A DNA stretch of 64,000 bases from Patescibacteria group bacterium (lineage in GTDB: Bacteria > Patescibacteriota > Microgenomatia > UBA1400 > CG1-02-47-37). The translations under genes were made by a program, and so were the position numbers. The notes beneath the pieces are model-generated. The model was given only the letters and a program-made list of their open reading frames with translations. It had not been told where the DNA came from and searched no databases. How positions within the stretch are numbered: the first letter of the stretch is position 1; each line of letters starts with the position of its first letter. Location: contig JAYEMX010000064.1 in assembly GCA_034718535.1 (NCBI GenBank), forward strand, positions 4,328 to 68,327. The letters are read 5' to 3'. Shown piece by piece: positions 1-64,000 of this stretch.

Positions 1-17
1 AAAGTGAATCTTTACAA

Positions 18-350
18 TTGCCAATTTACTATTTACTGGTTACCAATACTCAGAAAAGACCGGTAAAAAAAGCCAGTTATTGGTATGTTAACTTAGATAA
101 AAAACCGGTTGAGCAAAAATTGCCAAATATAAAAAAGGCTAAAGAAAAAATTTTAAAAATTGCCAAAGAGATTAAATTGGCCAGACAATTAGAGAGATTT
201 AAGTGTCCGACCAACGGATGTAGGGCGTGTAAGCAAATGAAGAGGATTATTAACGGAGAGGGTAAATTGGTAGGAGTGGATAACATTCGAAGAGATGTTT
301 ATATATTGCCGAGAGCTAGTAATACTATACCGGATGGAAAAATACTGTAA
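18..350 (+). CDS. Hypothetical protein, C-terminal fragment; the reading frame is open to the window start, so the gene probably begins upstream. Contains a Cys cluster (CPTNGCRACK).
   Basis: ORF with no stop between position 1 and 350 in this frame; no family recognised. Confidence 0.3.
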   Translation: MPIYYLLVTNTQKRPVKKASYWYVNLDKKPVEQKLPNIKKAKEKILKIAKEIKLARQLERFKCPTNGCRACKQMKRIINGEGKLVGVDNIRRDVYILPRASNTIPDGKIL

Positions 351-388
351 ATAGAGGGGTCTGTAAAAATAAACCTTTTAGGTTAAAT

Positions 389-446
389 TTAGCACTCCTG
401 GAGTGTGAATTTCTTTCACTCCGGGAGTGGAGTCTTTCTTTTGTAG
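389..446 (+). terminator. Two short hairpins (cactc-ctg-gagtg and cactc-cgg-gagtg) followed by a T-rich tract; likely terminator between the convergent + ORF and rpsI
   Basis: Inverted repeats read directly; tctttctttt follows the second hairpin. Confidence 0.3.
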
Positions 447-469
447 CCTACAGGGTCAGTCCTTGAAGG
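447..469. repeat. REP-2-like palindrome, hybrid variant (cctacagggtcagtccttgaagg), 7 nt 3' of the rpsI stop
   Basis: Outer arms match REP-2 (cctaca...tccttgaagg); centre cagggtcag matches the REP-1 core. Confidence 0.5.
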
Positions 470-475
470 TTGAAT

Positions 476-874
476 TTATCTCTTTGGGGATTGGCGCTGG
501 CGACGAGCTTTACCACCCATGCCTGCTTTGCGTCGTTCTCTTTTTCTCGGATCTCTGGTAACCAGACCTTTTTTTCTAAGTAAAGTTTTGAATTTTTTTT
601 GGTTAACTTTAATTAAAGCTCTGGCAATACCATGAATAGAGGCATCTAGTTGACTTGATTTTCCCGAACCTAAAACTTTTACGGTTACATAATATTTTTT
701 TAAAACATCACAAATTTTAAAAGGCTCTAAAAATAAGCCTTGATTGACACTTCCGGGAAAATATTTATTAATCGGGAGACCATTAACTTGATGGTCTCCT
801 TTACCAGTAAATAATCTAATTCGAGCAATAGCTCTTTTTCTTCTACCGACTGCGTAAACATATTTTTTTGCCAT
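476..874 (-). CDS. rpsI: 30S ribosomal protein S9
   Basis: Conserved S9 sequence ending RRQRQSPKR; follows rplM. Confidence 0.92.
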   Translation of the reverse strand: MAKKYVYAVGRRKRAIARIRLFTGKGDHQVNGLPINKYFPGSVNQGLFLEPFKICDVLKKYYVTVKVLGSGKSSQLDASIHGIARALIKVNQKKFKTLLRKKGLVTRDPRKRERRKAGMGGKARRQRQSPKR

Positions 875-875
875 A

Positions 876-1301
876 CTATTTATCCTTTTTCTTTAATTTA
901 TCTTGATAAATATGCTTATCTGTTTTAAATATTCTTAATCTTTTTAAACGTAAGGCTCTTAGTTTGTTTTTTGGCAACATATTTGAAACAGCCCTGGTGA
1001 TAATTTTTCTGGAATCTTTTTTTAATTGACGTTTAAAAGGAATTTTTCTTAAACCACTGGGGTAGTTGGTATGGTGATAATAAATTTTATTTTTTTGTTT
1101 TTTACCGGTTACTTTAACATAATTGCTGTTAATAATTACAACATAATCACCACAATCCAAGTGCGGAGTAAAATAAGGTTTGGTTTTGCCAATTAACTTT
1201 TGGGCGATTTGAGTTGAAATTCTGCCTAAAACTTGATCTTTAACGTCAATAAGGTGCCAAGCTCTTTTAATGTCTGATTGTTTAGTGGTGGTGGTGTTCA
1301 T
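876..1301 (-). CDS. rplM: 50S ribosomal protein L13
   Basis: L13 family similarity (KRAWHLIDVKDQVLGR). Confidence 0.9.
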   Translation of the reverse strand: MNTTTTKQSDIKRAWHLIDVKDQVLGRISTQIAQKLIGKTKPYFTPHLDCGDYVVIINSNYVKVTGKKQKNKIYYHHTNYPSGLRKIPFKRQLKKDSRKIITRAVSNMLPKNKLRALRLKRLRIFKTDKHIYQDKLKKKDK

Positions 1302-1303
1302 AA

Positions 1304-1669
1304 TTATTTTTTACCTTTATCAACGAATTCGATTTTGGCCATCATAGTGTTGTCCCCTTTTCTTTGACCAAGCCTGATTACTCTAGTAAAGCCAGAGGTT
1401 CTTTTTTTGGTTTTTGGAGCAATAACATCAAAGAGATGATTGGCGGCTTTTTGGTTAGATAAAAAAGCTATAACTTGGCGACGACAAGAAAGAGAACCCA
1501 GTTTGGCTTTAGTCATTAATTTGTCGATTAATGGTTTTATCGCCTTAGCTTTGGCTTCTGTGGTTTTAATTTGTTCTTTAAAGATTAAATTGGTTAATAA
1601 GCTTTTAAACAGAGCTTTTCTCTGTTTGATATTTCTACCAAGTTTTTTACCTTTAATTCTATGTTTCAC
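1304..1669 (-). CDS. rplQ: 50S ribosomal protein L17
   Basis: L17 family similarity; follows rpoA. Confidence 0.9.
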   Translation of the reverse strand: MKHRIKGKKLGRNIKQRKALFKSLLTNLIFKEQIKTTEAKAKAIKPLIDKLMTKAKLGSLSCRRQVIAFLSNQKAANHLFDVIAPKTKKRTSGFTRVIRLGQRKGDNTMMAKIEFVDKGKK

Positions 1670-1671
1670 AA

Positions 1672-2589
1672 TTACTCCTTAATAATAACGTCTTTTTCTT
1701 TAAGTTTATTAAGAATTATATCAATTGACTTACTTCCCAGGTTTTTAACCTTGGAAATGTCTGATTGAGTGGCCTTGGATAATTCTTTAACAGTTGAATA
1801 ACCGCCTTTTCGTAGAGCATTAGCAATACGGGTGGGTAAATCTAGTTCTTCAACTGATAATTCTAAAAACTCATTTTCATCTTCCTCTTCAACATCTTCT
1901 TCTAAGCTAACCTCAAAAGTCGGATCAACAATTTGGGTAAATGAAGAAATTAAAATAGAAGCGGCTTGCTCTAAAGCTTTTAATGGCTTAATGGTTCCGT
2001 CTGTATAAATTTCCATAATTAATTTATCCAGATCAATTTTCCTACCGACACGGGTAATTTTTACTTGATAATTAACCCTGATAACCGGGGAAAATGAAGC
2101 GTCTAAAATCATTTGACCAAGTTTATCGGTCTGACGATTTTTAGCCGGTAAATAGCCATGGCCGGCTTCAATTAAAAGTTTGGCGTTTAGTTTTGAGTTT
2201 TTATCTGAAAGGTTGGCTAAGACAAAATTTTTATTGGCAATTTTAACATTAGCCGGAGTTTTAATGTCCCCAGCCTTAACTTCTCCGGGCCCAACAGCAT
2301 TTAAGCTTAATTCTATTGGTTTTTCGCCTTTATAACTTAATCTAACTTGTTTTAGATTTAAAAGTAGCTCAACAATGTCTTCTTTAACTCCCGATAAAGT
2401 AGTAAATTGATGATTAACTCCCTCGATTGAAACTTTGGTAATGGCGGCCCCAGATAGACTGGTTAGTAAAACTCGGCGTAAAGCATTACCAATGGTTTGA
2501 CCATAACCTTTTTCTAACGGAGTTAATTCAAATTTACCAAAATCGTCAGTTTCGGCAATGGCAGTGGTTTTAAAGTTTGGTTTGATCAT
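1672..2589 (-). CDS. rpoA: DNA-directed RNA polymerase subunit alpha; start chosen at the internal Met MIKPNF to avoid overlap with rpsD
   Basis: Alpha NTD and CTD motifs (ELTPLEKGYGQTIGNALRR; ELSVEELDLPTRIANAL). Confidence 0.9.
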   Translation of the reverse strand: MIKPNFKTTAIAETDDFGKFELTPLEKGYGQTIGNALRRVLLTSLSGAAITKVSIEGVNHQFTTLSGVKEDIVELLLNLKQVRLSYKGEKPIELSLNAVGPGEVKAGDIKTPANVKIANKNFVLANLSDKNSKLNAKLLIEAGHGYLPAKNRQTDKLGQMILDASFSPVIRVNYQVKITRVGRKIDLDKLIMEIYTDGTIKPLKALEQAASILISSFTQIVDPTFEVSLEEDVEEEDENEFLELSVEELDLPTRIANALRKGGYSTVKELSKATQSDISKVKNLGSKSIDIILNKLKEKDVIIKE

Positions 2590-2602
2590 AAACCTCCTAT
2601 AT

Positions 2603-3229
2603 TTATCTTGAGTAAAACTCAACAATTAATTGTTCTTGAATATTAATATCGATCTCATCACGTTCAGGCAACCTCTCAAGCTTAGCGGCGATAGCTTTTC
2701 TGGTTAACCATTTTGGAATAATTAAATCTTTTTTGGCTTTGGCAAGAAGGATGGCTACATCCGGAATTTTTTGGCCTTTTTTATTTAAACTAATAACCTG
2801 GCCGGGTTTAACCAAATATGAAGGAATGCTAGCTTTTTTACCATCAATTTGAATGTGACCATGAGAAACAAGTTGCCGAGCAGCCGGTCTAGTAGAAGCA
2901 AAACTGGCTCTATAAACCAAATTATCCAACCGTGATTCTAAAATCTGTAATAGTTTTTCTCCAGTGGCGGCTTGAGTTTTTCTGGCCATTTGAAAATATT
3001 TTCTAAATTGTCTTTCTAAAACACCATAGGTGATTTTTAATTTTTGTTTTTCTTTTAACTGAGTGCCATAATCTGAAAGTCTTCTTCTTTTTCTTCTTCT
3101 TGGTTTTTTACCGCGAGAGCCCGACGGATGGGTTTTTTTGGCAAGAAGTTTATCAAATTTTGGATTATTAAATATATTTTCCTCAAATTTTCTAACTAAC
3201 TTACCTCTTTTGGTTGATATTTTTGCCAT
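2603..3229 (-). CDS. rpsD: 30S ribosomal protein S4
   Basis: S4 family similarity (MAKISTKRGKL..., S4 RNA-binding domain). Confidence 0.92.
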   Translation of the reverse strand: MAKISTKRGKLVRKFEENIFNNPKFDKLLAKKTHPSGSRGKKPRRRKRRRLSDYGTQLKEKQKLKITYGVLERQFRKYFQMARKTQAATGEKLLQILESRLDNLVYRASFASTRPAARQLVSHGHIQIDGKKASIPSYLVKPGQVISLNKKGQKIPDVAILLAKAKKDLIIPKWLTRKAIAAKLERLPERDEIDINIQEQLIVEFYSR

Positions 3230-3234
3230 ATTAT

Positions 3235-3615
3235 TTAACCTCTACGTCTTTTTTTAGGACGGCAACCATTGTGTGGAATGGGAGTGATGTCCGATATTTG
3301 GGTAACTTTTAATCTACTTGATCTAATAACCCCGAGAACAGCATCACGGCCAGAACCCGGTCCTTTAATAAAAACCTGAACCGTGGATAGTCCATAATCT
3401 TTAGCTTTATTGATAGCTGCTTCAATAGCGGTAGTAGCGGCAAACGGAGTTGACTTTCTTGAACCTTTAAAACCCGAAGCTCCGGTTGAACTCCAACAAA
3501 TAACATTACCTTTTAAATCTGTAATTGAAATTAAAGTGTTATTAAAAGTAGCGGTAATGAAAATTTTACCTGAAGTAATTTTGGTAGTTGAAGTAATAGG
3601 TTTAGTTTTTTTCAT
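3235..3615 (-). CDS. rpsK: 30S ribosomal protein S11
   Basis: S11 C-terminal signature ...[14 protein letters not shown]. Confidence 0.92.
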
Positions 3616-3623
3616 ATGGAACT

Positions 3624-4031
3624 TTATGATTTATTTTTAGAGTCTTTATTTAATTTAGCGGCGTCATCTTTTTTCAAAGCTCCGACCGTCATTCTTCTAC
3701 CGCGTCTGGTTCTGGCATTATGTCTGGTTCTTTGACCTCGAGCGGGTAATTTAGCGGTATGACGCAAACCCCTATAAGTGCCAATTTGTTTTAATCTTTT
3801 AATATTTTCGGTGATGATTTTTCTAAGAGAACCTTCCGTGGGGACAATTTCTAAAGATTTTTGGATTCTAACCACTTCATCTGAAGTTAAATCTTTGGCT
3901 CTTTTATCAGGATCAACGTTAGCTAGTTTTAAAATACCTTTTATGTTATTTCTGCCAACACCATAGATATAAGTCAGAGCTATCCCTGTTTTTTTATTTT
4001 GAGGTAAATCAATACCGGAAATTCTTGGCAT
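3624..4031 (-). CDS. rpsM: 30S ribosomal protein S13
   Basis: [10 protein letters not shown]... S13 N-terminus. Confidence 0.92.
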
Positions 4032-4033
4032 AT

Positions 4034-4147
4034 TTATCCTTGACGCTGTTTATGGCGAGGGTTTTTACATATAACATAGACCGTTCCTTTACGACGGACT
4101 ATTTTGCAATTAATGCATCTTTTTTTAACTGAAGATTGTACTTTCAT
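4034..4147 (-). CDS. rpmJ: 50S ribosomal protein L36 (37 aa); not in the ORF track
   Basis: Reverse strand translates to [37 protein letters not shown], the canonical L36 zinc-ribbon. Confidence 0.9.
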
Positions 4148-4155
4148 AAAAAAAT

Positions 4156-4187
4156 CTCAAAACCAAGTAGTTTTAGCAGGTTTTGAG
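4156..4187 (-). terminator. 9-bp stem hairpin (ctcaaaacc/ggttttgag) followed on the minus strand by AUUUUUUU, ending 1 nt before the rpmJ AUG
   Basis: Read from sequence; intrinsic-terminator-like structure after infA. Confidence 0.45.
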
Positions 4188-4198
4188 GTTGTTAATTA

Positions 4199-4420
4199 TT
4201 ATTTTAATCTGTAAACGATTCGACCTTTGTCTTGATCGTAAGGAGATTGTTCGACTTTGACTTTATCTCCCGGAAGAACGCGAATTCTATACATTCGCAT
4301 TTTACCGCCCAAGTGACAAAAAATTGTTTTGTCTGAGTTGTTAATTTTTACTTTAAAAGTAGCGTTGGGAAGATTCTCAAGGACTACACCCTCTACTTCT
4401 ATAATGTCTTTCTGGCTCAT
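4199..4420 (-). CDS. infA: Translation initiation factor IF-1
   Basis: S1-like IF-1 sequence ([33 protein letters not shown]). Confidence 0.92.
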
Positions 4421-4463
4421 TATTGTTTTTATTATATCAGATAATTAATAATTTTTCTAACCC

Positions 4464-5201
4464 TCATGTCAATATGACAGGGTCAGACCCTGTCACTGCA
4501 ATGGTGTGTTCAAACATGCCGGCCATTTGACCGTCTTTAGTAACTATAGTCCAATTATCTTTTGGGTCGGTTTTGGTGTCGCTTGAACCTTTCATGTAGA
4601 TAACCTCAATGGCAATAGTCAGGCCCTTTTTTATAATAGGGGTGTTTTCGATTTTTCCCTCAAGAAAACAGGGAATCATGGGTGGTTCGTGAAGAGTCTT
4701 TCCAATACCGTGGCCGGTTAAATTTCTGGATACATTGTAGCCGTTAGATTCAATAGTGCCTTGAATCGCTTTTGAAATATGTCCAATATGATTATTTACT
4801 TTGGCTTGTTTAATAGCCAAATCCAGGGTTTTTTGGCCGATTTCCAGAAATTTTAATTTTTGAGGATAATCAGTCGGATTACCAACAATAAAACTAATAC
4901 ATGAATCTGTATTAAAACCCTTGTAAAGCATACCAATATCAATAGAAACAATATCGCCCAGTTTTAATTTTTTATCATCGGGAATACCGTGAACCAAGCC
5001 TTCATTTAAATTAATACAGGTGGCCCAAGAATAGCCGGGTACCATGGCGAAATTAGGTTTACCACCGGCTTTTTTAATTAAAGTTTGAGCCTTAGCTTCA
5101 ATTTGACTTAATTTAATTCCGGGTTTGGATATTTTTTTTAAGTCTTGTTTTATTTGGTGTAATTTAGCACCACCTTCGGCCATTAAATTGATTTTATTCA
5201 T
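4464..5201 (-). CDS. map: Methionine aminopeptidase type I
   Basis: MAP metal-binding motifs; the last 8 codons (VTGSDPVILT) are encoded by a REP-1 palindrome. Confidence 0.9.
   Translation of the reverse strand: MNKINLMAEGGAKLHQIKQDLKKISKPGIKLSQIEAKAQTLIKKAGGKPNFAMVPGYSWATCINLNEGLVHGIPDDKKLKLGDIVSIDIGMLYKGFNTDSCISFIVGNPTDYPQKLKFLEIGQKTLDLAIKQAKVNNHIGHISKAIQGTIESNGYNVSRNLTGHGIGKTLHEPPMIPCFLEGKIENTPIIKKGLTIAIEVIYMKGSSDTKTDPKDNWTIVTKDGQMAGMFEHTIAVTGSDPVILT
4475..4495. repeat. REP-1 palindrome tgacagggtcagaccctgtca, embedded in the map 3' coding end
   Basis: Perfect 10+1+10 palindrome identical to the copies flanking RAYT-1. Confidence 0.7.
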
Positions 5202-5764
5202 TGTGTTTGTTTTTTGATAAGATTGAGGGTGTGGTTAAGTTTTTTAAATAGTTTTTTGGTTTGTTTGTTATTTTTAATTAAAAAGTCAGCCATGGCAATT
5301 GGTCCGCCTTTGTGAAGGTTAACTAGTTCGGCGGTGTCACGTTGACTAGCTTGGGTTTTATTTAAAGAACGAACTGATCTTTTGGCTAAGCGCTGATAAC
5401 GAATTGATGGACGAGCATAAATACAAATAAGAGATAAGTGGTTAAATTTGCTTTTTAAATAAGTGTATTCTTCCCAAGAGTAAAGACCGTCTAAAAAAAC
5501 TATATTTGATTTTTTTAAAACTTTATCAATGCGAGGCTTAATTTTTATAGCCATGGCGGCCATACCAAGTTTTTTTCGAATATCTTCCCGATATTTTTTT
5601 TCATTAATTTCAGTTAAGGGAAGTCCCAGTTCTTTTAGGCCAATATCTGTTTGGTCGCCAAAACGTAAAACCGGATAGCCTTGTTTTTTAAAATGATCAC
5701 AACTGGTAGATTTACCGCTACCAGCCATGCCGACTATGGCAATGATAGTTTTTTTATCAGTCAT
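5198..5764 (-). CDS. P-loop NTPase, putative nucleotide or nucleoside kinase (extra kinase between adk and map)
   Basis: Walker A AIVGMAGSGKST; size and context resemble a small kinase; exact family not resolved. Confidence 0.4.
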   Translation of the reverse strand: MTDKKTIIAIVGMAGSGKSTSCDHFKKQGYPVLRFGDQTDIGLKELGLPLTEINEKKYREDIRKKLGMAAMAIKIKPRIDKVLKKSNIVFLDGLYSWEEYTYLKSKFNHLSLICIYARPSIRYQRLAKRSVRSLNKTQASQRDTAELVNLHKGGPIAMADFLIKNNKQTKKLFKKLNHTLNLIKKQTQ

Positions 5765-6332
5765 GATTAACTGTTTTTAATACATCTTGGTGAATGGCAG
5801 GTATAGATTGTTCACCGTTGATGGTTTTTAATAAATTGTTCTCTTTATAAAATTTTAGAACGTCAGCTTCTTGCTCGTGATAGATTTTTAAGCGAGAGGT
5901 AATTTTTTCTTTTGAGTCATGAAGAGAGCCATCCGGACTTTTTCGACCTCTTTTAAGTAAGCGTTTAATTGATTCCTCTTGTGAAATATCAAGATAAAAA
6001 ACAAAATTTACGGTTTTATTATATTTATTTAGTTTGTCAGCTAAAAATAAAGCTTGGGTGTGGTTTCTGGGAAAACCATCAATAATAAAACCAGACTGAA
6101 CATCCGGTTGTTTAAGTCTATGTTTCCATAAAACAAATATTTCCGAATCGGCCAAATAGTGGCCTGTTTTAAAAACTTCTCGACAAGAGTCACCCATTAT
6201 GCCTTGATCTTCGGCGGCATATTTTCTGACCAGGTCGCCTGAGCCCAAATAAGGAATATTAAGTTTTTTAGACAACATTTTGGCTTGAGTTGATTTGCCC
6301 GAGCCTTCCGGGCCGTAAAATATTATAAACAT
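5757..6332 (-). CDS. adk: Adenylate kinase
   Basis: FIIFYGPEGSGKSTQ P-loop, GFIIDGFPRN NMP-binding motif; position after secY. Confidence 0.88.
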   Translation of the reverse strand: MFIIFYGPEGSGKSTQAKMLSKKLNIPYLGSGDLVRKYAAEDQGIMGDSCREVFKTGHYLADSEIFVLWKHRLKQPDVQSGFIIDGFPRNHTQALFLADKLNKYNKTVNFVFYLDISQEESIKRLLKRGRKSPDGSLHDSKEKITSRLKIYHEQEADVLKFYKENNLLKTINGEQSIPAIHQDVLKTVNHD

Positions 6333-6338
6333 AGATAA

Positions 6339-6402
6339 TTAAGGTTCGGAATAAAAGGTTACGAACTCGAACTTTTTAAAGTTCGTAACCCTACAGAACC
6401 TT
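6339..6402. repeat. PAL element, composite: outer arms aaggttc/gaacctt enclose a perfect inner palindrome ggttacgaact...agttcgtaacc
   Basis: Fills the secY-adk spacer; ends 6 nt before the adk ATG. Confidence 0.6.
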
Positions 6403-6405
6403 TAT

Positions 6406-7680
6406 TTAGAGGAAACTGTCATAGTTTCGCATAATTAATTGAGATTCAAAGTTTTTACTAGTTTCAAGAATAACAGAAACAACGATTAAAATACCAGTAC
6501 CGCCAATAGTCATGGTGGTAATATTGGTTATATATCTGGCAATAGAAGGCAAAATAGCTATAAATCCTAAAAATAAAGCCCCGGCTAAAGTAATTCTGCT
6601 TAAAACATAAGAGAGATAGTCGGCAGTAGACTTGCCCGGTCTGATCCCGGGAATAAAGCCACCGTTTTTTTTGATGTCTTCGGAAATTTTATCCGGATTA
6701 AAAGTAACAGCAGTATAAAAATAAGTAAAAGCAATTACCAAGGTTAAATAAATAAGGTGGTAAGGAACTTTATTCGGATCAAAAAGGTTAACCAAACCAG
6801 TGGCAAAAGCAACTATTTTAGGGTTATTAACTTCGGTTAAAAATCTACCTAAAACAGATGGCATTAAAACCAAAGAAACGGCAAAAATAATCGGAATAAC
6901 TCCGGCTTGATTAACTCTTAAAGGTAGATGAGTTGATTGACCCGGTTGAGTACGACCACTAACTCTTCTGGCATAACGAACTTTAATTTGACGAGTAGCT
7001 TCATTAACATAAATAACTCCAGAGATAACCGCTAAGCTTAAAACAGTAAAAGTAATAATACTGGTAAAATTTAAGGTTTGACTAATTGAAGAGGTTTGAA
7101 GTAAAGAAACTGGAAGACGACCAACAATACCGGCAAAAATCAATAAGGAAATTCCATTACCAATGCCATATTCTGTAAGGAGTTCACCCAGCCACATTAA
7201 TAAAACCGTACCGGCCACCATAGTAATAACCGTACTAATGGCAAATATGGGGCTTGATAAAGATATTATTTGTTGGTTTTTTAGTAAGGCAACCATACCA
7301 ATACTTTGAATAGCGGCTAAAGGAATAGATAATATTCTAGTCCATTGATTAATTTTTTCTCGACCATACTCACCTTCTTTGCTGATTTCTTCAAGCTTGG
7401 GAAAGATCATGGTAAGAAGGTTAAAAACAATTGAGGCATTAATGTAAGGGCCTAATCCCAAAGCCATAACTGAAAAATTAGCTAAGGTGCCACCGGAAAA
7501 AATATCTAAAAGACCTAAAAGTTCACTGGAGCCAAAAAGTTGTTTTAAAGCGCTAAGATTAACACCGGGAACCGGAATGTGGGCAATAAAACGAAAAATA
7601 ATAAAAATAAAAAGAGTGATTAATATTTTTTTTCTTAAATCTTTAATTTTAAATATATTTAAAATCGGTTGAATATTCAT
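6406..7680 (-). CDS. secY: Preprotein translocase subunit SecY
   Basis: 10-TM SecY family similarity; spc-operon position. Confidence 0.92.
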
Positions 7681-7694
7681 TTAGATAATGAACC

Positions 7695-8369
7695 TTAGGT
7701 TATTTTTTGTGATGATTTTTTCTTTTTCTTTGATGCTCCCGAAGTGCCTTTTAAGGTGACACCTTCCGGCTTCGCCGTCCCGACTCGAGATTCTCTCGTG
7801 TCTCCTGTTAAGGTCTCACCTTTTCTTCGAGGGTGAACTTTTTTCTTTTTCTTTTTGGGAGCATGTTTTTCTTTTAAGGTCTCACCTTTTCTTCGAGGGT
7901 GAACTTTTTTCTTTTTGGGAGTGATAGATGTTATTTTGCCACCAGCTTTTTTAATTTTTTTAGCGGCTGATTTTGAAACAGGCAGAGCAACATTTAAAGC
8001 AACTTTAAGATCACCATCTCCCAAGATTTTTACTGGCAAACCTTTAACTTTGACCGGTAAAATTTTGTTTTTGATTAAAGTTTTAACAGAAACAGTTTGG
8101 TTTTTCTTAAAACCGGCTAAGTGTTTTAGGTTTATAATGATTGGCTTTACCTTAACCGATTTATTTTTAAGCTTTCCGCGTAACATGGGAATTCTTCTGA
8201 TTAAGCTTTTTCTCATTGGTGTGCCTTCAAAGTAAAGAGGGACTTTACCTCTGGCTTTTTGACCTTTGGCTCCACGACCGGAAGTATGACCACCTTTACC
8301 AGAACCATAACCACGACCGACTCTTTTTTTAGATTTGGTTTTTGTTTTTGTGAGGGTGTTTAATGACAT
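7695..8369 (-). CDS. rplO: 50S ribosomal protein L15 with a Lys-rich C-terminal extension of about 75 aa
   Basis: L15 core (GRGYGSGKGGHTSGRGAKGQKAR), then a tail containing duplicated KKKKVHPRRKGETL. Confidence 0.85.
   Translation of the reverse strand: MSLNTLTKTKTKSKKRVGRGYGSGKGGHTSGRGAKGQKARGKVPLYFEGTPMRKSLIRRIPMLRGKLKNKSVKVKPIIINLKHLAGFKKNQTVSVKTLIKNKILPVKVKGLPVKILGDGDLKVALNVALPVSKSAAKKIKKAGGKITSITPKKKKVHPRRKGETLKEKHAPKKKKKKVHPRRKGETLTGDTRESRVGTAKPEGVTLKGTSGASKKKKKSSQKIT
7819..7920. repeat. Direct tandem repeat of about 50 bp (2 copies) inside the rplO 3' extension
   Basis: aaggtctcaccttttcttcgagggtgaactttttt... appears twice in tandem. Confidence 0.7.
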
Positions 8370-8385
8370 ATTGTCTCCTTAATTA

Positions 8386-8874
8386 TCAGTTTTTTCTTGG
8401 CTGAAGTTGTTTTAATGCTTTAATGGTGCAGTAAACGTTTGAGGCTTTGTTTCTGGTTCCAAGGACTTTACTGGAAATATTTTTGACTCCGGCGGCTTCC
8501 ATAACCGATCGAACAGCTCCACCCGCAATAAGACCACTACCTTTTGGAGCCGGTTTGAGCATGACTTTAGCGGCACCAAATTTAACTAAAATATCGTGAG
8601 GAATGGTACCTTTTCTTATGGGTACTTTAATAAGATTTTTTTTAGCTCTTCTAATGCCTTTTTTGATTGAGGAGAGAACATCCGGAGCTTTACCCAAACC
8701 AACTCCAACTCTACCTTTTTTATCTCCAACAACCATTAGAACGGAAAAACCGATTTGATTACCACCTTTGGTTTTTTTGGAAACACGATTAACTTGAATA
8801 ACTTTTTCATCAAATTCTTTGTCTTTTCGATATCTGTTTTGATTTCTGGTATTTCTTGGCATTGGTTTGTTCAT
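8386..8874 (-). CDS. rpsE: 30S ribosomal protein S5
   Basis: S5 family similarity; directly abuts rplO with no L30 gene between. Confidence 0.92.
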
Positions 8875-8875
8875 A

Positions 8876-9226
8876 TTAAAATTTTAAACCGGCTTTTCTG
8901 GCGGCCTCCGCTAAAGCTTTAACACGACCATGATATTTATATGAGCCACGATCAAAAGCTACTTTATTAATTTTTTTGAGTTTGGCTTTTTTAGCAATAG
9001 TTTCACCAATATTTTTAGCTAACTCTACTTTAGTTTTTTTCTTTGGATCAAGATTTTTACTATTAGCATTAACTAAAGTTACTCCTTTGATATCGTCGAT
9101 AATTTGAGCAGAGGTGTATTTATTGGATCTAAAAACAGTTAACCTCGGTCTTTTTTGATTGGTAGTTAAACTAGCTCTGGTTCTGATTTTTCTTTTGGTT
9201 TTTAAATTTTTGTATCTATTAATCAT
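8876..9226 (-). CDS. rplR: 50S ribosomal protein L18
   Basis: L18 family similarity. Confidence 0.9.
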
Positions 9227-9228
9227 AT

Positions 9229-9777
9229 TTAAACTTCAGCGGCCTTAGCGGCTTTACCTGGTTTTAATTTAACAACCTCGTCTTGATATCTGATACCTTT
9301 GCCTTTATAGGGATCGGGTTTTTTAAATTCTCTGATTTTGGCTGCAACTTGACCAACCAACTGCTTATCCGGACCCGAAATTATAATGGTTTTATTGTCT
9401 TTAAGTTCTACTTTAATCGAATCCGGAGCTTGGTAAATAATCGGATGAGAAAAACCAAGGGATAATTTGATAGCCTGGTCTTTGGTTTCAACTCTAAAAC
9501 CAGTACCTTCGAGTTTAAGAGTTTTAGAATAACCTTTAATAACTCCTTCAACCATATTAAAAAGCAGGCTTCTGACTAAACCATGAAAGGCCTTAGTTTG
9601 ATTTGTTGGTTTTTTTACGGAAACTGAGGCAATATTGTCTTTAAGAGTTACTTTGATTCCCGTCGGAATATTTTGAGTTAAAGTAACACCTTTTGAAGAA
9701 ACCGTCAAAAGCTTGTCTTTAATATCTAAAGTAACTTCTTTTGGGATAATAACTGGTTGATTGCCGATTCTAGACAT
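9229..9777 (-). CDS. rplF: 50S ribosomal protein L6
   Basis: L6 family similarity (two alpha/beta repeats). Confidence 0.9.
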
Positions 9778-9778
9778 A

Positions 9779-10183
9779 TTAATTTACTTTTAAAAGAACC
9801 TCTCCTCCCAGATTATTTTTTATGGCTTGTTTAGCTTCCATAACACCCTTTGAAGTTGATAATATAACCATACCCCTACCTCTTATATAAACCGGAAGTT
9901 CTTTGATGTTAGCATAAATTCTGACTCCAGGTTTGGAAATTCTTTTTATTTGATTAATGGCTGATTTTTTGTGAATGTATTTTAGAGTAACTTTTAAGGT
10001 TTTTTGAGGAGCTTTATTTTCCAGTTTATAGTCTTTAATGTAACCTTTGTTTTTTAAAATTTTAAGAATACTTTCTTTTAGAATTGAATTGGGAATAGAA
10101 ACAGTTTTATGTTTAACTAATTTGGCATTTCTAATTCTGGTTAATAAGTCTGCAATTGGATCTGATAACATAATTTTTACCAA
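9779..10183 (-). CDS. rpsH: 30S ribosomal protein S8
   Basis: S8 family similarity ([13 protein letters not shown]). Confidence 0.92.
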
Positions 10184-10362
10184 CTGGCTTTGGTAACTCC
10201 TGGTAATTCGCCTTTTTGGGCTAATTTTCTAAAACATAATCTACAAAGTCCAAAGTGTCTGATATAAGCTCTTGGTCGACCACAGAGCTGACAACGATTT
10301 TTTTTCCTTGAAGAAAACTTGGGTTTTCTTTTTTGTTTAGCAAAGTATTTAACTTTTGACAT
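10177..10362 (-). CDS. rpsN: 30S ribosomal protein S14, type Z (zinc-binding)
   Basis: 61 aa with CxxC...CxxC. Confidence 0.9.
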
Positions 10363-10376
10363 ATGGTTGTTTTATA

Positions 10377-10922
10377 TTATTTTATTTTTTGAAAAGGCAT
10401 ACCGAAAAGCTCCAGTAGCCTTAAGGCAATCTTGTTATTATCGGTATTAGTAACAAAATTTATTTGCAGGCCTCGAATAGTGTCGATTGTATCATAATCG
10501 ACCTCTTGAAAGACAGTTTGATCATTTAATCCTATCGAATAGTTGCCTCGACCATCAAAAGAACTTTTGGAAACACCTTGAAAGTCTCTAACCCTTGGAA
10601 GAACAATTGATACAAATTTGTCAAAAAATTCATACATTTTTTTTCTTCTTAAAGTAACCTTAACTCCAATTGGGTCGTTTTTTCTAATTTTAAAGGCGGC
10701 TTCAGCCATTCTAGCTCTGGTAATGATGGCTTTTTGACCAGCGATAAGGCTAATATAGTCAGAGACTTTTTTGACTATACCTTTATCTCCGGCTCCTTCC
10801 TTTAAGCCAACATTAATAATAATTTTGGTAAGCCTTGGAACAGCCAAATCATTAGTTAAATTAAATTCTTTTTTTATGGTTTTGACTATTTGTTTTTGGT
10901 ATTTTTCTTTTAATCTATTCAT
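10377..10922 (-). CDS. rplE: 50S ribosomal protein L5
   Basis: L5 family similarity. Confidence 0.92.
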   Translation of the reverse strand: MNRLKEKYQKQIVKTIKKEFNLTNDLAVPRLTKIIINVGLKEGAGDKGIVKKVSDYISLIAGQKAIITRARMAEAAFKIRKNDPIGVKVTLRRKKMYEFFDKFVSIVLPRVRDFQGVSKSSFDGRGNYSIGLNDQTVFQEVDYDTIDTIRGLQINFVTNTDNNKIALRLLELFGMPFQKIK

Positions 10923-10928
10923 AATATT

Positions 10929-10976
10929 GTTAAGGTTCGGAACTAGAACTTCGGAAAGTTCACGAACCTTAGGTTA
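10929..10976. repeat. PAL element, canonical 48-mer gttaaggttcggaactagaacttcggaaagttcacgaaccttaggtta
   Basis: Identical to the copies at 12539 and 13606 (the 13606 copy lacks the 3' ggtta); ends 6 nt from the rplE ATG. Confidence 0.75.
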
Positions 10977-10982
10977 TATTTT

Positions 10983-11291
10983 TTATGATATATTTTGATG
11001 GCATTTTTTACAAATTCTAATTTTCTTTTTACCTTGGCCTTGATAACCCACTCTGGTAATTTTCTTACACTTTGGACAAATTAAAGCAACTTTTGAAACA
11101 TAAATCGGTTTAACCAGATCAATAATGCCACCTGGTTTTGATTCGCCTTGTGCCTTAAGGTGTTTTTTGTAGACATTGATCCCTGGAACTAAAACCATGT
11201 TTTTTTTGGGAAAGATTTTTTCAATTTTACCGGTTTTACCTTTATCTTTACCAAGAGTAACTTTGATGGTGTCGTTTACTTTTAATTTCAT
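10983..11291 (-). CDS. rplX: 50S ribosomal protein L24
   Basis: KOW-domain L24 family. Confidence 0.9.
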
Positions 11292-11662
11292 AATACCTCC
11301 GGTGCCTGAGAAGCAATTTTATTATAGCCAAGTTCTTTAATTTCTCTGGCTATCGGTCCAAAAATTCTAGTACCTTTTGGTTTTTTGTTTTCAATGTTTT
11401 CTAAAATAATAGCGGCATTATCGTCAAAACGAATATAGGAACCATCTTTTCTCGCAGTTTCTTTTTTAGTTCTAACAATGACTGCTTTAACTACTTCTCC
11501 GGACTTTATTTGAGCATGGGGTTGGGATTGAATAACAGAAGCAGTAACAATATCTCCCAAATGACCAAAACGTTTTTTTGAACCACCATGGACTAAGATA
11601 ACCCGTAGTTTTTTACCTCCGGAATTATCAGCAACTTTTAAGGTTGATCTTAATTGAATCAT
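11288..11662 (-). CDS. rplN: 50S ribosomal protein L14; start set at the internal Met MIQL
   Basis: L14 family similarity. Confidence 0.92.
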
Positions 11663-11880
11663 ATAATTTCCCAACGTTTTTTCTTACTAATCGGCTTGGA
11701 TTCTTGAATAATAACTTTATCTCCCGGTTTTAGATTAGATTTTTGATTGTGAACCAAGTAGTTTTTTCTCTTGGTGATGATTTTTTTGTAAACGGGATGA
11801 GCCCATCTTCGGATAACTTGAACTTTAGCTGTTTTTTGCATTTTGACACTGATAACAGTGGCGGTTAGTTTTTTTTTCAT
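11659..11880 (-). CDS. rpsQ: 30S ribosomal protein S17
   Basis: S17 family similarity. Confidence 0.9.
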
Positions 11881-11890
11881 AAAATAATGT

Positions 11891-11929
11891 GAAGGTTACG
11901 AACTCGAACTTCTCAAAGTTCGTAACCTT
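11891..11929. repeat. PAL element variant B (aaggttacgaact...agttcgtaacctt, 13-bp stem); overlaps the last 11 codons and stop of rpmC
   Basis: Palindrome read directly; the rpmC stop TAA lies inside the gtaacc arm. Confidence 0.65.
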
Positions 11930-12120
11930 GATTTCTCACCCATCAAAGTTTTGATGAGAGCAATTTGATAACGGGTTTTTTTAAGAATTGAGGTGTTTTT
12001 TAAAGTATTGGTTTTTATTTTTAGTTTTTGGTCGATTAAATCTTTTTTAAACTTAAGAAGATCGGTAGTTAATTCTTTGGTAGTTTTAGCTTGAAAAGCT
12101 TTTTTATCTTTTAAATTCAT
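11896..12120 (-). CDS. rpmC: 50S ribosomal protein L29 with a 3' extension ([12 protein letters not shown]) encoded by a PAL repeat
   Basis: L29 family similarity; the tail is colinear with the repeat. Confidence 0.85.
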
Positions 12121-12530
12121 CTTATGATTTTTTTTATAAATTTGGTTTTCATGGGTAATTTTTGAGTAGCAAGTCTAAATGATTCGCGGGCAATACTTTC
12201 CTCTACTCCGGCCAGTTCAAAAATAACCCGACCCGGTTTGATAACACAAACATAGCCTTCAATTTCTCCTTTACCTCCACCCATACGGACACCTGCGCCT
12301 TTTTTAGTATAGGTTTTATCGGGGAAAACCCTAATCCAAAGTTTTCCAGTTCTTTTAGTATAATGGGTGATGGCTTTTCTGGCGGCTTCAATTTGTCTAT
12401 TAGTCATCCAACCCCTACCTATAGCCTTTAAGCCATACTCTCCAAAAGAGATTTTTGAACCAAGACTGGCATTGCCCTTCATAGAGCCTCTAAAATGCTT
12501 GCGGTATTTCATTCTTTTTGGTTGTAACAT
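12117..12530 (-). CDS. rplP: 50S ribosomal protein L16
   Basis: L16 family similarity. Confidence 0.92.
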
Positions 12531-12538
12531 AGTATAAT

Positions 12539-12586
12539 GTTAAGGTTCGGAACTAGAACTTCGGAAAGTTCACGAACCTTAGGTTA
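12539..12586. repeat. PAL element, canonical 48-mer; its 3' end supplies the last codons and TAA stop of rpsC and its 5' end lies 8 nt from the rplP ATG
   Basis: Identical 48-mer to the copy at 10929. Confidence 0.75.
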
Positions 12587-13235
12587 TTTCAAGTTCTCCT
12601 TTATAAACCCATACTTTGATGCCAACATAACCAAATTTGGTAAAAGCCGGTTTTTCAAAATAATCGATGTCTGCTCTGATAGTACTAAGAGGAACACTAC
12701 CTTTTGAGTATTTTTCGGTTCGACTGATTTCAGCTCCATTAATACGACCGGCCAAAGCAATTTTTATACCCTTGGCTCCACCAGTCATAGCTCTTTCCAA
12801 AGCTTGAGATACAGCTCTTCTGTGAGGATAACGTTTAGACATTTGATCGGCAATTCTCAAAGCAATTAACCTGGATGACAAATCCGGTTTCTTAACTTCA
12901 ACCACTTCCAGTTCAAATTTAGGAGCTTTTCCTTTCTTTTTATTTAATTCCAGTTTCTTAAGTAAAATCTTCTTTAACTCTTCGATTCCCGAACCGCCAC
13001 GGCCGATGACTACACCTGGTCTTGAAACATGAAGAGTAAATTTAATAGTGTTAATGGAGCGTTCGATTTTTACTTCGGTAATACCGGCAAGTTCAAGTTT
13101 TTTAAATAAAAATTTTCTTAATTGAATGTCTTCCAGTAAGAATTTTTTGTAATCTTCTTTAGTGGCAAACCAGTTACTTGACCAAGTATAAAGAGGTCCT
13201 ATTCTAAATGATTTTGGATGTACTTTTTGTCCCAT
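12579..13235 (-). CDS. rpsC: 30S ribosomal protein S3
   Basis: KH and S3-C domains. Confidence 0.92.
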   Translation of the reverse strand: MGQKVHPKSFRIGPLYTWSSNWFATKEDYKKFLLEDIQLRKFLFKKLELAGITEVKIERSINTIKFTLHVSRPGVVIGRGGSGIEELKKILLKKLELNKKKGKAPKFELEVVEVKKPDLSSRLIALRIADQMSKRYPHRRAVSQALERAMTGGAKGIKIALAGRINGAEISRTEKYSKGSVPLSTIRADIDYFEKPAFTKFGYVGIKVWVYKGELEIT

Positions 13236-13236
13236 A

Positions 13237-13602
13237 TTATTTTTTCTCTTTAGGCTTGATAGTTTTTTTTGGTTTATTTGACTTTAAAATTACTTTTATA
13301 TGACTGGTTCTTTTAAAAATTGAGTGAGCTCGACCGCGAGAAACCGGATTCCAGCGTTTGTAAGTAGCTCCTTCGTTTACTTCAATTGATTGAATTTCAA
13401 GAGAATCTTTGTTTAAATTTAAATTATTAACAGCATTGGCAATAGCCTGTTTGATGGTTTTCAAAAGTGGCTTGGCCGCTCTTTTTCTTAAGTAAGTTAA
13501 AGTATTAACGGCTTCGGTCAGACTCATGTTTCTGACTAAATCAGCCACTAGTCTAATTTTTCTTGGGCTGGTTCTGATAAATTTTGATTCTGCTTTGATC
13601 AT
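13237..13602 (-). CDS. rplV: 50S ribosomal protein L22
   Basis: L22 family similarity. Confidence 0.9.
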   Translation of the reverse strand: MIKAESKFIRTSPRKIRLVADLVRNMSLTEAVNTLTYLRKRAAKPLLKTIKQAIANAVNNLNLNKDSLEIQSIEVNEGATYKRWNPVSRGRAHSIFKRTSHIKVILKSNKPKKTIKPKEKK

Positions 13603-13605
13603 AAA

Positions 13606-13648
13606 GTTAAGGTTCGGAACTAGAACTTCGGAAAGTTCACGAACCTTA
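13606..13648. repeat. PAL element, canonical copy, 3 nt from the rplV ATG
   Basis: Identical to the 10929 and 12539 copies over the first 43 nt; lacks the 3' ggtta. Confidence 0.75.
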
Positions 13649-13656
13649 TGTTGTTT

Positions 13657-13941
13657 TTAAGTTTTAGTAATAGTTCTTTTAACCATTTTTCCGTGACCCC
13701 TAAAGGTACGGGTTGGAGCAAATTCTCCTAAACGATGACCAACCATGGCTTCATTAATAAAAACTTCTAAAAATTTATTGCCATTGTGAACCAGAAAAGT
13801 TTGACCGACAAAGTCTGGAGAGATTTGACTGGCTCTTGACCAGGTTTTAATAGGCTCTTTTTTGCCATCAGCTTTCATTTTAGCGATCTTTTTTAATAAT
13901 CGTTGATCTACGTATGGGCCTTTTTTATTTGATCTTGACAT
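13657..13941 (-). CDS. rpsS: 30S ribosomal protein S19
   Basis: S19 family similarity ([16 protein letters not shown]). Confidence 0.92.
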
Positions 13942-13976
13942 ATATTTTGTTAATCACTCCGGAGTGATTAAAGTTT

Positions 13977-14807
13977 TTATTTTTTATTTCGTTTTTTAAT
14001 AATAAATTTATTTGAATATTTTTTCGGTTTTCTAGTTTTTTTACCAAGGGTCTTTTTACCCCAAGGGCTTAATGGTGATGGCATACCAATACCACTTCGA
14101 CCCTCTCCTCCTCCGTGGGGGTGAGAACCGGGATGTTGAGCCGTACCCCGAACAGCAGGTCTAAATCCTAAGTGGCGCTTTCTTCCAGCTTTGCCTAGTT
14201 TTATATTTTTAACATCTTGATTGCCAACCTCGCCGATTGTAGCATAACATTCCAAGGAAATTAAACGGACTTCTCCGGAAGGAAGTTTGACTATGGCTTT
14301 TTTATCTTTACCCTGAAGAATGGCGGCAGTTCCGGCCGATCTAACCATTTGACCTCCCTTACCTGGGGTAATTTCTAAATTGTGAATTAAACTTCCAACT
14401 GGAATTTTACTTAAAGGACAAGCATTTCCGGGCTTGATCGGAGCTTTTTCTCCAGAAATGATAGGTTGATTAATTTTTAGACCTTTTGGAGCCAGAATAT
14501 ATCTTTTTGCTCCGTCAATATAATGGAGTAAAGCAATGTTGGCACTTCTATTTGGATCGTATTCTATGGTAGCCACCTTAGCTTGGATATCTCTTTTATC
14601 TCTCTTAAAATCAATGACACGATATAGTCTTTTATGGCGACCACCTCGATGACGAACAGAAATTTTACCACTACTGTTTCTGCCAGCCTTGTAGTTAATT
14701 ATTTTGGTGAGGCTTTTTTGTGGTTTAGTGGTGGTGATTTCACTGCGAATAATATCTCGTCGATGACGTCTGCCCGGAGTAGTTGCTTTATAGGTTTTTA
14801 TTGCCAT
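13977..14807 (-). CDS. rplB: 50S ribosomal protein L2
   Basis: L2 family similarity (GGGEGR motif region). Confidence 0.92.
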
Positions 14808-14809
14808 AT

Positions 14810-15211
14810 TTATTTACCTTGAGTCCTTTGTTCTTTTCTTTTACCCAAACCCAATGACTTTTTTTTCTTGGATTTAGATTTTGGGGTTAATTTTACAGTA
14901 GGTTTTTTAATAGTGGTTTTTTCTTCCGGCAATTTAAAATACTCAATTACTTGGCCTGGTTTTAAAGTAATAATGGCTTTTTTCTGATCTGAAGTTTTTT
15001 TAGCAATTTTACTTTTACCCGATCTTTTAACTTTACCTGCCTTTTTTACAGTCCTAACTTTGATAACATTGACCTTGAAAAGTTCTTCGACAGCATGAGC
15101 AATGGCATTTTTACCGGCTGATTTTTTAACAAAAAAAGTAAATTGGCTTTTTTTGGCAAGTTTAAAAGATTTTTCAGTGATGGATGGTTTTAAAATAATA
15201 TCAAGAGACAT
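14810..15211 (-). CDS. rplW: 50S ribosomal protein L23 with a Lys-rich C-terminal tail of about 35 aa; start set at the internal Met MSLDI
   Basis: L23 core ...[14 protein letters not shown] followed by K-rich tail. Confidence 0.8.
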
Positions 15212-15827
15212 GGTGTTCCTCAAAAGTTTTAAGTGATTTTTTGGTAAAGATAATTTGATTGGCATTTAAAAGATGATAGGTGTTTAGATTTTTGGCGGCG
15301 GTTAAACTAATATAAGTTAAGTTGTTAGTGGCTCTTTTTATAGATGTAAGGTTGGTAACAAGAATAATTTTTTGGGGAGATTTAAAAAGTTTGGTAAAAA
15401 TTTTATGGAATTTTTTAGTTTTGGGTTTTAGTTTTTCTAAACCGGTTATAGCCATAATTTTTTTGTCTTTTAATTGCTTAGTTAGGGCACTAAATAAGCT
15501 GGCACGTTTCATTTTCTTTGACAAAGTCAGTTTGTAATTTTGTTCACCGGTTGGCCCATGAGCTTTAGCTCCACCAACAAAAATGGGGGCATTTTTACTA
15601 CCGTGACGAGCTCGACCAGTGCCTTTTTGACGCCAAACTTTCTTTTTGGTAACTTTAATTTCTCCTCTCGACTTAGTTTTGGCAGAAGCCTGACGTTGAT
15701 TGGATAGATAAACCTTAATAGCTTGAGCCATTAAAGGTTGATTAATTTTAGCCCCAAAAATTTCTTTTTTAAGAGTAGTTTTTGTGGTTTTTTTGGTAGT
15801 GATGTTGTAGGTATTTATTGATGGCAT
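15201..15827 (-). CDS. rplD: 50S ribosomal protein L4
   Basis: L4 family similarity. Confidence 0.9.
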   Translation of the reverse strand: MPSINTYNITTKKTTKTTLKKEIFGAKINQPLMAQAIKVYLSNQRQASAKTKSRGEIKVTKKKVWRQKGTGRARHGSKNAPIFVGGAKAHGPTGEQNYKLTLSKKMKRASLFSALTKQLKDKKIMAITGLEKLKPKTKKFHKIFTKLFKSPQKIILVTNLTSIKRATNNLTYISLTAAKNLNTYHLLNANQIIFTKKSLKTFEEHHVS

Positions 15828-15830
15828 AGA

Positions 15831-16547
15831 TTACTGGGTATTTTTCTTTGGTTTAGGTTTATCATTTTTGGTTTTAGCCTTAGGTTTTTGATAAAGCTTG
15901 ATAGGGTTTTTTGAGTTTCCATATTTAGTGATTTTAAGTAAGGATTTAGTGTGGCCCGGAACCGTACCTTTGATGGTAAGAATATTAGTTTGATGATTAA
16001 CTTCTAAAACTTGAAGATTTTTAACTGTAACCGTATCTGTGCCAAATCTACCCGGCATTTTTTTACCCTTCCAAACACGACCCGGATCTGTTCCTGGACC
16101 AATAGAACCAATAGACCTTGGTCTGTCTGATTGTCCATGGGTTCTTGGTCCACCGGCAAAACCCCAACGCTTCATAACTCCGGCAAAACCTCTGCCTTTT
16201 GAGGTTCCGGAAATTTTGACTTTATCGTCCGGTTTTAAAGTATCCGAAACTTTAATTTGATCACCTACTTTTAAAGTTGGTTTTTCCAATACTTTAATTT
16301 CTCTGATAAATTTTGGAGGAGTTTTTAATTTAGCTTTTTTTAAGTGTTTTAAAAGCGCTTTTGATAAAGATTTTTTTGATTTTTTACCAAAAGCACATTG
16401 AACTGACCAATAACCGTCTTTTTTAAAAGATTTTATTTGAGTGACAGTTAGGGGGTTGGCCATGATTTTAGTTATTACCAAACGATTACCTTTATCATCA
16501 AAGGTTTGGGCAGTCTTTAATTTAGTGGCAAAAAATGTGTTAATCAT
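15831..16547 (-). CDS. rplC: 50S ribosomal protein L3
   Basis: L3 family similarity. Confidence 0.9.
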   Translation of the reverse strand: MINTFFATKLKTAQTFDDKGNRLVITKIMANPLTVTQIKSFKKDGYWSVQCAFGKKSKKSLSKALLKHLKKAKLKTPPKFIREIKVLEKPTLKVGDQIKVSDTLKPDDKVKISGTSKGRGFAGVMKRWGFAGGPRTHGQSDRPRSIGSIGPGTDPGRVWKGKKMPGRFGTDTVTVKNLQVLEVNHQTNILTIKGTVPGHTKSLLKITKYGNSKNPIKLYQKPKAKTKNDKPKPKKNTQ

Positions 16548-16553
16548 GGGGTT

Positions 16554-16862
16554 TTACATTCTAATTTCAATACCAACTCCGGCGGGCAGTTCCAGGTGCA
16601 TTAAACTATCTATAGTTTTGTCTGTAGAATCGATTATATCTACCAATCTTTTATGGGTAAGTAGTTGAAAGTGTTCTCTAGCATCTTTGTCCGCATGTGG
16701 GCTAGTGGTAACACAAACCAGTTTTCTTTTGGTTGGCAGAGGAATGGGTCCAATAACTTTAGCTCCGGTCGAAAGAGCGGTATCAAGTATTTTTTGGCAA
16801 CACTCATCTATGATCCTATGATCATAAGATTTTAATCTGATTCTGATTCTACCTTTTGGCAT
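16554..16862 (-). CDS. rpsJ: 30S ribosomal protein S10; start at the internal MPKGRIRIRL, not the extended ORF-track start
   Basis: S10 family similarity; upstream extension has no homology and covers leader repeats. Confidence 0.88.
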   Translation of the reverse strand: MPKGRIRIRLKSYDHRIIDECCQKILDTALSTGAKVIGPIPLPTKRKLVCVTTSPHADKDAREHFQLLTHKRLVDIIDSTDKTIDSLMHLELPAGVGIEIRM

Positions 16863-16940
16863 AATATAATAGTGACACGGTGACACATAGTGACACGGTT
16901 TTATCAAGATAAGAAGAGCCCGAAGGCTCGTCTTATTCAA
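16863..16940 (-). promoter_or_regulatory. Candidate S10-operon leader: 10-bp stem hairpin with UUCG tetraloop (aagacgagcc-uucg-ggcucuucuu), then three direct GUGUCAC repeats running up to the rpsJ AUG
   Basis: Read on the minus strand; in other bacteria this position holds the L4-responsive S10 leader. Confidence 0.35.
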
Positions 16941-16952
16941 ATTTTTAATTAT

Positions 16953-16996
16953 GTTAAGGTTCGGAACTTTTGAACACCTAAGAGTTCACGAACCTT
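16953..16996. repeat. PAL element variant, just 3' of the tuf stop
   Basis: gttaaggttcggaac...gttcacgaacctt arms. Confidence 0.65.
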
Positions 16997-17005
16997 GGTT
17001 TATAT

Positions 17006-18184
17006 TTATTTTAAGATCTTGGTAATAACACCGGCTCCGACAGTAAGTCCACCTTCACGAATAGCAAAGCGAAGACCTTCTTCTAAAGCAACTGGTTGAA
17101 TGAGTTTAGCGGTCATTTTAGCGCTGTCACCAGGCATAACCATTTCAACTCCCTTTGGTAAAATAACATCTCCGGTTACATCAGTAGTTCTGATATAAAA
17201 CTGAGGTTTGTATCCAGTAAAAAACGGAGTGTGGCGCCCACCTTCTTCTTTTGAAAGAATATAAATTTCCGCTTCAAACTCAGTAAAGGCTTTAACTGAA
17301 CCCGGTTTAGACAAAACCTGGCCCCTTTCAACGTCATCTTTTTCGACTCCGCGAAGAAGAATACCAACATTGTCACCAGCTTGACCATCTTCGAGTTGTT
17401 TTCTAAACATCTCGACTCCAGTAACAGTGGTTTTTTTAACCTTTTTTAAACCAATAATTTCGATTTCTTCACCGACTTTAATTTTACCCCTATCGATTCT
17501 ACCGGTAACGACTGTGCCTCTGCCTTTAATAGAAAAGACATCTTCAATCGCCATTAAAAAGGGTTTATCCAAATCTCTTTTTGGATCAGGAATATATTCA
17601 TCTAAAGCTTTCATGAGCTCTTCAATGGGTTTCTCAGCCTCGGCATCACCTTTCAAGGCTTTTAAGGCGCTACCTTTGATTATAGGAACATCTTTGCCTG
17701 GAAATTCGTATTTGGTTAAAAGTTCTCTGATTTCTTCTTCAACCAAATCAATCATTTCTTTGTCGTCTACCATGTCAACTTTGTTAAGGAAAACTACTAA
17801 AGCTGGAACATTAACTTGTTTGGCTAAAAGTAAATGTTCTCTGGTTTGAGGCATGGGGCCATCAGTAGCAGCGACGACTAAAATAGCACCGTCCATTTGA
17901 GCGGCACCGGTAATCATATTTTTAATGTAGTCTTTATGTCCCGGGCAATCGATATGAGCATAATGACGCTTATCTGTTTCATACTCTAAGTGAGAAATAG
18001 AAATGGTAATACCACGCTCTTTTTCTTCCGGAGAGTTATCAATCTCGTCAAATTTCATAGCATCTGCCATGTTCTTCTTTGCCAAATATTGAGTAATTGC
18101 GGCAGACAAAGTTGTCTTACCGTGATCGACATGACCAATGGTCCCGACGTTAAGATGGGGTTTGGTCCTTTTAAATGTTGCCAT
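17006..18184 (-). CDS. tuf: Elongation factor Tu
   Basis: [18 protein letters not shown] motifs; SD aaggagg upstream. Confidence 0.95.
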
Positions 18185-18247
18185 ACGGCCTCCTTTTTGT
18201 TTAATAGCTAGTTATTTATTCCTAGCAGTTTATATTTTAGCATAAAG

Positions 18248-18284
18248 TTAAGATTCCGAACACTGTTAGGTTGCGGAACCTTAT
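18248..18284. repeat. PAL element variant (gattccgaac...gttgcggaacc) in the fusA-tuf spacer
   Basis: Shares the ggttc(c)gaac core inverted arms. Confidence 0.55.
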
Positions 18285-18291
18285 GTTATTT

Positions 18292-20448
18292 TTATGCCTC
18301 TTTTTCAGATGTTAATGGATTTTGCTTTTTTATAATAGCTTGAGTAATATTTGCTGGAACTTCTTCATAATGAGATGGTTCCATGTAAAAACTGGCTCTA
18401 CCTTGAGTCATTGACCTTAAAATAGTGACATATTGAGTTAGTTCGGCCAAAGGAACAAGGGCGGTAATAATAGTGATTTTGCCTCTGACAGCCGTACCTT
18501 GAACTTGAGCTCTTTTAGCAGATAAATCCCCAATAATCTCTCCCATAAATTCTTCCGGTGTAGAAACCTCGACTTTCATGACCGGCTCTAACAAGATTGG
18601 GTCTGCTAATTTAACAGCTGCTTGAACCGCCATTGAACCGGCGATTTTAAAAGCAATTTCAGAGGAGTCGACATCGTGATAAGAACCGTCATAAACAATA
18701 ACTTTAACATCAACTAAAGGATAATTGGCTATGCAGCCGTTTTCTAAAGCTTCTTTGACGCCTTTGCCAACGGCTGGAATAAATTCTTTAGGAATACGAC
18801 CACCAACTACTTCTGAAACAAATTCAAAACCTTCACCGGGTTTTTTGGGTTCTATTTTCAATAGACAATGTCCATATTGACCACGACCGCCAGATTGCTT
18901 GATATATTTACCTTCGGCTTGGGCTTGCTTTTTGATAGTTTCTTTATAGGCAACTTGAGGTTGACCGGTATTGGCTTCGACACTAAACTCTCTTTTCATA
19001 CGATCGACTAGAATTTCCAAATGAAGTTCACCCATGCCGGAAATAATAGTTTGACCGGTTTCCGAATTACTTTTGATAGTAAAGGTTGGATCTTCTTCTG
19101 AAAGCCTTTTTAAGGCATAACCCATTTTTTCCTGATCGGCTTTGGTTTTTGGTTCAATAGATAGTGAAATGACGGGATCGGTAAAAGTAATTCCTTCAAG
19201 AATAATCGGATTATCAGCATCACAAAGAGTATCTCCGGTAGTGGTTTTTTTAAGCCCAACTACAGCAACGATTTCACCGGCAGAAGCTTGATCTATTTCT
19301 TCTCTGGTATTGGCGTGCATTAAAAGAAGTCGACCAACACGTTCTTTTTCTTGTTTAGTAGAGTTGGTAACATAACTACCTGACTTGAGAATTCCCGAAT
19401 AAACACGAATATAGGTAAGGCGGCCAACGTGAGGATCGGTTTGAACTTTGAAAGCTAAGGCGGAAAATGGAGCATCTTTTGTGTTAGACCTAATTTCTTC
19501 TTTATCTGTTTTTGGATTAGTACCCTTAATATCTTTAACATCAACTGGGCTTGGAAGGTAATTAACAACAGCATCTAGTAAAGGTTGAACTCCTTTATTT
19601 CTTAGTGAAGAACCGGCAAAAACCGGAACCACTTTATAGGCTAAAGTGGCTTTTCTTAAGACTTTTTTAAGTTCATTTACGGTTGGTTCTTTTCCTTCAA
19701 GAAATTTTTCCAATAGTTTATCATCGTGTTCACTAATTTGTTCGATAAGAAGGTTTCGATACTTTTTTACTTCATCTTTCATATCTTCCGGAATATTAGT
19801 TTCTTGATATTTAGCGCCGGTTTCGTCAGATTTCCAAATTAAAGTTTTTTGGTCAAGAAGAAGAACAACTCCTTTAAAAGAAGATTCAGCACCAATTGGG
19901 AGAGTCATAATAAGGGGATTAGCCCCAAGCCGTTCTTTAATGTCATTAACTGTGGCTAAAAAATTGGCTCCCAGTTTGTCCATTTTATTGACAAAACAAA
20001 GTCTGGGAACATTATATTTATTGGCTTGATGCCAAACAGTTTCAGATTGAGATTGAACTCCTTCTTCAGCATCTAAAACAGTAATTCCTCCATCTAAAAC
20101 TCGGAGGGATCTTTCGACTTCAGCGGTAAAATCAACGTGTCCGGGGGTATCAATGATATTAATTCTGTGCTCAACTTGATCAACGGCACCTTTTCTGGTT
20201 GGGGTCCAAAAAGTGGTGGTGGCGGCTGACATGATAGTGATACCTCTTTCTTTTTCCTGTTCCATCCAGTCCATTTGAGTGTCGCCATCATCAATATTCC
20301 CAATTTTATATGATTTACCGGTATAAAATAAAATACGTTCTGTGGTGGTGGTTTTTCCAGCATCAATATGGGCAATAATGCCAATATTCCTGATTTTATC
20401 AAGAGATATGTTTTTTTTATTGGTATTATTTGGTTGTTTATCTGCCAT
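18292..20448 (-). CDS. fusA: Elongation factor G; start at MADKQ
   Basis: [10 protein letters not shown]-domain and EF-G domains II-V. Confidence 0.93.
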
Positions 20449-20456
20449 AGGGCAAT

Positions 20457-20483
20457 AAAAAAATCGCTTCACAGAGAGCGATT
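20457..20483 (-). terminator. Hairpin (aatcgct/agcgatt, 7-bp stem) followed by a U7 tract, ending 8 nt before the fusA AUG; terminator or attenuator-like
   Basis: Read from sequence on the minus strand. Confidence 0.4.
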
Positions 20484-20512
20484 GCTTCGTGAAAATACTT
20501 TAGTATAAATTA

Positions 20513-20546
20513 ATAGAGGTATTATATGAAAAAAAAGATTATTTGT
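20513..20546 (-). promoter_or_regulatory. Candidate sigma-70-like promoter TAGACA-N17-TATAAT reading toward fusA
   Basis: Hexamers and spacing read on the minus strand; lies between REP-2 and the fusA leader hairpin. Confidence 0.3.
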
Positions 20547-20574
20547 CTAGAGGAAACCTGTAAAATCCAGGTGG

Positions 20575-20597
20575 CCTACAAGGAGAGTCCTTGTAGG
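20575..20597. repeat. REP-2 palindrome cctacaaggagagtccttgtagg, 10 nt 3' of the rpsG stop, with a partial duplicated arm (ttttgtaggttt)
   Basis: Same 23-mer as the REP-2 copy after the RAYT-2 stop (55548..55574) and related to the other RAYT-2 copies. Confidence 0.7.
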
Positions 20598-20607
20598 TTT
20601 TGTAGGT

Positions 20608-21087
20608 TTACCAGCGGAAGTGGGCAAAGGCTTTGTTGGATTCGGCAACTTTATGAGCTTGGGTTTTTCTGTCAACGGCACCACCTTGATTTTTTATGGC
20701 ATCTGTTAGTTCGGCGGCTAGTTTTTGATAAAAGTGATGATGTTTTGAGTTTGGTCTTTTTCTGGCGGCATCGATAATCCAACGAATGGCTAGTGACTCT
20801 CTTCTGTTTCCCCTAACAGGCACAGGAACTTGATAGGCAGCTCCACCAACTCTTCTGGATCTAACTTCCATAGTTGGTTTAGCATTGTTAATAGCTTGAC
20901 GTAAAGCAATAATTGGGTCTTCTTTTGTTTGTTTTTTGATAAGTTCCAAAGCTTGATAAACGTGTTTTTGAGCAATTGATTTTTTACCACTATACATAAT
21001 TTTATTAATTATTTTAGCTACCAACTTATTATTATAAAGCGGGTCGGGTTTAGTGATACGTTTGTTTACTTTTCCTGTTCTTGGCAT
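20608..21087 (-). CDS. rpsG: 30S ribosomal protein S7
   Basis: S7 family similarity. Confidence 0.92.
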   Translation of the reverse strand: MPRTGKVNKRITKPDPLYNNKLVAKIINKIMYSGKKSIAQKHVYQALELIKKQTKEDPIIALRQAINNAKPTMEVRSRRVGGAAYQVPVPVRGNRRESLAIRWIIDAARKRPNSKHHHFYQKLAAELTDAIKNQGGAVDRKTQAHKVAESNKAFAHFRW

Positions 21088-21092
21088 AATAA

Positions 21093-21599
21093 TTATTCTG
21101 CTTTCTTACTATCTGTAGGTTTATCATCTGTAGGTTTGTCATCTGCGGGTTTATTCTTTGTTCCCGTAGCTGCTCCGGCAGAAGTAGTAGCACCACTGGC
21201 TTTAGTGCCGTATTTTGATCTTGAAGTTTTTCGGCCTTCGACTCCAGAAGAATCATATTTTCCTCTAATAATATGATATTTTACCCCAGGTAAATCTTTA
21301 ACTCTCCCGCCTCTAATTAAAACAATAGAGTGTTCGGCTAAATCATGGCCTTCACCTGGAATATAAGCAGTAACTTCTTGCTTGTTACTTAACCTAACTC
21401 TGGCAACCTTACGAAGAGCAGAGTTTGGTTTTTTTGGAGTCATGGTTTTAACAACAGTGCAAACACCTCTTTTTTGAGGATTGGTGGTAGAAATTACCCT
21501 TCTGGTTATTAAATTTAAGGATTTTCTTAATGCGGTGGCTTTGATTCTTTTAGGTTTAGATCTTCTTTTTTTTCTGACAAGTTGATTAATAGTCGGCAT
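21093..21599 (-). CDS. rpsL: 30S ribosomal protein S12 with an acidic/Lys-rich C-terminal tail containing a DDKPT repeat
   Basis: S12 core ([12 protein letters not shown]..., [10 protein letters not shown]) then a tail encoded by 3 x 15-bp tandem repeats at 21098..21145. Confidence 0.9.
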
Positions 21600-21600
21600 A

Positions 21601-24600
21601 TTATTTTTTGATGATAGCTCTTTTTTTACTGGTTGGTATTAAACGACCAATGATAACATTTTCTTTTAATCCCAGTAAGTGGTCTATTTTACCATGAGCA
21701 GCCGAACTGGTTAAAATACTTGAAGTGTGTTGAAAGGAGGCGGCAGATAACCAAGATTCTGTATGTAAAGATGACCTAGTAATTCCAAGGACTGTTTTTA
21801 CAGCGGTGGCTTTTTTACCTTTGTTTTTGGTAGCTAATTTATTGGCAGATTCAAAAATATTTTTTTCAACAAGTTCACCAGAAAGCAAATCCGTATCTCC
21901 AACTGTTTCTACTTGATATTTGTCACACATTTTTCTGACAATAATTTCCAAGTGTTTATCGTGAATTGGAATTCCTTGTGATTCATAAACAGCTTGAACT
22001 TCTTCAATCAGATAATTTTGAGTCTTAGCCATACCACGAGTTTTTAGTAATTCTTTAATATTTAAAGAGCCCGAGGCAAGTCTTTCACCAACTCCAATTA
22101 ATTGATCATTTTTAACTTTTAAAATTGAAGTTAAGGAAATATTATAGGTTTTGGCATCATTTTTATCGGGCGGAGTAATAGTAACTTGATGACCTTGAAC
22201 TGTTTCTTCAATACTAACTTTTCCGGCAATAGTGGCTAAAGGAGAAGACATTTTAGGATTTCTGGCTTCAAAAAGCTCTTCAACTCGAGGTAGTCCTTGA
22301 GTAACATCGGCAGTAATAATACCACCGGTATGTTTAACTCTCATGGTTAGCTGAGTACCAGGTTCGCCGATTGATTGAGCAGCAATAACACCAACCGGAG
22401 ATCCAATGGTAATTTTCTTTTTGGTAGAAAAATCCCAACCATAACAAGAAGCACAAAGTCCGTGTTTAGCTTCACAGGTTAATGGAGACCTAACTTTAAC
22501 TAGATTAATTTTTGACTTAAATATTTTTTGAGCAATTTCTTCTGTAATTATTTTATTCTTTTTAACAATTACTTTATCGGCAATTTTTATGGTTTTGGCG
22601 GCCAACCTACCAACAATTCTAATTCCAAAAGATTTATCACGATTCCCTTTTCTGACAATATCCAATCCTTGCTTGGTTTTACAATCGTCTAGTCGAATAA
22701 TCATATCGTGAGCAACATCCACTAAACGACGAGTTAAGTAGCCGGCATCTGCTGTTTTAATGGCCGAGTCGGTTAAGCCTTTTCTTGAACCTCTTGAAGA
22801 AGTAACATACTCAAAAACAGATAGGCCTTCTCTAAAATTTGATTTGGTTGGAAGTTCGACAATTTTTCCCAAAGGATCAACTACCAACCCACGCATGGCG
22901 GCCAACTGTTTAACTTGATCTTTAGAAGCACGAGTTCCACCTGATTGAATAATTATTTTGACTGAATTTGATTCGTCAAAACTATTCCAAGTTTTATCGG
23001 CAATTATACTAGTAACCTCCATCCAAAGCTCGATACTTAGTCTTCTTTTTTCTTCTCTGGTAATTAAACCATTTTTATAGTTTTCTTCGATGAGAAGAGC
23101 TTTTGCATTTGATTTTTTAATGATGGTTGATTTTTCTTTGATTATTTTACAGTCGGAAACAGCCACTGATAATCCAGACAAAGTAACTCCTTCAAACCCA
23201 AGATCTTTAAGATCGTCTATTAGCTGAGCAGTTTCTTTTTTAGAACAAATAGTAATAGCTTTTTTAACTAAGTTTTTAATGTCTGAAGATTTAATGGTTT
23301 TATTAATAAACCTTAATGGTTCCGGTAAATTTTCATTTAGCATTAATCTGCCGACAGAAGTTTCGATAATTTTTTTGTTTAACCTAACCTTAATTAATTG
23401 TCTAGTTTTTATATCTTTTGATTGATGGGCAAAAATGGCTTCTTTTGACGAAGAAAAAATAGTTTCATCTGGTTTTATTCGAGAATCTATTGAGGTAATA
23501 TAGTAAATACCAAGAGCCATTTCTTTGTTTGGAAGAGTAATCGGTGAACCATCAGCCGGTTTAAGCAAATTATTGTCTGGCATCATTAATTCAATAGCTT
23601 CTTTTTGAGATTTTTTTGAAAGTGGAACATGAACAGCCATTTGATCTCCATCAAAGTCGGCATTATAACCAGCACAAACACAAGGATGAAGTTGGATAGC
23701 ACTACCTTCTACTAAAACAGGATAAAAAGCTTGAATACCGAGTTTGTGCAAAGTGGGGGCACGATTTAGTAAGATCGGATGATCTTTAATAATATCTTCT
23801 AAAATATCAAAAACTTCACGAGGTTTTCTTTCCAAAAAGTTCTTAGCGGATTTAACATTTGGGGCAAAATTACGATTAATAATTTCTCTTAAAACATAAG
23901 GTTTAAATATTTCTAGGGCCATTAATTTAGGTATACCGGCTTGATTTAGTTTTAGATGAGGACCAACTACGATAACACTTCTGCCAGAATAGTCGACTCT
24001 TTTACCAAGTAAATTTTGGCGGAAACGACCCTGCTTTCCTTTAAGCATGTCTGCTAAAGAACGAAGTTCTTTGGTTCCACGACGCCTAATGGCTTTGGCT
24101 TGGGAAGTATCTATTAAGGTGTCAACGGATTCTTGAAGCATTCTTTTTTCATTCCTTAAAATTATTTCCGGAGCACCAAGATTTATTAAGTGTTTTAAGC
24201 GATTGTTTCGATTGATAACTCTTCGATATAGATCATTGATATCACTTGAGGCAAAATGGCCGCTCGATAATTGGACCATTGGTCTTAAATCCGGAGGTAA
24301 GACCGGCAAAAGTGAGATGATCATCCAATGTGGCTCAATACTAACTTTTTTGAAACCTTCAATAATTCTTAGTATTTTACTAGCTTTAATTTGGCGTTGG
24401 CCGGTATATTTTTTGACTTCGTCACGATATTTAGTGGTTAATTCTTTAAGGTCAAGTTTTTTAATAACTTCTAAAACAGCCTCTGCACCCATACCAACCT
24501 TAAGAAAACCAGTAGCGTTATATTCGGTTAATTTTAAGTATTCATCTTCTGATAAAACCGAAAGTTTATAAGTTTTTTTAACCAAATCTTTAATAGCATC

Positions 24601-25281
24601 ATAAATATCTTTCAAAATATCTTTTTCCAAGGCAAAGCTTTCTTTTAAGGCAACAATTTGCCTTTTAGTTTTTAACAAGGCTTCGTTAACAGCCATTTCT
24701 ATTTGTTCTTTAGCTTTGATTTTCTTTTTAATGACTTTAATTGATTTGGTTCCTTTTATTTTAGTGTCTTCAATCTCTTTTTTTAGATTTTCTTTGAGAA
24801 TATTTACTTTATCGGTAAATTGTTTATCTTGGTCTTTATAAATACCTTTTTTGGCACTTTCATCAGACTCGATAACTAAATACTTGGCAAAATAAATAAC
24901 CCCAGATAGATTTCTTGGAGAAACTCCCAAGATTAAAGATAAGTGGGAGGGGGCGCCTTTGAAAAACCAAATGTGGGCAACCGGACTAGCAAGTTTGATA
25001 TGACCCATTCGTTCTCGACGAACTTTACTTCGAGTAACTTCCACGCCACATTTATCACAAATAATTCCCCGATAACGAATGCGTTTGTATTTTCCACAAT
25101 AACATTCCCAATCTTTGGTCGGACCAAAAATTTTCTCACAAAATAGACCATCTTTTTCCGGTTTTAAAGTTCTATAATTAATGGTTTCCGGTTTTAAAAC
25201 TTCTCCGTGAGACCAAGATTTAATTACTTCCGGAGAAGCAAGTTTTATTTGTAGGCTGGCAAAATTAGTTAATTTATTCAT
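21601..25281 (-). CDS. rpoC: DNA-directed RNA polymerase subunit beta-prime
   Basis: Zn-binding CxxC N-terminus, NADFDGD catalytic motif. Confidence 0.95.
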
Positions 25282-25287
25282 TGGTTT

Positions 25288-28200
25288 TTATTTTTTCTTT
25301 TTTGTTTTTTTAGTTTTCTTTTTAGGCTGTTCATTTTTATCTAATTTTTTCTTTGGTGGATTATCTTCTTTTGACTGATCAACAGTTCCACCGGGAATAA
25401 TGTTTAAACATAAACTGTTTAATTCTTTAATTAAAACTTTAAAGGATTCCGGAACTGTAGCTTCAGAAATATCCAAGCTTTTAACAATAGCTTCAAATGC
25501 TTTAGCTCTACCAACCACGTCGTCTGATTTTATGGTTAGCATTTCTTGAAGAGTGTAAGCAGCTCGATGTGCTTCTAGGGCCCAAACTTCCATTTCCCCT
25601 AAACGTTGACCTCCCATTTGGGCTTTACCGCCTAATGGTTGTTGAGTAACTAAAGAATATGGCCCAGTTGAACGAGCATGAATTTTATCTTCAACCATAT
25701 GAATCAGTTTTAAAATATAGGCAACCCCAACAGTAATTTTTTCGTCAAAAGGATGGCCAGTTCGACCATCAAAAAGTTTAATTTTTCCGTTTGTAGGAAG
25801 ATTTGCTTTTTTAAGCTCCTTTTGAGTAACTTCTTCTTTGATATGTTCAAAAACCGGGAGAGCTACTTTATAGCCTAATTTTTTGGCAGCCCAACCCAGT
25901 TGAGCTTCCAAAAGTTGGCCTAAATTCATACGAGCTAAAACCGACAATGGAGAAATAATAATATCAACCGGGGTCCCATCTTCAAAATAAGGCATATCTG
26001 CCACAGGAAGTATTTTTGAGATAACTCCTTTGTTTCCATGACGACCGGCTAATTTATCTCCAGATAAAATTTTTCTCATTTGAGCAACTTGAACTTTTAC
26101 TTTTTTTAAGACTCCCGGATTGAGTTCGTCGCCTTTTTCGCGATCAAAAATTTCAATATTAATGACAACCCCCGCTTCTCCGTGAGGAACTCTAAGGGAA
26201 GTGTCTCGAACTTCTCTGGCTTTTTCTCCAAAAATGGCTCTAAGTAATCTTTCTTCGGCAGTAAGTTCTGTTTCGCCTTTGGGGGCAATTTTCCCAACTA
26301 AAATTTCGTTTGGCTCTACTTGTGAACCAACAACAACAATTCCATCTTCTCCAAGATTAGCTAGTTCGAGCTCGCCGACATTGGGAATATCTCTAGTTAA
26401 TTCTTCTGCCCCCAGTTTAGTGTCCATTATTTTAGCTTCATATTGGTTTATTATTATTGAAGTTAAAATATCTTGTCTAACTAAACGTTCCGAAATAATA
26501 ATAGCATCTTCATAACCCAAACCTTCGTAGCTCATATAGGCAATAGTTAAATTTTGACCTAAAGCAAGTTCTCCATTATCACTAGCCGGACCATCAATAA
26601 TCAAATCTCCTGCTTTTATTTTATCTCCAGTGGAAACCATGGGTGTTTGAGAGTAGCAGGTAGATTGAGTAGTTCTTGAGAATTTAGAAATTTTATAATG
26701 AAGTTCGTTTTTAGAAATAGATATAAAATTTGGTAAAGATTCTTTTATTTTTTTAATATCTTTGATGGATGATTTGATAACAACTTCATTAGAATCAACA
26801 TAAGTTACTATTCCTGAGGTAAGTGACTTGACTACTCGATTCATGGCTTGAGCTACTATTTTTTCCATTCCAGTACCAATAATCGGAGAGTCTGGCTTAA
26901 TTAAGGGTACGGCTTGACATTGCATGTGAGTGCCCATTAGAGCTCGATTGGCTTCGTCATGAGCAATAAAAGGAATTAAAGAGGCTGAAGTACCAACCAC
27001 CTGGTGAGGAACAACATCAGCAAATTCAATTTGTTTGCTGTTAATTTCTATATACTCTGTTTGATAACGAGCCGGAATCCATTGATCTAAAATATAGCCT
27101 TTTTCATCTAAATTAATTTCTGCGTGAGTAATATAGTGATTTTCTTCTTCGTCTGAAGATAAGTAAACAATTTCATCGGTAACTTTAGCCACTGTTTTTG
27201 TACCTTTAGTTTCATGAATTACTTTTCTATAGGGTGCTTCTAAAAAGCCAAAAGGATTAACACGAGCATAAAGGGTAAGATAAGTGACTAAACCTATATT
27301 TGGTCCTTCCGGAGATCTAACCGGACATATACGACTATATTGACTGGCATTAATATCACGCATAGAAAAACTGGCTCTTTCTCGAGTAACTCCGCCAGGA
27401 CCCATAACCGAAAGCCTTCTAAGGTTATCGATTTCAGCCAAAGGGTTGGTTTGATCTAAAATAGTAGATAAACGATTTCTTCTAAAAAAGTCTGAAACAG
27501 CAGCAATAACCGGTCGAGGATTAACTAATAAACTTGGAGTAATTTCAATGTCTGCTTTTGAAAGACTCATTTTTTCTCTAATTGATCTTTCCAGTCGAAG
27601 TAAACCAAGCCTAAAAGAAGTGGTGGCAACTAATTCACCTACTCGTCTAACCCGACGGTTAGAAAGAGAATCAATATCGTCAACTTTACCTTGGCCATTT
27701 TGAAGTGCAATTAAGTATTTTATGGAGGCAATAATATCCTCTCTGGTAAGAACGTTAACATCGGCAGAAATATTTAACTCTAATCGACGATTTAGTTTAT
27801 AACGACCGACATCTCCCAGATCATAGCGACGAGGATCAAAAAACATTTTATGAAATAATTCTCTGGCATTTTCAATAACAGCCGGATCTCCGGGTCTCAT
27901 TTTTTGATAAATTTCGATTAAAGCCTCTTCATGTGTTTTAGTGGGGTCTTTTTCCAGGGTTGAGAAAATAAAAGGATGTTTTTGGTCAGTATCTACATCT
28001 TTAAAAAGATTGATAATTTCTTCATCTGTAGTTGGTTGAATGGCTCTAAGAAGAGTAGTAGCTGATATTTTGCGATGCTTATCTATTTTAACTGTAATAG
28101 TATTATATCTAGAAATATTTATTTCCAGCCATGATCCTCTTAAGGGTCTTAATTCTGCCTGATAGAGATTACGACCTGTAGAGGGATCTGTACTCCCGGA

Positions 28201-28620
28201 AAAAAATACGCCCGGTGAACGGACGAGTTGATTGACAACCGATCTTTCAATTCCATTGATAATAAAGGTGCCAATGTCGGTCATTTGAGGAATATCCCCT
28301 AAAAAAACCTCTTGTTTTGTGGTTTCTCCAGTTTGAAGATTGGTTAATTTAGCTTTAACTCTTATGGGTACATCGTAGGTTAAACCTTTTTCTTTAGCAA
28401 TATCCGAAGATTTTTTAGGATTTCCAACTGAATGTTTACCAAATTCTAGTTGCCAATTTTTACCGGTAAAGTCTTTAATCGGAGAAATATTTTTAATAGC
28501 ATTGGTAATGCCTTCAGACATGAACCATTGATAAGATTCTTTTTGAACCTTGAGAAAATTAAGCTCCGGAAGGTTTTTTGGATAAGGTTTCCAGTTGATT
28601 CTTTTAGATTTTTTTGACAT
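25288..28620 (-). CDS. rpoB: DNA-directed RNA polymerase subunit beta
   Basis: Beta-subunit conserved regions throughout; Lys-rich C-terminal tail. Confidence 0.95.
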   Translation of the reverse strand: MSKKSKRINWKPYPKNLPELNFLKVQKESYQWFMSEGITNAIKNISPIKDFTGKNWQLEFGKHSVGNPKKSSDIAKEKGLTYDVPIRVKAKLTNLQTGETTKQEVFLGDIPQMTDIGTFIINGIERSVVNQLVRSPGVFFSGSTDPSTGRNLYQAELRPLRGSWLEINISRYNTITVKIDKHRKISATTLLRAIQPTTDEEIINLFKDVDTDQKHPFIFSTLEKDPTKTHEEALIEIYQKMRPGDPAVIENARELFHKMFFDPRRYDLGDVGRYKLNRRLELNISADVNVLTREDIIASIKYLIALQNGQGKVDDIDSLSNRRVRRVGELVATTSFRLGLLRLERSIREKMSLSKADIEITPSLLVNPRPVIAAVSDFFRRNRLSTILDQTNPLAEIDNLRRLSVMGPGGVTRERASFSMRDINASQYSRICPVRSPEGPNIGLVTYLTLYARVNPFGFLEAPYRKVIHETKGTKTVAKVTDEIVYLSSDEEENHYITHAEINLDEKGYILDQWIPARYQTEYIEINSKQIEFADVVPHQVVGTSASLIPFIAHDEANRALMGTHMQCQAVPLIKPDSPIIGTGMEKIVAQAMNRVVKSLTSGIVTYVDSNEVVIKSSIKDIKKIKESLPNFISISKNELHYKISKFSRTTQSTCYSQTPMVSTGDKIKAGDLIIDGPASDNGELALGQNLTIAYMSYEGLGYEDAIIISERLVRQDILTSIIINQYEAKIMDTKLGAEELTRDIPNVGELELANLGEDGIVVVGSQVEPNEILVGKIAPKGETELTAEERLLRAIFGEKAREVRDTSLRVPHGEAGVVINIEIFDREKGDELNPGVLKKVKVQVAQMRKILSGDKLAGRHGNKGVISKILPVADMPYFEDGTPVDIIISPLSVLARMNLGQLLEAQLGWAAKKLGYKVALPVFEHIKEEVTQKELKKANLPTNGKIKLFDGRTGHPFDEKITVGVAYILKLIHMVEDKIHARSTGPYSLVTQQPLGGKAQMGGQRLGEMEVWALEAHRAAYTLQEMLTIKSDDVVGRAKAFEAIVKSLDISEATVPESFKVLIKELNSLCLNIIPGGTVDQSKEDNPPKKKLDKNEQPKKKTKKTKKKK

Positions 28621-28625
28621 GACTT

Positions 28626-28659
28626 TAAAAAACAGAAAAAACGGGTGACTAACCCGTTT
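28626..28659 (-). terminator. Intrinsic-terminator-like hairpin (aaacgggt-uaguc-acccguuu) plus UUUUUCUGUUUUUU, ending 5 nt before the rpoB AUG
   Basis: Read on the minus strand; no SD before rpoB. Confidence 0.45.
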
Positions 28660-28817
28660 GTTTGGATTTAAAACTAAATTAAGATGTTAAGGTTGTGAAT
28701 ATAAATCACTTTTTTCCTTTATTGACTTTTTAAAAAGTATTTTTAAGAAAGGGACGAACAAGACCTAGCCTGATAACAGGCTATGATTAAAGTATATTAA
28801 CAGATAACCAGAGAAAG

Positions 28818-29771
28818 TCAAGGAGAAAGATATTTTTTTATATTAGCATTGTGACCGGCAAGATCCTTGGCATAGTGATTATAACCACCGGAATCTGAGA
28901 CATAATATAGATAATTGGTGTTGGCGGGAGCAGTAGCGGCTTTTAGGGTTTCCAGGCCGGGATTTGATATTGGAGCTGGAGGAAGGCTTGAATTTTGATA
29001 GGTATTGTAAGGCGAAGGGGTTTTTAAATCTTTTAAAGTTAAATTGTTTGGCCACCAACCTCCTTCTTTACCTAAGATGTATTGAACAGTGGCGTCTATT
29101 TGTAGAGCCATATTAATATCTAAACGATTGTGAATAACACTAGAAACTAGAGATTTATCTTTTTGATGTTTGGCTTCTCTTTCGATTAAACTAGCCAAAA
29201 TAATGGTGTTTTTGTCTTGAGTAGGGCTTTTTTGATTAAAAGTTTTTAGTAAAAGATCTATAACGTCTTGGATTGAAGCAGTTTGAGGAATAAGATAAGT
29301 ATCCGGAAAAAGATGACCTTCATAGGGTTTGGCTTGAATAATAAAATCATTTTTAGTGAAGTTGGTGGTTTTTTCTTGTAATCGTTCGGCAATTTGCTCA
29401 ACTCTAAGGCCTTCGGGGAAAGTAATCCAAAAATCTAAACTACCATGAGTTAATGATTCAATAATAGTTTCTAAATCCATAGAAGGAGAAAGTTGAAAAT
29501 CCCCGGCCTGAAGTTTATTTGAATAGTTTTTTTGGTCGACAAATAGTTTAAAAGCTAAGTCTGATTTAATTAATTTAGCTTGTTTTAAGCGCTTGGCAAT
29601 ATTAGAAGTAGCTTGACCTTTTGGAATAACAAAAACTTGAGTTGAGGTAATTTTTGGATTAATCGGTTTAATTACCCATTGATACCAACCAATAGTGGTA
29701 AGAAAAAGAATAATCAACAAGATTAACCCTAGAAAGATAAGCTTTTTTAACATTAGTCTAAACTTCTTCAA
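28818..29771 (-). CDS. mltG: Endolytic murein transglycosylase MltG (YceG family)
   Basis: N-terminal TM then YceG-like domain. Confidence 0.75.
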   Translation of the reverse strand: MKKFRLMLKKLIFLGLILLIILFLTTIGWYQWVIKPINPKITSTQVFVIPKGQATSNIAKRLKQAKLIKSDLAFKLFVDQKNYSNKLQAGDFQLSPSMDLETIIESLTHGSLDFWITFPEGLRVEQIAERLQEKTTNFTKNDFIIQAKPYEGHLFPDTYLIPQTASIQDVIDLLLKTFNQKSPTQDKNTIILASLIEREAKHQKDKSLVSSVIHNRLDINMALQIDATVQYILGKEGGWWPNNLTLKDLKTPSPYNTYQNSSLPPAPISNPGLETLKAATAPANTNYLYYVSDSGGYNHYAKDLAGHNANIKKYLSP

Positions 29772-29958
29772 ATAAAGCGCGACGATACTTTTTGGTTTTT
29801 AAATCATGAATAAAAATACGACCACACTTGCAGGTAATTTTTTCTCTTTGATTGCTTAATTTTTTTGATTTGCCATCTTTTAACGGCATGCCACAACCAA
29901 CACATTGACCGCGAGAAAGCAACCAAGCCTGAACAGGTGCAATAACATTTTTAAACAT
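29758..29958 (-). CDS. Small zinc-ribbon protein (CxxC...CxC), hypothetical
   Basis: Four Cys in two pairs; overlaps the mltG start. Confidence 0.4.
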   Translation of the reverse strand: MFKNVIAPVQAWLLSRGQCVGCGMPLKDGKSKKLSNQREKITCKCGRIFIHDLKTKKYRRALFEEV

Positions 29959-29999
29959 AGATAGTCTCCTTTATAAAGATTATTAATAGATTTATTTTA

Positions 30000-30389
30000 T
30001 CAGTGTTTAGATAAGTCATCAAGATAAGATTGAAGGATTATGGTGGCGGCAATTTTATGGTCTTGGCGGCGTTTTTTTTGCGGAGCTTGAGCCTGGATCA
30101 TTTTAATCTTAGCTTCGTAGCTTGATAGGGTTTCGTCTTGGTAGTAAATAGGGAGATTGGCCAACTGACTAAGTTTAGTGGCAAATGTTTTTATTTTTGG
30201 AGCTAATTTTCCTTGAGTAATACCAATAACCATAGCTTCAATTTCATACTCTTTAATTATTTGAAGTAAAAACCGAAATATTTTTTTTCCCGAAAAATAA
30301 GTTTTTTGAGTTAAGGGAAAAGCTAAGGGTCCTTGAGCTAAGCTTAAGCCAAGATGTTTTAGGCCAAAATCTATACCGAGATAGTTCAT
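30000..30389 (-). CDS. ruvX: Putative pre-16S rRNA nuclease / Holliday-junction-resolvase-like YqgF (RuvX); start at MNYLGIDFG
   Basis: N-terminal GIDFGLKHLGLSLA matches the YqgF/RNase H-like fold start. Confidence 0.7.
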   Translation of the reverse strand: MNYLGIDFGLKHLGLSLAQGPLAFPLTQKTYFSGKKIFRFLLQIIKEYEIEAMVIGITQGKLAPKIKTFATKLSQLANLPIYYQDETLSSYEAKIKMIQAQAPQKKRRQDHKIAATIILQSYLDDLSKH

Positions 30390-31171
30390 ATCTCCGATAA
30401 TCTGGCTTTGACTATACCTCGGCGCCAATAAGTTCCGGGAGGAGTACAAGTAACTAAAGTCAGTTCTTTTTGATTATAGTGTTGTTCAAGAATGTTAATT
30501 TCGTCCGGAGCTACTTCGTAATAATCGTAAACCGTGTATTTATAAGAAATGCCATCATAATTAATAAAGACTTCATTTCCATTATCTAGGGTGGGAAGTA
30601 GAGAAAAAATAGCACGATAAGATTGGGGGTTGTAAAACTGAGGTAAAATAGAATGACCAAAGATAACTGAGTTACCGGCCTCCCCCGGATATGCGGTACC
30701 ACCATAATGGATTAAGCTGGTATTAAGGTCATCACCTCCAATAGCCACAACAGCGTTTTTAATTCTTAATCTGGGAATACTTAAAGTATAATGAGTAATT
30801 CTTGATGGAGAAAGAAGAGTTTGGGGTTTAGTAAAATTAAACCAGTTATTAACTTTTGAGTAATTAACAATTGAGTTTTCATTGGTGGTTTGGTTAGCCA
30901 GAACTTGGGGATTATTTGGGGAAATCGGATCTTGGATTGGGCTGATAAATTTGGGTTTTTTAGTACTTGTCATGGTTAGTTCATGAGAAATAATTGGGTA
31001 GCCAACAGAAATTAAAAGAGAGGCACCAACCGTAATCATGATAGTGGGAATTAATTTTTTTAAGTTAAAGAAGAATTGATGTTTTTGATTTTGAATAATA
31101 GTGGTTGGATTTGAGATCGGAGCTTTAGTATAGATAATACTCATATTTATATTATTCTGTTTTGAGCTCAA
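30386..31171 (-). CDS. Sortase-family transpeptidase, membrane-anchored
   Basis: VIFGHS (His) and LTLVTCTP (TLxTC Cys) motifs; N-terminal TM. Confidence 0.75.
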   Translation of the reverse strand: MSSKQNNINMSIIYTKAPISNPTTIIQNQKHQFFFNLKKLIPTIMITVGASLLISVGYPIISHELTMTSTKKPKFISPIQDPISPNNPQVLANQTTNENSIVNYSKVNNWFNFTKPQTLLSPSRITHYTLSIPRLRIKNAVVAIGGDDLNTSLIHYGGTAYPGEAGNSVIFGHSILPQFYNPQSYRAIFSLLPTLDNGNEVFINYDGISYKYTVYDYYEVAPDEINILEQHYNQKELTLVTCTPPGTYWRRGIVKARLSEI

Positions 31172-33347
31172 TTAAAATATTTTTGGTGACACGAGGTAGG
31201 GTTTTTATTTTTTTAGGTAGATTTGGAGTAATGGAAATGTCGGCTTTAATAAAGCTTGGTAGGGTGGCTAAATAATCTTGGATAATGTTAGGATACTTCC
31301 CTTTTAAATTATTTTTAATATCAGTGAAGTCAAGTTTGGGAATTAGTTTTGCCTTAAAATCAACATCAATGGTAGCAGTATTGTTTTGGTTTAAAATGGC
31401 CGGAGCTATTTTAACTTCACTATTTTGACTAATCTCGTAGTTAGAAGGAACTTTTTCTTTTATCGCCTGCTGAAGAAGCAAATTAAGGTCATTTTGATTA
31501 TATGAAAGGGCAGAATATTCTAAATTAGCTTGTAAGGTTAAATTTTTTGTTTCTTCATCAATGTCATGACTAAAGGATTTACTAATTAAGTCATCTTGAT
31601 CTTTAACATCTACTAAAGAAAGTCCTGCTCCTAATTTCTGTTGTAAATTAGAGGCGGCCTGCTCTTTTAAATTAGATGTTAGGGCTAGAAGTAAAGTGGC
31701 TTGATCCTCTTTACTTACGGCTTTAACCTCTCTGGCGATACCACCCGACAAACCATCAATAACTTTGGCTGAGTAGTTATCTTCTGAAAATTGTTTAAAG
31801 CTCATGCTGACACCTGAGGATAAATTGCCATCGGGACCAATTGAGCTGGCGGTGACCTTACCAATGGCTTTACCAAAAGTGATAGTAACACCATCACCTG
31901 TGTCGGTTGATGATGAAGAAGTGGCAGTAATCTCTTCGTCAAGAGTGTACTTTAAGTTATCGGGGCCAATTAAAACAGAGCCGGCTGAAAAAGTTTTAGT
32001 ATTATCGGTTTTGTTATAAATAGTAATATCTCCTTTGGCTGGATCACCGATTAAACTGATTCCGGTAGTAGGAATAGATTTTGAGCCTTTAACTGAAATA
32101 TCAACAGATTCTCCCGGTAAAATACCTTTTTCCGGATCTAAAATAGTAGCTTTAGGGTCAATAGTGAGGGTAAGATTTTCATCAATAGTTTTTGGTTCAA
32201 TATAAAGAATTATATTGGCTTTCGGAATATACCAATAAGCAGAAAAAAGGCCAATAAATAAAGTTATAAAAGCCATACTAATTATGGTGAAGGTTTTGGA
32301 AGTTTTTTTGAATTTAAAAATTGATTTAAGTTTAGAAAATAAATTAGAAAAGGTTTTGAGAAGTTTTGAGAAAAAGCCGATTATTTTTAATTTTAAACCG
32401 AATTTAGGTTTGACAGAATTTGAAACCTCAGTTTGTAGGTCTGGTTCTTTTTTAATTGATGGTGGTAAGGGTTTAGTTAATGGTTTAATATTTTTAGCTA
32501 TATCGGTAGGAGAAAAACCAAAAGATTCAGCAGTGGCTTCTGTTTTTTGGGGGACAGGTTCATGCTTTTTTTTTGGTGAAGGCTTAATATCAAAACCTAA
32601 TGATTTGGCAACTTCACTACCACCAGCAAGGGCAACCGCTTTTATGGAAGCATTTTCAGGCAAACTTTCGACTTTTGGAAAGTGAATAAATGGAAGCTTT
32701 TCCTCCCAGTCATAGGACATTAATTGTTGTTTGTCTTCTTCAAAATCTTTTTTACCATTATAAAGAATCATTCTTGAAGGCAAGGTGTCAATTTTATTAA
32801 ATCTTGACAAGCCTTCTTCAACATCAGGACCCAAATCCCCACTTCTACCAATTAACTTAACGCCAATAATTTTACCAAGTTTAACTAAGGATAGATTAAG
32901 TTCTGAGTCTGATAATCTTAAAAAGATGGCATTTGGAGGGGTACCTTCTTCTATTTTTAAATACTTAATAACGGCGGTATCAGTAACCACAAAGCCAAGG
33001 GGTTTTAATTCAAGTTCTTGACAAATTTTTTTAAGAAGGGCTTTTTTTTCACTCAAAATATCTTCTGATTCTATCCAAGTTTCAGGTAAGCCAAAGATTA
33101 CTCCCGAAGGCTCTTTTTCTAAATTTTTAGAGGCTTTAGAAATAGATTTATCAACGGCATTGAGTAAATTTTCCGAAGTTTTTCCATCCCATTGATTGAT
33201 TGGGCCAATTTTAACTATTTTGGTGTGGCCGTCGAGAACAGTCCAGACTGCGCTTTTGACTATATCGTCACTAATCTCCAAGGCAAAAAATTGCTCTGGA
33301 GCTTCTTCTTTGTTTTTTAATTTAGTGAGCAGATTTTTTAATTCCAT
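31152..33347 (-). CDS. Large membrane protein: N-terminal cytoplasmic FtsA/PilM-like (actin-fold-like) segment, one TM, then a large Ser/Thr/Asn-rich extracytoplasmic domain
   Basis: Residues 20-200 loosely resemble FtsA/PilM N-terminal subdomains; TM FITLFIGLFSAYWYIP. Confidence 0.35.
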   Translation of the reverse strand: MELKNLLTKLKNKEEAPEQFFALEISDDIVKSAVWTVLDGHTKIVKIGPINQWDGKTSENLLNAVDKSISKASKNLEKEPSGVIFGLPETWIESEDILSEKKALLKKICQELELKPLGFVVTDTAVIKYLKIEEGTPPNAIFLRLSDSELNLSLVKLGKIIGVKLIGRSGDLGPDVEEGLSRFNKIDTLPSRMILYNGKKDFEEDKQQLMSYDWEEKLPFIHFPKVESLPENASIKAVALAGGSEVAKSLGFDIKPSPKKKHEPVPQKTEATAESFGFSPTDIAKNIKPLTKPLPPSIKKEPDLQTEVSNSVKPKFGLKLKIIGFFSKLLKTFSNLFSKLKSIFKFKKTSKTFTIISMAFITLFIGLFSAYWYIPKANIILYIEPKTIDENLTLTIDPKATILDPEKGILPGESVDISVKGSKSIPTTGISLIGDPAKGDITIYNKTDNTKTFSAGSVLIGPDNLKYTLDEEITATSSSSTDTGDGVTITFGKAIGKVTASSIGPDGNLSSGVSMSFKQFSEDNYSAKVIDGLSGGIAREVKAVSKEDQATLLLALTSNLKEQAASNLQQKLGAGLSLVDVKDQDDLISKSFSHDIDEETKNLTLQANLEYSALSYNQNDLNLLLQQAIKEKVPSNYEISQNSEVKIAPAILNQNNTATIDVDFKAKLIPKLDFTDIKNNLKGKYPNIIQDYLATLPSFIKADISITPNLPKKIKTLPRVTKNILIELKTE

Positions 33348-35097
33348 TTTTTAAAGCAACATAAATACGACGCTTGCCGGCGCCGATTGAATCTTGTTTT
33401 ATAATCTTAACACCACCAATTTCCCCTGTCGAGTTAACATGGGGGCCACCACATAGTTCTTTACTGAAATCTCCAATTGAATAAACAGTCACCTTGTCTG
33501 GATAGTTTTCTTTAAAAAAGGCTAAGGCGCCGGAGTTTATAGCTGTTTTTAATTTTTCTATTTTTTTGGTGACAGATAAATCTTTTTTGATTTGTTTGTT
33601 AATTAGGTTTTCGACTTTTTTAAGTTGATCGTCTGTTAACGCTTGGTCGTGAGTGAAGTCAAAGCGCAATCTTTTGGCGGTGATATTACTACCCTCTTGT
33701 TTAATGTGATCTCCTAAAATTTGACGAAGAGTTTGATGAAGTAAATGAGTGGCGGTGTGTAGTTTGGTGGTGGCTTCTGATTGATCTTCTAAACCCCCCT
33801 TAAACATTCCAGCTGAAGCCGATTTAGATTTTTTGGAGTGAGATTTTTTTAGTTTATTAAAATCGGATTTTTTTATTTTAATGTTTTTAGATTTTAAAAT
33901 TTCCTGAGTAATTTCAAAGGGAAAGCCATGGGTTTGGAAAAGGTTAAAGGCAAATTGAGCATCGACTTTTTGACAAGAACCATCCTTGTTAGTAGCCCTA
34001 TCAATTAAGTTTAAACCTTTGTTTAGAGATTTTTGGAATTTATTGATCTCTTTTATTAAGGCTGGTTCATCAATGATTTTGGAAAAATTTTGAGAATTTA
34101 GTTCACCAGTTAGCTGTCTAAACTTAACAGCAGAGCGACGGATTAAACGACGAAGAACATAACCTTGTTGTTTATTTGAAGGTTCTAAGCCTTGATCAAT
34201 CATGGCTTTGGCTGATCGAAGGTGGTCGGCAATAATTCTCATTGGAGTTTTATTTTTGCCTTGATATTTTTTATTGGTAGCTTTTTCGATTGATTTAATA
34301 ATAGGTTTAAAAATATTTATTTGAAATATATCGGGAGTTTTTTGGACAGCTTGAGCTAATCTTTCAAGGCCTCCACCAAAATCAACGTTTTGTTTGGGAA
34401 GTGGCTTTAAAGAATTATTTTTTGTTTTTATGTATTGCATAAAAACCGAATTTCCTATTTCCAAATATCGACCACAATCACAGTTAAGGTGACACTTTTT
34501 ATCTTTATATTCTGATTTTTCATGAAAATTATATTCTTTTCCAAAGTCATAAAAAATTTCCGAATCAGGCCCACCGATTTCTCCAGTTGGCATTTTGTCA
34601 GGCGTGCCGGCCCTTGACCACCAGTTTTTTTCGGCAGGATATTGAAAAATGTGATTATCCTTAATACCCAGAGATTTCCAGATTTTAATAGATTCTTCAT
34701 CTTTTCTAATATTTTTATCTCCTTTAAAAACAGAAATAAAAAGTTTTTCTTTGGGAAGTTTTAAAATATTGGTTAAAAACTCCCAGATCCAAGCAAGTTG
34801 TTCTTTTTTAAAGTAATCTCCCAATGACCAATTACCTAACATTTCAAAATAGGTGGTATGGCGGTTATCTCCAACCTCATCAATATCTTCGGCTCTAAAA
34901 CATGGTTGAGAGTCAACCAGTCTTTTTCCCATTGGATGAGGTTCTCCCTTTAAGTATGGAACTAGTTGTTGCATGCCAGAATTATTAAAAAGAGTGGTGG
35001 GGTCATCTTGTGGAATTAGAGGAGCCGGAGGAATAACTGCGTGTTTTTTGTTGGTAAAAAAATCTAAATAAGCTTTTTTGATCTGATCAGTAGTCAT
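33322..35097 (-). CDS. alaS: Alanine--tRNA ligase, short form (591 aa: catalytic and editing domains, no C-Ala domain)
   Basis: AlaRS class II catalytic core; editing-site HxxxH...CGGPHV near the C-terminus. Confidence 0.8.
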   Translation of the reverse strand: MTTDQIKKAYLDFFTNKKHAVIPPAPLIPQDDPTTLFNNSGMQQLVPYLKGEPHPMGKRLVDSQPCFRAEDIDEVGDNRHTTYFEMLGNWSLGDYFKKEQLAWIWEFLTNILKLPKEKLFISVFKGDKNIRKDEESIKIWKSLGIKDNHIFQYPAEKNWWSRAGTPDKMPTGEIGGPDSEIFYDFGKEYNFHEKSEYKDKKCHLNCDCGRYLEIGNSVFMQYIKTKNNSLKPLPKQNVDFGGGLERLAQAVQKTPDIFQINIFKPIIKSIEKATNKKYQGKNKTPMRIIADHLRSAKAMIDQGLEPSNKQQGYVLRRLIRRSAVKFRQLTGELNSQNFSKIIDEPALIKEINKFQKSLNKGLNLIDRATNKDGSCQKVDAQFAFNLFQTHGFPFEITQEILKSKNIKIKKSDFNKLKKSHSKKSKSASAGMFKGGLEDQSEATTKLHTATHLLHQTLRQILGDHIKQEGSNITAKRLRFDFTHDQALTDDQLKKVENLINKQIKKDLSVTKKIEKLKTAINSGALAFFKENYPDKVTVYSIGDFSKELCGGPHVNSTGEIGGVKIIKQDSIGAGKRRIYVALKNGIKKSAH

Positions 35098-35110
35098 GAA
35101 GTTAAAGATT

Positions 35111-35452
35111 TTACTTAGCTAATGGTTTACCGGATTTAACAAAGATGTTTTTTTTGATTTTTGAAACAGTTTTGGTAACTTTTTTTTTGGTTTGGTTTGA
35201 TTTTTTTAGTAAATCTTGATTGGTGTTTTCCAAAGAGTTTTCCAATTTTTTGGCTTTAAGTTTGATGTTTTTTATTAATTCCGGTAGATAAGATTTAGTA
35301 TCATCCAAGTGCTTTGAAAATTCTTTTCGAATTTTTTTGCCTTTTTTTGTTTTATAAAGAAAAGTGGCACCAACCGCAACTGCAGCTCCAAGAGCCAAAC
35401 CAGCTGTGAGGTGTACTGACTTTTTATTTTTTGACATTCTTCTTTTTGTCAA
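35111..35452 (-). CDS. Hypothetical small membrane-anchored protein
   Basis: TM plus K-rich coiled-coil-like tail. Confidence 0.3.
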   Translation of the reverse strand: MTKRRMSKNKKSVHLTAGLALGAAVAVGATFLYKTKKGKKIRKEFSKHLDDTKSYLPELIKNIKLKAKKLENSLENTNQDLLKKSNQTKKKVTKTVSKIKKNIFVKSGKPLAK

Positions 35453-35699
35453 TCAAATTACTAGCTAGTTCAACTAGTTTAGCTCCTTTTTTTAGACCGG
35501 TGACAAATTCAGAGGCTTGCTCAATGGGGTCGGCTACACTTTTAGTAATTCTTTTCATGTCATCCATCATGTCATTGCTTTTTTGAAGAGTTTTTCTAAC
35601 CTCTTCTAAAATTCTAAAAATATAGATAGAAAAGATTACCAGTAGAATAACTAAGATGGTGACTACAACTACTAAAATTATTTGAGATAAAGTTAACAT
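35424..35699 (-). CDS. Hypothetical small membrane protein (DUF948-like organisation)
   Basis: N-terminal TM then helical domain. Confidence 0.3.
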   Translation of the reverse strand: MLTLSQIILVVVVTILVILLVIFSIYIFRILEEVRKTLQKSNDMMDDMKRITKSVADPIEQASEFVTGLKKGAKLVELASNLIDKKKNVKK

Positions 35700-35702
35700 A
35701 AT

Positions 35703-36845
35703 TTATTGTTTTTGCAATTTTCCTACTGTGATAATAACATCATATTCATTATCATCAGTCAAGGGTGTTTGGTTTTTAATGAGATCATAATCTGAATTTA
35801 GAGATCTTTCTATAATTGTCCAAACAGTTTCCGGAGTATTTGTTTTTAACTGAACAGAGGTTTTTTGGTGATCAAGTTCATCGGCGTTGTCAGCTATGAT
35901 TTCCACAAAGTCTTTGGCCTCTAAAATATCCTTGACTGTGCCAGCTACACCCCTACCTCCAGTACCATTTAGGACTAAAATTTTGTAGTCTGATAGAGTT
36001 ACTTCTATCTCCGGTTCTGGCGAGGGTGAAGGCGAGGGTGAAGGAGTTGGGTTTGGAGAAGCTACTATGAGGGGTGAAGGCGAGGGTTTTAGGTTGTTTT
36101 GCAGAGCATTTCTTTGAACTAAAATACCACCAGTGATGAGGGCGCCTAGGGTTAAGGTGACAATAAAAGCAATGATGAGAGTTTTGTTCGGTTTTGGTTT
36201 TAATTTCTTAGGTTCCGAACTATCCTTCACTTCGTTGCGGACCGCTGGAAGTTCGGAACTTTGAGACTTTGATGGTTTAAGTTTGGTGGGTGATAGTTTT
36301 TTAAGAGAAAGGTTAAGAACTTTTTCGTCTCTACCTTTTAAGTCTTTTTTTAAAGCAAGGCCGATGACTGGATTTGGATTGCGAATTTTTGAGATGGTTT
36401 TTGGTTCGATGGCTTGAAGTTTTAAGTTGGCATCAACAAGAGCTTGAGAGATAAGGGTAAAGATTGATTTGACTGGAGCAAAGGCAATAATTTGTTTGTC
36501 TGATTGAGTTTTTCGACCAGTTTCCTTAAAATCCCAGTTTTCATTTTCTAGAATTTCTGGAATTTCGGGTTTGATTTTTTCTTCGATTAACTTTCGCTCA
36601 TCTTTAACTTTAGTGTTAAAGGGGATGTTTAAACTTAAGACATATGATAATTCATCTGAAAGTAAAATTCTGATTGATTTAGTTTTAAGTTGTTTTTTTA
36701 CCTGAACAAAGGCTTTATCCAAAGAGTCTTTACTCCAAGTAATTTCATCTGACTTAATGATGGCAGGGGCCTTACCTGTCTTAACTAGAACAGCTTTAAG
36801 TTTGTCTTTGGTTAGATAGATGATGGGAATTTTTTTGTTAAACAT
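35703..36845 (-). CDS. Hypothetical membrane protein with a PSPSP linker and a C-terminal LytR_C-like domain; carries an in-frame PAL repeat
   Basis: TM LIIAFIVTLTLGALITGGILV; (SP)n linker; C-terminal segment resembles the LytR/CpsA/Psr C-terminal domain. Confidence 0.35.
   Translation of the reverse strand: MFNKKIPIIYLTKDKLKAVLVKTGKAPAIIKSDEITWSKDSLDKAFVQVKKQLKTKSIRILLSDELSYVLSLNIPFNTKVKDERKLIEEKIKPEIPEILENENWDFKETGRKTQSDKQIIAFAPVKSIFTLISQALVDANLKLQAIEPKTISKIRNPNPVIGLALKKDLKGRDEKVLNLSLKKLSPTKLKPSKSQSSELPAVRNEVKDSSEPKKLKPKPNKTLIIAFIVTLTLGALITGGILVQRNALQNNLKPSPSPLIVASPNPTPSPSPSPSPEPEIEVTLSDYKILVLNGTGGRGVAGTVKDILEAKDFVEIIADNADELDHQKTSVQLKTNTPETVWTIIERSLNSDYDLIKNQTPLTDDNEYDVIITVGKLQKQ
36209..36261. 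repeat. PAL element variant (ggttccgaac...gttcggaac) inside the CDS at 35703..36845
   Basis: Inverted arms with a 30-nt spacer, in-frame. Confidence 0.5.
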
Positions 36846-36853
36846 TTAATAAT

Positions 36854-37243
36854 TTATGGGTATTTTAAATTTCCACATTCGGATTCAAGTTTTTCGAATA
36901 GAGCTTTACAAACTTGATCTTGGGCGGAATTTTTAACTGAGTCGACAGCGTCAGAGGCTGCTTCTGATACTTTTTCGGTTATCTTTTCGGTGACAGTGTT
37001 GGTAATATTACCAGTGATAGTTTTTTCGTCATCGGGATTGGGAAAATATTCTGGAATTTTGATTTGGTTTGACTCTGGTAAGGCTTGGTTGGCGTAGTCG
37101 ATGGCTCCCTTAATCATGGGAGTGTTAACAACGGCAGGATTATTGAGGATGTTTTTTAGGCCGGGAAAGGTTAGGGTAGTTAACTGAACTAAGCCAAATA
37201 GAGCAAGCAGGATAACTATAATTCGACCGGATTGTTTTAACAT
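36854..37243 (-). CDS. Hypothetical secreted or membrane-anchored protein
   Basis: N-terminal signal/TM; no family recognised. Confidence 0.3.
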   Translation of the reverse strand: MLKQSGRIIVILLALFGLVQLTTLTFPGLKNILNNPAVVNTPMIKGAIDYANQALPESNQIKIPEYFPNPDDEKTITGNITNTVTEKITEKVSEAASDAVDSVKNSAQDQVCKALFEKLESECGNLKYP

Positions 37244-37287
37244 AGGGTAAGTCTAAAATATCAGGTTTTAAGAGTTTAAGCAATTAA

Positions 37288-37322
37288 ATGACAGTGACAG
37301 GGTCAGACCCTGTCACTGTCAT
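37288..37322. repeat. REP-1 extended perfect palindrome (35 nt: atgacagtgacagggtc a gaccctgtcactgtcat) upstream of RAYT-1
   Basis: Perfect 17+1+17 inverted repeat. Confidence 0.75.
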
Positions 37323-37334
37323 GTTCCCTGTGAT

Positions 37335-38030
37335 ATGATTATTAGGATGCCATCAAAGAATAGGAATAAAGTTTATAAAGAAAACGGATATTATCATGTT
37401 TATAATCGTGGGGTTGATAAACGAAAAATTTTTATGGATGAACAAGATTATGCTGTTTTTTTGCATTTACTAAAGTATTATCTTTCTCCACCCAGCAAAG
37501 AAGACAAACATCCTTTGTCGGATACTTCTACAGCTGTGATTAGGCCTAGGCCAATTGAAAATTTACATCAAGAGGTTAATTTACTTGCTTATTGTTTGAT
37601 GCCAAACCATTTTCATTTATTGATAAAACAAAAAAGTATTGATGGTATGACAAAACTAATTCATAAACTACTAACTATTTATTCAATGTATTTTAATAGG
37701 CGTCATAAACGTATTGGCCATTTGTTTCAAGGTTGTTATAAGGCAGTTTTAGCTGATAATGACGAGCAGGTTTTGCATCTATCTCGATATATACACCTTA
37801 ATCCAGTTAAGCTGACAGGGTCTGACCCTGTCAGGTGGCCATACTCAAGTTTGGCTTATTATTTAGGGGAGAAAACTGCTAAGTGGGTGAAACCTAAAGA
37901 AATACTTGAGTGTTTTGAAAAGATAGAAAAGAATAAACTAACAAATAAAAACTACAATTCTTATAAAGAATTTGTTTTTGACGATAAAAAAGATTCTAAA
38001 GAAACTGTTGGCAGGTTTTCTATTGATTGA
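37335..38030 (+). mobile_element. RAYT-type HUH tyrosine transposase (IS200/IS605 TnpA-like, Y1). The likely true start is MPSKN at 37347, matching the N-terminus of RAYT-2.
   Basis: YHVYNRG...LMPNHFHLL (HUH)...SRYIHLNPVK (catalytic Tyr); flanked by REP-1 copies and carrying one internally. Confidence 0.8.
37812..37834. repeat. REP-1 palindrome ctgacagggtctgaccctgtcag inside the RAYT-1 CDS, encoding LTGSDPVR
   Basis: Perfect palindrome, in-frame. Confidence 0.7.
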
Positions 38031-38048
38031 CAGGGTCAGACCCTGTCA
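38028..38048. repeat. REP-1 palindrome; its first 3 nt are the RAYT-1 TGA stop
   Basis: tgacagggtcagaccctgtca. Confidence 0.75.
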
Positions 38049-38063
38049 GTGGTGTATTTCTTT

Positions 38064-38690
38064 TTATTTGATGATGAGGTGAAGGGTGGTTTGGGTGGAT
38101 TTTTGGCGACGAGAAGTGGATTTTAGTTTGAGTTCCTGAGCGCCTGAGAGTCCATTAAAAACAGTGGTAAAATTACCATCTGATTCAAGATTAATAATTT
38201 TTCCATTTAAAGTAAGAGTGGCATCGTGATTAGTTTTACCTTTAATCAAAACCGGGGTAGCAAGAGTTTGACCATTTTTAGGTTTAAAGACAATTAATTT
38301 GGGTGGGCGATTAAGCTTGTAAAAGGATAAAGCCAGATATGAGGTAAATAAAAGGCCAATAATGATGGCAGTGATAATATTTCGAATGGAAGAAGATGGT
38401 TGCCAGGGAGAATTTAAGGGTTTGGTTAAACCCTTGGGGATAATCTTTTTTTTGCTTTTTTGATAGTCTCTTTTAAAAACAGCAGTGGTTTTATTGGGAT
38501 CTAATCCTAAAAGTTTGGCGTAGTTTTTAATAAAGCCAAGAATATAAGTGTAGGCGGGGAGTTTTTTATATTGATTTCTTTCCAGGGCTTTAATGGTGTT
38601 AACCGGAAGTTTTAGTTTAGATGAAACCGAAGTATAAGTGAGTTTCTTTTTTAGTCTGGCTGTTTTTAGTAAATCCCCTGCTTTTAGCAT
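38064..38690 (-). CDS. rodZ: RodZ-like cytoskeleton protein (N-terminal HTH, TM, C-terminal domain)
   Basis: HTH-XRE-like N-terminus (LLKTARLKKKLTYTSVSSKLKLPVNTIKALE), TM AIIIGLLFTSYLAL. Confidence 0.5.
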   Translation of the reverse strand: MLKAGDLLKTARLKKKLTYTSVSSKLKLPVNTIKALERNQYKKLPAYTYILGFIKNYAKLLGLDPNKTTAVFKRDYQKSKKKIIPKGLTKPLNSPWQPSSSIRNIITAIIIGLLFTSYLALSFYKLNRPPKLIVFKPKNGQTLATPVLIKGKTNHDATLTLNGKIINLESDGNFTTVFNGLSGAQELKLKSTSRRQKSTQTTLHLIIK

Positions 38691-38692
38691 AG

Positions 38693-40837
38693 TTATTCTT
38701 GATCATGAGATTGAGATAAAAAATTGTTGGCATTTGATATTAAAATATCTCTCGCTTTAGCCCCTTTACCAGGACCAACAATATTGGCTTTTTCAAGTTG
38801 ATCCAAGATTCTAGCGGCTCGAGCATAACCAATTTTTAATCTTCTTTGCATTAAAGAAGCAGAGGCTTTATTATACTGAATTATCATTTTGACAGCGTCC
38901 TTAAAAAGACTATCTCTTTCTTCTTTATTTGAATTAAGAACGGCGTTGGGCTTACCTTTATATTTACTGGTAACTTCTTCAGTATATTCAACTTTGAATT
39001 CGGATTTTTTTAAGAACTCTATTAAGCTTTTAGTGTCTCTGTCTGATAAAAAAGTACCTTGTATACGAGTGGGTTTAGATTGGGTTGGAGGAATATAAAG
39101 CATGTCTCCTCGGCCAAGTAATTTTTCCGCTCCAGGAGAATCAATAATAACCCTTGAATCAACCATGGAATTAACATTAAAAGAAATGCGGCAATTAATA
39201 TTGGCTTTAATTAAACCGGTTAAAACATCGACCGAAGGTCTTTGAGTGGCAAGAACCAAATGAATACCGGTGGCCCTAGCCATTTGGGCTAGTCTGGTAA
39301 TTGAGTCTTCGACTTCAGAGGGAGCATAAAGAATAATGTCTGCCAATTCGTCGATAACTATAACCAAATATGGTAAAGCCTGAAAACCTGAAAGTTCATT
39401 ATAACTAGCGATATTTCTAGCTCCAACTTCAGAGAATATTTTATAACGTCTTTCCATTTCCGATGTGGCCCATTTTAAAGCTGAAACGACTTTTTCGGGT
39501 TCGACAATAACCGGAGTCAGTAGGTGAGGAATATCATTATATAAAGTTAACTCGACTCTTTTGGGATCAACTAAGATAAACTTAACTTCTTCAGGGCTGG
39601 AGCGAAATAAAATACTACTAATAATAGAGTTAATACAGACAGATTTACCGGAACCGGTAGCTCCGGCAATAAGAACGTGAGGCATTTTGTCAATATCGGC
39701 AATAACCGGTTTTCCGGAAACGTTTAAACCTAAACTAAAAGCCAGTTTAGATTTTTCATTTTTTAGACTTTTCGAGGAAAGCATCTGACTTAGAGGGACT
39801 ATTTCGAGAGAACGGTTTGGTAATTCCAATCCAACCAGTGATCTACCTGGAATAGGAGCTTCAATACGAATTTGGCCTTGAGGTGCAGCAAGAGCTAAGG
39901 CTAGATCATTTTGAAGACTGGTAATTTTACTTAGTTTGGTGCCTTCGGCTATTTTGATAGCATATTGAGTAACAGCCGGTCCACGATTAACTTCTTCTAC
40001 TTTAGCTTTAATCCCAAAACTTTCCAAAGTTCTTTCAATAGTAGCGGCATTTTGTTTAACATCACCACGATCTGCCTTGGCTGTTTGAATATCTTTTAAA
40101 AGAGATAAAGGTGGATAGTGCCACATTTTTTGTTGAGCTCCGGGTAAATTACTAATAATTGAGGAGGTTTGTTTAGCTGAGGTTATTGATGGTTTTGACT
40201 TAGTTTTGGGTTTAACTGAAGGTTTGGTGGTTATAGTGGATTGAGTAGGATTGTCATCCTCGTCCATACCTTTAATAGTAAAACCCGAATCATTGGGTTT
40301 AAAGAGTGGTTTTTTTTTACTTTGAATGGATTCAAAAGCCTTTTTAAAGTTGGCAATAATTTTCTGAAGACTTAAAATAATGTCTTCCAGGCTAGTTTCA
40401 AAAATAATAACAAAGCTGATAAAAATGCCAGCTAATAAAACCAGAAAGGTTCCGGATTTGTTGATTAGATTAACCAGACTGATCCAAATCTCCCGACCAA
40501 TAGTTCCGGCCCTGGTAAGACTAATAGTGCTGATAAGTAAACATAAAGAACCAATAAATACGTTGGGTTTGGTTATTCTCCATTTTAATCTCGTTAGCAT
40601 TAATCCAGAAGCAAGAAAAATAAAAGGAAGTAAAAAAATACCCCAACCAAATAAAGAATTAAAAAAAGTATATATGGTTTCTAAAAACGGACTTTGGCGA
40701 GAAAGAGAAACCATGATTAGCGCACCAATTAAAATTAATCCTGTTGAAGAAAGAGTATATATGGTTTCTTTGGGAAGTTTTAATTTATATGGTTGTTTTC
40801 TTTTTCCCTTTGTGGATCTTTTCTTTTTCTTAGCCAT
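38693..40837 (-). CDS. ftsK: DNA translocase FtsK/SpoIIIE
   Basis: N-terminal TMs, Walker A GATGSGKS motor domain, C-terminal gamma domain. Confidence 0.88.
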   Translation of the reverse strand: MAKKKKRSTKGKRKQPYKLKLPKETIYTLSSTGLILIGALIMVSLSRQSPFLETIYTFFNSLFGWGIFLLPFIFLASGLMLTRLKWRITKPNVFIGSLCLLISTISLTRAGTIGREIWISLVNLINKSGTFLVLLAGIFISFVIIFETSLEDIILSLQKIIANFKKAFESIQSKKKPLFKPNDSGFTIKGMDEDDNPTQSTITTKPSVKPKTKSKPSITSAKQTSSIISNLPGAQQKMWHYPPLSLLKDIQTAKADRGDVKQNAATIERTLESFGIKAKVEEVNRGPAVTQYAIKIAEGTKLSKITSLQNDLALALAAPQGQIRIEAPIPGRSLVGLELPNRSLEIVPLSQMLSSKSLKNEKSKLAFSLGLNVSGKPVIADIDKMPHVLIAGATGSGKSVCINSIISSILFRSSPEEVKFILVDPKRVELTLYNDIPHLLTPVIVEPEKVVSALKWATSEMERRYKIFSEVGARNIASYNELSGFQALPYLVIVIDELADIILYAPSEVEDSITRLAQMARATGIHLVLATQRPSVDVLTGLIKANINCRISFNVNSMVDSRVIIDSPGAEKLLGRGDMLYIPPTQSKPTRIQGTFLSDRDTKSLIEFLKKSEFKVEYTEEVTSKYKGKPNAVLNSNKEERDSLFKDAVKMIIQYNKASASLMQRRLKIGYARAARILDQLEKANIVGPGKGAKARDILISNANNFLSQSHDQE

Positions 40838-40859
40838 AAAGTAATTATATAATAATTTC

Positions 40860-40937
40860 AGGTTCCGAACTAAAATATCGGAAACCTGCCTGCCATGCCT
40901 ATCGGCAGGTAAACCGGCAAGGCAGGGTTCGGAACCT
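40860..40937. repeat. Long PAL variant: perfect outer arms aggttccgaac/gttcggaacct enclose a 55-nt GC-rich insert with nested inverted repeats (cctgcc...ggcagg)
   Basis: Read directly; lies in the rnj-ftsK spacer. Confidence 0.55.
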
Positions 40938-40942
40938 AAAAG

Positions 40943-42283
40943 TTAACGGTTTTGATTGATTCGTATCTCTTTAGTTTTTATGGTTTCTGTCAAGAAATAA
41001 TTATTTGAGTGATCGAACTCAAGAACTTGAGCTGTTTTAGGAATGATGACTTGTTTAGAGTGATAGCCCATTTCTTTAGCTAATTTTTCATATTGGCGCA
41101 TATGTCTAAAACTGCCACCGATGGGATAAACATAACGAGCATTAACTAACTCCATTAAAAGCTGAATCTCTCCAGCAGAAGCATGACCCGAGACGTGAAG
41201 GTCTTCAATCATTTGGCTATGATTAACCGTGACTCCGAGTTTGGCTATTTGATCAAGAACTTTGTAAACCAAAGTTTCATTGCCCGGAATAATATCTGAC
41301 GAAAAAATAATTTTGTCGGTTAATTTTAATTTTAAAGTTCTATGAGTACCGGCGGCAAATCTGGTTAAAGAAGAACCTTCTTGGCCCTGACTGCCGGCAA
41401 TAATAACACAAACTTGATTATCTCGATATTTTTTTAGTTGATTTGGTTTAATAATGGCTTTAGATGAAACTTTTAAAAATCCAAGTTTGATAGCGATGGT
41501 AGTATTTCTTTCCATGGATCTACCGATAAAACAAATTTTTCTTCCCAAACTAATGGCTACATCAACTGCTTGTTGAATCCGATGAATTTGAGAAGACATG
41601 GTGGTAAAAATCAGACGACCATTCCAATAGCTAAATTCACGATGAATGGCTGGAGTTAAGGTAGCTTCTGAAGGAGTAAAACCCTGTCTTTCTCCTCTTA
41701 AGCAGTCAGAAATTAAACAAAGAATTTTCTTTTGACTTAAATTAACAATTTTTTGAAAGTTGGGAGGACGGTGGTCGATTGGAGTTAAATCAAATTTGTA
41801 GTCGGTACCATGATAAATATTACCAACCGGCGTTTCGATGACAAAATGAAAAGTATCTGGAACCGAGTGAGTAACATGGATAGGGTGAATAGTAAATAGT
41901 CCGAGTTTAATTTGATCTGATTCTTTAAAAACAGTAATTTTTTGATTTAATTTAAAGTCTTTGAGACGATCTTGAGCAAAACCAGCGGTTAAGCGAGAAG
42001 CATAAATGGGATGGTTGCCAATTTTAGGTAAAATGTGAGGCAGGGCAGCATGATGGTCATCGTGCCCGTGAGTCAAAATAATTCCTTTAATATTAATCTC
42101 CGGGTGATTTAGTAGATAACTAATATCGGGAATTAAGATATCATTAGTTTCTTTATCGTCCGGAAAGCCAATCCCGCAATCAATGATAATGGCTTCTTTC
42201 CCATATTGATATAGGTACATGTTATTAGTAACCATGCCCGGCCCACCGCCGAGAGGAATGATGCGTAAATTGTTATTGTTCAT
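40943..42283 (-). CDS. rnj: Ribonuclease J (metallo-beta-lactamase / beta-CASP)
   Basis: LTHGHDDH motif; beta-CASP region. Confidence 0.8.
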   Translation of the reverse strand: MNNNNLRIIPLGGGPGMVTNNMYLYQYGKEAIIIDCGIGFPDDKETNDILIPDISYLLNHPEINIKGIILTHGHDDHHAALPHILPKIGNHPIYASRLTAGFAQDRLKDFKLNQKITVFKESDQIKLGLFTIHPIHVTHSVPDTFHFVIETPVGNIYHGTDYKFDLTPIDHRPPNFQKIVNLSQKKILCLISDCLRGERQGFTPSEATLTPAIHREFSYWNGRLIFTTMSSQIHRIQQAVDVAISLGRKICFIGRSMERNTTIAIKLGFLKVSSKAIIKPNQLKKYRDNQVCVIIAGSQGQEGSSLTRFAAGTHRTLKLKLTDKIIFSSDIIPGNETLVYKVLDQIAKLGVTVNHSQMIEDLHVSGHASAGEIQLLMELVNARYVYPIGGSFRHMRQYEKLAKEMGYHSKQVIIPKTAQVLEFDHSNNYFLTETIKTKEIRINQNR

Positions 42284-43347
42284 ATTGGTAAATAGTTTTT
42301 AATATTTTTTAAGGTTAAGTGAATGTGCTTAGTTTGACCTTCAACTATTAGTTTAGCAATTTTATGACAAATTCCTTTAATAGTCCGCTCCAAAGTTCTG
42401 ATACCGGCATCAAAGCCCAGAGGTCTAACTATTTTTGGCCAAATATCATCATCTAAACTTAAATTGTCTTTGGTTAAACCAGACTGTTTTAAAGTATGAG
42501 GTAAAATATAATTTTTAGCGATAGTAATTTTTTCATTATCAGTATATGAAGGCATTTGGATAATTTCCAAACGGTCAAGAACAGCAGTGGCAATATTCCT
42601 AGTATTGTTGGCCGTAGCTATAAATAAAACGTTTGATAAATCGACTGGATAATCCAAATAATGATCGGTAAATTGAGAGTTTTGTTCCGGGTCAAGTAGT
42701 TCAACTAAAACACCCATAATATCGGCTTGAGCATTAGCGCCGACTCTATCAATTTCATCCAGCAAAAAAATTGGATTTTTGGTTTGAGCTTTTTTTAGAG
42801 CTTTAATAATTAAACCCGGTTCGGCATCGGGATGAAGTCTAGATTGACCCCTTAAATCTCTGGCTGATCCTAAACCGCCAAAAGGAATACGGACATATTT
42901 TCTTTGCATGGCTTCAGCCAATGAAGGACCAAAGGTGGTTTTACCAGTACCAACTAAACCAACTAAACATAAAATTGGGGCCCGTGAAATTTTATTATTA
43001 TAATTAAGATTATTTGACTGCGAACGAGTTAATGACAAAACAGAAATATATTCCAATATTTTTTCTTTAACTTGATCCATACCATAATGATGTTTATCTA
43101 AAATTTCTTTGGCGATTTTTAAATTTAGTCTATCTTGACTAAATTTTGTCCAAGGAAGACTTATAATCCAATCCAAATATTTTGAAGTACGTTCAAATTC
43201 GATTGAATAACCTCGGTGCTCCACCATTAAAGAAAGTCTTTTAATCATTTCTAAAGTTTTGATTTTTAACTCAGGGGGAAGAGTAATTTTAGATAGTCTA
43301 TTTTCCAATTTTTGGGTTTCTTTAACTAGGGCAGATGTCTGGTTCAT
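42280..43347 (-). CDS. Lon-family AAA+ ATPase module without LON N-terminal or S16 protease domains
   Basis: Lon signatures (KILEYISV, ILCLVGLVGTGKTT, LLDEIDRVG, LDPEQN, LFIATANN, LDRLEII) in a 355-aa protein ending before any protease Ser-Lys dyad; ATGA-coupled to rnj. Confidence 0.6.
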   Translation of the reverse strand: MNQTSALVKETQKLENRLSKITLPPELKIKTLEMIKRLSLMVEHRGYSIEFERTSKYLDWIISLPWTKFSQDRLNLKIAKEILDKHHYGMDQVKEKILEYISVLSLTRSQSNNLNYNNKISRAPILCLVGLVGTGKTTFGPSLAEAMQRKYVRIPFGGLGSARDLRGQSRLHPDAEPGLIIKALKKAQTKNPIFLLDEIDRVGANAQADIMGVLVELLDPEQNSQFTDHYLDYPVDLSNVLFIATANNTRNIATAVLDRLEIIQMPSYTDNEKITIAKNYILPHTLKQSGLTKDNLSLDDDIWPKIVRPLGFDAGIRTLERTIKGICHKIAKLIVEGQTKHIHLTLKNIKNYLPI

Positions 43348-43362
43348 AGGGCAAATGTGTTT

Positions 43363-45525
43363 CTAATGTTGTCGAGACCGACGACTATTAAAGTTACCAC
43401 TTGATCTTTGAGGGCTTGATTGCTGGCGTTGTCTAGCTTGATCTTCTTGTTCGGGAGTTAAAGTAGTTAAATCAATTCTATTCATTTCGTCTATTTTGGT
43501 AACTCTAACATGGAGAGAGTCACCGATTTTAACTACGTCGTTAATATTTTTAACAAATTGATCTGATAGTTTACTAATATGGACCATGCCATCTCTTCCG
43601 GGAAGTAATTCAACAAAGGCACCATAGTTTTCAACTCTAACAACCGTGCCATCAAATTCTTCACCAACTTGAATTTCTCTGGTTAGGCCTTTAACCCAAG
43701 TAACGGCTCTGTTTAAATTTTCATCAGTTTCTCCGGTAATGGTGACACAACCATCATCTTCGACATTAACTTCACACTCAGTAGATTTAATAATTTCTTT
43801 GATTTGTCTGCCACCCGGACCAATCAGTTCACCGATTTTTTCTACTGAAATATTAAGGGTGGCGATTTTGGGAGCATAAAGAGAAAGTTTTTTTCTCGGT
43901 GTAGCTAAGGTTTTGGCCATTGATTCCAAGACGGTTAGTCTGGCTATTTTAGCTTGGTTTAAAGCGGTTTCTAAAACTTTAAATGGTATACCGGAAATTT
44001 TAATATCCATTTGTAAGGCGGTAATGCCGTCTTTAGTGCCGGCTACTTTAAAATCCATATCACCAATATGATCTTCTAAACCTTGAATGTCGGTTAAAAT
44101 AGTATAGTCGTCTTCTTGTTTCATTAAACCCATAGCAATACCGGCGACTGGTTTTTTTAGAGGCACGCCAGCATCCATTAATGAAAGAGATGAGCCACAA
44201 ACAGAGGCCATAGACGAAGAACCATTGCTTGACATAATTTCGGAAACAACCCTGATAGTGTAGGGAAAGTTTTCTTTGGTTGGAAGCATTGGTTCAATAG
44301 CTCTTTCAGCTAAGGCTCCATGGCCAATTTCTCTTCTTTTTGGCCAACCAATTCGGCCGGTTTCACCAACACAAAATGGAGGAAAATTATAATGATGGAT
44401 ATATCTTTTCTTGGTTTCACCATTTAAATCTTCAATTAATTGTTCCAGCCTGGGTGAACCTAAAGTAACAACAGAAAGAGCTTGAGTAGCTCCTCTTTTA
44501 AACATGGCAGATCCGTGAGTTCTTGGAAGAAGACTAACTTTTGAAGAAAGATCTCTAACTTGATCAGTGGTGCGACCATCCGGTCTGATTTTTTTATCAA
44601 AAAGTTGAGTTCTTAATACTTGGTTAAAATAATTATTAATAACTTCTTTGATTGTATTGGGTTCTATATCTTCGAGTTGATTGATAACAGCTTGTTCGAT
44701 TTCATAAATTTCATTTTTAGGTGAACCTGCTTTTAATCTTTTAATAAAGTCGTCAAGTGAAGATTTGGATTTGGCTAAGATTTCTTTTTTATCTGTTTCA
44801 GAAATTTTACTTTCCAATACTTCTACTTTTTCAGTTCCAATTTCTTTTACTAATTGATTGATAACTTCTGTTATTTTTTTAATTTCTTCTCCGGCTGTTT
44901 CCAAGGCTTTGATGGTTAATTTTTCGGAAATTTCATTGGCTCCAGCTTCAACCATAACAATAGCCTGCTTAGATCCGGAAACAACTAAATCAAGTTTTGA
45001 AGTCTCCAGTTCTTTTTTAGTCGGATTAATAATTAAATTACTTTTTGGGTCAGTGCCGATTCTAACAGCTGCAATTGGACCTTTAAAAGGAATGTTTGAA
45101 ATACTTAAGGCGGCTGAAGTGCCGATTAATCCCAAAATGTCAGGATTGGTTTGTTTGTCGTAGGATAAAATCGAGACAATAACTTGAACTTCCGACATAT
45201 AGTTTTTTGGGAATAACGGCCTAATTGATCGATCAATTAGTCTGGCTTTTAAAATAGATTCGTCTGTTGGCTTACCTTCTCTTTTAACCCAACGAGAGCC
45301 TTTAATAATACCGGCGGCATAAAGCTTTTCTCGATATTCAACCGATAAAGGAAAATATCCCAAACTGGGGTTTTCTCTGCCGGCTACCACGGTAACTTGA
45401 ACAACAGTTTCTCCGGAAGTAACGATAACAGCACCGGAAGCTTGCTGAGCATAACTACCGACTTCAATAGTTATCTCTTTATTATTAATAGTTACAGATT
45501 TTGAGGTTATTTTAGTGTTTGACAT
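43363..45525 (-). CDS. pnp: Polyribonucleotide nucleotidyltransferase (PNPase) with an R/Q/S-rich C-terminal tail
   Basis: Two RNase PH domains plus KH and S1. Confidence 0.92.
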   Translation of the reverse strand: MSNTKITSKSVTINNKEITIEVGSYAQQASGAVIVTSGETVVQVTVVAGRENPSLGYFPLSVEYREKLYAAGIIKGSRWVKREGKPTDESILKARLIDRSIRPLFPKNYMSEVQVIVSILSYDKQTNPDILGLIGTSAALSISNIPFKGPIAAVRIGTDPKSNLIINPTKKELETSKLDLVVSGSKQAIVMVEAGANEISEKLTIKALETAGEEIKKITEVINQLVKEIGTEKVEVLESKISETDKKEILAKSKSSLDDFIKRLKAGSPKNEIYEIEQAVINQLEDIEPNTIKEVINNYFNQVLRTQLFDKKIRPDGRTTDQVRDLSSKVSLLPRTHGSAMFKRGATQALSVVTLGSPRLEQLIEDLNGETKKRYIHHYNFPPFCVGETGRIGWPKRREIGHGALAERAIEPMLPTKENFPYTIRVVSEIMSSNGSSSMASVCGSSLSLMDAGVPLKKPVAGIAMGLMKQEDDYTILTDIQGLEDHIGDMDFKVAGTKDGITALQMDIKISGIPFKVLETALNQAKIARLTVLESMAKTLATPRKKLSLYAPKIATLNISVEKIGELIGPGGRQIKEIIKSTECEVNVEDDGCVTITGETDENLNRAVTWVKGLTREIQVGEEFDGTVVRVENYGAFVELLPGRDGMVHISKLSDQFVKNINDVVKIGDSLHVRVTKIDEMNRIDLTTLTPEQEDQARQRQQSSPQRSSGNFNSRRSRQH

Positions 45526-45531
45526 GTGTTT

Positions 45532-45807
45532 TTAATTTTTTAATTTTAATTTTAATTTTTTAATAGTATTTTCGTGTCTTTTTTTATCTTTGCTTTTTAA
45601 GTAATTTAGTAAACGACGACGTTTACTGACCATGGCTAATAAGCCTTTTCTTGAATGATTGTCTTTTTTATGTTTTTTAAGATGTTCTGTAAGTTCTTTA
45701 ATCCGTTCTGTAAGAAGAGCAATTTGAATTTCTGGTGAACCGGTATCGCCTTTTTGTGTGGCAAATTTTTTAATTATTTTTTCTTTTTTTGAAGTAACTA
45801 ATGTCAT
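45532..45807 (-). CDS. rpsO: 30S ribosomal protein S15
   Basis: [17 protein letters not shown]...HSRKGLL signature. Confidence 0.9.
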
Positions 45808-45847
45808 AACTCTGGTATTTTATCAGATAAAGGTAAATATATAAAGG

Positions 45848-46846
45848 TTAGATCTTAGATGAAGAGCTAGTTAAAACTTTTGGCTTTAGCCAATCGGGTT
45901 GAGGAGCTCGAGATTTCTCTGGTAATCTCTGTAAAGGTTTAGTAGAGGGTTGTTGAGGGATAGATTGAGATAATTGAGGGGGTTTGTTTGGAGTAGAAAC
46001 GGGGTGGAGCTGGTTAGTTGGTTGAAGTGACGGGGTGGTTGGCCAGCTTGGAATTTGTCTTGGAGTTTTTGAAGTAAAAGGAGTAGTAGGGCGAGGAGTT
46101 GATAAAATATAACCTTTTTTAGCCCCTAAACGAATTAACTCTGCTACGGTTTCATAGGTTTCCGGAGATGAAGCTTGAGCTAAGTTGTTGGTGGCAGATT
46201 CAATGCCTGTAAGTAAGTTGGTGGCAATATCTTGATTGATGGAAAGATTAAGTGATTTTAAAACCGTAAAAGTAATTTCACTGCAACCAGTTGAGGTGGG
46301 ATCATATATATTAACAGTGCCAAATTGAGTATTTTTATCTAAGTTTGATAAATTAACTATGGGTGTTTTTGGATCATCAAGTAAAGTTTTTTCTTGCTGA
46401 TACAAAGACCCCAGGTCTTCTTTACTTTTGGTGCCGATAATAAAAATAAGGTCGGCATTTGAACCGGTGTAGGAATATTTAACTGATTGAGAGTCAAGGG
46501 GTGGAAAGCCGGCTTTTGGTTCAATGGTCAGGTGAATTTTTTTGTTTTGAGGGTCTTTGTCATAGGAAACTTTTTCTAGAGAATCTTCATCATATTGAAA
46601 AGAGATAACTAAGTTCTGGTTGCCAATGTTTGATTTGATTTTATCAACGGCAAAAAGACGATTAAAATTAACTGTCATAGGGGTTGAACAACCAATGGTA
46701 GGATTTTTTTGCTGATTAAGTAAAGATAAATAAAGAGATAGTCCGGCAGATACAATGTCTAGGTTGGGATTTTGGGGAAGTAAAATTAAGACTGTTTTTG
46801 CAGTTTTTAGGGCAGTTAAGATAGGTTGGGTGTTATATTGTTTCAT
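45848..46846 (-). CDS. DHH-family phosphoesterase-like protein (NrnA-like position after infB) with an apparently degenerate catalytic motif and a P/T/Q/S-rich C-terminal tail
   Basis: N-terminal VLILLPQNPNLDIVSAGLS resembles NrnA motif I/II without the Asp/His; tentative. Confidence 0.3.
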   Translation of the reverse strand: MKQYNTQPILTALKTAKTVLILLPQNPNLDIVSAGLSLYLSLLNQQKNPTIGCSTPMTVNFNRLFAVDKIKSNIGNQNLVISFQYDEDSLEKVSYDKDPQNKKIHLTIEPKAGFPPLDSQSVKYSYTGSNADLIFIIGTKSKEDLGSLYQQEKTLLDDPKTPIVNLSNLDKNTQFGTVNIYDPTSTGCSEITFTVLKSLNLSINQDIATNLLTGIESATNNLAQASSPETYETVAELIRLGAKKGYILSTPRPTTPFTSKTPRQIPSWPTTPSLQPTNQLHPVSTPNKPPQLSQSIPQQPSTKPLQRLPEKSRAPQPDWLKPKVLTSSSSKI

Positions 46847-46857
46847 AATTTTTCTTT

Positions 46858-46934
46858 AAGGTTGAACCCTGTCTCACTTTGTTCGACTAAACATCTCGAC
46901 TTTTAGTCGGGATTTCCGGAGAGGGTTCAACCTT
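46858..46934. other. Nested inverted-repeat structured element of about 80 nt in the infB to DHH-like spacer (outer aaggttgaaccct / agggttcaacctt; inner gactaaa / tttagtc)
   Basis: Read directly. Confidence 0.4.
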
Positions 46935-46986
46935 ATTATTTCTACTTAATTTCTGATTATCTCAAAGATATCCTTTAAAGTCAATG

Positions 46987-48462
46987 TTATAGGATATTTT
47001 TGTAGGCAATAAGTTTATCTTTTGGTTGAAAGTCCAACTTAGAAGTAAAACTAACTCCACATTGTTCCCCTTTTATGACTCTATCAACAATTTTCTTTTC
47101 TTGATTAATGGATTTAATTTTACTATCAGCAATGGTTTGTTTTTTTCTAATTAAATGAACTTTACTTCCAGGGGTAAGTTTACCGCTAATAACCTCACAA
47201 CCGGCTATTTTTGCACCTTTAACAGTAAACTCAGCAATGATTTTGGCTGTAGCCAATTCCTGTTCATCTATGGTGGGTTCTAATATTTTTAAAATTTCTT
47301 TTTGAAGATCGTCTAAAAGTTTGTGAATTAAAGAATAAGTTTTGATTAAAATTGATTCGCGATCAGCTAAATTGATGACAGAAGTAGCTGATTTAACCCT
47401 AAAGGCAATAATTTTGGCTTTAGTGGGTTGAGCTAGTAATACATCTGATTCGGAAATGTTTCCAACCCCTGAAGAAATTAAAGTGATGTCGTCGCCCAAA
47501 TTTTGAATAATGGCCTCTAAAGTTCCTTTTGTGTCTGCTTTTAGAATTATTTTGAGGGTTTGTTTGTCAGTTTCAGACTCAGAGGGTTCGGAGTTTTCTA
47601 GGGCAACATCTTCTGATTTTTCCGCCTTGACTTGGCCTTTGGCTCTTGATTTAATCGGGATTGAGACATCGGCTTTTTCGGGTTCTTTGGTAGTAACAAT
47701 AGAGCCAACCGGCGGTACTTGTTTAAAGCCCAAAATAAGAACTGGTTGACCGGGAGTAACTTGAGTTAAATTTTTGTTGTTTTCATCAAATAAAGCTTTG
47801 ACTTTACCAGAAGTATTTTGAGTAAAAATAGGGTCAGATATTTTTAAAGTTCCTGTTTTAACAATAATAGTGACAACAGCCCCTCTTTTTTGATCAAGAG
47901 ATGACTCGATAACTATGCCGGAAAAATCAGCCTGATCTTTATTTTTTAGTTCTAAGATATCAGTTGAAAGTAAAATCATTTCAAGAAGTTGATCTAAATT
48001 TTTCCCTGTTTTAGCAGAAACAGGAACACAGACTATATCTCCACCAAAACCCTCAACTGCAACTCCGGCATCAGCCAAATCTTTTTTTACAATGGCGGGT
48101 GAGGCATTAGGTAAATCCATTTTATTGATAGCTACTAAAAAAGGGACTTTTGCCAGCTTAATATGATCTAAACATTCTTTAGTTTGAGGTTTTATTGATT
48201 CAATGGCATCAATGACTAAGATAACCAAATCGGTTGCTTGAACCCCCCTAGCTCTCATGGCTGCAAAAGCAGCATGACCAGGAGTGTCGATAAAAGTTAA
48301 AGGTCTAGTTTTGTGTTTTATTTGATAGGCTCCAATATGTTGAGTAATCCCGCCGGACTCATTATTGGCAACTTTTGTTTTTCTTAAAGCATCAAGAAGG
48401 GTGGTTTTGCCATGATCGATGTGACCCATGACGGTAATAACTGGCGGCCTATTTTTTTTCAT
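46987..48462 (-). CDS. infB: Translation initiation factor IF-2, short form (491 aa) beginning at the G domain
   Basis: VITVMGHIDHGKTTLLD, DTPGH, NKMD motifs. Confidence 0.88.
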   Translation of the reverse strand: MKKNRPPVITVMGHIDHGKTTLLDALRKTKVANNESGGITQHIGAYQIKHKTRPLTFIDTPGHAAFAAMRARGVQATDLVILVIDAIESIKPQTKECLDHIKLAKVPFLVAINKMDLPNASPAIVKKDLADAGVAVEGFGGDIVCVPVSAKTGKNLDQLLEMILLSTDILELKNKDQADFSGIVIESSLDQKRGAVVTIIVKTGTLKISDPIFTQNTSGKVKALFDENNKNLTQVTPGQPVLILGFKQVPPVGSIVTTKEPEKADVSIPIKSRAKGQVKAEKSEDVALENSEPSESETDKQTLKIILKADTKGTLEAIIQNLGDDITLISSGVGNISESDVLLAQPTKAKIIAFRVKSATSVINLADRESILIKTYSLIHKLLDDLQKEILKILEPTIDEQELATAKIIAEFTVKGAKIAGCEVISGKLTPGSKVHLIRKKQTIADSKIKSINQEKKIVDRVIKGEQCGVSFTSKLDFQPKDKLIAYKNIL

Positions 48463-49630
48463 CTAGTTTTTCCTGAATTTCTTGAACTGTTTTTGGGCCC
48501 AAACCTTTGATGTTTTTGAGATCTAAACTAGATGCTCCTTTAAGGTCTTTTATGGTGGTTTTTTTAGCCTGAATTAAAGCGTTTCTGGCCCGACTGGAAA
48601 GTTCCAACTTATCTATTTCATACTCAAGATCGTCTTTGGTGGCACTGACTTTTTTGCCTTTGGGGCCCATTAAATTAATTTTGTATCCGGTTAATTTAGC
48701 TGCCAGCCTGACATTTTGACCTTCTCTGCCTATAGCTAAAGATAGTTGATCTTCCGGAACAATGATGTCGGCAATTTTATCTTTTTCATTAATTTTTACT
48801 TTTAAGTTTTCAGCTGGTTGAAGAGAAGAGGCAATGAATTTAGAATTATCTTCAGAGAACTCAATGATGTCTATTTTTTCTCCACCGAGTTCATTAATAA
48901 TAGCCTGAACCCTAACTCCTTTTTGGCCAACACATGAACCAACAGGGTCAACTCCGGCTTGAGTTGAAGCAACAGCGACCTTAGAACGATTGCCAGCTTC
49001 TCTGGCAATAGCTTTGATTTCCACAGCTTCTGAATTTACTTCTGGAACTTCTCTTTTAAATAAGCCTAAGACTAGTTCTTGATCGGCTCTGGAAACAATA
49101 ATTTGTTGACCTCTAGCGGTTTCTCTAATATCTTTAATATAAAGGGTTAAGCGTTGATTTAGTCGATAGTGTTCGTCACGAGCCTGTTCTTCCGGAGGCA
49201 TTAAACCTTGACCTCGACCGATATCACAAATAATAAACTTACCTTCAAATCTTAAAACCATACCATTAACCATAGAACCAACTCTATCACTATACTCATC
49301 AATAATAGCGTCTTTTTCTTCTTCTCTGATTTTTTGTAAAATCACTTGCTTGGCTGTTTGAGCAGCAATACGACCAAAATTTGGAGGAGTAACGTCTTTT
49401 TTGGGTTTATCTTCAATAATCTGAAAAATTTTGACTGATCCAGTAATTTCGTTTAGTTCAGCCTCAAATTCTAGTTCTTCGTCAACCTCATGATCTTTTT
49501 TATAGGCGGCAACTAAAGCTGATTTTATGGTTTTGATAACCGCTTCAATCGGAATACCTCTTTCCGAACAAATCTGATTTAAGGCCGAGGTAAATTCAGT
49601 TCTGGCAGATTTTGGAGTGATTGTTTTCAT
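48449..49630 (-). CDS. nusA: Transcription termination/antitermination factor NusA
   Basis: NusA N-terminal, S1, KH1/KH2 and C-terminal HhH region. Confidence 0.88.
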   Translation of the reverse strand: MKTITPKSARTEFTSALNQICSERGIPIEAVIKTIKSALVAAYKKDHEVDEELEFEAELNEITGSVKIFQIIEDKPKKDVTPPNFGRIAAQTAKQVILQKIREEEKDAIIDEYSDRVGSMVNGMVLRFEGKFIICDIGRGQGLMPPEEQARDEHYRLNQRLTLYIKDIRETARGQQIIVSRADQELVLGLFKREVPEVNSEAVEIKAIAREAGNRSKVAVASTQAGVDPVGSCVGQKGVRVQAIINELGGEKIDIIEFSEDNSKFIASSLQPAENLKVKINEKDKIADIIVPEDQLSLAIGREGQNVRLAAKLTGYKINLMGPKGKKVSATKDDLEYEIDKLELSSRARNALIQAKKTTIKDLKGASSLDLKNIKGLGPKTVQEIQEKLDEKK

Positions 49631-49671
49631 ATTAATCAGCAGGCTATGAATAACTGCAAGTTATATTTAAT

Positions 49672-49696
49672 AAAAAAGATGGGTTTCAATCCATCT
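49672..49696 (-). terminator. Hairpin agatgg-guuucaau-ccaucu followed by a U6 tract on the minus strand, downstream of the membrane-protein gene and upstream of nusA
   Basis: Read from sequence. Confidence 0.4.
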
Positions 49697-49798
49697 CTAA
49701 GTTTGTAATTTATTTAACTAGGCATAGTTTATCATGAGAAATGGTCTAGGGCAAGAGACCTACAAGAGACCTGCGGGGGATTGGGTAAAGAGAGTGGG

Positions 49799-50899
49799 TT
49801 ATTTTTTTAGTTTTTGGTTGAAGCGAGGGAGAATAAGGCGGTCAATGGTAAAGGGAGAGATTAGTGAGATGACTTCCAAAGTGAAAATGGAGAGTTCAAA
49901 AGCACTGGGGATTAGTCTAGTAATATAGTAAGCGCCGATGCCCAAGAGAGCCGCGCTTCTAAGATTATCTTTAAATAATTGTTTTTGAGTGGAAAAAATA
50001 ATGTTTTCGGGAATATTTTGAGATCTGGCGATCCTGGCCTTTTTAAAAATTTTCGGGATATTAAGCCAAAGCACAACTATAAAAGCGCCAATAGCGGTAA
50101 TGGCATTTAGAGTATAGTTGGGAACACTAACATCGCCTGAAAAAATTCTTAATTCCCAACCCTGAGGATAGTAACGAACCAAAATATAAGCTATTACAAA
50201 AAATAAAGTGAGAAACCCAGTAGAGTTTTTTAAGAAAGATTTTAAATAGTAGCTTAAAGTGGCAGTTTTAGGGTTAATTTTTTTTATGTCCGGAAGTCGA
50301 TGATAGTATTTAATTAATTTACCGTGAAGTAATTTATAAATTAAGATTAAGCCCCAAATAATAAAAACCCAACCCCAACCATAATCCTTGGTAGTAATTG
50401 GAATAGGGTATGGCAATCTGAAGATTGGGTCTTTAATGGGATAAGCGGGGTATTTTGAAAAAGCAAAAAGTAAATTTGGATTAAGTTTTATTGTGTAAAA
50501 ATCAGTTAAAAAAAGTTTACCAATGGAAATATAAGAAATAGTTTGGGTGAAGAAGTTAATAATGTACCAAAGAATGGTCGGGTCTCCTTTTTTTACAGAT
50601 TGTTTGATTAAAAACTGTTGATGTTTTTGATTTTTAACACTTTCTACTTTAGATTCAAATTCTTTAATGTGAGTTGAAAGAACTAGGTTTATAATTCTGA
50701 AGGGAACCATAAAAAAAGTTTGGAAAATACCAAGGCCAATGACGGCAATCCACATGTGTTGGATGTAGTGATAGATAAAGAAAAGAATCGAGGCGTAAAA
50801 TTTTACAGTAAGCCCAGAAAAAAATGCATAAATTAATAAGATTAAAAAAATTAAAGAAAAAAAAGTAGATGTTTTGGGGAGATTGGATGATTTATCCAT
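49799..50899 (-). CDS. Hypothetical polytopic integral membrane protein (possibly YidC/Oxa1-like insertase; uncertain)
   Basis: Multiple predicted TMs; follows dnaJ. Confidence 0.3.
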   Translation of the reverse strand: MDKSSNLPKTSTFFSLIFLILLIYAFFSGLTVKFYASILFFIYHYIQHMWIAVIGLGIFQTFFMVPFRIINLVLSTHIKEFESKVESVKNQKHQQFLIKQSVKKGDPTILWYIINFFTQTISYISIGKLFLTDFYTIKLNPNLLFAFSKYPAYPIKDPIFRLPYPIPITTKDYGWGWVFIIWGLILIYKLLHGKLIKYYHRLPDIKKINPKTATLSYYLKSFLKNSTGFLTLFFVIAYILVRYYPQGWELRIFSGDVSVPNYTLNAITAIGAFIVVLWLNIPKIFKKARIARSQNIPENIIFSTQKQLFKDNLRSAALLGIGAYYITRLIPSAFELSIFTLEVISLISPFTIDRLILPRFNQKLKK

Positions 50900-50902
50900 A
50901 CT

Positions 50903-51742
50903 TTAGGTAAGTGTATCAAACTTTTTTAAAGCCTGCTTTTGAGCTCGGGTAAGTTTTTGCGGAATTTTTATAATAAGACGAATATATTGATCTCCTCGAC
51001 CAACTCCTCTTAAGTGAGGCATACCCTTGCCCTTAAGACGAATTAAAGTATTTGGTTGAGTACCTGAACGAACTTTAAGCTTAATATTTTTTCCGTCAAC
51101 AGTTGGAACGCTGATAGTTCCACCAAGTGTAGCTTGGGCAAAAGTGATCTGATGATTAATAAAGATATCATGTCCTTCCCTCTTAAAGGTTTTATGTGGT
51201 TTGACTTCGATGCTGACAAAAAAATCATTAAACCTAATTCTGGTGCCGTCATCGGCTCCCGGAGGAATTTTTATTTTATATTCTTTACCTTGATGAATAA
51301 GATTTTTTTCAACTCCTTTAACAGCCTGGATAAAATCGATGGTAATACCATAACGAGGAATTTGTCTGGCTTGTCTAAAGGGTGAAGCTCCTCCACTAAA
51401 AAAAGATTCAAAAATTTCAAAAGGATCGGTAAATCCACCAAAATTAAAACCTCCGGTTCCTTGTCCACCAGTGGTGGAGTATGAGTAAGTAAATGGACTT
51501 TTAAATCCCCTTGATGGGTCAAAAGCAGCATGACCAAATTGATCATATTGTTTTTTCTTTTTAGGGTTTGAAAGAACCTCATAGCTTTCAGAGATTTCTT
51601 TAAACTTTTCGATGGCTTGTTTGCTTTTGTTTTTGTCTGGATGATATTTTAGGGCCAGCTTGCGATAAGCTTTTTTAATCTCAGCTGTTGAGGCATCCTT
51701 TTTAACCCCAAGGACTTCGTAAAAATCTCGCTTGGTAGTCAT
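50903..51742 (-). CDS. dnaJ: J-domain chaperone, DnaJ-like type II (J domain, G/F region, C-terminal domains, no CxxCxGxG zinc finger)
   Basis: J domain with HPD (ALKYHPDKN); Cys-free. Confidence 0.8.
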
Positions 51743-53655
51743 TAGTCTTCAATGACTTCGCCTTCTTGGGCTTGAGTTTTATCTTCAGATTTTTTATTTT
51801 TGTCTTTATTTTTGGTTGATTTTTTGCCTTTGGATTTTTTGGCAGCTTCTTGTTTTTGCTGGGCTTTATACATGGCAGCACCAACTTTTTGTAAAGATTC
51901 GGATAAATCTTTAGATTTAGCCTCCAGTTCATCTTTGTCAGCTTTTTCCAAGACACCTTTTAGGGATTTGATTTTTTCCTCAATGTCTTTTTTATCTTTT
52001 TTGTCGACTTTATCACCGGCATCTTTTAAAGTTTTTTCGGCGGTAAAGATTAAAGTGTCGGCTTGATTTTTAATTTCCACTTTTTCTTTTTTAAGTTTAT
52101 CTACTGCTGCATGCTTTTCCGCCTCTTTAGTAATGTTTTCCACTTCTTCGTCGGACAATCCAGTAGAGCCTTTAATGGTTATTTTTTGCTCTTTGCCAGT
52201 GGCTTTGTCTTTAGCAGAAACATTTAAAATACCGTTAGCATCAATATCAAATTTAACTTCGATTTGAGGAACGCCACGAGGAGCCGGTGGGATTCCGTCC
52301 AAGATAAATCTTCCAAGAGATTTATTATCAGCAGCCATGGCTCTTTCTCCCTGAAGAACATTAATTTCCACGGAGGTTTGATTGGCGGCGGCTGTGGAAA
52401 AAGTTTGAGATTTTGAAGATGGAATAGTGGTATTTCTTTCGATTAACGGAGTAGAGACACTGCCTAGAGTTTCTAGTCCTAAAGTAAGAGGAGTTACATC
52501 TAAAAGCAAAACATCAGTAACATCACCCATTAAAACACCAGCTTGAATAGCGGCACCGATAGCAACTACTTCATCTGGATTAACGGATTTATTTGGCTCT
52601 TTACCAAAGAATTCTTTAACCACTTGCTGAATTTTAGGCATTCTGGTTTGACCACCAACTAAAATTATTTCATCAATGTCTTTTTTATCAAGTTTGGCGT
52701 CTTTAAGACAAGATTTAACCGGCTTCATGGTTTTTTCAATAAGATCATCTACTAATTTTTCCAAATCAGCTCGAGTTAATTTCATGGTTAAATGAAGGGG
52801 TTGCCCGTCTTTGCTTTGAGTAATAAATGGTTGATTAATTTCTGTTTCTCCTGAAGAGGAAAGTTCTATTTTGGCTTTTTCGGCCGCATCTTTGATTCTT
52901 TGTAAAGCTTGTTTGTCTGCTTTTAAGTCAATACCATGTTCTTTTTTAAACTTTTTAGCGATGTGGTCAATTATTTTTTGATCAAAATCATCTCCTCCAA
53001 GGTGAGTATTACCATTGGTGGCTTTAACTTCGTAGACGTTATCTCCCAGTTCTAAAATAGAAATGTCAAAAGTGCCACCGCCCAAATCATAAACAGCTAT
53101 GGTTTCCACTTTTTTCTTTTCAAGGCCATAGGCTAAAGCGGCGGCAGTAGGTTCATTAATAATTCTTTCTACTTTAAGACCGGCAATTTCACCAGCTTGC
53201 TTGGTAGCTTGACGTTGAGCGTCGTTAAAATAAGCAGGAACAGTGATAACGGCTTTTTCAACTTTTTCTCCCAAGTAATCTTCGGCATCGGTTTTAGCTT
53301 TGGCAAGAATTTTGGCGGCAATTTCTTGTGGAGAATATTTTTTATTGTTAACTTCGACATTAGCAATATCATCTTTGCCCCTAACTACTTTATATGGAAC
53401 CATATTAATAGTTTTTTGAGTATTTTTGTCTGAAATTTTTCTACCCATTAAACGCTTGACAGAGTAAACTGTGTTTTCCGGATTTAAAACCATTTGGCGT
53501 TTAGCAATATCGCCGACTAAATTTTTGACTGGTTCTACTATTGAAGGAATTAAATTATTACCTTCAGATGAGGGGATGATTTTAGGAGAGCCTCCCTCCA
53601 TAACAGCAATGGCTGAATTAGTGGTTCCTAGATCGATTCCAATTATTTTTGACAT
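51742..53655 (-). CDS. dnaK: Chaperone DnaK (Hsp70)
   Basis: [18 protein letters not shown] Hsp70 signatures. Confidence 0.95.
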
Positions 53656-53657
53656 AT

Positions 53658-54059
53658 TTATTTGCCTCCTTGGCCAACTTTTACTTGAGCAGGGCGTAAA
53701 ACTTTTTCATGGATAGTATAGCCCTTTTTGATAATTTCTATTATTTTGTTTTTTGGTCCTTTGATTAGTTCAACACAATCTGATGTTTTAGGATCAAACT
53801 CTTGATTTAAAACTTTTATTTCCTTAACTCCTTCTAAATCTAAAATTGATTTAAACTGATTGATGGCCAGTTTTAAGCCTTTATCTTTTAAATGTTGATC
53901 AGCTCTTTCAAGGTCATCTAAGACTGAAAGAAGTTTGTCAATTATAGATGAGATAGCAAATTTGACATAATCAGATTTATCTTTTTCTATTCTTTTTTTT
54001 AAGTTTTGATAGTCGGCTAAAGCTCTCTTTAATTGATTTTTAATAGGTGATTTTTTCAT
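53658..54059 (-). CDS. grpE: Nucleotide exchange factor GrpE; start at the internal Met MKKSP
   Basis: GrpE family; position between hrcA and dnaK. Confidence 0.8.
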
Positions 54060-54063
54060 AATA

Positions 54064-54789
54064 TTACCAATTTTTGGATATTTCTGTAACAAGTTCCCCA
54101 AAATATCTGATAGTAGGAATGACAGATGGATAATTTAATCGAGATGGTCCGATAATGCCAAGCGAGCCATTGATGTCTCCGGTTTTAAAGTCGGTAAAAA
54201 CTAATCCCAAAGTTTGGAAAAAATCATTATTAAAATCTTCGCCGATTATTAAATGAATGGTTTCATCTCCGGTAACATGCGAAAATAAGTTACTTAATTT
54301 ACTATATTCGTCGATCATAGAGAGAACTTCGCGAGTAACATCAATATCATAAAATTCAGGATTGTTTAAAATATTGGCATGACCAGCATGAAAAACATCC
54401 CCTTTATTAGTGTATGAAAGAGCCAAGCAATCGGTTTTATCAGCTAAAACTCGAGTAATTTCTTTTAAAAATTTATTAACTTCAAAGCGGTGGTCCCAAA
54501 CTTTTTCTTTAACAGCTACTTCGTCGGCTACAGATAAGTCGTCTTCTTTGAGAAGTTCTCTGACATAATACTTTAAACCCATAGGTGTAGGAGTTCGTCC
54601 GGCTGAGGTATAGGGTTGGTTTAAAAATCCAGATTTGGTTAAAGTTACCATTTCATTTCTAATAGTAGCCGGAGAGATACCAAGATCATATTTTTTTTCA
54701 AGAGTAACACTACCAACCGGTTCGGCGGTTTCAGTATATTCAGTAATAATTGCTTTTAAAATTTGAGCTTGTCTATTTGAAAGTTGCAT
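54064..54789 (-). CDS. hrcA: Heat-inducible transcription repressor HrcA; start at MQLSNRQAQIL. The ORF-track N-terminal extension covers the CIRCE element and a REP.
   Basis: Winged-helix N-terminus; hrcA-grpE-dnaK-dnaJ order. Confidence 0.8.
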   Translation of the reverse strand: MQLSNRQAQILKAIITEYTETAEPVGSVTLEKKYDLGISPATIRNEMVTLTKSGFLNQPYTSAGRTPTPMGLKYYVRELLKEDDLSVADEVAVKEKVWDHRFEVNKFLKEITRVLADKTDCLALSYTNKGDVFHAGHANILNNPEFYDIDVTREVLSMIDEYSKLSNLFSHVTGDETIHLIIGEDFNNDFFQTLGLVFTDFKTGDINGSLGIIGPSRLNYPSVIPTIRYFGELVTEISKNW

Positions 54790-54791
54790 AA

Positions 54792-54818
54792 TTAGCAGAA
54801 GGATAACACGACTGCTAA
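54792..54818. promoter_or_regulatory. CIRCE-like operator TTAGCAG-N13-CTGCTAA, immediately 5' of the hrcA start
   Basis: 27-nt element with perfect 7-nt inverted arms; outer TTAGCA/TGCTAA match the CIRCE consensus. Confidence 0.55.
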
Positions 54819-54847
54819 TTAGTGTCAAGGATTGTTTTGGCAATAAA

Positions 54848-54870
54848 CCTACAAGGAGAGTCCTTGAAGG
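54848..54870. repeat. REP-2 palindrome (cctacaaggagagtccttgaagg) upstream of RAYT-2
   Basis: Imperfect inverted arms around the agag centre. Confidence 0.65.
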
Positions 54871-55048
54871 CTTATACTTGAGGGTGTATACTGAATTTAA
54901 TGCCTTCAAAAAATGCTTTAAAAATCTATAAAGAAGATTCTTATTATCATATTTATAATCGAGGAGTGGCTAAGGCAAATATTTTTAAAGACAAAAAGGA
55001 TTATAAAGTTTTTCTTGATTATTTGAAAATATATTTATCTCCTGTCGA

Positions 55049-55071
55049 CCTACAAGGAGAGTCCTTGAAGG
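55049..55071. repeat. REP-2 copy inside the RAYT-2 CDS (encodes DLQGESLKV)
   Basis: cctacaaggagagtccttgaagg in-frame. Confidence 0.65.
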
Positions 55072-55352
55072 TTTCACCATCAAGAGAATTGAAAAATTAT
55101 TCAGATGAAATTATCTTGGTTGCTTATTGCTTAATGCCAAACCATTTTCACTTATTAATTCATCAAAAAAATAAGGATTCTATTAATTACTTTATGAGAT
55201 CTTTGGCTACAAAATATTCAAGATATTTTAATACTAGATATGATAGGGTTGGCCCATTATTTCAAGGTGTTTATAAAGCTGTTAAGGTTGACAATGAAGA
55301 TCAGTTGGTTTATTTGACTAAATATATTCATCGAAATCCTATTAATATCCTA

Positions 55353-55375
55353 CCTACGAGGAGAGTCCTTGTAGG
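55353..55375. repeat. REP-2 copy inside the RAYT-2 CDS (encodes LPTRRVLVGY), directly after the NPI(N) motif
   Basis: cctacgaggagagtccttgtagg in-frame. Confidence 0.65.
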
Positions 55376-55547
55376 TTATAAATACTCTAGTTATGGAAAT
55401 TACTTGGGATTATTTAAACAGGTCTGGGTAAAGCCAAATATGATTCTTGGATTGTTTTCTGCCTCTAATAAGTTATTTAGTTATAAAAGTTTTGTGGAAG
55501 AATTAGAAGAAGATTATAGTTCTATAAATAAAATTGTTCTTGATTAG

Positions 55548-55574
55548 CACCTACAAGGAGAGTCCTTGTAGGTG
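55548..55574. repeat. REP-2 perfect palindrome cacctacaaggagagtccttgtaggtg, 1 nt after the RAYT-2 TAG stop, followed by a partial arm duplication
   Basis: Read directly. Confidence 0.75.
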
Positions 55575-55587
55575 CTTGTAGGTTGAG

Positions 55588-57381
55588 TTATTTTTGGAGG
55601 ATGGAGAGGAAGGCTTCTTGGGGTAAGTTGACTTTACCGATTTGCTTCATGCGTTTTTTACCTTTTTTCTGTTTAGATAAAAGTTTTTGTCTTCTGGTGG
55701 GGTCACCACCGTAAAGCTTGGCGGTAACATCTTTTCTAAAGGCTTTAATTGTTTCTCTGGCAAGAATTTTACCACCTAAGGCTATTTGGATAGGGGTTTC
55801 AAATTGCTGACGAGGAATTATTTCTTTTAATTTTGAGGCTAGTTTTTTAGCAGTAGATAAAGCTTTTTCTTTGACGATTAAAATTGATAGGGGTTCAATT
55901 GGTTGATGATTAAGAAGAACTTGAAGTTTAACAATTTTTGCCGGTTTAAATTCTAAAAATTCCCAGTCTAGGCTGGCAAAACCAGAAGAAACCGATTTTA
56001 GGGCTCCAAAGAAATTGCTGATTAATTCTTGAAGGGGTAAATTATAGATTAGTTTGACTTGATTGCCAAAAAATTCTTGGTTTTGAAGCTTGGCTCTTTT
56101 ATTTTGACATAAATTCATTACTCCACCTAAGTATTTAGCGGGAACAAATATAACTAATTTGATAAAAGGTTCTTTAGTTTGATTAATTAAAGTGGGGTCT
56201 GGAAAGTTGGTTGGGCTTAAAATAGATATTTCTTGATTATTTTTCCTTAAAATAATTTTATATTTAACCGAAGGACTGGTGATAATTAATTCGAGTAAAA
56301 ATTCTCTTTCTAAACGTTCCTGAATAATATCTGAGTGAAGCAACCCTTGAAAGCCTATTTTGTAACCACTGCCTAAAACAGAAGAGCTGACCGGAATATA
56401 AGAAAGACTTGAATCAGATAAACTTAGTTTTTCTAAAGCCTTGGTTAATTTAATAAAATCTTGAGAATTGATCGGATATAAATCCATAAAAACCATAGGT
56501 TGGGGTTCTATAAATCCGGAAAAGGGTTTTACTTTATTATCGGGTGGATTAATGGTAACAGTGTCACCTACCCTACAAAGGGAAATATCTTTTAATCCGG
56601 TTGCAAGATAACCGACTTCGCCTGAAAAAAGTTCTGTTCCCGGTTTCATTTGAGGTAAAAAATAACCAACTTCTTCCGGGCTAAAGGTGGCTTGGTTGGA
56701 CATTAGCATAAGTTTATCTTGTTTTGAAATTTGGCCGGCAATCAAACGAACATAAGCAATAACACCTTTGTGAGAATGATAAAAAGAGTTAAAAACTAAA
56801 GCTTTAAGGGGTGCTTTGGTGTTAATTTTGGGAGAAGGAAGATGCTCTATTACCACTTTAATTAATTGAAGTACGCCTTGTCCTGTTTTAGCGGAGATCT
56901 GTAATATTTTGTTTTGGGAAAATCCAAAAGTTTTTTTGATTTCTTTTAAAGTTTTTTTGATCTCGGCATTAGGATGGTCAATTTTGTTGATAACCGGAAT
57001 TATTTTTAGGTTGGCTTCAATAGCTTTATTCATATTTGCCATGGTTTGGGCTTGAATGCCTTGGGTGGCATCGACTAAAAGAATGGCTCCCTCACAAGCA
57101 GCCAGGGAGCGAGAAACTTCGTAAGAAAAGTCAACATGGCCGGGGGTATCAATTAAATTTAAAATGTAAGCCTGGTTGTTTAATTGGTACTTCATTCGAA
57201 CCGGAGCCAATTTAATAGTAATTCCCCGCTCTCTTTCAATAGGATTTGAATCTAATAATCGATCTTTTCTATCTTTTGGTTTAACTGTGTTGGTAATTTC
57301 AAGGAATCGATCTGTTAAAGTGGTTTTACCATGATCAATATGACTAATGACACAGAAGTTTCTAATGTTGGGCTTATTCAT
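55588..57381 (-). CDS. lepA: Elongation factor 4 (LepA)
   Basis: IRNFCVISHIDHGKTTL G domain; LepA-specific C-terminal domain. Confidence 0.9.
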   Translation of the reverse strand: MNKPNIRNFCVISHIDHGKTTLTDRFLEITNTVKPKDRKDRLLDSNPIERERGITIKLAPVRMKYQLNNQAYILNLIDTPGHVDFSYEVSRSLAACEGAILLVDATQGIQAQTMANMNKAIEANLKIIPVINKIDHPNAEIKKTLKEIKKTFGFSQNKILQISAKTGQGVLQLIKVVIEHLPSPKINTKAPLKALVFNSFYHSHKGVIAYVRLIAGQISKQDKLMLMSNQATFSPEEVGYFLPQMKPGTELFSGEVGYLATGLKDISLCRVGDTVTINPPDNKVKPFSGFIEPQPMVFMDLYPINSQDFIKLTKALEKLSLSDSSLSYIPVSSSVLGSGYKIGFQGLLHSDIIQERLEREFLLELIITSPSVKYKIILRKNNQEISILSPTNFPDPTLINQTKEPFIKLVIFVPAKYLGGVMNLCQNKRAKLQNQEFFGNQVKLIYNLPLQELISNFFGALKSVSSGFASLDWEFLEFKPAKIVKLQVLLNHQPIEPLSILIVKEKALSTAKKLASKLKEIIPRQQFETPIQIALGGKILARETIKAFRKDVTAKLYGGDPTRRQKLLSKQKKGKKRMKQIGKVNLPQEAFLSILQK

Positions 57382-59084
57382 AGAGAAGGTTTGGAATTAT
57401 TTATTTGTGGAGGGGCGGGTTTTAGAGTTTTTTTGGTTTGAGATAAAACTTTGCTTAAATTTTTAGCTCTTTTTATTAAATCGATAAAATTATCAAGCTC
57501 TTTTATTTTAAAAAGTTTTGAGAAAAAAATATAAACAAATAGTCCAATGGTAGAAGTAATAATTACTAATATAATCAGGTTAAATGTTTTGGCGGTATTT
57601 AAAATATAGCGATCAAGAACCCTTAGGGGTATCCATAAAGAAACGCCAGTGATAATAGTAGCTGTGGACATTTTTATAAAAGGAAAAAGTAGGTCTTTTT
57701 TATTAACTCCCCCCAATCGTTTTGAAAGCAGTATTATCAAAAAACCACCATGGAAAAATGACGACAAAGAAATGGCTAAAGCCAATCCAAGAACATTTAA
57801 TTTTAATGGATAGACAAAGAAAAAGCTTAAAAGCACATTAAAAATAACAGCTGAAGCTCCAATAAAAAGGGGAACTTTGGTATTACCAATAGCATAAAAG
57901 CCTCGAACTAAAATTTGAATGGCAGATTGAGCAAAAACAGATAAAGCAAAAAGAGCCACTACTTCACCGGTTAAAAGGGTGGCTTCCCAAGGAAAATTGC
58001 GAGCCCCAAAGGCAAGACGAACTATAGGTATTCTTAAAACTAAAAGCATCATGCCAGCAGGTAGACTTAAATATAGGGTTTGTTTAAGTGATGATAAGAA
58101 CAGTTTTTTAAACTTTTCAAGTGATTTTGAATTATATTCTCTTGATAAAGTTGGGAGGGCAGCTTGACCAATAGTGGCTCCAAACAAACCAACCGGCAAA
58201 GCATTTAAGTGTTGGGCAAAGTAAAAGATTGATAAAGACCCTCTTGAAAGTGAGGTGGCAATAAAAACAGCTACGGTTAATTCTATTTGAGAAACAGCTA
58301 AAGCTAAAGTTCTGGGTAACATTAACCTGCCAATGCGACGGACTCCTGTATTTTTTATATTAATTGAAGGTTTAAAAACAAAACCGATTTTTTTAATTAA
58401 AGGCAGTTGAATGATTAAATGAAGAAAGGCTCCAATTAAAACTCCAAAGACCGGACCATATATACCAAAGCGCGAACTTAAAACTAAAATTCCAAAGATA
58501 ATACCTAAATTGTAGGCAATTGGTGAAAGGGCCGGAATAATAAAATGTCGATGAGATTGAAGAATCCCGGTTAAAAAATTTGAAATTACAAAAGCTCCTT
58601 GAGCAAAAACCAATAACCTGGTGAGATTTGTCATTAAAGTAATCTCTGCCGGTGAAAATGAAGGGGCAATTAATTTACTTAAAGGTTTGGCAAAAGTAAT
58701 TAAAACAACGGCAAAGACAAAAAATAAGATTATCCCTAAAGTAATGATGGTTGAAGCTAGGCTCCAAGCTTGATTTTTGTCTTTTACCAAATAATTGGTA
58801 AAAACGGGAATAAAGGCAGCAGAGAGGGCTCCAACGACTAAAAGTTGAAAAATCATATCCGGAAGCCTAAAGGCGGCAAAGTAGACATCAAGTTGCCAAG
58901 AGGTGTTAATTCCAAAAAATGTGCCAGCTAAGAATCTATCTCGAAGAAGCCCAAGTATCCTGGAGAAAAAAACCGCTACCATTAAAACAGAGGCAGCAGA
59001 CAAAATATTATTTTGTCTCCTTAGTAATAAGCCTTTGCTATTTTTAAGAAAATTATTAACCATAACTTCAGGCGAGTATAACAT
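57378..59084 (-). CDS. murJ: Lipid II flippase MurJ (MviN)
   Basis: MurJ family; 14 predicted TMs. Confidence 0.8.
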   Translation of the reverse strand: MLYSPEVMVNNFLKNSKGLLLRRQNNILSAASVLMVAVFFSRILGLLRDRFLAGTFFGINTSWQLDVYFAAFRLPDMIFQLLVVGALSAAFIPVFTNYLVKDKNQAWSLASTIITLGIILFFVFAVVLITFAKPLSKLIAPSFSPAEITLMTNLTRLLVFAQGAFVISNFLTGILQSHRHFIIPALSPIAYNLGIIFGILVLSSRFGIYGPVFGVLIGAFLHLIIQLPLIKKIGFVFKPSINIKNTGVRRIGRLMLPRTLALAVSQIELTVAVFIATSLSRGSLSIFYFAQHLNALPVGLFGATIGQAALPTLSREYNSKSLEKFKKLFLSSLKQTLYLSLPAGMMLLVLRIPIVRLAFGARNFPWEATLLTGEVVALFALSVFAQSAIQILVRGFYAIGNTKVPLFIGASAVIFNVLLSFFFVYPLKLNVLGLALAISLSSFFHGGFLIILLSKRLGGVNKKDLLFPFIKMSTATIITGVSLWIPLRVLDRYILNTAKTFNLIILVIITSTIGLFVYIFFSKLFKIKELDNFIDLIKRAKNLSKVLSQTKKTLKPAPPQINNSKPSL

Positions 59085-59089
59085 GGGCC

Positions 59090-59119
59090 TTGATAGAGCT
59101 ACAAGTAAAATGTTATGAT
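59090..59119 (+). promoter_or_regulatory. Candidate promoter TTGATA-N18-TATGAT in the divergent murJ/rpsT spacer; -10 ends 8 nt before the rpsT ATG, so a leaderless or short-leader mRNA is possible
   Basis: Hexamers read directly. Confidence 0.3.
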
Positions 59120-59126
59120 ACGGGCT

Positions 59127-59369
59127 ATGCCAATAATTAAATCAGCAAAAAAAAAGTTAAAACAAGATAAATTTCGAACGATAGTTAATCTTGTTTATCG
59201 AAACAAAATTAAGAAGACTTTAAAAGAGGCTCGAGAGAAAAAAACAAAAAAATCTTTAAAATCTGTTTATAGTGCTTTAGACCGCGGAGTTAAAAAAAAA
59301 GTGATTCATAAAAATAAAGCGGCTCGATTAAAATCTAGGTTGTCAAAACTGGTAAAGAATAAGGTATAA
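59127..59369 (+). CDS. rpsT: 30S ribosomal protein S20; start at MPIIKSAKKKL
   Basis: S20 N-terminal signature. Confidence 0.85.
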   Translation: MPIIKSAKKKLKQDKFRTIVNLVYRNKIKKTLKEAREKKTKKSLKSVYSALDRGVKKKVIHKNKAARLKSRLSKLVKNKV

Positions 59370-59378
59370 TGTCAGTTA

Positions 59379-59918
59379 ATGGCTGCCCAAAAAAAACAAA
59401 TTAATTTGCTCCCTAAGGATAAGTGGGAAGTTGGAATAGTCGGTAAACTGCTGAAGTGGGCTTTAAATATTGGACGCTATGTAGTGGTTTTTACAGAGTT
59501 GATTGTGATTTCCGCTTTTTTGTTTCGTTTTTCATTGGACAGAAAATTGACGGACCTTCGAAAAGAAATGAAACAGAAACAAGAAGTGGTAGTATTTTAT
59601 GAAGATTTTGAAAGTAGTTTTAGAAAAATTCAGAAACAGTTAGAAAATATAAAAGAAACTAATGCTTCCAGCGTTGATGTTGAGTCGATATTGTTAAATA
59701 TCAGTCAAATTACACCGATTGATACTGTTTATAGCAGGATTAATATTGTTGCGGAAGAAGTTTCTTTGGAGGGAGAAACTTTATCTGAAATTGGTTTGGC
59801 TACTTTGTTGGCAAAAGCTCAAGAAAATAAAAAATTCAGTGAAGTTGTTCTTGAAAGTGTAGCTTCGGCAACAGAAAAAAATCAAGTAATAAAATTTAGA
59901 ATGACTTTAGGTTTATGA
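59379..59918 (+). CDS. pilN: Type IV pilus assembly protein PilN-like
   Basis: N-terminal INLLP motif, single TM, coiled-coil periplasmic part. Confidence 0.65.
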   Translation: MAAQKKQINLLPKDKWEVGIVGKLLKWALNIGRYVVVFTELIVISAFLFRFSLDRKLTDLRKEMKQKQEVVVFYEDFESSFRKIQKQLENIKETNASSVDVESILLNISQITPIDTVYSRINIVAEEVSLEGETLSEIGLATLLAKAQENKKFSEVVLESVASATEKNQVIKFRMTLGL

Positions 59919-60556
59919 AATTTGGGAGCAGATTAAATACCAGCAGAGATTACAATAAATATATAAAAAGATTGCAACAATTGTCTTTAAATCCGGTGGC
60001 AAAAGTATCTGGAATTATCAGTTTAACAATTTTTACAGTGGCATTTTTTGGTATTTTTGCCATTTTACCGACTTTTAAAACAGTTGGTTCTTTGTCTAAA
60101 GAGATTAAAGATATTAAGGAAATTAATCAAAAACTTTCTTTAAAAATTAAGGCTCTGGGGAGTGCCGAAGATATTTATAGTCAAGTGGTAAATGATCTTG
60201 AGTTGGTTAATAAAATGCTACCTGAAACAGCAAGTTTTGATCGTTTGGTTTGGCAGATTGAATGGTTAGCGATGAATACCGAGATTGAATTATCATCAGC
60301 TAATTTTGGAGAATTCCAAATAGTAGGTCCGGAAATAATTGAAAATGATTTGGGTAAAATTGAAGTTGAGCTAACTTTAGTTGGTGGTTATTCACAAATA
60401 AAATATTTTGTTAAAAAATTAAATAGAATTGATAGATTGATTTCAATTAATGATGTTAGAATTGCCAATAAATCTTTTTTAAAAAAAGACAATGATGTTT
60501 CTGCCAACATTAAGTTTAATGCTTACTATTTAACTAGTGATATTAATAATTTATGA
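59915..60556 (+). CDS. pilO: Type IV pilus assembly protein PilO-like
   Basis: Short cytoplasmic N-terminus, TM, coiled coil; follows pilN with a 4-nt overlap. Confidence 0.5.
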   Translation: MKFGSRLNTSRDYNKYIKRLQQLSLNPVAKVSGIISLTIFTVAFFGIFAILPTFKTVGSLSKEIKDIKEINQKLSLKIKALGSAEDIYSQVVNDLELVNKMLPETASFDRLVWQIEWLAMNTEIELSSANFGEFQIVGPEIIENDLGKIEVELTLVGGYSQIKYFVKKLNRIDRLISINDVRIANKSFLKKDNDVSANIKFNAYYLTSDINNL

Positions 60557-60897
60557 TCAGTAAAATTTACGAAAATCAGTTAAAAAATCAATTATTTAAA
60601 TTGTCTCTTATGACAATAATAACGGTAATTATCTGGATCGGATTTGCCACTTATGAAAGTTTATCTAAAAGTAAAATTGGTAAAACAACTCATTTACAAA
60701 TTAAACCCTTGACGGCAAGTCTTGATTTTGACACAATAAAAGATATTAAAAGTCGGGAAAAAATTACCAAAGCAGACTGGGATTCTTTGGTTCCGCAACT
60801 GCCAATGAATTTGGTATTGCCTGATATACCGGGAACCGAATCCGGTCAAATTAATAATAATTTGACAGCCAGTAATAGCGGAGAATTGGAAAAGTAG
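60553..60897 (+). CDS. Hypothetical small membrane protein, coupled to pilO
   Basis: TM LSLMTIITVIIWIGFAT. Confidence 0.3.
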   Translation: MISKIYENQLKNQLFKLSLMTIITVIIWIGFATYESLSKSKIGKTTHLQIKPLTASLDFDTIKDIKSREKITKADWDSLVPQLPMNLVLPDIPGTESGQINNNLTASNSGELEK

Positions 60898-60904
60898 CTA
60901 ATTT

Positions 60905-62239
60905 ATGAAAATGCCAGGATCAAAATTTCATTTTCCAACTGCATTGGGCTTGTTTATATTACTGGTGGCAGTCGGGGTGGGTTTATTTTTAGTTAAAACA
61001 AAAACCGGAGTTAAAATTGGAACAGATGAAAGCTTTATTCCCAAACAAGTAAGAATTACTAATGTAAATGAAACAGGGTTTACTGTTTCTTGGTTAACCA
61101 ATGGCTCAATAAATGGATTGGTAAAATATGGTTCTGAATCTAATTCAATTAAACAAAGTGCTTTAGATGATCGAGATCAGATGACAGGAGAGTCAGGCAA
61201 GTTTGAAGTTCATTATGTAACGGTTAAAAATTTAAGTCCAAGTACTAATTACTTTTTTAAATTAGAATCCGGTAAAAAGCAATTTGATAATAATGGCAAA
61301 CCTTTTGAGATAGTTACCGGAGCAGTTCTTGGAACTCCACCGGCGGCCGATCCGGTTTATGGAACAATTTTATCTAGTTCGGGTTCGGGAGCTGAAGGAG
61401 TAATTGTTTATCTTAATATGCCTAATGCAGCTCCAATGTCTGCTTTGGCTAAAACTAATGGTAATTGGGCTTTATCTTTATCTATGGCAAGAACTTCGGA
61501 TTTAGGTAGTTATTTGGTTTACGATACCCAAGCCACAATGATTAATATTTTGGTTCAAGGTGGAAGTGTGGGTAATTCACCAGTAATTACCACTACCAGC
61601 AATGATAGTCCGGTGCCAGACATTACTTTAGGAAAATCTCATGATTTTAGAGATGTGGTAGATGAAAGTATAAATAATTTAGATGCTTCGACAGATGTTG
61701 ATAGTGAGCCCAGCAATAGTGGTTTTGATTTAGCTCCGGTAGCTAGTGGTAGTGCAATGATTACAGAGTCTGGTGAAATAACTTTGGATAATCCAAGCTT
61801 TGAGGGTGAAATAATTAATGCCACTCAACCGGCTTTTATTGGAACCGGATTGCCGGGAACTGTTTTGTCGATAACTGTAAATTCTCAAAATGCTTATACC
61901 GGCTCTACTACTATTGATGAAGATGGTTCGTGGGAGTTTATTCCTTCCGAAGGACTAGAACCCGGAGAGCATGAGGTAACTGTAAATTATATTGATAGTG
62001 AAGGAGATGAAAAAACTTTGACTAGATCATTTTTGATTGCGGCGGCGGGAGAATCTGAAGTACCGGCAATTACGGCAACTGAGTCCGGAAGTGTGGGGTC
62101 GACTTTATCGGGAAGAACAGAACTACCATCAACTGAATCCGGAGTGCCTGATCCGGGGACGTGGGAGGTAACTTTAATGATGTTATTAACTGGCGTTGGT
62201 TTGGTTTTTGGTGGCGTAATTATTAAAAATAGGATATAA
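60905..62239 (+). CDS. Surface protein with an N-terminal signal-anchor, an FN3 (purple-acid-phosphatase N-type) domain and a C-terminal LPSTE + TM + KNRI sorting-signal-like tail
   Basis: ITNVNETGFTVSWLTNG...HYVTVKNLSPSTNYFFKL FN3 pattern; C-terminal ELPSTESG...hydrophobic...KNRI. Confidence 0.45.
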   Translation: MKMPGSKFHFPTALGLFILLVAVGVGLFLVKTKTGVKIGTDESFIPKQVRITNVNETGFTVSWLTNGSINGLVKYGSESNSIKQSALDDRDQMTGESGKFEVHYVTVKNLSPSTNYFFKLESGKKQFDNNGKPFEIVTGAVLGTPPAADPVYGTILSSSGSGAEGVIVYLNMPNAAPMSALAKTNGNWALSLSMARTSDLGSYLVYDTQATMINILVQGGSVGNSPVITTTSNDSPVPDITLGKSHDFRDVVDESINNLDASTDVDSEPSNSGFDLAPVASGSAMITESGEITLDNPSFEGEIINATQPAFIGTGLPGTVLSITVNSQNAYTGSTTIDEDGSWEFIPSEGLEPGEHEVTVNYIDSEGDEKTLTRSFLIAAAGESEVPAITATESGSVGSTLSGRTELPSTESGVPDPGTWEVTLMMLLTGVGLVFGGVIIKNRI

Positions 62240-62247
62240 CTATTTAT

Positions 62248-63702
62248 ATGGATAATGCCCTGCCGACCGGAACCAATAATAATAAGCAAACCGATGATAC
62301 CCAAAATAAAGTTGATATTGCACCGGCTTCTCCTCCACCTGCACCACCACCTTTAGTTGAGCCGGAAAAACCAGAAGAAATTAAGGGTCCAAATCAAGTA
62401 AAAAAAATTGGGAAAAAGATTAAAAAAAATGGGTTAAAAATAGCCGGCGGTTTAATGATGTTTTTATTAGTGGCTGGAGGATTATTTGTTGGTAGAAATA
62501 TAGTTCAAGAAAGACAGGTGATAGAAAAAGAGGCATATGATCCAGGAGCAAGACGTAGATGTTCTGATATATCTGACATTGATGATTGTGGTAATTTTTG
62601 TCATATAGTTGACGGATATGGGTGTAAAAAAATTAATGGAGAATGTAAGGCCTTTTTAGAACCAGCTTGTAAGAAAACACGAGATAATAGTTGTACAGAT
62701 GAGGATTATACAAATAATACTTGTTGTAACAGCTTTTCGAGTGGTAAATGTGATGGTATTTCTGAAGGAAAACGAGGAGATTGCCCGTCAGGACAAGTTT
62801 GTAAGGCTTATGACCATAAATATGGTAATCCTACTTGTTCTTGTGCAAGCGGTATTCCGCCAGGTATGGATTGTGGATCTAAACCAGATCCATTGCCTGA
62901 GTTTGAAGAAACAGGAAGTATAGGCCCTTTTCCAAGAACTGGGAAATTGGTTGTATATCTTTATGGTGAAAACGGTTTAGGAGATGGTAAGTCTGGTTAT
63001 GCTAGTGGTGTAGAAAAACTTAGATTTGATTATAATGGTGAAGTTACAGATGTTGAATTAAATGGTAGTTCAAAAGAAAAAGTGGTAACAGATATTGTAG
63101 TGCAACAAGGTGATTCTATAATTATTACAGATACTTTTGAGCATGATCAAAAAGCCGGGTGTGCCCCTGATCATAGTTTACCTCATCAAGGAATAGGTTG
63201 GATGCCTATTAATTCAGACAATACTTGTGGGACGGGATTACCAGGACCTCCACAAGGTGGAGTTCAAACTCCTTTTGATACCCCAAGTATACTAGCTGGA
63301 ATAGAATGGGCCGAGAGTCTTGGCAATGAATTATTGGCTAAACAATGTTGGGCAGACTGGAGAGAGTGGCCGGGAGATTATGATTTTGAGGACTATTTTT
63401 TAATGTTTTCTTATGAACCGGCTGATGGTCCAGATAATCCATATTGCGAGGATTTAACTTATTCGGGAAATGAAGATTTTGGTGAAGAGCTTAGCTTTAC
63501 TTGCGTTGGTAGTGGAGATTATTATCGTTTTAGGTATATGATTAATGGTGGCTCCCCCATTCTTATTAATCAAGACAATGTTAATGGCAACACCACTAGT
63601 ATAAATTTAAATGAATATGGTGATTGGTTAGTTCAATGTAAGGTTTGTAATTCTAGTAATGTTTGTACTGTTTGGGGTGAGGCAAATGAAATAGCAAATT
63701 AA
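62248..63702 (+). CDS. Cysteine-rich (>30 Cys) type-II membrane-anchored extracytoplasmic protein with a Pro-rich cytoplasmic N-terminus; unknown function
   Basis: TM IAGGLMMFLLVAGGLFVG; dense Cys spacing (CGNFCH, CCNS, CSCASG). Confidence 0.4.
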   Translation: MDNALPTGTNNNKQTDDTQNKVDIAPASPPPAPPPLVEPEKPEEIKGPNQVKKIGKKIKKNGLKIAGGLMMFLLVAGGLFVGRNIVQERQVIEKEAYDPGARRRCSDISDIDDCGNFCHIVDGYGCKKINGECKAFLEPACKKTRDNSCTDEDYTNNTCCNSFSSGKCDGISEGKRGDCPSGQVCKAYDHKYGNPTCSCASGIPPGMDCGSKPDPLPEFEETGSIGPFPRTGKLVVYLYGENGLGDGKSGYASGVEKLRFDYNGEVTDVELNGSSKEKVVTDIVVQQGDSIIITDTFEHDQKAGCAPDHSLPHQGIGWMPINSDNTCGTGLPGPPQGGVQTPFDTPSILAGIEWAESLGNELLAKQCWADWREWPGDYDFEDYFLMFSYEPADGPDNPYCEDLTYSGNEDFGEELSFTCVGSGDYYRFRYMINGGSPILINQDNVNGNTTSINLNEYGDWLVQCKVCNSSNVCTVWGEANEIAN

Positions 63703-63705
63703 TTA

Positions 63706-64000
63706 TGATAAATAATACACAAAATAATTCTAAAGTTAGTTCAACCCCAATTACTCCCATTTCCCCTATTAATCCCAAAGTTGATAAAGGTGAGAAAAAA
63801 TGGCTATTGTGGGGATTAGTTGGATTTACCGGAATCTTATTGATTACTGCTATTATCTTATTTATTCAACTTAAAAAACCAGTTAAACCAGAAACTCCAA
63901 CAATAAAAGAAACAAGAACAGGGGAGAGTTGTGAAACGGGTGGATTTACTGATGATTTTTCAAATATTGATCTTTCTAAGTGGAGACCTGGAGGTGAGGG
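63706..64000 (+). CDS. Membrane-anchored protein, 5' partial (runs off the window); downstream domain start resembles ConA-like lectin/GH16 N-termini
   Basis: TM LLWGLVGFTGILLITAIILFI; motif FTDDFSNIDLSKW. Confidence 0.3.

Follow-up and report, generated by a model that had tools for sequence, protein, structure and literature searches.

The 143-nt spacer between tuf and rpsJ in the 64,000-nt stretch of DNA analyzed here (the window) is a stack of three stem-loop modules, each of which stands alone in spacers of related Beckwithbacteria that are only 59 to 79 nt long in the closest relatives. Most likely, the stack functions as ordinary terminator/attenuator hairpins placed between tuf and the S10 operon. 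We leave room for a protein-mediated circuit, given that identical heptamers lie on the ribosome-binding region of an rpsJ start codon that lacks a Shine-Dalgarno (SD) sequence and that a boxA-like motif recurs at this place in the wider group. Judged by sequence and predicted structure, the elements of the spacer appear to belong to no described RNA family.

The genes of the locus run in one direction, in the order rpoB-rpoC-rpsL-rpsG-fusA-tuf-rpsJ-rplC-rplD, with the tuf stop codon at 17008-17006 and the rpsJ ATG at 16862-16860, all on the minus strand (Table 1). Pfam domains confirmed L3 as well as EF-Tu and S10; the operon also encodes L4 (rplD) and includes adk. An earlier note on this DNA had placed a leader directly upstream of rpsJ, and the Pfam-confirmed genes on either side of the spacer bear this out. 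The window has a G+C content of 35%, and its S10 finds the best matches in metagenome-assembled genomes that carry the label Candidatus Beckwithbacteria (Microgenomates, candidate phyla radiation). Logan SRR26901924, an independent assembly in which the window's organism is represented by contigs of only 4 to 6 kb, has a spacer identical to the window's. The leader as a whole folds at z = −4.1 relative to shuffled sequences.

Table 1. Features of the tuf-rpsJ locus, numbered from the first letter of the window
Feature	Position	Strand	Basis
tuf (EF-Tu), gene upstream of the spacer	17006..18184	minus	ORF list; Pfam GTP_EFTU, D2, D3
Module 1, family A palindrome, ~40 nt, AAGGUUCGUGAAC...GUUCCGAACCUU	16956..16996	minus	Repeat families D1, D3-D5; fold
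Module 2, type H hairpin, AUAAGACGAGCC-UUCG-GGCUCUUCUUAU, U-rich 3′ side	16909..16936	minus	Sequence, terminator scan, alignment, covariance model
Module 3, three exact GUGUCAC units	16872..16896	minus	Exact copies, TRF, chance test, fold energies
A/U-only 9-nt spacer, UAUUAUAUU, last heptamer to AUG	16863..16871	minus	Read directly
rpsJ (ribosomal protein S10/NusE), first gene of the S10 operon	16554..16862	minus	Pfam Ribosomal_S10, residues 7-100

For comparison, we searched metagenomes and species-representative genomes and collected 160 loci that encode S10 relatives; these yielded 128 distinct upstream regions. In almost all of the fetched loci, tuf lies directly upstream of rpsJ, and most have one strong hairpin ending 10 to 25 nt before the rpsJ AUG, although its sequence type differs from one to another. 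The N terminus of S10, MPKGRIRI, is kept throughout the 160 related loci, all of which start at the ATG equivalent to 16862. The S10 reading frame is open through the array back to a TTG at 16940; we rejected an N-terminally longer S10 because the 160 homologs all begin with MPKG or MxK and the upstream stretch is not conserved in frame.

The middle hairpin of the stack (module 2, type H) had been described in the earlier note as a 10-bp stem capped by a UUCG tetraloop. The hairpin is real, but its inner part (AAGACGAGCC-UUCG-GGCUCUUCUU, 16934..16911) lies 3 nt away from the position first given and has 9 standard pairs of 10, with one C·U mismatch and a C(UUCG)G loop. The stem extends to 12 pairs with a ΔG of −13.9 kcal/mol. 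A consensus scan called the element terminator-like, reading GAGCCTTCGGGCTC and then TTCTTATCTT along the minus strand, and it has the form and position of an intrinsic terminator: a G+C-rich stem-loop with a U-rich tract behind it, beginning 70 nt past the tuf stop and co-oriented with tuf. The U-tract itself is broken up (UUCUUAUCUU). Across 15 distinct Beckwithbacteria sequences, the window included, the GAGCC/GGCUC core and most of the adjoining AUAAGA/UCUUAU are invariant; pairing accounts for 89% of the alignment cells, with compensatory change at three outer pairs. Identity in L3 and L4 among the species that bear the hairpin is only about 50 to 60%. Loop sequences differ (UUCG, UUAG, UCAC, or CUCAA), so the UUCG tetraloop singled out earlier is not a conserved trait. 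A covariance model of type H matched the tuf-rpsJ spacer and nothing else in 381 kb that included the whole window, and a regular-expression check agreed. From core to AUG, the distance is 12 to 24 nt in relatives, usually 19, as against 53 nt in the window, where the extra length is the heptamer array. Conservation of the core beyond what a generic terminator needs, together with the near-fixed distance of ~19 nt to the AUG, hints that the hairpin either has a sequence-specific partner or acts in translation.

Upstream of type H stands a third hairpin, absent from the earlier note. This module 1 folds at about −15 kcal/mol and belongs to a palindrome family (family A) with seven copies in the 64 kb, at about 6355, 10932, 11892, 12542, 13609, 16956, and 18235. 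In two related leaders (L003/L087) family A is the sole spacer hairpin, and in L090 it stands before the hairpin. Its seven copies give family A the dispersal of a REP-like element, which the UUCG hairpin and the GUGUCAC array, each single-copy in 64 kb, do not have. Hairpins right before start codons are common in this genome: family A precedes rplV, rplP, and rplE, and a canonical terminator stands directly ahead of rpoB. The window also holds two Y1_Tnp (IS200/RAYT-like) genes with palindromic repeats at their flanks. We considered kinship between the array and one such RAYT-flanking palindrome (GACAGTGACAGGGTC...) and rejected it; the two have only AGTGACA in common, and no array lies near the copies of the palindrome.

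The third module is the triple GUGUCAC repeat reported in the earlier note. Its copies are exact and lie at 16896-16890, 16886-16880, and 16878-16872, with start-to-start distances of 10 and 8 nt, so that the array spans −34 to −10 from the rpsJ AUG (GTGACAC three times on the plus strand) and covers the ribosome-binding zone of rpsJ. The sequence ACCGUGUCACUAU, 13 nt long, is present in two copies at a distance of 18 nt. The hairpins that the window's array can form are weak (−3.8 to −5.5 kcal/mol) because every center is a U·U apposition, and both strands fold equally. No SD precedes rpsJ in the leader sequence. We discarded the idea that the heptamer provides SD-like pairing with the 16S 3′ tail, as the sense strand holds neither GGUGA nor GGAGG. 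The SD machinery is nevertheless present in this organism, since AGGAG-type SDs precede tuf, rplO, rplX, rplQ, and dnaK in the window.

GTGTCAC occurs nine times in the window against 1.65 expected, and its clustering is confined to these three copies; the remaining sites are scattered and mostly coding. It is the sole 7-mer of the 64 kb with three occurrences inside 30 nt. A 7-mer triple of this kind arose in 19.5% of simulated windows (first-order Markov), a figure that falls to 3% when the 7-mer must have at least three G/C. The strongest argument against chance is a comparative one, namely the presence of the heptamer array at an equal distance from the rpsJ ATG in other species.

In the relatives, clusters of GUGNCAC occur only upstream of rpsJ, at −34 to −17, and nowhere else in 705 kb of loci. 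At least seven leader variants besides the window's carry such an array: L005 (identical to L092, L095, and L096), L094, L008 (identical to L099 and L101-L103), L009, L108, L011 (identical to L107, L109, and L110), and L105. Units in these arrays repeat every 8 nt, and their number ranges from 2 to 5 or more; the L009 assembly breaks at the array. Their center bases are complementary (U/G or A/U), so the copies pair with one another, and the centers flip by wobble, as from GUGUCAC..GUGGCAC in L005 to GUGGCAC..GUGUCAC in L094. The units are GUGACAC, GUGACAC, and GUGUCAC in L011 and GUGGCAC, GUGACAC, and GUGUCAC in L105. The relatives' arrays fold to −15 to −21 kcal/mol and are followed by a U-run (U5 or UUUCUUUAUUU); the sequence just behind them is AUUUUUAUG or UUUCUUUAUUUAUG. 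In six of eight array leaders, the rpsJ-sense strand folds 7 to 12 kcal/mol better than the antisense strand (about 4 in L108) because of G·U pairs, which suggests that selection in those array-bearing relatives acts on a sense-strand RNA hairpin. The earlier note had suggested that the repeats could form a binding platform; in relatives they are instead the two arms of a stable sense-strand hairpin that leads into a U-run. The window's three identical copies may possibly have a protein-binding role.

That note had made conservation in related genomes the touchstone of its proposal. Relatives conserve both elements, the hairpin in 15 distinct sequences that include the window's and the array in no fewer than seven further leader variants, so the proposal is not overturned on this ground.

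A tree built on L3, L4, and S10 places these leader types in order. The outgroup Microgenomates leaders carry a boxA-like motif. Type H is found in the basal Beckwithbacteria lineage (L007) and in most of the window's clade; the sister clade has mostly arrays, and L010 within it keeps type H. On this tree, type H is the ancestral hairpin type. The window's nearest relatives, L002 and L003, have no array: L002 has a palindrome of the CACTCCGGAGTG type, and L003 has family A. The window's is the sole leader that combines family A, type H, and the array. Because the occupants differ between relatives, the spacer behaves as a "hairpin slot" with an exchangeable occupant, and in the window three are stacked.

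The surroundings of the spacer have a bearing on how this stack might work. A GnTAAAAT −10 box and an AAGGAGG SD are conserved in the fusA-tuf spacer, ahead of tuf, in 16 relatives. A promoter scan found no sigma-70-like site on the minus strand between the tuf stop and rpsJ. Hand-picked candidates (TTGATA..., TTAACA-16-TAAGAC, and CATAAT) were set aside, as their spacing was wrong or their hexamers poor and they were not conserved. A consensus-level promoter match lies inside tuf at 17130..17103 and might conceivably serve the S10 operon; if it did, the whole spacer would be 5′ UTR.

The reading that we favor, with about even confidence, is that the hairpins are leaky intrinsic terminators or attenuators that also stabilize the 3′ end of the tuf mRNA and that together set the level of read-through into the S10 operon. 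Transcription would begin at the conserved tuf promoter or further upstream. The GAGCC-UUCG-GGCUC hairpin with its U-rich 3′ side would act as a leaky intrinsic terminator/attenuator and protect the tuf mRNA 3′ end, so that only a fraction of polymerases would reach the S10 operon; we infer the leakiness from the lack of a promoter-like site between this hairpin and rpsJ. Partial read-through would hold EF-Tu in excess over the ribosomal proteins. The GUGUCAC triple would be the window's copy of a lineage-specific tandem array of the quasi-palindrome GUGNCAC with a period of 8 to 10 nt. Since the arrays of the sister lineages fold into the spacer hairpin and are followed by a U-run, the array would fill the same hairpin slot; being three identical, weakly pairing copies in the window, it would be an auxiliary or decaying second hairpin there, probably shaped by replication slippage. 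Lying at −34 to −10 of an SD-less rpsJ start, any structure or factor on the array would also gate access of the 30S subunit. The fold energies agree with the leaky-terminator reading, at −13.9 kcal/mol for the hairpin versus −5.5 kcal/mol for the array. Retention of the array in the window is not explained by the hairpin rationale that applies to the relatives, since its three copies are identical and nearly unstructured here.

Other explanations of the array were also weighed. Because L002 and L003, the nearest relatives, lack it, the array could be neutral: a microsatellite-like expansion made by slippage, or a relic or laterally acquired piece of a clade-X hairpin, functionless here and lodged in a hot spot for the insertion of palindromes (REP-like). 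For this genome alone such an origin is plausible. The copies are identical and the 13-nt unit is repeated at 18 nt; the array folds weakly; copy number varies among relatives, to the point that one assembly is broken at the array; the spacer plays host to varied dispersed palindromes (family A in L003 and the window, the CACTCCGGAGTG type in L002); and the window carries two Y1_Tnp genes flanked by palindromes. Neutrality is hard to square with positional conservation in other lineages, where seven or more further leader variants, drawn from either side of the Beckwithbacteria tree, have the heptamer at −34 to −10, and with the absence of dispersal, there being no second cluster in the 64 kb or in the 705 kb of loci. 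Overall, we regard it as possible but unlikely. We give far less credit to homology with the E. coli S10 leader, the parallel drawn in the earlier note, in which binding of L4 brings about NusA-dependent attenuation and translational repression. The genomic place is the same, a hairpin and a U-rich tract come shortly before the rpsJ start, and rplD is in the operon, but the likeness is one of form. Comparison with covariance models, which the earlier note had proposed for ribosomal-protein leaders, was negative: Rfam returned no family for the whole window at gathering score, only spurious matches at E ≤ 10 for region 16700-17200, and no family for 20 related loci. The leader here consists of unrelated simple hairpins, each of them dispensable in some relative, and the E. 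coli leader is reportedly restricted to gamma-proteobacteria. Descent from it is extremely unlikely.

Two further alternatives assign the heptamers to known regulators. On one, which we consider doubtful, the leader holds a boxA-like RNA operator for NusB and S10 through which S10 would be autoregulated; the last GUG(G/U)CAC-U unit would derive from a boxA-like motif that abuts the rpsJ AUG across Microgenomates, the extra copies would be partial sites, and binding at −34 to −10 would block 30S entry at the SD-less start. A boxA-like motif, G[CTA][ATC]C[ATC]T[TC]N[AG][AT], is found between −25 and −1, usually at −10 or −13, in 46 of the 128 distinct rpsJ leaders where 2.4 were expected, and its stricter GCAC form has 40 matches against about 0.4 expected; the SD is absent from 32 of 36 leaders with the strict motif. 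The commonest form in Microgenomates leaders is GCACUUUAAUAUG. At the same place, GYTCTTTAANA, a gamma-proteobacterial search consensus for boxA (PMC5725501), is matched perfectly by GTTCTTTAAAA in L015 and L122 and at 10 of 11 positions by GCTCTTTTATA in L064. In gamma-proteobacteria, boxA upstream of rpsJ and translational repression by Nus factors are documented or predicted: boxA-dependent translational repression of suhB has been shown, and boxA upstream of rpsJ has been predicted in three genera (Baniulyte et al. 2017, PMC5725501). NusB does occur in a genome of the candidate phyla radiation (CPR), being present and essential in Southlakia epibionticum (PMC10633639 supplement). The relatives' arrays end in G(G/U)CACUUU, and the window's UCAC at −13 to −10 stands where many leaders have GCAC, which makes descent from a boxA-like motif plausible. 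The window's own GUGUCACUAUUAUAUU nonetheless fails GYTCTTTAANA, a gamma-proteobacterial consensus from which the lineage's own rrn boxA may differ, and its best alignment to a Microgenomates variant (GCACUUUAAUA) reaches 8 of 11 positions, mostly at A/U. No rRNA was found in the 64-kb window or in any fetched related locus, and inspection of the window's ORF list turned up no recognizable nusB. Leaders with the conserved hairpin alone have no boxA-like motif, and the relatives' heptamers sit inside a stable hairpin, unlike boxA, which is bound as an extended single strand. In its full form, the proposal would have the GUG(N)CAC units both derive from and still act as a boxA-like NusB-S10 operator abutting the Microgenomates rpsJ start, multiplied into arrays in some Beckwithbacteria, with NusB and S10 binding the SD-less leader to shut off translation of the S10 operon; we hold this to be improbable. 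The other alternative reads the plus strand, on which GTGACAC three times over gives three GACAC(R) cores upstream of the rpsJ operon, as a DNA operator of the WhiA type. In many phyla, WhiA bound ahead of the rpsJ operon represses or activates its expression. WhiA sites have a GACAC core, and ChIP in Streptomyces identified rpsJ among the targets (Bush et al. 2013, PMC3781837). In Firmicutes, Mollicutes, Actinobacteria, and Thermotogae, a GAYACRCY site is conserved before the rpsJ operon, and in M. gallisepticum it serves an ATP-sensing WhiA repressor (Fisunov et al. 2024, PMC11701221). GAYACR is matched by each of the three copies in the window, chance would put GACAC or GTGTC in only ~0.6% of random heptamers by our own calculation, and every relative's array keeps at least one of the two. 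Against the extended core GAYACRCY, the antisense copies (GACACG, GACACA, and GACACG) match at only six of eight positions, with G or T rather than C at position 7; copies with a central G (GUGGCAC) have no GACAC on either strand; and the G·U-based asymmetry in favor of the sense strand suggests that selection acts on the RNA. The other, non-array Microgenomates rpsJ leaders show no enrichment of GACAC/GTGTC (10 vs. 7.7 expected); it is missing from leaders with the conserved hairpin alone and has no promoter near it here. WhiA and its Pfam domains are not in a fully annotated Saccharibacteria genome, whiA was not seen on inspection of the window's ORF list, and homolog searches from T. maritima WhiA (PDB 3HYI) gave matches only in Thermotogae and Firmicutes. 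A search of the literature on WhiA or NusB in the CPR gave nothing useful apart from the Southlakia gene table. We judge a WhiA operator to be very unlikely.

The locus bears on how CPR bacteria balance EF-Tu, ribosomal proteins, and Nus factors, and we know of no ribosomal-protein leader described for these bacteria. It offers three cis-elements: an invariant hairpin specific to the locus, a quasi-palindrome array that replaces the hairpin in sister lineages, and, in the wider Microgenomates, a boxA-like motif fused to an SD-less rpsJ start. If the hairpins are merely leaky terminators, as in the reading that we favor, the arrangement is a common one for an operon. Should the heptamers or the boxA-like motif be read by a protein, the S10 operon would have a new autoregulatory circuit; and if that protein were NusB with S10, the largest ribosomal-protein operon of a CPR lineage would be governed mainly by Nus-factor autoregulation, in place of feedback of the L4 type.

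Among known systems, the E. coli S10 leader resembles the spacer in having an attenuator-type hairpin and a U-tract tens of nucleotides before the S10 start, with L4 in the operon; it differs in sequence and structure, in its multi-helix HD/HE architecture, and in that its covariance model finds no match here. The S10 r-leader predicted in Firmicutes and the rpsJ motif of Peptostreptococcaceae (PMC7247131, PMC11109978) are, like the elements described here, candidate structured leaders upstream of rpsJ found by comparative genomics, but they differ in lineage and architecture and give no Rfam match, although Rfam 15 may not include them. WhiA operators (PMC3781837, PMC11701221) have in common with the window a GACAC core directly upstream of rpsJ, here in three copies, and adk in the operon; unlike them, the window has its core antisense and matching at only 6/8, neither a promoter nor an auxiliary motif lies beside it, other Microgenomates leaders do not conserve the motif, and the annotated Saccharibacteria genome has no whiA. 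The boxA/NusB-NusE sites that autoregulate Nus-factor genes (PMC5725501) likewise are short, linear, U-rich motifs at most 50 nt upstream of rpsJ, and in other Microgenomates the motif is GYTCTTTAANA with no or one mismatch and abuts the AUG, but the window has only UCAC-UAUUAUA, a poor match, and its repeats are quasi-palindromic, with hairpins formed by their counterparts in relatives. The stack also recalls the REP/BIME elements associated with RAYT (Y1) transposases: module 1 is a dispersed palindrome with seven copies per 64 kb, two Y1_Tnp genes in the window are flanked by other palindrome families, and close relatives swap the type of spacer hairpin. The UUCG hairpin and the GUGUCAC array depart from that model in being single-copy and locus-specific rather than dispersed.

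The closest likeness in our preferred reading is to intrinsic terminators and attenuators, and a terminator between tufA and the S10 operon is known from other bacteria. Like these, type H is a G+C-rich stem-loop, A-rich on the 5′ side and U-rich on the 3′ side, that directly follows the stop codon of a gene expressed at very high levels and precedes an operon required at a lower stoichiometry. Unlike a typical intrinsic terminator, it has a core that is invariant across species ~50 to 60% identical in L3 and that is unique to the locus; it ends ~19 nt from the start codon (53 nt in the window), with no promoter or SD in between, so that it would have to be leaky; and in the window it is stacked with two further hairpin modules.

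Among the loci of relatives encoding S10 (L-numbered here), we compared 128 distinct rpsJ leaders from Microgenomates; a boxA-like motif adjoins the rpsJ start in 46 of them, where 2.4 would be expected. Its most frequent form is GCACUUUAAUAUG; the canonical boxA GTTCTTTAAAA (a perfect match to the gamma-proteobacterial search consensus) lies at the rpsJ start in L015 and L122, and the L064 leader carries the variant GCTCTTTTATA. Most leaders with the motif lack a Shine–Dalgarno sequence (SD), and this combination suggests, at the sequence level, that S10 may be under NusB–S10 autoregulation in CPR. An Rfam scan of the whole window (1-64000) at the gathering score returned no family: no tRNA, no rRNA and not one of the known r-protein leaders, although the window holds all of the S10, spc, alpha, str and rpoBC clusters.

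Expression signals upstream of tuf are conserved in all close relatives, with an extended -10-like box, GnTAAAAT, ∼45-55 nt upstream of the gene and a strong AAGGAGG SD before it. The next gene, rpsJ, has neither. At rpoB, a canonical terminator, AAACGGGUUAGUCACCCGUUUUUUCUGUUUUUU, ends ∼8 nt before the start codon, leaving no space for a promoter between them. Placing a hairpin directly ahead of the AUG appears to be a widespread arrangement in the window's genome.

Coordinates of the features (window positions unless stated otherwise)
Feature	Position	Strand	Remarks
boxA-like motif	-25 to -1 before rpsJ ATG; locus position ~2480-2500		L012, L015, L016, L038-L080, L111-L158
GTGTCACC sites	7756, 16880, 31186, 34489, 43742, 56561
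Y1_Tnp (IS200/RAYT-like) ORF 1	37335-38030	+	Pfam match
Repeats of first Y1_Tnp ORF	4476-4494, 37296-37314, 37814-37832, 38029-38047
Y1_Tnp (IS200/RAYT-like) ORF 2	54900-55547	+	Pfam match
Repeats of second Y1_Tnp ORF	20575-20597, 54848-54870, 55049-55071, 55353-55375, 55550-55572
tuf -10-like box and SD	18185-18291		also fusA-tuf spacers of L001-L011, L083-L088
Terminator AAACGGGUUAGUCACCCGUUUUUUCUGUUUUUU	~28621-28665	minus	just upstream of rpoB ATG at 28620
~40-nt dispersed palindrome AAGGUUCGUGAACUUUCCGAAGUUCUAGUUCCGAACCUUAAC	~6355-6390, 10932-10970, 11892-11929, 12542-12580, 13609-13647, 16956-16996, ~18235-18275	minus-strand sense
CACTCC(N)GGAGTG palindrome	393-429, 13955-13966		also L002/L084 tuf-rpsJ spacer

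The heptamer GTGTCAC is ∼5-fold over-represented in the window (nine occurrences), and in six of the nine a C follows, giving GTGTCACC; the sites lying outside the rpsJ leader are apparently coding. The L009 locus carries the tandem GTGTCACT array, with at least five copies. This array is present twice (∼2270-2500), around a run of N; the assembly appears to be broken or confused by it, as would fit a variable copy number.

Repeats also accompany the two Y1_Tnp ORFs, each bordered by its own palindromic family (GACAGGGTCAGACCCTGTC and CCTACAAGGAGAGTCCTTGTAGG), with further copies within the ORFs themselves. The Y1_Tnp Pfam match does not begin until profile position 39, as might be seen with an interrupted coding sequence.

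Between cistrons of the S10 and spc operons lies the dispersed palindrome AAGGUUCGUGAACUUUCCGAAGUUCUAGUUCCGAACCUUAAC, whose 3′ end is usually 3-10 nt upstream of the following ATG (rplV, rplP, rplE); a copy resembling it precedes adk. A second small palindrome, CACTCC(N)GGAGTG, recurs within the window, both near position 400 and ahead of rpsS. The tuf-rpsJ hairpin of L002, the window's closest relative, is this same palindrome, so that palindrome families appear to have been exchanged at the spacer. The AAGGUUCGUGAACUUUCCGAAGUUCUAGUUCCGAACCUUAAC palindrome is a REP- or MITE-like element, residing within operons that require read-through.

Follow-up and report, generated by a model that had tools for sequence, protein, structure and literature searches.

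A conserved gene pair of Microgenomates places a sortase beside a bitopic protein with an actin-like cytoplasmic domain

A 64,000-nucleotide stretch of DNA from a Patescibacteria group bacterium (contig JAYEMX010000064.1; the window) carries a sortase gene next to a gene for a 731-amino-acid membrane protein, P731, and raises the question of whether the two products act together and, if so, in what capacity. The order on the minus strand is alaS, P731, sortase, RuvX/YqgF, a 66-aa Zn-ribbon protein, MltG and rpoB (Table 1). The Zn-ribbon, YqgF, sortase and P731 genes named in the initial annotation were all found in place on that strand, and Sortase, RuvX and MltG scored above the curated Pfam and NCBIfam thresholds. 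By profile, the 129-aa protein is a RuvX/YqgF-family nuclease (PF03652, E = 5.4e-23, 82.3 bits against a cut-off of 29.2; TIGR00250, 58.7 against 43.25), and MltG matched YceG (E = 1.8e-78) and TIGR00247 (226 bits). The Zn-ribbon protein gave no family match above threshold.

Table 1. Positions in the window of the genes around P731 and of the parts of P731.
Feature	Position	Strand	Basis or remark
Alanyl-tRNA synthetase (alaS), 591 aa	33322..35097	-	ORF; upstream neighbour of P731
P731, 731-aa bitopic membrane protein	31152..33347	-	ORF
P731 residues 1-256, cytoplasmic minimal actin-like (ASKHA) domain	32580..33347	-	
P731 residues 257-349, variable K/P/S-rich cytoplasmic linker	32301..32579	-	Alignment, column counts, composition
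P731 residues 350-374, single TM helix, N-in/C-out	32226..32300	-	Kyte-Doolittle scan, flank charges
P731 residues 375-731, folded extracytoplasmic region	31155..32225	-	
Membrane-anchored sortase	30386..31171 (TTG start), or from ATG at 31144	-	Pfam Sortase, TIGR01076
RuvX/YqgF-family nuclease, 129 aa	30000..30389	-	Pfam RuvX, TIGR00250
Four-cysteine (CxxC...CxC) zinc-ribbon-like protein, 66 aa	29758..29958	-	ORF
MltG/YceG endolytic transglycosylase, 317 aa from TTG start, N-terminal TM	28818..29771	-	Pfam YceG, TIGR00247

The sortase matched PF04203 (E = 1.2e-23, 83.6 bits against a cut-off of 26.6) and TIGR01076 (55.3 bits against 39.35). It is 261 aa long from the TTG and 252 aa from the ATG, which is the more likely start, with an N-terminal TM helix at 39-62 and the catalytic domain outside. 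At least 90% of 78 orthologues keep H173, C242 and R251, and the enzyme is predicted from its sequence to be catalytically intact. Its likeness to the Gram-positive housekeeping and pilus sortases (classes A-F) lies in the sortase fold signature, the N-terminal anchor and the His-Cys-Arg triad, but it fell far below the cut-off of every class-specific NCBIfam model (C, D, E, F and GN; for example C 52.1/160, E 44.9/160, D 38.5/165 and F 30.5/166) and is for that reason left unclassified.

The initial annotation described four genes linked by overlapping start and stop codons, a description that fits only part of the locus. Sortase stop and RuvX start share an ATGA, but RuvX and the Zn-ribbon gene are separated by 41 nt without overlap, the latter being preceded by an AAGGAG Shine-Dalgarno sequence, and P731 and the sortase gene overlap by 20 nt if the sortase starts at its TTG and stand 7 nt apart if it starts at its ATG. 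The module had also been ended too early, at 29758: the Zn-ribbon and MltG genes are tightly joined (a 14-nt overlap from the TTG, a 4-nt gap from an ATG), and the clearest terminator-like hairpins (28783..28766 and 28659..28639) both lie 3' of mltG, while no gene junction between alaS and mltG shows a convincing terminator-like site. MltG is the probable final gene of the transcription unit, and the P731-sortase pair is probably co-transcribed with alaS and the ruvX-(small gene)-mltG block. At the other end, the start of P731 overlaps the 3' end of alaS, a gene outside the module as first drawn, by 26 nt; one weak terminator-like match (33385..33368) falls within that same alaS 3' end.

Gene order was kept in 80 independent Microgenomates loci, so that the synteny expected from the single locus is found elsewhere. 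Of the 79 loci with sequence downstream of P731, 77 have the sortase as the very next gene, and these span Beckwith-, Chisholm-, Ames-, Shapiro-, Davies-, Gottesman- and Collierbacteria, with P731 identity down to about 29%. P731 and the sortase thus form a conserved, never-interrupted gene pair between alaS and an older ruvX-(small gene)-mltG block. It is conceivable, though unlikely, that this adjacency reflects nothing more than a frozen housekeeping gene order, with P731 an envelope protein that works independently of the sortase, such as a receptor or a structural protein associated with the wall or S-layer. Throughout the clade the genes are collinear over the whole region, from RNase J and FtsK past alaS to rpoB, and part of the adjacency is for that reason inherited; alaS precedes P731 in nearly all loci (its orthologue in locus L083 has Pfam tRNA-synt_2c and tRNA_SAD domains), and in two loci, L079 and L080, P731 is present without an adjacent sortase. 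At equal divergence, however, other junctions take insertions (sortase|RuvX in 6 of 70 loci, RuvX|Zn-ribbon in 7 of 52, MltG|RpoB in 18 of 54, and alaS|P731 also), whereas the P731|sortase junction was uninterrupted in 77/77. P731 and the sortase are, moreover, both membrane-anchored with domains outside the cell, and the distribution of the sortase family, which is reported to occur in nearly all Microgenomates but only patchily in the rest of the CPR (PMC6744442), parallels that of P731.

The same comparison bears on RuvX, which had been presented as a pre-16S nuclease linked to the sortase. The two genes do adjoin, but B. subtilis also has the arrangement RuvX-(small gene)-MltG (yrrK BSU27390, yrrL BSU27370; PMC3814617), and insertions occur at sortase|RuvX and not at P731|sortase; the link is therefore probably one of inherited order, with RuvX part of an alaS-ruvX-mltG series rather than of P731/sortase function. 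RuvX would then be a neighbour of the pair by descent, not its partner. The Zn-ribbon gene was found in about 52 loci, its junction with MltG being uninterrupted in 51 of 51, and is missing from 14 loci, mostly Daviesbacteria-like, in which RuvX abuts MltG.

Bitopic and located in the cell envelope, P731 is confined to Microgenomates. Its 236 homologues are all from Patescibacteria/Microgenomates and are named 'hypothetical protein' family-wide, or sometimes 'baseplate J/gp47 family protein'; P731 has no Pfam or NCBIfam match above cut-off, and the family profile has no sequence match in the PDB. A profile search with the N-domain recovered 1520 clusters (50% identity) at E <= 1e-3, and 860 clusters at the stricter E <= 1e-30; most of the 150 listed are about 660-820 aa with the domain N-terminal, and about 20 of them are shorter and probably fragments. 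To call a 731-aa protein 'giant', as was done at first, overstates its size. A Kyte-Doolittle scan found one TM segment (residues 350-374, mean 2.01), with W372 invariant and Y371 nearly so in the family alignment. The 17 residues before it hold 6 K/R and 0 D/E, and those after it 2 K/R and 3 D/E (+6 against a net -1); these charges obey the positive-inside rule, hence the N-in, C-out orientation. In the linker that precedes it, a single short motif is conserved, (L/F)-G-F-x-x-x-D-(I/V), formed around G277, F278 and D282, and a stretch of the linker next to the membrane is rich in K, F and L. P731 itself carries no sorting signal.

In the predicted structure, the N-domain consists of two RNase-H-like halves with a vestigial 2B and no 1C subdomain. 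It has the two-lobe actin-like (ASKHA) fold, with PilM and FtsA as its nearest structural neighbours, and Foldseek also returned Ppx/GppA and sugar kinases (E about 1e-7 to 1e-6). Sequence comparison gave no such signal: among 28 family members there was no Pfam PilM, FtsA or MreB match even at E <= 10, and hhalign against E. coli FtsA returned a probability of 0.2%. The FtsA/PilM resemblance of the initial annotation is thus real at the level of the fold and goes no further, finding no echo in profiles, PDB sequences or hhalign and lacking both 1C and the phosphate-2 ATP motif, the features by which PilM and FtsA are defined. Compact ASKHA proteins such as BT_3980 (3HRG, 257 aa) and EutJ (3H1Q, 272 aa) are soluble and, unlike P731, have neither membrane anchor nor outside domain; their functions are unrelated, accessory or unknown.

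Given this fold, P731 might be the PilM-type cytoplasmic component of an alignment complex for a pilus or surface filament, in partnership with a pilN-pilO pair at 59379..60556, but this is improbable. In the solved PilM:PilN complexes (2YCH/5EOU), the PilN peptide is bound in a groove of which 1C supplies one half, and P731 has no such subdomain. Compared with PilM (5EOU/5EOY of P. aeruginosa; 2YCH of T. thermophilus) and the bitopic PilN, P731 fuses actin module and membrane segment in one chain, lacks the PilM_2 (PF11104) signal and has an outside domain that is neither PilN- nor PilO-like. Its gene is flanked by alaS and the sortase, not by pilNOBC; pilN-pilO form their own cluster 26 kb away, with no adjacent pilM. 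PilM is reported to be common in CPR (PMC6744442), and a canonical pilM may lie elsewhere in the genome.

There is only a slim chance that P731 is instead an adaptor for division or wall synthesis, a membrane-integrated FtsA analogue working with MltG and peptidoglycan synthesis and having the sortase as one of its clients. FtsA requires 1C to polymerise and to recruit late division proteins, and its 2B is the site for the FtsZ peptide. FtsA proteins (S. aureus 3WQT, E. coli 7Q6D) bind ATP and attach through an amphipathic helix rather than a TM helix, and P731 has none of the corresponding signatures (PF14450/PF02491), nor any FtsA or SHS2 profile match in its family. The P731 gene is outside the dcw cluster and away from ftsZ, and the proximity of MltG is explained by the older ruvX-mltG order. 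The locus belongs to no dcw or type IV pilus cluster, and the tie to the machinery of division or of pili that was first proposed is not borne out. The architecture of P731, in which a single TM helix joins a cytoplasmic actin-like domain to a folded domain outside, is matched by the bitopic type II secretion protein GspL/EpsL, whose cytoplasmic domain is actin-like and nucleotide-free. The match is one of architecture only: GspL gave no sequence or top-ranking structural match, and homology to it (T2SSL/GspL_C) was not found. GspL, moreover, keeps an SHS2/1C-like domain, its periplasmic domain is ferredoxin-like rather than a Baseplate_J barrel, and its partner is the GspE ATPase rather than a sortase.

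A transmembrane signalling enzyme, with the N-domain an active ASKHA kinase or phosphatase on a small-molecule or lipid-linked substrate, is very unlikely. The Foldseek matches to Ppx/GppA and sugar kinases and the adenosine-motif GG, invariant in the 28 members, are what such an enzyme would show, and the many invariant charged residues (D66, D175, E178, R182, R192, H222, K225 and E227) could equally well belong to an unrecognised active site. The phosphate motifs, on the other hand, are degenerate. In the register adopted here, which was placed from the secondary structure of the model and not by superposition, the phosphate-1 Gly occurs in 4 of 28 members (E24 in P731) and the phosphate-2 DxGGG loop is absent from all 28: position 144 is Q/R/N/K/E/G and never Asp (0/28), and the loop that follows reads S/N-S/E/D-T/S, not GGG. 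From these motifs we infer that nucleotide binding has probably been lost. The family has no kinase or phosphatase profile matches.

Outside the membrane, P731 was predicted to be a confidently folded multidomain structure (pLDDT 89.2), not a low-complexity region: a beta-rich part that includes a Baseplate_J/GlxA-like beta-barrel at about residues 434-541 (nt 31725..32048) is followed by a long helix and then two alpha/beta modules. The Ser/Thr/Asn richness ascribed to this part is modest, with S+T+N at 24.7% where the long ORFs of the window have 18.2%, and belongs to a folded region. The barrel is structurally similar to that of solved baseplate wedge proteins, and 25 of 28 members match Baseplate_J (PF04865) weakly (best E = 4.2e-5), P731 itself reaching 11.6 bits against a cut-off of 21.1 over profile positions 22-114 of 255. 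The idea that P731 is what remains of a baseplate gene from a prophage or tailocin is effectively refuted: the likeness to Baseplate J/gp47/T4 gp6-type wedge proteins is confined to the barrel (about 100-150 residues), which also occurs in the cellular enzyme GlxA (PF21110), the rest of the profile is unmatched, the gene belongs to a housekeeping operon that is kept throughout the whole class, with no tail, sheath or tube genes nearby, the protein includes an actin-fold domain in the cytoplasm as well as a TM helix, and P731 is cellular, not viral, since no relatives were found in 2.9 million viral contigs.

The reading that we favour, tentatively, is that P731 serves as a transmembrane scaffold or regulator, peculiar to this lineage and coupled to the sortase. 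The actin fold, the single TM helix and the pairing with the sortase agree with the membrane-spanning, sortase-tied actin-like scaffold of the initial annotation, its function being read from genomic context only; the adjoining gene suggests a membrane-spanning partner for attaching surface proteins. To our knowledge, no described sortase has a dedicated actin-fold partner, and none was found in the literature searched. Such a protein would couple a cytoplasmic actin-fold module to extracytoplasmic assembly, as PilM-PilN, GspL and FtsA do. Its inside domain, with its degenerate nucleotide motifs, would serve as a protein-binding platform rather than an ATPase, while the outside domain might position or gate the sortase, or hold substrates or nascent wall, at the membrane surface.

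The pilN-pilO cluster also encodes Ig-like and Cys-rich surface proteins that end in [LVI]-P-x-x-G followed by a TM segment and a basic tail. A bolder and rather doubtful extension is that P731, the sortase and this cluster together make up an undescribed hybrid surface-assembly machine of Microgenomates, in which P731, its PilM-like inner domain joined through the membrane to a baseplate-type barrel, would gate or position the sortase for the anchoring or polymerisation of the cluster's surface proteins. If true, such a machine would bring together sortase chemistry and an alignment platform in the style of type IV pili.

The genes from alaS to mltG lie on one strand in the order listed in the table below, and P731, the 731-aa membrane protein at the core of this analysis, is identical in sequence to NCBI locus U9Q63_03025. 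The window is part of a Patescibacteria MAG. The ATG of P731 begins 26 nucleotides before the end of alaS, and the stop codon of the sortase gene and the start codon of RuvX have an ATGA in common. At the P731/sortase junction the two genes overlap by 20 nucleotides with the TTG start, or are separated by 7 nucleotides with the ATG at 31144, the start favoured by homologous alignments. The Zn-ribbon gene (ZnR, encoding a 66-aa four-cysteine protein) either overlaps mltG by 14 nucleotides or lies 4 nucleotides from it. The initial annotation had described four overlapping genes; this is true of sortase and RuvX, but RuvX and ZnR are 41 nucleotides apart, with an AAGGAG in the gap. Given these overlaps and short gaps, the genes from alaS to mltG are closely spaced and probably share a transcript. 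Terminator-like hairpins are clearest 3' of mltG (28783..28766 and 28659..28639), and a weak terminator-like match is found inside the 3' end of alaS, just upstream of the P731 start. A promoter scan gave 32 sites, no excess over shuffled sequence (26.7 +/- 6.4), and an internal promoter is therefore not claimed.

Coordinates of the genes and segments discussed (window positions)
Feature	Coordinates	Strand	Remarks
alaS	35097..33322	-	ORF; upstream neighbour of P731
P731, 731 aa	33347..31152	-	ORF; no Pfam/NCBIfam match
P731 residues 1-14	33305..33347	-	conserved M-E-L-K-N-L-L-x-K-L-K
P731 residues 272-284	32496..32534	-	linker motif (L/F)GFxxxD(I/V)
Sortase	31171 (TTG) or 31144 (ATG)..30386	-	Pfam E=1.2e-23, curated threshold passed
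RuvX/YqgF	30389..30000	-	Pfam E=5.4e-23, curated threshold passed
ZnR, 66-aa four-cysteine protein	29958..29758	-	ORF; no Pfam/NCBIfam match
MltG/YceG	29771 or 29753..28818	-	Pfam E=1.8e-78, curated threshold passed; rpoB next
YtxH-like and DUF948-like small membrane proteins	35111..35699	-	113 aa, E=3e-10 (YtxH-like); 91 aa (DUF948-like)
Bitopic LytR_C protein, 380 aa	35703..36845	-	LytR_C E=9.7e-7
IS200-like Y1 transposase domain, partial	37335..38030	+	231 aa, E=1.2e-9
HTH_25 (RodZ-type helix-turn-helix) protein	38064..38690	-	208 aa
IS200-like Y1 transposase domain, partial	54900..55547	+	215 aa, E=2.1e-11
pilN-pilO cluster	59379..63702	+	five genes
C-terminal tail of the 444-aa protein	62100..62239	+	candidate sorting signal

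Conservation of this order was surveyed with one genome per species, which gave 178 relatives, the best 80 of which were compared by tblastn with the window proteins. The order alaS-P731-sortase-RuvX-(ZnR)-MltG-RpoB was found in essentially all 80 of these Microgenomates loci, which confirms the synteny that the initial annotation had asked to be checked, and a more distant P731 member has an identical gene order. Represented among them are Beckwith-, Chisholm-, Ames-, Shapiro-, Davies-, Gottesman- and Collierbacteria, as well as evidently mislabelled MAGs. The latter (L002, L004, L009 to L011 and others) carry a CPR-type locus under the titles 'uncultured Pseudomonadales', 'Gammaproteobacteria' or 'Bathyarchaeia', apparently assigned in error by automatic taxon labelling in the public records.

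The most informative result is the behaviour of the individual junctions. P731/sortase was interrupted in 0 of 77 cases (estimated gaps <=74 nucleotides) and ZnR/MltG in 0 of 51, while insertions of more than 300 nucleotides were present at alaS/P731 (2/75), sortase/RuvX (6/70), RuvX/ZnR (7/52) and MltG/RpoB (18/54). P731 lacked an adjoining sortase in two loci. In B. subtilis, alaS lies two genes beyond the ruvX-mltG block. The order RuvX-(small gene)-MltG is likewise present there (yrrK BSU27390, yrrL BSU27370; PMC3814617), which gives the P731-sortase pair the appearance of having been inserted into an old housekeeping block. The proposed unit of Zn-ribbon, YqgF, sortase and P731 is more aptly divided into two tight pairs, P731-sortase and ZnR-MltG, with RuvX alongside. 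That the 'pre-16S nuclease' (RuvX) stands next to the sortase is probably a matter of history and of chance gene order rather than a functional link. With these corrections, the original observation is largely real.

We aligned 28 diverse homologues sharing 38-72% identity, trimmed the alignment to the cytoplasmic N-terminal domain of P731 (N-domain, residues 1-256) and modelled this domain. The model (pLDDT 88.7, pTM 0.85) has a beta-beta-beta-alpha-beta-alpha-beta-alpha topology, repeated twice, and a Foldseek search with it ranked PilM first (E=1.2e-8), followed by BT_3980, further PilM chains and FtsA (E=1.4e-7). The earlier suggestion of an FtsA/PilM-like actin fold was therefore right, on the grounds of both the model topology and the independent ranking; in the model comparison PilM and FtsA are the nearest structural neighbours, only slightly ahead of other members of the ASKHA superfamily. 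This likeness is invisible to sequence methods. Pfam and NCBIfam searches with full-length P731 gave no family link, nor did Pfam at E<=10 on the 28 N-domains; the family profile run against all PDB sequences returned one spurious match (E=2.7), and hhalign of P731 with E. coli FtsA gave a probability of 0.2%. With the N-domain profile, 1520 clusters (50% identity) were retrieved at E<=1e-3, and 860 at the stricter E<=1e-30. Of 150 clusters listed, most have proteins of about 660-820 aa that begin with the N-domain, and about 20 have shorter ones, probably fragments.

As modelled, the N-domain is minimal: strand 3 and helix 1 leave no space between them for a 1C subdomain, and the 2B region is vestigial. 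Its ATP motifs were placed via the secondary structure of the model. At the phosphate-1 position Glu replaces Asp in 25 of 28 members and Gly is retained in only 4; the phosphate-2 DxGGG is missing from all 28, with Q/R/N/K at the Asp site and S/N-x-T/S in place of the glycines; the GG of the adenosine motif (242-243) is invariant. Several invariant charged residues make an enzymatic role conceivable. From the motifs as aligned to the model, we infer loss of ATPase activity, and the N-domain would be a protein-binding pseudo-ATPase rather than an active enzyme.

The N-domain is followed by a variable K/P/S-rich linker with one conserved motif, (L/F)GFxxxD(I/V), and by a single TM helix (350-374), whose flanking charges place the N-terminus inside the cell. 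A hydrophobic-moment test for an amphipathic juxtamembrane helix had its maximum at a proline-rich stretch, and no such helix is claimed. Both the linker motif and the conserved extreme N-terminus (pLDDT about 41) lie outside the folded domains; these two short segments could be docking peptides.

The 357 residues outside the cell, initially described as Ser/Thr/Asn-rich, are enriched in these residues, but modestly (24.7% versus 18.2%). They were modelled with a pLDDT of 89.2 and a pTM of 0.59, inter-domain geometry being uncertain. Pfam Baseplate_J gives weak matches to 25 of the 28 members, which extend over no more than profile positions 22-114, and PHROG 6 agrees with them. The common ground is a barrel of about 100-150 residues only, and the weak match accounts for why database entries are occasionally named 'baseplate J/gp47 family protein'. 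A search of 2.9 million viral contigs for P731 relatives found none; on this basis and that of the gene context, a phage origin was rejected. P731 was likewise rejected as a sortase substrate, because it has no C-terminal TM helix or basic tail; in the model, the conserved C-terminal TLPR...KN runs into a beta-strand (residues 724-730), and the internal 'IPTTG', of which only TG is invariant, sits at a hairpin turn.

The sortase has an N-terminal TM helix and its orthologues retain H173, C242 and R251; it fits none of the NCBIfam sortase classes. Elsewhere in the window, a cluster encodes PilN (N-terminus ...QINLLP...), PilO, a small TM protein of 114 aa, a 444-aa fn3/Big_13 surface protein and a 484-aa Cys-rich protein, with no pilM, pilB or pilC beside it. 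This cluster recurs in distant Microgenomates (L082, 8452..13152; L085, 10001..15203) and adjoins MurJ, in L085 together with PMT and LCP genes. The 444-aa family (20 homologues) ends in R-[TV]-S-x-P-[SA]-T-x-[SG]-G-[VI]-P-x-x-G, a TM helix and K/R, and in L082 the C-terminus of an adjacent protein carries ELPKAG and a TM helix (13040..13152). These tails look like sorting signals, and the sortase may have the proteins that bear them as substrates. Curated LPXTG and PEP-CTERM models of NCBIfam gave only sub-threshold matches to them, and when about 1.1 Mb of Microgenomates sequence was scanned for proteins ending in a TM helix and a basic tail, too few cases emerged to define a sortase motif. 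That P731 supplies the 'missing PilM' of the cluster is an attractive but weak proposal, because P731 does not have the PilN-binding 1C subdomain, and a hybrid machine made up of P731, the sortase and the pilN-pilO cluster seems unlikely.

Several other genes nearby deserve mention. Alanyl-tRNA synthetase is roughly 870 aa in model bacteria; here it has only 591 aa (612 aa in the L083 orthologue, and similarly short in related loci), a difference that points to a lost C-terminal domain. The 380-aa bitopic protein is encoded three genes upstream of alaS; its N-domain, of about 215 residues, is cytoplasmic, and after the TM helix (219-244) come a Pro/Ser-rich spacer and, outside the cell, a LytR_C domain. 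Its overall layout is similar to that of P731, and it is conserved only in closer relatives; relationship to the P731 N-domain was undetectable at the sequence-profile level (hhalign probability 0.2%). The two small membrane proteins lie between it and alaS, and the DUF948-like gene is upstream of alaS in many loci. The HTH_25 gene is directly downstream of FtsK, a pair also present in L083. Nearly all other genes run on the opposite strand to the two Y1 transposase ORFs, which could represent RAYT-like or domesticated copies.

By analogy to PilM-PilN, GspL and FtsA, the best-supported mechanism for P731 is that of a scaffold or regulator spanning the membrane: a cytoplasmic partner would be bound by the actin-fold domain on the inside, and the outside domain would work on, or together with, the sortase. 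The analysis shows the gene models, the modelled folds, the membrane topology, the conservation and the exclusive tightness of the P731/sortase junction; any physical contact between P731 and the sortase, and the direction of information flow, are inferred. The functional account is a plausible hypothesis. P731 would work most like GspL or a fused PilM-PilN. Unlike PilM and FtsA, however, it has no profile match, 1C subdomain or ATP motifs, and its gene context is different; it shows no homology to GspL and its outside fold differs; and its Baseplate_J match is partial and sub-threshold, outside any phage context. A literature search found no description of the P731 family or of an actin-fold sortase partner. 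We regard P731 as a putative bitopic actin-fold envelope scaffold that combines domains in a new way and would have a partner enzyme new to such scaffolds.

Sortases are generally seen as membrane enzymes that act alone, and Microgenomates are not culturable and have a poorly known envelope. Many families enriched in this group are reported to be unannotated membrane proteins (PMC6744442). The P731 family is a large one, with at least 1,300 clusters (50% identity); it goes only by the names 'hypothetical' or, misleadingly, 'baseplate J/gp47', and joins domains not described together before. Only its architecture and its gene pairing with the sortase are established, its function being suggested by analogy. 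If that function is correct, a conserved, dedicated partner whose actin-fold domain extends into the cytoplasm would represent a new control over where and when surface proteins are attached. A correct description of P731 would mend a widespread mis-annotation and provide a testable candidate for the organization of the CPR envelope.

Follow-up and report, generated by a model that had tools for sequence, protein, structure and literature searches.

Each lineage of a clade of Y1/HUH transposase genes from Patescibacteria was found to carry a short palindrome of its own, which occurs ahead of the gene and again at its stop codon or overlapping it. The same palindrome is often present inside the gene as well, and the recurrence of one palindrome at all of these places indicates that the copies at a gene evolve in concert. 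The gene under study, RAYT-1, lies in the window (the whole stretch of DNA that was analysed, 64 kb), and its palindrome is referred to as REP-1. RAYT-1 is probably a vertically inherited and currently immobile HUH/Y1 single-stranded DNA nuclease-transposase for which REP-1 is the cognate hairpin, with the copies inside the gene as by-products. The enzyme and the palindrome were paired by association only, and the binding, cutting and moving of REP-1 by RAYT-1 are putative. The features on which the argument draws are as follows.

4475..4495, unstranded: solitary REP-1 copy inside the methionine aminopeptidase gene (4464..5201, minus strand), at its 3′ end
37288..37322, unstranded: upstream REP-1 copy, a perfect 17+1+17 palindrome of 35 nt with its 21-nt core at 37295-37315
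37310..37339, plus strand: promoter-like site, CTGTCA, an 18-nt spacer and TG-n-TATGAT (consensus match only)
37347..38030, plus strand: RAYT-1 coding sequence, 227 aa, a class-2 TnpA_Y1 (RAYT/TIRYT-like) HUH nuclease
37530..37537, plus strand: hot spot in1 of RAYT-1, ACAGCTGT in the loop between helix A and strand 2
37608-37616, plus strand: HUH of the RAYT-1 motif PNHFHLL
37788-37805, plus strand: YIHLNP tyrosine motif (RYIHLNPVK), Tyr codon at 37788-37790
37813..37833, plus strand: internal REP-1 copy (hot spot in2), identical to the flanking copies at 20 of 21 bases, with a central T, not A
38028..38048, unstranded: downstream REP-1 copy TGACAGGGTCAGACCCTGTCA, the first three bases of which (38028-38030) are the TGA stop codon
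54900-55547: RAYT-2, a paralog with the same layout as RAYT-1 and a different palindrome (REP-2)

The RAYT-1 gene and its inheritance

The evidence supports the placement of RAYT-1 in the RAYT-containing class of Y1/HUH transposases (class 2 TnpA_Y1), which is defined by a Y---NP tyrosine motif as against Y---Q in IS200 (PMC6006769). The preliminary description had spoken of a HUH/Y1 transposase of 231 aa; its motifs and class were borne out, and so was an ORF of that length. This ORF (37335..38030, plus strand) runs from the first ATG, an alternative start 12 nt upstream of 37347, but the ATG at 37347 is the likelier start because homologues, including a 100% identical database protein of 227 aa, begin with MPSKN. 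The expected similarity to the Pfam family PF01797 (Y1_Tnp) was significant (38.8 bits, with the cut-off at 23; E = 1.2e-9), and this was the only Pfam match of RAYT-1 at E-values up to 0.1, with no C-terminal domain of the Bac_DnaA_C or HTH_23/28 type. With the profile of the RAYT group itself, the NCBIfam equivalog NF047646 (REP_Tyr_transpos), RAYT-1 scored 47.2 bits, below the cut-off of 80, in a partial alignment over profile positions 44-146.

The signature motifs of RAYT-1 are NHFH, LFQG, YIHLNP and PYSS, and the residues H88-F89-H90 and Y148 were invariant or nearly so among 26 aligned sequences. In the AlphaFold2 model (pLDDT 81.5, pTM 0.82), Y148 is predicted to sit on a helix spanning residues 139-157, and four short helices are predicted at the C-terminus. 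When the PDB was searched by fold with this model, the E. coli TnpA_REP bound to its REP hairpin (4ER8) came out on top (E = 4e-6), ahead of the TnpA proteins of IS608 and ISDra2. By sequence, neither the family profile nor RAYT-1 alone matched any Y1 transposase in the PDB, 4ER8 included; the sole match, DpnII methyltransferase (E = 0.0055), was regarded as noise. RAYT-1 has at least 7965 homologues, and those that are named are almost all from Patescibacteria. Its clade is very large and Patescibacteria-specific. The genome had been called CPR-like, which agrees with its membership of the Patescibacteria and with its nearest relative, a Candidatus Beckwithbacteria MAG; this closest genome is syntenic and shares 82-85% nucleotide identity.

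The RAYT gene adjoins HTH_25 and FtsK genes in the window, at L099 and L040 and at the P0004 loci, and synteny at this site extends over four or more related lineages, which are 20-25% diverged. RAYT-1 thus shows the pattern by which vertical inheritance is recognised in domesticated RAYTs, namely single divergent copies at a fixed locus. RAYT-2 matches PF01797 with 44.4 bits and is 49% identical to RAYT-1, each of the two being surrounded by its own distinct palindrome.

The order palindrome, gene, palindrome could also be read as an autonomous insertion sequence of the IS200/IS605 type, of which the solitary copies would be solo ends or miniature derivatives. RAYT-1 does share its Pfam family and, as far as the predicted structure goes, the HUH/Y1 fold with IS200/IS605 TnpA (IS608, ISDra2), which recognises a hairpin on single-stranded DNA; hairpins abut both ends of the gene as in those elements, and one metagenomic locus (L178) holds two copies 2 kb apart. 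However, the features that go with IS200/IS605 elements, which are a Y---Q motif, mobility in multiple copies, left and right ends that differ from each other and, in many cases, a tnpB gene, were not seen for RAYT-1. Its motif is that of class 2, its site is conserved and syntenic across the diverged lineages, and the two copies in the window are only 49% identical and differ in their palindromes. Pfam assigned neighbouring genes to HTH_25, FtsK and LytR_C and none to TnpB; it gave no match for the 129-aa ORF directly upstream. The family is also nearly absent from plasmids and phages, where it was met on 14 of 72,556 plasmids and in one phage, and then as distant relatives with 32% identity or less. 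We therefore consider an autonomous insertion sequence very unlikely.

REP-1 copies around and inside the gene

A search of the window for the 21-nt REP-1 sequence with up to three mismatches returned four copies, while none of 100 dinucleotide-preserving shuffles gave any. The preliminary description had placed a perfect 35-nt palindrome upstream of the gene and a REP-1 copy over its stop codon, and both were confirmed. Its statement that the gene is flanked by its own palindrome was correct on both sides and yet incomplete, as the copies at 37813-37833 and 4475-4495 had been missed. The upstream copy is predicted to fold as single-stranded DNA with -18.5 kcal/mol (z = -8.8 against shuffles). 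Its 7-nt arm extensions (ATGACAG...CTGTCAT) are confined to this genome, and at the orthologous loci L099 and L040 the REP-1 core occupies the same upstream place without them. The overlap of stop codon and REP-1 was found again at three loci (L099, L052 and L096), and together with a T-rich tail reaching to about 38060 the downstream copy fits the pattern of an intrinsic terminator, with a terminator-like site at 38026-38050. Across all tested palindromes the z scores of the single-stranded hairpins ranged from -4.3 to -8.8. A search of the whole window with Rfam (at the gathering threshold) and ARAGORN gave no matches, and the palindromes as well as an inverted repeat at 46857-46935 are therefore no known RNA families.

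Translated in frame, the in2 copy of RAYT-1 gives (L)TGSDPV(R) just past the helix of the catalytic tyrosine, and would lie in a loop predicted at lower confidence (residues about 158-168). As a single-stranded hairpin it is predicted to reach -11.7 kcal/mol (z -5.4), and it is kept in orthologues of just 75-80% overall identity. At the in1 position, relatives have ACAGGGTTTAACCCTGT, which encodes LTGFNPV (LTGFNPVR in the alignment), and RAYT-1 is three residues shorter there; it is speculative, judging from the sequence, that the ACAGCTGT at 37530..37537 is what remained of an internal REP after the loss of its centre.

The arrangement was then surveyed in 79 distinct related genes from Patescibacteria metagenomes and genomes. 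The upstream and downstream flanks were found to share at least 12 nt in 57 of the 79, and the gene's own palindrome occurred in-frame at one or both of the two fixed loop positions in 43, the remaining 36 having none internally. [quoted passage not shown] No hairpin at all was seen in 8 of 84 genes. In other lineages of the clade the palindrome words are different (AAGGTCGG, AGGGCCAG, AGGTTC and others). At four loci (L079, L103, L126 and L186) one and the same wobble or asymmetric loop recurs among the copies of a gene, and such shared idiosyncrasies indicate copying and not independent evolution.

It might be argued that the internal copies are simply a conserved peptide, LTGxxPV, which is needed by the enzyme, and that the resemblance to the palindrome is secondary. 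Nearly all of the 26 closest homologues do have L-T-[GR]-x-x-[PL]-V after YIHLNP. However, within this motif Gly covaries with Pro and Arg with Leu, just as base pairing of ACAGGG with CCCTGT and of ACAAGG with CCTTGT predicts. Unrelated peptides stand at the same spot in other lineages (PTRRVLV, LPAGPGPAG, TSGSELEV and SQGVPLR at in2), each of them fitting the palindrome that flanks its own gene. Moreover, in1 uses another frame than in2, as in RAYT-2, where the two copies read for example DLQGESLKV and LPTRRVLVG, and an internal copy at L042 is read in the DRVGPCQ frame; the same DNA also recurs in unrelated genes. The use of different frames within one gene points to conservation at the level of DNA and not of the peptide, and on the evidence of frame and covariation the peptide explanation, to which we give next to no credence, was rejected.

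A refinement of the preferred reading, which it would not exclude, is that the internal copies and the copy over the promoter-like site are cis-regulatory sites under selection. The enzyme could bind hairpins in its own gene or mRNA and so throttle its expression, or recombination between in2 and the downstream copy could delete the C-terminal domain and alter the activity; E. coli TnpA_REP is inhibited by its own C-terminal tail, and removal of the tail activates cleavage (PMC3479197). In line with this, the same two positions are filled in many distant lineages, and in orthologues with 75-80% nucleotide identity the three REP sites stand out as stretches of identity. The upstream copy overlaps with its right arm the -35-like hexamer CTGTCA of the extended -10 promoter-like site, and the downstream copy resembles a terminator. 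The TATGAT hexamer ends 8 nt ahead of the ATG at 37347, from which a near-leaderless mRNA would result, and a TG-n-TAnnnT-like string was seen by eye 7-8 nt ahead of the ATG in orthologues too. On the other hand, promoter-like sites in this 1-kb region were no more frequent than in shuffled sequence. The internal copies cannot be essential, as they are missing in 36 of the 79 genes and some genes lack any hairpin; both positions are predicted low-confidence loops in which replacements may simply be tolerated; and the palindrome also occurs in unrelated housekeeping genes, where autoregulation would make no sense. An autoregulatory role of the internal copies is possible, and their fixed positions across distant lineages could also reflect selection for function, but we regard the cis-regulatory reading as unlikely overall.

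Dispersed copies and the overwritten site in map

The exact 19-nt core of REP-1 was found at 99 loci, concentrated in few Patescibacteria genomes, with 4-17 exact cores per related genome and the maximum of 17 in one MAG. This census covers relatives with 78-85% identity and 8-kb stretches that surround exact matches. Of the 99 loci, about 30 were single matches in unrelated, mostly high-GC genomes and were discounted; by an estimate that assumes uniform base composition, a pattern of 18 bases would be met by chance about 17 times in 596 Gb, both strands counted. With so low a copy number, any proliferation of REP-1 has been modest.

ORFs of 150 aa or more contain 39 of the 84 copies of the CPR type, 32 of them read in the TGSDPV frame and 7 in the DRV frame; a TGA stop is provided by 9, and the other 36 are found between genes or in short ORFs. 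The term extragenic does not hold for REP-1, since copies lie inside the RAYT-1 and methionine aminopeptidase genes and about half are intragenic in relatives. The host genes identified by Pfam include those of a class I aminoacyl-tRNA synthetase, PheT, RecJ, UvrC, MgsA and transketolase, among others, and a RecG-like helicase gene also hosts REP-1. The palindrome appears compatible with coding sequence: its 21 nt make seven codons, two frames (xTGSDPV and DRVRPC) are open and the third gives TGA, so that a copy either fits into a coding region or supplies a stop.

These locations bear on a further possibility, that the palindromes are host elements, such as terminators, sites of another protein or sequences related to uptake or restriction, which surround the gene by coincidence. 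The terminator-like form of the downstream copy would agree with this, as would the two solitary REP-2 copies, both of which are terminator-like and stand 7-11 nt past stop codons, and perfect dyad symmetry would suit a dimeric binder of double-stranded DNA. Against it, 57 of the 79 genes are bracketed by a palindrome of their own and 43 contain it, and many copies are located well inside long ORFs, a position in which termination would do damage. A coincidence of this kind is highly improbable. The reading as uptake sequences was rejected separately, the density of the palindrome being far too low.

The solitary copy in the window offers a view of how a REP-1 site differs from its REP-less state. 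The map product belongs to Pfam Peptidase_M24 and aligns ungapped to solved methionine aminopeptidases, and the copy encodes VTGSDPV within the C-terminal ...EHTIAVTGSDPVILT*. In REP-less orthologues, VTKNGPVI or VTKSGPII stands where the REP-1 codons are, with GTTACAAAATCCGGCCCCATT as the REP-less sequence. Nine of the 21 bases have been replaced and the length is unchanged (GTT ACA AAA TCC GGC CCC ATT to GTG ACA GGG TCT GAC CCT GTC), a same-length overwrite that simple cut-and-paste transposition does not predict. A variant of the map copy, ACAGGGTCCGGCCCTGT (at L182), is also the variant at the RAYT loci P0004 and L186; the samples differ.

E. coli TnpA_REP and IS608 TnpA may serve as models for the course of events with the vertically inherited nuclease-transposase that we favour. 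On this analogy, the enzyme would bind the palindrome extruded as a hairpin on single-stranded DNA and would cleave nearby through a 5′-phosphotyrosine intermediate at Tyr148, with strand transfer to follow. This activity could seed new REP-1 copies and refresh old ones. On the simplest reading, the copies inside RAYT genes would be tolerated by-products of an enzyme acting preferentially beside its own gene, and would persist just in the two loops that tolerate the replacement of 7-9 residues.

A stronger version of this proposal is that the enzyme drives a templated overwrite, by which palindrome-like sequences are turned into perfect copies at unchanged length. Such a process would explain the map site, where nine bases changed without any indel, the four identical copies at one gene while the palindrome drifts between lineages, and the presence of half of the family in-frame in essential genes of gene-dense genomes. 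We hold it to be a rather doubtful idea; if true, it would be a natural short-patch rewriting of DNA dependent on a HUH enzyme, and the RAYT gene would go on altering two loops in the protein that it encodes.

About half of the copies in these small, gene-dense genomes fall within essential genes, and two fixed loops of the transposase gene hold copies as well. RAYT-1 and REP-1 thus offer a compact natural system in which to ask how HUH enzymes recognise hairpins without a guide tetranucleotide, what keeps dispersed copies identical, and how selfish or domesticated repeats persist where intergenic space is scarce. For annotation, peptides of the [LMV]TGSDPV type and REP-derived stops will be met as recurrent odd insertions, gene ends and extended N-termini in Patescibacteria MAGs.

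Comparison with known RAYT and REP systems

Work on RAYTs and REPs has so far dealt almost entirely with complete genomes of Proteobacteria and Cyanobacteria. CPR phyla are not mentioned in the earlier surveys of RAYT/TnpA_Y1 proteins, and literature searches on RAYTs and REPs of Patescibacteria/CPR brought up no relevant paper.

With the canonical systems (E. coli TnpA_REP of subclass 2.2 and the Pseudomonas Groups 2/3), RAYT-1 shares the HUH/Y1 fold, the Y---NP motif, one cognate palindrome family flanking each paralog, and vertical inheritance at a fixed locus. The preliminary description had gone further and called the arrangement classic, which is not sustained. Canonical REPs have a 5′ GT[AG]G at the foot of an imperfect hairpin (PMC3479197; PMC6006769), and E. 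coli TnpA_REP needs this tetranucleotide for binding and cleavage (PMC3479197). In contrast, the REP-1 stem is perfect, neither imperfect nor bulged, and no GT[AG]G foot was found at about 115 REP-1 cores, where the four bases on either side vary save for a T/A pair that lengthens the palindrome. The rules of recognition and cleavage known from E. coli are therefore not simply transferable. REP-1 is present in tens of copies or fewer, compared with hundreds for canonical REPs, and about half of its copies are intragenic, whereas canonical REPs are mainly extragenic. No REPIN-type doublet of REP-1 occurs within the 64-kb window; adjacent palindrome doublets do occur at some metagenomic relatives. 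RAYT-1 further departs from a canonical RAYT in its score below the NCBIfam equivalog cut-off, in the missing sequence match to solved Y1 transposases and in its motifs, which are those of subclass 2.1/TIRYT.

Subclass 2.1 corresponds to Group 1 of Bertels and has been equated with TIRYT, or the TIRtron (PMC6006769; PMC3733652). Its signature consists of NH[YF]H, FQ, Y[IV]HLNP and SS in the proximal tail at a median length of 238 aa (PMC6006769), and RAYT-1, with 227 aa, carries these motifs, the placement being by motifs and not by phylogeny. A low copy number per genome and divergent paralogs are common to both. The repeats that flank TIRYT genes may extend over either gene end, 5′ or 3′, and self-complementary TIRs occur among them; their 16-mers number about 12 per replicon (PMC6006769; PMC3733652), which is comparable to the count of exact REP-1 cores in related genomes. 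The TIRYT motif GGGGWSAS matches AGGGTCAG of REP-1 at 7 of 8 positions, too little to claim homology. Subclass 2.1 was, however, reported to be without nearby REP-like sequences (PMC6006769), whereas short perfect palindromes flank most of the genes surveyed here and are also dispersed. Copies inside the gene are present here and none were reported for that subclass, and the C-terminal HTH-like domain (Bac_DnaA_C, HTH_23 or HTH_28) of some of its members was not detected in RAYT-1. The present clade, of at least 7965 database proteins, thus joins lineage-specific short perfect palindromes to the motifs of a subclass reported to be REP-free.

REPs lying in-frame within the tnpA_REP gene are known from subclass 2.4 (Group 4 of Bertels; Cyanobacteria and Bacteroidetes) (PMC6006769), and as in that subclass the genes studied here hold their own REP in-frame in peripheral loops with the reading frame intact. 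The internal REPs of subclass 2.4 vary in length and have a long or double-foot GT[AG]G (PMC6006769), while those found here are perfect palindromes of 21-27 nt and near-native length, placed ahead of the HuH motif, in the loop that joins helix A and strand 2, and immediately behind the Y helix. The tyrosine motif is YIxNNP in subclass 2.4 and YIHLNP in RAYT-1, which sets RAYT-1 outside that subclass.

Intragenic REPs and Rickettsia palindromic elements have been described in-frame in housekeeping genes, notably those for repair, replication and aminoacyl-tRNA synthetases (PMC3733652), and REP-1 is likewise translated in repair and aminoacyl-tRNA synthetase genes. Its unit of seven codons is much shorter than those elements, and its map copy is an overwrite of the same length, whereas they are insertions. 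Most REPs were reported in intergenic space (Di Nocera et al., PMC3733652), and the intragenic share of REP-1, about 46% with a further 11% supplying stops, is far above that. In-frame REPs, even inside RAYT genes, already have published precedents, and RAYT-1 with REP-1 varies the known RAYT/REP theme without amounting to a system of a new kind.

RAYT-1 and its palindrome in the window

The gene, the upstream palindrome and the stop-codon copy reported in the preliminary description were all confirmed. The transposase gene RAYT-1 and the copies of its 21-nt palindrome, REP-1, are arranged as follows.

37335-38030, plus strand: RAYT-1 open reading frame, containing PNHFHLL and RYIHLNPVK
37288-37322: perfect 35-nt palindrome upstream of RAYT-1, exactly as first described
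37813-37833: REP-1 copy inside RAYT-1, right behind the catalytic tyrosine motif, translated L-TGSDPV-R
38028-38048: REP-1 copy TGACAGGGTCAGACCCTGTCA, at the RAYT-1 stop codon (TGA, 38028-38030) as claimed
4475-4495: REP-1 copy in the final codons of the methionine aminopeptidase gene map (...EHTIAVTGSDPVILT*)

The claimed HUH/Y1 identity was borne out by Pfam, in which PF01797 (Y1_Tnp) was passed at 38.8 bits against a cut-off of 23; with the NCBIfam equivalog for REP-associated tyrosine transposases, RAYT-1 reached 47 bits, below the cut-off of 80. The ATG at 37347 is a likelier start than that at 37335, because the homologues, including a 100%-identical protein of 227 aa, and the window paralog begin at MPSKN. 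An alignment-based AlphaFold2 model was confident (pLDDT 81.5, pTM 0.82) and had the expected beta-alpha-beta-beta-alpha-beta-alpha core, with the palindrome-encoded segments modelled as lower-confidence loops (residues ~47-76 and ~158-168). Sequence searches matched no Y1 transposase in the PDB, and the top PDB match by Foldseek was 4ER8 (E=4e-6), the REP hairpin-bound E. coli TnpA_REP, followed by the TnpA proteins of IS608 and ISDra2.

A search for the REP-1 21-mer with up to three mismatches gave four matches in the window and zero in 100 shuffles. Two of these four copies lie within coding sequence and had been overlooked at first. The ssDNA hairpins of all copies were predicted to be stable (z -4.3 to -8.8). 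There is a hint only of overlap between the upstream copy and a promoter-like site, and of a terminator-like character of the downstream copy.

Cognate palindromes of RAYT-2 and of the wider family

The second paralog of the window, RAYT-2, has a palindrome that differs from REP-1, namely REP-2 (CCTACAAGGA-GAG-TCCTTGTAGG); the gene and its flanking copies span 54848-55576.

54900-55547, plus strand: RAYT-2, 215 aa, 49% identical to RAYT-1, PF01797 at 44 bits
54848: REP-2 copy upstream of RAYT-2
55049: REP-2 copy inside RAYT-2, translated DLQGESLKV
55353: REP-2 copy inside RAYT-2, right behind YIHRNP, translated LPTRRVLVG
55550: REP-2 copy 2 nt past the RAYT-2 TAG stop, with the stem extended to 14 bp
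20575-20597: solitary REP-2, 7-11 nt beyond the stop of a minus-strand gene
447-469: solitary degenerate REP-2 (CCTACAGGGTCAGTCCTTGAAGG), likewise 7-11 nt beyond a minus-strand gene's stop
46857-46935: intergenic inverted repeat, 17-nt arms, 94% complementary, 45-nt spacer (TAAGGTTGAACCCTGTC ... GAGAGGGTTCAACCTTA)

Both internal copies of RAYT-2 are in-frame, each in another reading frame. The degenerate copy at 447 has a REP-1-like centre. At 20589-20610 and 55564-55585, the end of the 3' arm of each of the two perfect REP-2 copies is briefly repeated behind the copy (..CCTTGTAGGttttGTAGGTT, ..CCTTGTAGGtgcttGTAGGTT); a comparable local duplication was seen at REP-1, where ATGACAG precedes the core at 37288 in the window and GACTGACAGG is repeated in the locus L040. 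Such arm-end repeats may have been left by cleavage and rejoining, or by slippage. An arm of the 46857-46935 repeat, for which Rfam gave no match, holds GGTTGAACCCTGTC, similar to the REP variants of L096 and L139. The window itself is a housekeeping stretch of ribosomal-protein/rpoBC type in which, up to ~59 kb, almost every gene is on the minus strand; both RAYT genes are on the plus strand and run opposite to their neighbours. The window has 35% GC and the palindromes 52-61%, and no tRNA or Rfam family was detected across the 64 kb.

At least 7965 database proteins matched the family, and the named ones are almost all from Patescibacteria (Beckwith-, Woese-, Chisholm- and Shapirobacteria). 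Family genes with DNA numbered 84 (83 distinct proteins): scanning genomes for the REP-1 core gave 12, scanning metagenomes with the family alignment gave ~70, and 2 are those of the window. Every lineage has its own palindrome (e.g. GACAGGGCC.., CTGCAGGGCC.., CTTCAGGTTC.., TTTAAAGGTC..), repeated upstream of the gene, again at or over the stop codon, and internally at one of two positions: in1, the loop ahead of the HUH strand, and in2, right behind the tyrosine helix. Counts were limited to the 79 genes with adequate flanks, and a match required at least 12 shared nt.

Palindrome sharing among the 79 genes
Upstream and downstream flanks: 57
in1 and own flanks: 26
in2 and own flanks: 28
in1 or in2 and own flanks: 43 (both, 11; neither, 36)
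Control region between HUH and Tyr: 1
Stop codon overlapped by hairpin: 21

The background rate of 12-nt matches to the flanks of other loci was ~1%. On this sequence evidence, gene and palindrome form cognate pairs, and the copies at each gene evolve in concert. In L079, L103, L126 and L186, for instance, the copies belonging to one gene have a wobble or an asymmetric loop in common, and these shared idiosyncrasies point to copying and not to selection acting in parallel for hairpins of any kind. Among 26 aligned members, YIHLNP is followed by L-T-[GR]-x-x-[PL]-V, in which Gly goes with Pro and Arg with Leu, as is predicted from in-frame ACAGGG..CCCTGT versus ACAAGG..CCTTGT; the internal copies are conserved as DNA and not as peptide. 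Several homologues (P0011, P0021, L099:4340-4378) have spurious N-terminal extensions such as MTGSNPV... and MTGPDPV..., an annotation artefact of database and ORF calls that read through the open frame of the upstream palindrome.

Dispersed copies and their mode of arrival

In the genome collection, 99 stretches contain the exact 19-nt core GACAGGGTCNGACCCTGTC. About 30 were single occurrences in unrelated genomes, of the order of the ~17 that a pattern of 18 specified bases would give by chance in 596 Gb. The remainder clustered in a few Patescibacteria genomes, with 8 copies in CP055308, a complete Woesebacteria genome of 802 kb, and 4-9 in several others. Repetition of the palindrome was seen as four copies in the window and 17 in the related Beckwithbacteria MAG, the genomes counted being those of relatives. 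Among 84 CPR-type copies, 39 lay within ORFs of at least 150 aa (32 read as xTGSDPV, 7 as DRV[RG]PC), 9 provided an ORF (at least 100 aa) with its TGA stop and 36 were intergenic or in short ORFs. The host genes by Pfam encode class I aminoacyl-tRNA synthetase, PheRS beta, RecJ, UvrC, MgsA, DEAD-box helicase, transketolase, AMP-binding enzyme, Mur ligase and ZIP transporter. The REP-1 palindrome is, as far as these reading frames tell, compatible with coding sequence.

The C-terminus encoded by map aligned without gaps to solved methionine aminopeptidases (..vtgsdpvilt against ..itkegprilt, ..itengaeilt and ..vtdngceilt). Where the REP is absent, the nearest orthologues (67-69% identity) read GTC ACC AAA AAC GGC CCA GTT ATT (VTKNGPVI) and GTT ACA AAA TCC GGC CCC ATT ATT (VTKSGPII), and the window and the Beckwithbacteria MAG GTG ACA GGG TCT GAC CCT GTC AT; 9 of the 21 bases are changed and the length is not. 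In another lineage the same codons are ACAGGGTCCGGCCCTGT (VTGSGPV), a variant that, in a different sample, also flanks and sits within the RAYT gene of P0004. In L182:1063-1110 (metagenome contig ERZ24794656 NODE_29023), map has a REP-1 variant in its final codons and a palindrome of another family, ACCTTCAAGGTCCAACCTTGAAGGT, directly past its stop. The 3' end of map seems a recurrent landing site. The LytR_C-domain gene adjoining RAYT-1 differs among close relatives by presence or absence of REP-1: in L040 (4140-4158) an in-frame copy (KVTGSDPVT) is part of 17 residues inserted into a disordered linker, and the window orthologue (35703-36845) lacks it. Because map shows no length change and the L040 gene an insertion, both same-length overwrite and insertion occur.

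Inheritance, proposed mechanism and known systems

The description of the genome as CPR-like held, the nearest genome in the species-level collection being the Candidatus Beckwithbacteria MAG JBDRQW01. It is syntenic with the window, at 82-85% nucleotide identity around map (L001) and 78% around RAYT-1 (L099). The RAYT-1 orthologues at L099, L040 and the P0004 loci are all convergent to the same HTH_25 gene, and in a three-way DNA alignment (75-80% identity) all three palindrome sites were identity islands, except for flips of the central base and a single mismatch in one copy. These comparisons show vertical inheritance of RAYT-1. Relatives on plasmids (14 of 72,556 records, at most 32% identity) and phages (1 record) were rare and distant; given this and the conserved synteny, the element behaves like a resident gene and not like an active IS. 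The analysed pieces of JBDRQW01 alone contain at least four divergent paralogs (L033, L070, L080, L099; 36-78% identical to RAYT-1), and several RAYT/palindrome pairs may coexist in one ~1-Mb genome. Many binchicken/TPA assembly records with the title 'uncultured Gammaproteobacteria' or 'Pseudomonadales' (L005, L007, L008, L010, L013, L014, L040 and others) hold Patescibacteria-type genes, L040 being syntenic with the window, and these labels look wrong.

By analogy with TnpA_REP and IS608, the enzyme would bind the palindrome hairpin on ssDNA, and cleavage and strand transfer by Tyr148, its catalytic tyrosine, would seed and homogenise the copies. We infer that the internal copies are by-products tolerated in permissive loops, which fits their absence from 36 of the 79 genes.

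The 227-aa RAYT-1 has the motifs NHFH, LFQG, YIHLNP and PYSS, a set that matches the tabulated signature of TnpA_Y1 subclass 2.1 (Bertels Group 1), which Quentin et al. equated with Di Nocera's TIRYTs and for which they found no REP-like sequences (PMC6006769). E. coli TnpA_REP is a monomer that depends on a 5' GTAG foot both to bind and to cleave, cuts at CT and has an autoinhibitory C-terminal tail (PMC3479197), whereas REP-1 has no such foot. The phenomena have precedents, since in-frame REPs in unrelated genes, many of them for repair, replication or tRNA synthetases, and repeats overlapping the ends of tyrosine-transposase genes are known (PMC3733652), and the 16-mers that flank Group 1 RAYTs number ~12 per replicon (PMC5581495). 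Literature searches gave no paper on RAYT/REP in Patescibacteria. Of the 'classic' REP-associated tyrosine transposase arrangement first proposed, the RAYT-like gene with a cognate palindrome stands, but the arrangement is a different one: compared with the precedents, the host phylum is another, a subclass-2.1-like protein is accompanied by cognate palindromes, the repeat is a short perfect palindrome without a foot, two fixed hot spots lie outside the HuH-Y interval, the stop codon is overlapped, the intragenic fraction is very high, and map was overwritten at the same length.

Follow-up and report, generated by a model that had tools for sequence, protein, structure and literature searches.

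REPtrons, which consist of a RAYT gene and its cognate REP hairpins, have been described for systems such as E. coli rayT (Nunvar 2010; Ton-Hoang 2012; Messing 2012; Corneloup 2021). In these systems, a gene with the Y1 HUH fold and the HUH and Tyr motifs is bordered by cognate hairpins that are also found elsewhere, and each paralog has its own REP. The gene is single-copy, syntenic and vertically inherited, and REP and RAYT co-evolve. E. coli rayT carries BIMEs on both sides and none inside. IS200/IS605 elements encode a related Y1 transposase, TnpA, and contain subterminal LE/RE hairpins at both gene ends. Short palindromic repeats can also be translated in otherwise normal proteins. In Rickettsia, palindromic elements (RPEs) land inside ORFs and are reportedly translated in frame, adding residues to unrelated genes (Ogata et al. 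2000). Intragenic REPs are likewise described as insertions by which unrelated genes gain residues (Di Nocera et al. 2013, PMC3733652). Intragenic REP copies in a RAYT gene had no published description in the REP/RAYT literature searched, and no RAYT literature was found for Patescibacteria. The Patescibacteria in-gene REP layout described below shares the above features of REPtrons but also includes in-frame hairpins at two fixed sites of the coding sequence and a hairpin over the stop codon, and it is a new variant of the REP-RAYT system.

The analysed stretch of DNA (the window; 64 kb) derives from a tiny Patescibacteria genome and contains two RAYT genes on the + strand. RAYT-1 (37347..38030) encodes 227 residues from an MPSKN start, with an upstream ATG at 37335 that is likewise open, and RAYT-2 (54900..55547) encodes 215 residues. 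The two proteins are 49% identical and match Y1_Tnp (Pfam PF01797) with E values of 1e-9 and 2e-11, respectively. In RAYT-1, the HUH motif is NHFH and the catalytic Tyr resides in YIHLNP; NHFH and Y-x-H-x-N-P are invariant in the RAYT alignment. The AF2 model of RAYT-1 (pLDDT 84) has TnpA_REP as its top PDB match (4ER8_A, E=3e-6). The Y1_Tnp HUH-nuclease fold, the HUH motif and the single catalytic Tyr place these proteins in the RAYT/TnpA_REP group. Consistent with this membership, RAYT-1 and RAYT-2 are each bordered on both sides by their own palindromic repeat, which is found elsewhere in the genome as well (further copies at positions 4475, 20574 and 448). Each REP family has a single RAYT copy that is vertically inherited and does not move as a unit, as seen in the window and in the synteny of RAYT-1 in four relatives. 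REP-2 carries CTAC...GTAG, but as paired stem ends, whereas REP-1 (TGACA...TGTCA) lacks the GTAG/GTGG tetranucleotide that is conserved 5' beside the hairpin in the E. coli-type REP group. Classification as an IS200/IS605 insertion sequence was rejected because the paralogs are only 49% identical and the location is conserved in relatives. Unlike in IS200/IS605, identical multi-copy elements are absent, the locus is syntenic and the hairpins are internal as well as terminal.

REP copies at the RAYT genes occupy up to four positions, namely U (upstream), A (the loop before the HUH strand), B (just past the catalytic-Tyr helix) and D (the stop codon). At RAYT-1, the U copy (37288..37322) is a 17+17 perfect hairpin located 25 nt before the start codon (-18.5 kcal/mol, z = -8.9). 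The site-B copy (37812..37834; ctgacagggtctgaccctgtcag) forms an 11+11 perfect palindrome around a 1-nt loop and is read in frame as CTG ACA GGG TCT GAC CCT GTC AGG, encoding LTGSDPVR straight after NPVK. Its loop base is T, compared with A in the extragenic REP-1 copies, and the difference is synonymous (TCT/TCA). The D copy (38028..38048) begins with the TGA stop codon of RAYT-1. At RAYT-2, the U copy (54848..54870), 30 nt before the start codon, is a ...TTGAAGG variant with an A.A mismatch in the stem. The site-A copy (55049..55071) lies in the loop that joins helix A to the HUH strand and is read as C CTA CAA GGA GAG TCC TTG AAG G, encoding LQGESLK(V), in a frame other than that of site B. 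The site-B copy (55353..55375) is read as CCT ACG AGG AGA GTC CTT GTA GG, encoding PTRRVLVG after NPINIL. The D copy (55546..55576) is a 14+14 perfect hairpin over the last two bases of the TAG stop codon and is followed by a duplicated 3' arm. All of these copies are on the + strand. Away from the RAYT genes, a REP-1 copy on the - strand (4475..4495) encodes VTGSDPV in a methionine aminopeptidase (MetAP) gene, an extragenic REP-2 copy lies between rpsG and fusA (20574..20598, +), and a degenerate REP-1/REP-2 hybrid palindrome lies in an intergenic region with convergent ORFs on either side (448..470, +).

The initial annotation had reported the three in-gene copies in RAYT-1 and RAYT-2, and all of its coordinates and translations hold. 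The RAYT-2 site-B stem contains one G.T. The initial annotation was silent on the hairpins 25–50 nt before the ATG and over or beside the stop codon of both genes. Its view that the in-gene REPs are real, non-random and homologously positioned is confirmed. The core matches in the window (four for REP-1 and eight for REP-2, the latter at six distinct sites, two of which were scored on both strands) are not expected by chance, with no match in 100 shuffles. As ssDNA, the in-gene copies fold with energies of -11.7, -8.0 and -7.7 kcal/mol (z = -5.4, -4.2 and -2.9). The 64-kb window appears to contain few REP copies, and three of four REP-1 copies and four of six REP-2 copies are found at their own RAYT gene. 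Four of these ten copies are inside coding sequences and two more overlap stop codons, and the repeats do not conform to a strict definition of repetitive extragenic palindromes.

The site-B hairpins had been described as two different palindromes, with independent insertion into a loop as one suggested explanation beside autoregulation and a recombination hotspot. Instead, they represent one hairpin in one frame with compensatory differences (ACA GGG ... CCT GTC in RAYT-1 and ACG AGG ... CTT GTA in RAYT-2). Among 12 site-B sequences, 91% of the cells are paired and compensatory double changes are observed at 8 of 12 pairs; none of 500 shuffles reaches this, and slid controls reach at most 43%. 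The alignment with RAYTs from other genomes, which the initial annotation had suggested, does not support an insertion at site B. Site B has the length of hairpin-less homologs and approximately that of E. coli RayT, with no residues added. The hairpin-encoded motif [LVIM]T[GR]xx[PL][VA] occurs in 104 of 118 close homologs (88%), as G..P in 65, R..L in 21, G..L in 13 and R..P in 5, and lineage-specific REPs are found at sites A and B in dozens of genomes, which also argues against independent insertion. Conservation of the encoded residues had been taken in advance as a sign of chance palindromy. The residues are conserved, but the covariation between G..P and R..L follows base pairing and is what a change from a G-C to an A-T pair predicts. 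Site-B residues are thus conserved because the hairpin is conserved, and selection or copying acts on the nucleic acid rather than on the peptide. The reading frame of the hairpin also varies, both from one subclade to another and between sites A and B of one gene. The site-A loop exceeds that of E. coli RayT by ∼20–27 residues and is modelled with low pLDDT, and its length within the clade is equal with or without the hairpin. An RPE-like in-frame insertion of a palindromic element was also considered and rejected, since the host protein is not lengthened at site B or in MetAP.

Site A stops one to three residues short of an invariant Arg that is aligned with E. coli R46, and site B begins at the position of E. 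coli H123, where the aligned His is replaced by the first REP-encoded residue. In E. coli, R46 is a hairpin contact and H123 is a metal ligand (PMC3479197). The placement of the two sites relative to R46 and H123 locates both encoded peptides near the DNA-binding and catalytic surface. In the E. coli TnpA_REP–REP structure, the loop and the five pairs nearest the tip are uncontacted, and conservation of the outer stem combined with freedom of the inner stem agrees with this structure (PMC3479197). Because the inner pairs and loop are uncontacted there, copying accounts better than selection for recognition does for inner-stem identity within a genome.

The U-A-B-D layout recurs among 160 homologous Patescibacteria loci that were examined with flanks of up to 3 kb each. 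Each genome has its own hairpin sequence, and the in-gene copies agree with the flanks of that genome. In 141 loci analysed, essentially all members of a locus's hairpin family at the gene lie at U, A, B or D. When REPs are defined from the flanks only, RAYT coding sequences (68 kb) contain 53 copies, compared with 2 for the other ORFs (350 kb) and 10 for distant intergenic DNA (51 kb). Among 90 loci, the REP of the own flanks has a match at site A in 20, at site B in 23 and at the catalytic core in none, and foreign REPs from other loci match in 0.09–0.12% of pairings. Hairpins inside the gene are widespread in one RAYT clade of Patescibacteria, and their sequence is translated into protein. 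Copies are very rare in neighbouring genes at comparable distances, so proximity alone does not explain the enrichment in RAYT coding sequences, which leaves room for selection. Flank hairpins are present in 103–109 of the homologous loci, but of 103 such loci only 40 also carry a copy inside the gene, and hairpin-less homologs exhibit only background palindromicity at sites A and B. On a tree built with both sites masked, the number of gains or losses required is 14 for site B (random expectation, 24.3) and 19 for site A (random expectation, 25.1; minimum, 19), and repeated gain is therefore not cleanly separable from an ancient origin followed by decay.

Concerted change among the copies is observed in syntenic orthologs of RAYT-1. 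Four relatives with 76–82% identity carry an ortholog in the same position, with HTH_25 and FtsK downstream. Within each ortholog, U, B and D share one lineage-specific inner stem and change together. The inner stem is GGGTCWGACCC in the window RAYT-1 and L167 (encoded peptide SD), GGGTCCGGCCC in L163 (SG), GGGACCGTCCC in L165 (TV) and AAGGCCCGGCCTT in L161 (RPGL). Within each lineage, the in-gene copies undergo concerted evolution with the flanking, genome-wide REPs, which shows that sequence is exchanged between the in-gene sites and other REP copies. Since the in-gene copies change in step with the flanking ones, part of the sequence of each RAYT protein is set by a mobile repeat.

The MetAP gene (4464..5201, - strand) displays the same type of replacement. 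REP-1 overwrites the conserved C-terminus of the protein, changing an AVTKSGPVILT-type sequence into AVTGSDPVILT with no indel and no change in length. An essential housekeeping enzyme has thereby lost a conserved glycine to a mobile repeat. In a more distant ortholog, this site is occupied by another REP variant, and a third ortholog shows no conversion. The MetAP copy is a case of an intragenic palindromic repeat that is translated in frame, comparable to those of Di Nocera et al. 2013 (PMC3733652). The RAYT copies differ from the intragenic REPs and the Rickettsia elements in that they reside in the gene of their own transposase, keep their positions throughout a gene family and co-evolve with an extragenic population, and neither site B nor MetAP gains length.

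We consider it moderately probable, on the basis of sequence comparison, that the window contains two REPtrons of a previously undescribed layout, in which REPs were embedded early in the history of the Patescibacteria RAYT clade and short-patch, template-directed copying among REP copies has maintained their uniformity since then. Such copying would overwrite sequence without altering length, as suggested by the length neutrality of site B and the MetAP replacement. It would most likely proceed by replication template switching at hairpins or by gene conversion, or alternatively by RAYT-catalysed strand exchange. Neither a conversion tract nor an intermediate was observed, and the copying mechanism is an inference. 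Quasi-palindrome correction and template-switch mutagenesis (Ripley; Lovett) have classically been studied at single loci in E. coli. Gene conversion in REP evolution is credited to Higgins et al. 1988 where PMC8266576 cites that work. These processes would yield changes of the kind found here, in which several bases are replaced without a change in length, hairpins are restored and nearby repeats evolve in concert, although they are proposed here as a long-term driver of protein sequence rather than as single-locus events. The outer stem is probably constrained by RAYT recognition, and this constraint would keep the L-T-G/R ... P/L-V residues conserved and covarying. The inner stem and loop would drift together with the two or three residues that they encode, which the RAYT protein may tolerate because sites A and B are loop-like segments. 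The in-gene copies could also provide extra cis binding or cleavage sites.

Alternatively, the in-gene hairpins may be selected cis-acting sites, with RAYT binding or nicking ssDNA hairpins of its own gene that are extruded in replication or transcription, or binding its own mRNA, and with autoregulation or preferential cis action as the result. The phiX174 gene A and pT181 repC rolling-circle initiators, the former of HUH type, have their nick site inside their own gene, and these in-gene targets are replication origins of proven function; a RAYT acting on its own coding sequence would resemble them as a nicking enzyme with its DNA target in its own gene. This account is possible, if rather unlikely. 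It draws on the >100-fold enrichment of copies in RAYT coding sequences over other ORFs, immediate neighbours included, on the fixed positions with regular spacing (roughly 200, 300 and 200 nt), on the proximity of site A to the R46-aligned Arg and of site B to the H123 position, and on in-gene copies that are approximately as intact as the flanking ones (perfect stems: A, 33%; B, 30%; U, 33%; D, 45%). However, ∼60% of the loci with flank hairpins have no copy inside the gene, so these copies are dispensable. Hairpin orientation, as judged by the loop, varies among loci, and MetAP holds a like copy where a RAYT-related function is implausible. No strand-specific G.U signal was found among sense-strand mismatches (G.U versus A.C, 15 versus 10 at B and 7 versus 7 at A), which argues against an mRNA structure.

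Independent, recurrent REP insertion into the only two residue-tolerant loops of RAYT is improbable. Landing inside ORFs is known for REPs (Di Nocera 2013, PMC3733652) and for other palindromic elements such as the Rickettsia RPEs, the site-A loop is longer than its E. coli counterpart and has low model confidence, reading frames differ between subclades, and many gains and losses are required on the tree. Nonetheless, the unchanged lengths at site B and in MetAP and the common frame of the RAYT-1 and RAYT-2 site-B hairpins are at odds with insertion. Moreover, the indel-rich C-terminal region, which is plainly insertion-tolerant, holds no copies, and the syntenic orthologs alter an existing hairpin in step with the flanks rather than gain new ones. 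The reading in which LTGxxPV is kept for protein function and the palindrome is incidental could appeal to the presence of the motif in most close homologs, but its probability is close to nil. It is refuted by the radical G/P to R/L covariation, by site-B pairing that extends to synonymous positions and by the concerted change of U, B and D; in addition, the copies are identical to extragenic ones, loop bases included, and zero chance matches are expected.

How REPs multiply, stay homogeneous and always flank a RAYT gene are questions for which this clade is a natural record. Because the in-gene copies are anchored at orthologous codons, their changes can be traced base by base against the flanks and across genomes. 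This record displays concerted evolution directly and, together with MetAP, points to a conversion-like, length-neutral spread of REPs and to a protein sequence that is partly written by a mobile repeat. The layout also offers simple oligonucleotide substrates for RAYT binding and cleavage in Patescibacteria. A bolder and doubtful extension is that REPs spread and stay uniform by length-neutral overwriting and not only by insertion, that RAYT holds two protected in-frame seed copies exchanging with the extragenic pool, and that enzyme and substrate evolution would be physically coupled. The REP-dictated residues are placed beside the hairpin-contacting Arg and the active site. A lead for the seed copies is the TTGAAGG variant. 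In the site-A frame of RAYT-2, it avoids the TAG stop codon that would arise from the perfectly palindromic TTGTAGG. The variant, forced at this site, recurs at the non-coding U copy and at position 448.

Two Y1 transposase-like genes (Y1_Tnp, PF01797) are encoded on the plus strand of the window, a low-GC stretch of densely packed genes that include ribosomal-protein, rpoB/C, FtsK, HrcA and LepA genes. Identical and near-identical database proteins carry names that assign the window to Patescibacteria, close to Beckwithbacteria. The proteins of RAYT-1 (37335/37347..38030) and RAYT-2 (54900..55547) share 49% sequence identity. An AlphaFold model of RAYT-1 (mean pLDDT of 84) gives 4ER8 (REP-associated tyrosine transposase of E. 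coli with bound REP) as the top PDB match in a fold search (E=3e-6), followed by the IS608 and ISDra2 TnpA proteins; the 4ER8 match comes from this fold search, and a sequence search of PDB chains with a RAYT profile returned no relevant match. RAYT-1 lies upstream of the same neighbours (an HTH_25 gene and ftsK) in four relatives (L161, L163, L165 and L167; 76-82% protein identity, compared with window 37347-40837) and therefore behaves like a resident gene with vertical inheritance.

The REP-1 core, GACAGGGTCWGACCCTGTC, matches four times in the window against zero expected: upstream of RAYT-1 (37296), inside it (37814), at 38029, where the TGA of the copy is the RAYT-1 stop codon, and inside the methionine aminopeptidase (MetAP) gene (4476). 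REP-2, CTACAAGGAGAGTCCTTGWAG, is found at five positions, namely upstream of RAYT-2 (54849), twice inside it (55050 and 55354), at its stop (55551) and between rpsG and fusA (20576), with one degenerate copy at 448. Every REP-1 and REP-2 copy folds far better as ssDNA than shuffled sequences. The palindromes in both RAYT genes are located exactly where the initial annotation had reported them, and their translations in it are correct. The in-gene REPs are real, and their layout proves far more general than the initial annotation could show.

GC-rich hairpin families were sought in 80 genomic and 80 metagenomic homolog loci, covering each RAYT gene and 150 nt per side. A four-site layout recurs across these loci: site U lies 20-60 nt before the start codon, site A at about nt +155 to +214 (YLS motif on one side, CLMPNHFH on the other), site B between NP and YSS (about nt +420 to +535) and site D at or over the stop codon. 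The hairpin sequence is specific to each genome (W2, CCTACAAGGAGAGTCCTTGTAGG; L115, CCTGCAGGGCCAGGCCCTGCAGG; L155, CCTGCGAGGAGACTCCTCGCAGG; L054, CTTCCGGGAGTCTCCCGGAAG; L083, CTGACAGGTATCATACCTGTCAG; L078, CTTGAAGGAACGCAACCTTCAAG), and in-gene copies match those of their own genome, loop bases included. A locus's own REP matches at site A in 20/90 loci, at site B in 23/90 and in the catalytic core in 0/90; REPs from foreign loci match the sites in about 0.1% of pairings. Of the 103 loci with a flank hairpin, 40 carry one or more in-gene copies, and ten have copies at both sites. With the REP defined from flanks alone, 53 copies are counted in 68 kb of RAYT coding sequence, 2 in 350 kb of other ORFs and 10 in 51 kb of distant intergenic DNA. 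The E. coli rayT gene is flanked by BIMEs on both sides and contains none, whereas this Patescibacteria clade carries cognate hairpins inside the gene too. Other genes are known to contain REPs (PMC3733652); a literature search yielded no account of RAYT genes with cognate REPs inside them, of the concerted evolution of such copies or of Patescibacteria RAYT systems.

RAYTs that are shorter and more distant (about 205 aa; several of them from Saccharibacteria MAGs) tend to have REPIN-like doublets, 15-40 nt apart, on each flank and no copy within the gene (L010, L011, L030, L039, L049, L077, L119, L123 and L158). The number of hairpins per locus in these shorter RAYTs is again four. Three loci of one MAG (DS4.bin43; L022, L030 and L036) are RAYT paralogs with a different hairpin each, and genomes of this group seem often to have multiple RAYT-REP pairs. 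Apparently short RAYT ORFs (L016, L093, L096, L098, L157, L080 and L074) were considered as REP-to-REP deletion products and rejected, since they are full-length with non-ATG starts or cut at the locus end.

The hairpin at site B covaries in frame. In an alignment of 25 homologs from a protein search (7,853 matches at E<=1e-10), NPxx is followed by L-T-G-x-x-P-V in nearly every sequence, with L-T-R-x-x-L-V as the main variant. In the frame CTG ACA GGG ... CCT GTC, bases 1-2 of the Gly codon pair with bases 1-2 of the Pro codon, so one G-C to A-T change gives Gly to Arg and Pro to Leu together. The motif is present in 104 of the 118 closest scorable homologs, as G..P (65), R..L (21), G..L (13, with a G.T wobble) or R..P (5). 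Across 12 site-B DNA segments, 91% of cells are paired and 8 of the 12 pairs exhibit compensatory double changes; none of 500 shuffles is as high, and sliding the partner by 1-3 columns reduces pairing to <=43%. This pairing and the G..P/R..L covariation are those of a conserved hairpin, not of chance palindromy in conserved residues, and the sequences indicate that the object conserved at site B is the nucleic acid rather than the peptide. The PTRRVLV segment of RAYT-2 is the R..L form, with the same hairpin and frame as in RAYT-1 and with compensatory changes. Independent insertion into the two genes, which the initial annotation had offered as an explanation, is thereby disfavoured.

Both in-gene sites are close to functional positions. 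Structure prediction, proposed earlier as a check, places site A (RAYT-1 residues 47-76) in a lower-confidence loop of the AlphaFold model. The end of site A just precedes the invariant R68, which aligns with the hairpin-contacting E. coli R46, and site B starts four residues past the Y-x-x-x-N asparagine, where E. coli has the metal ligand H123 (PMC3479197). In the E. coli co-crystal, the enzyme touches the stem base and the 5' tetranucleotide, and the five tip-nearest pairs and the loop are uncontacted (PMC3479197). Contacts of this type, if valid here, would account for the conservation of the outer stem, and hence of L, T, G/R, P/L and V, from genome to genome. The inner stem is lineage-specific and common to sites U, B and D in L161, L163, L165 and L167, and the site-B peptide follows it: GGGTCWGACCC encodes SD in the window and L167, GGGTCCGGCCC SG in L163, GGGACCGTCCC TV in L165 and AAGGCCCGGCCTT RPGL in L161. 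Multiple identical base changes at three sites per lineage argue for inter-site copying, and, if the E. coli contacts hold here, copying would explain the within-genome identity of the inner stem better than selection for recognition.

The hairpins probably replace sequence without changing its length. Site B is equally long in homologs with and without the hairpin, which argues against an insertion relative to the family, and has about the E. coli length (NPVK-HGWVKQVSD-WPFST in E. coli and NPVK-LTGSDPVR-WPYSS here). The site A loop is extra relative to E. coli; within the clade, loops that carry the hairpin are as long as those that lack it. At 4475-4495, a REP-1 copy lies within the MetAP gene (4464..5201, minus strand), whose C-terminus (EHTIAVTGSDPVILT, then stop) aligns without gaps to the solved MetAPs EHTILITENGAEILT and EHSLAITKEGPRILT. 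The window sequence AVTGSDPVILT also aligns gaplessly, with unchanged length, to the common Patescibacteria AVTKSGPVILT, and a conserved Gly is therefore displaced. Among three MetAP ortholog loci (L170, L171 and L172), the 81%-identical ortholog carries the same REP as the window, the 64%-identical one carries ACAGGGTCCGGCCCTGT, the REP variant of the L163 RAYT, and the 69%-identical one is unconverted (GTT ACA AAA TCC GGC CCC ATT). Such states would be the expected product of templated replacement seeded by partial similarity, not of a 21-25-nt insertion.

The repeat is also constrained by coding. REP-1 is open in the used frame (xTG ACA GGG); the next frame is closed by TGA, and the third is closed only in copies with T as the loop base, such as the in-gene one. 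The frame is therefore fixed in the RAYT-1 clade. In RAYT-2, the reading frame splits site A into C CTA CAA ... TTG AAG G, where a perfect palindrome (TTGTAGG) would create a TAG stop. The mismatched TTGAAGG is found at this site, in the non-coding U copy and at 448, and the same holds in L095 and L157; as a lead only, this hints at sequence flow from the gene to extragenic copies.

Most likely, REP copies entered the RAYT coding sequence early in the clade and short-patch templated copying has since kept them in line with the other REPs of the genome; the RAYT protein would tolerate this copying and may be partly shaped by it. The main rival is a selected cis-acting role of the in-gene hairpins. 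Copies are almost absent from neighbouring genes at a similar distance from U or D, and there may be a preference, selective or mechanistic, for the RAYT gene. However, on a tree for which sites A and B were masked (116 taxa), the hairpin at site B (27/116 taxa) requires 14 changes versus 24.3 for shuffled states and that at site A (28/116 taxa) 19 versus 25.1, and hairpin-less homologs, examined at sites A and B for residual palindromicity that would point to decay, show the background level only. The in-gene hairpins are therefore clustered on the tree yet dynamic, and dispensable in many lineages.

No sign of an RNA-level role was found, with sense-strand G.T and A.C mismatch counts unbiased, and an Rfam scan of the window returned no family. 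Hairpin orientation, judged by the loop, differs between loci. Upstream of each gene lies a promoter-like match (37310-37339 and 54864-54892) whose end comes shortly before the start codon and whose weak -35-like hexamer overlaps the 3' arm of the U hairpin, and the RAYT-1 D hairpin has a terminator-like score; match counts in the promoter and terminator scans are near shuffle expectation.

Further repeats are observed in the window. The palindrome at 448-470, cctacagggtcagtccttgaagg, lies between convergent ORFs and resembles a hybrid, with the outer arms of REP-2 and the inner sequence of REP-1. The perfect extragenic REP-2 copies (20574-20612 and 55546-55590) have a duplicated 3' arm, TTGTAGGT nn TTGTAGGT, and the in-gene copies are without this tail. 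A third palindrome family, CACTCC(N)GGAGTG, occurs in intergenic DNA at 393-405, 417-429 and 13955-13966 (zero expected), with no matching RAYT gene within the window. A CIRCE-like inverted repeat, TTAGCAGAAGGATAACACGACTGCTAA (about 54783-54820), precedes hrcA in the divergent intergenic region that hrcA shares with RAYT-2 and its U hairpin.
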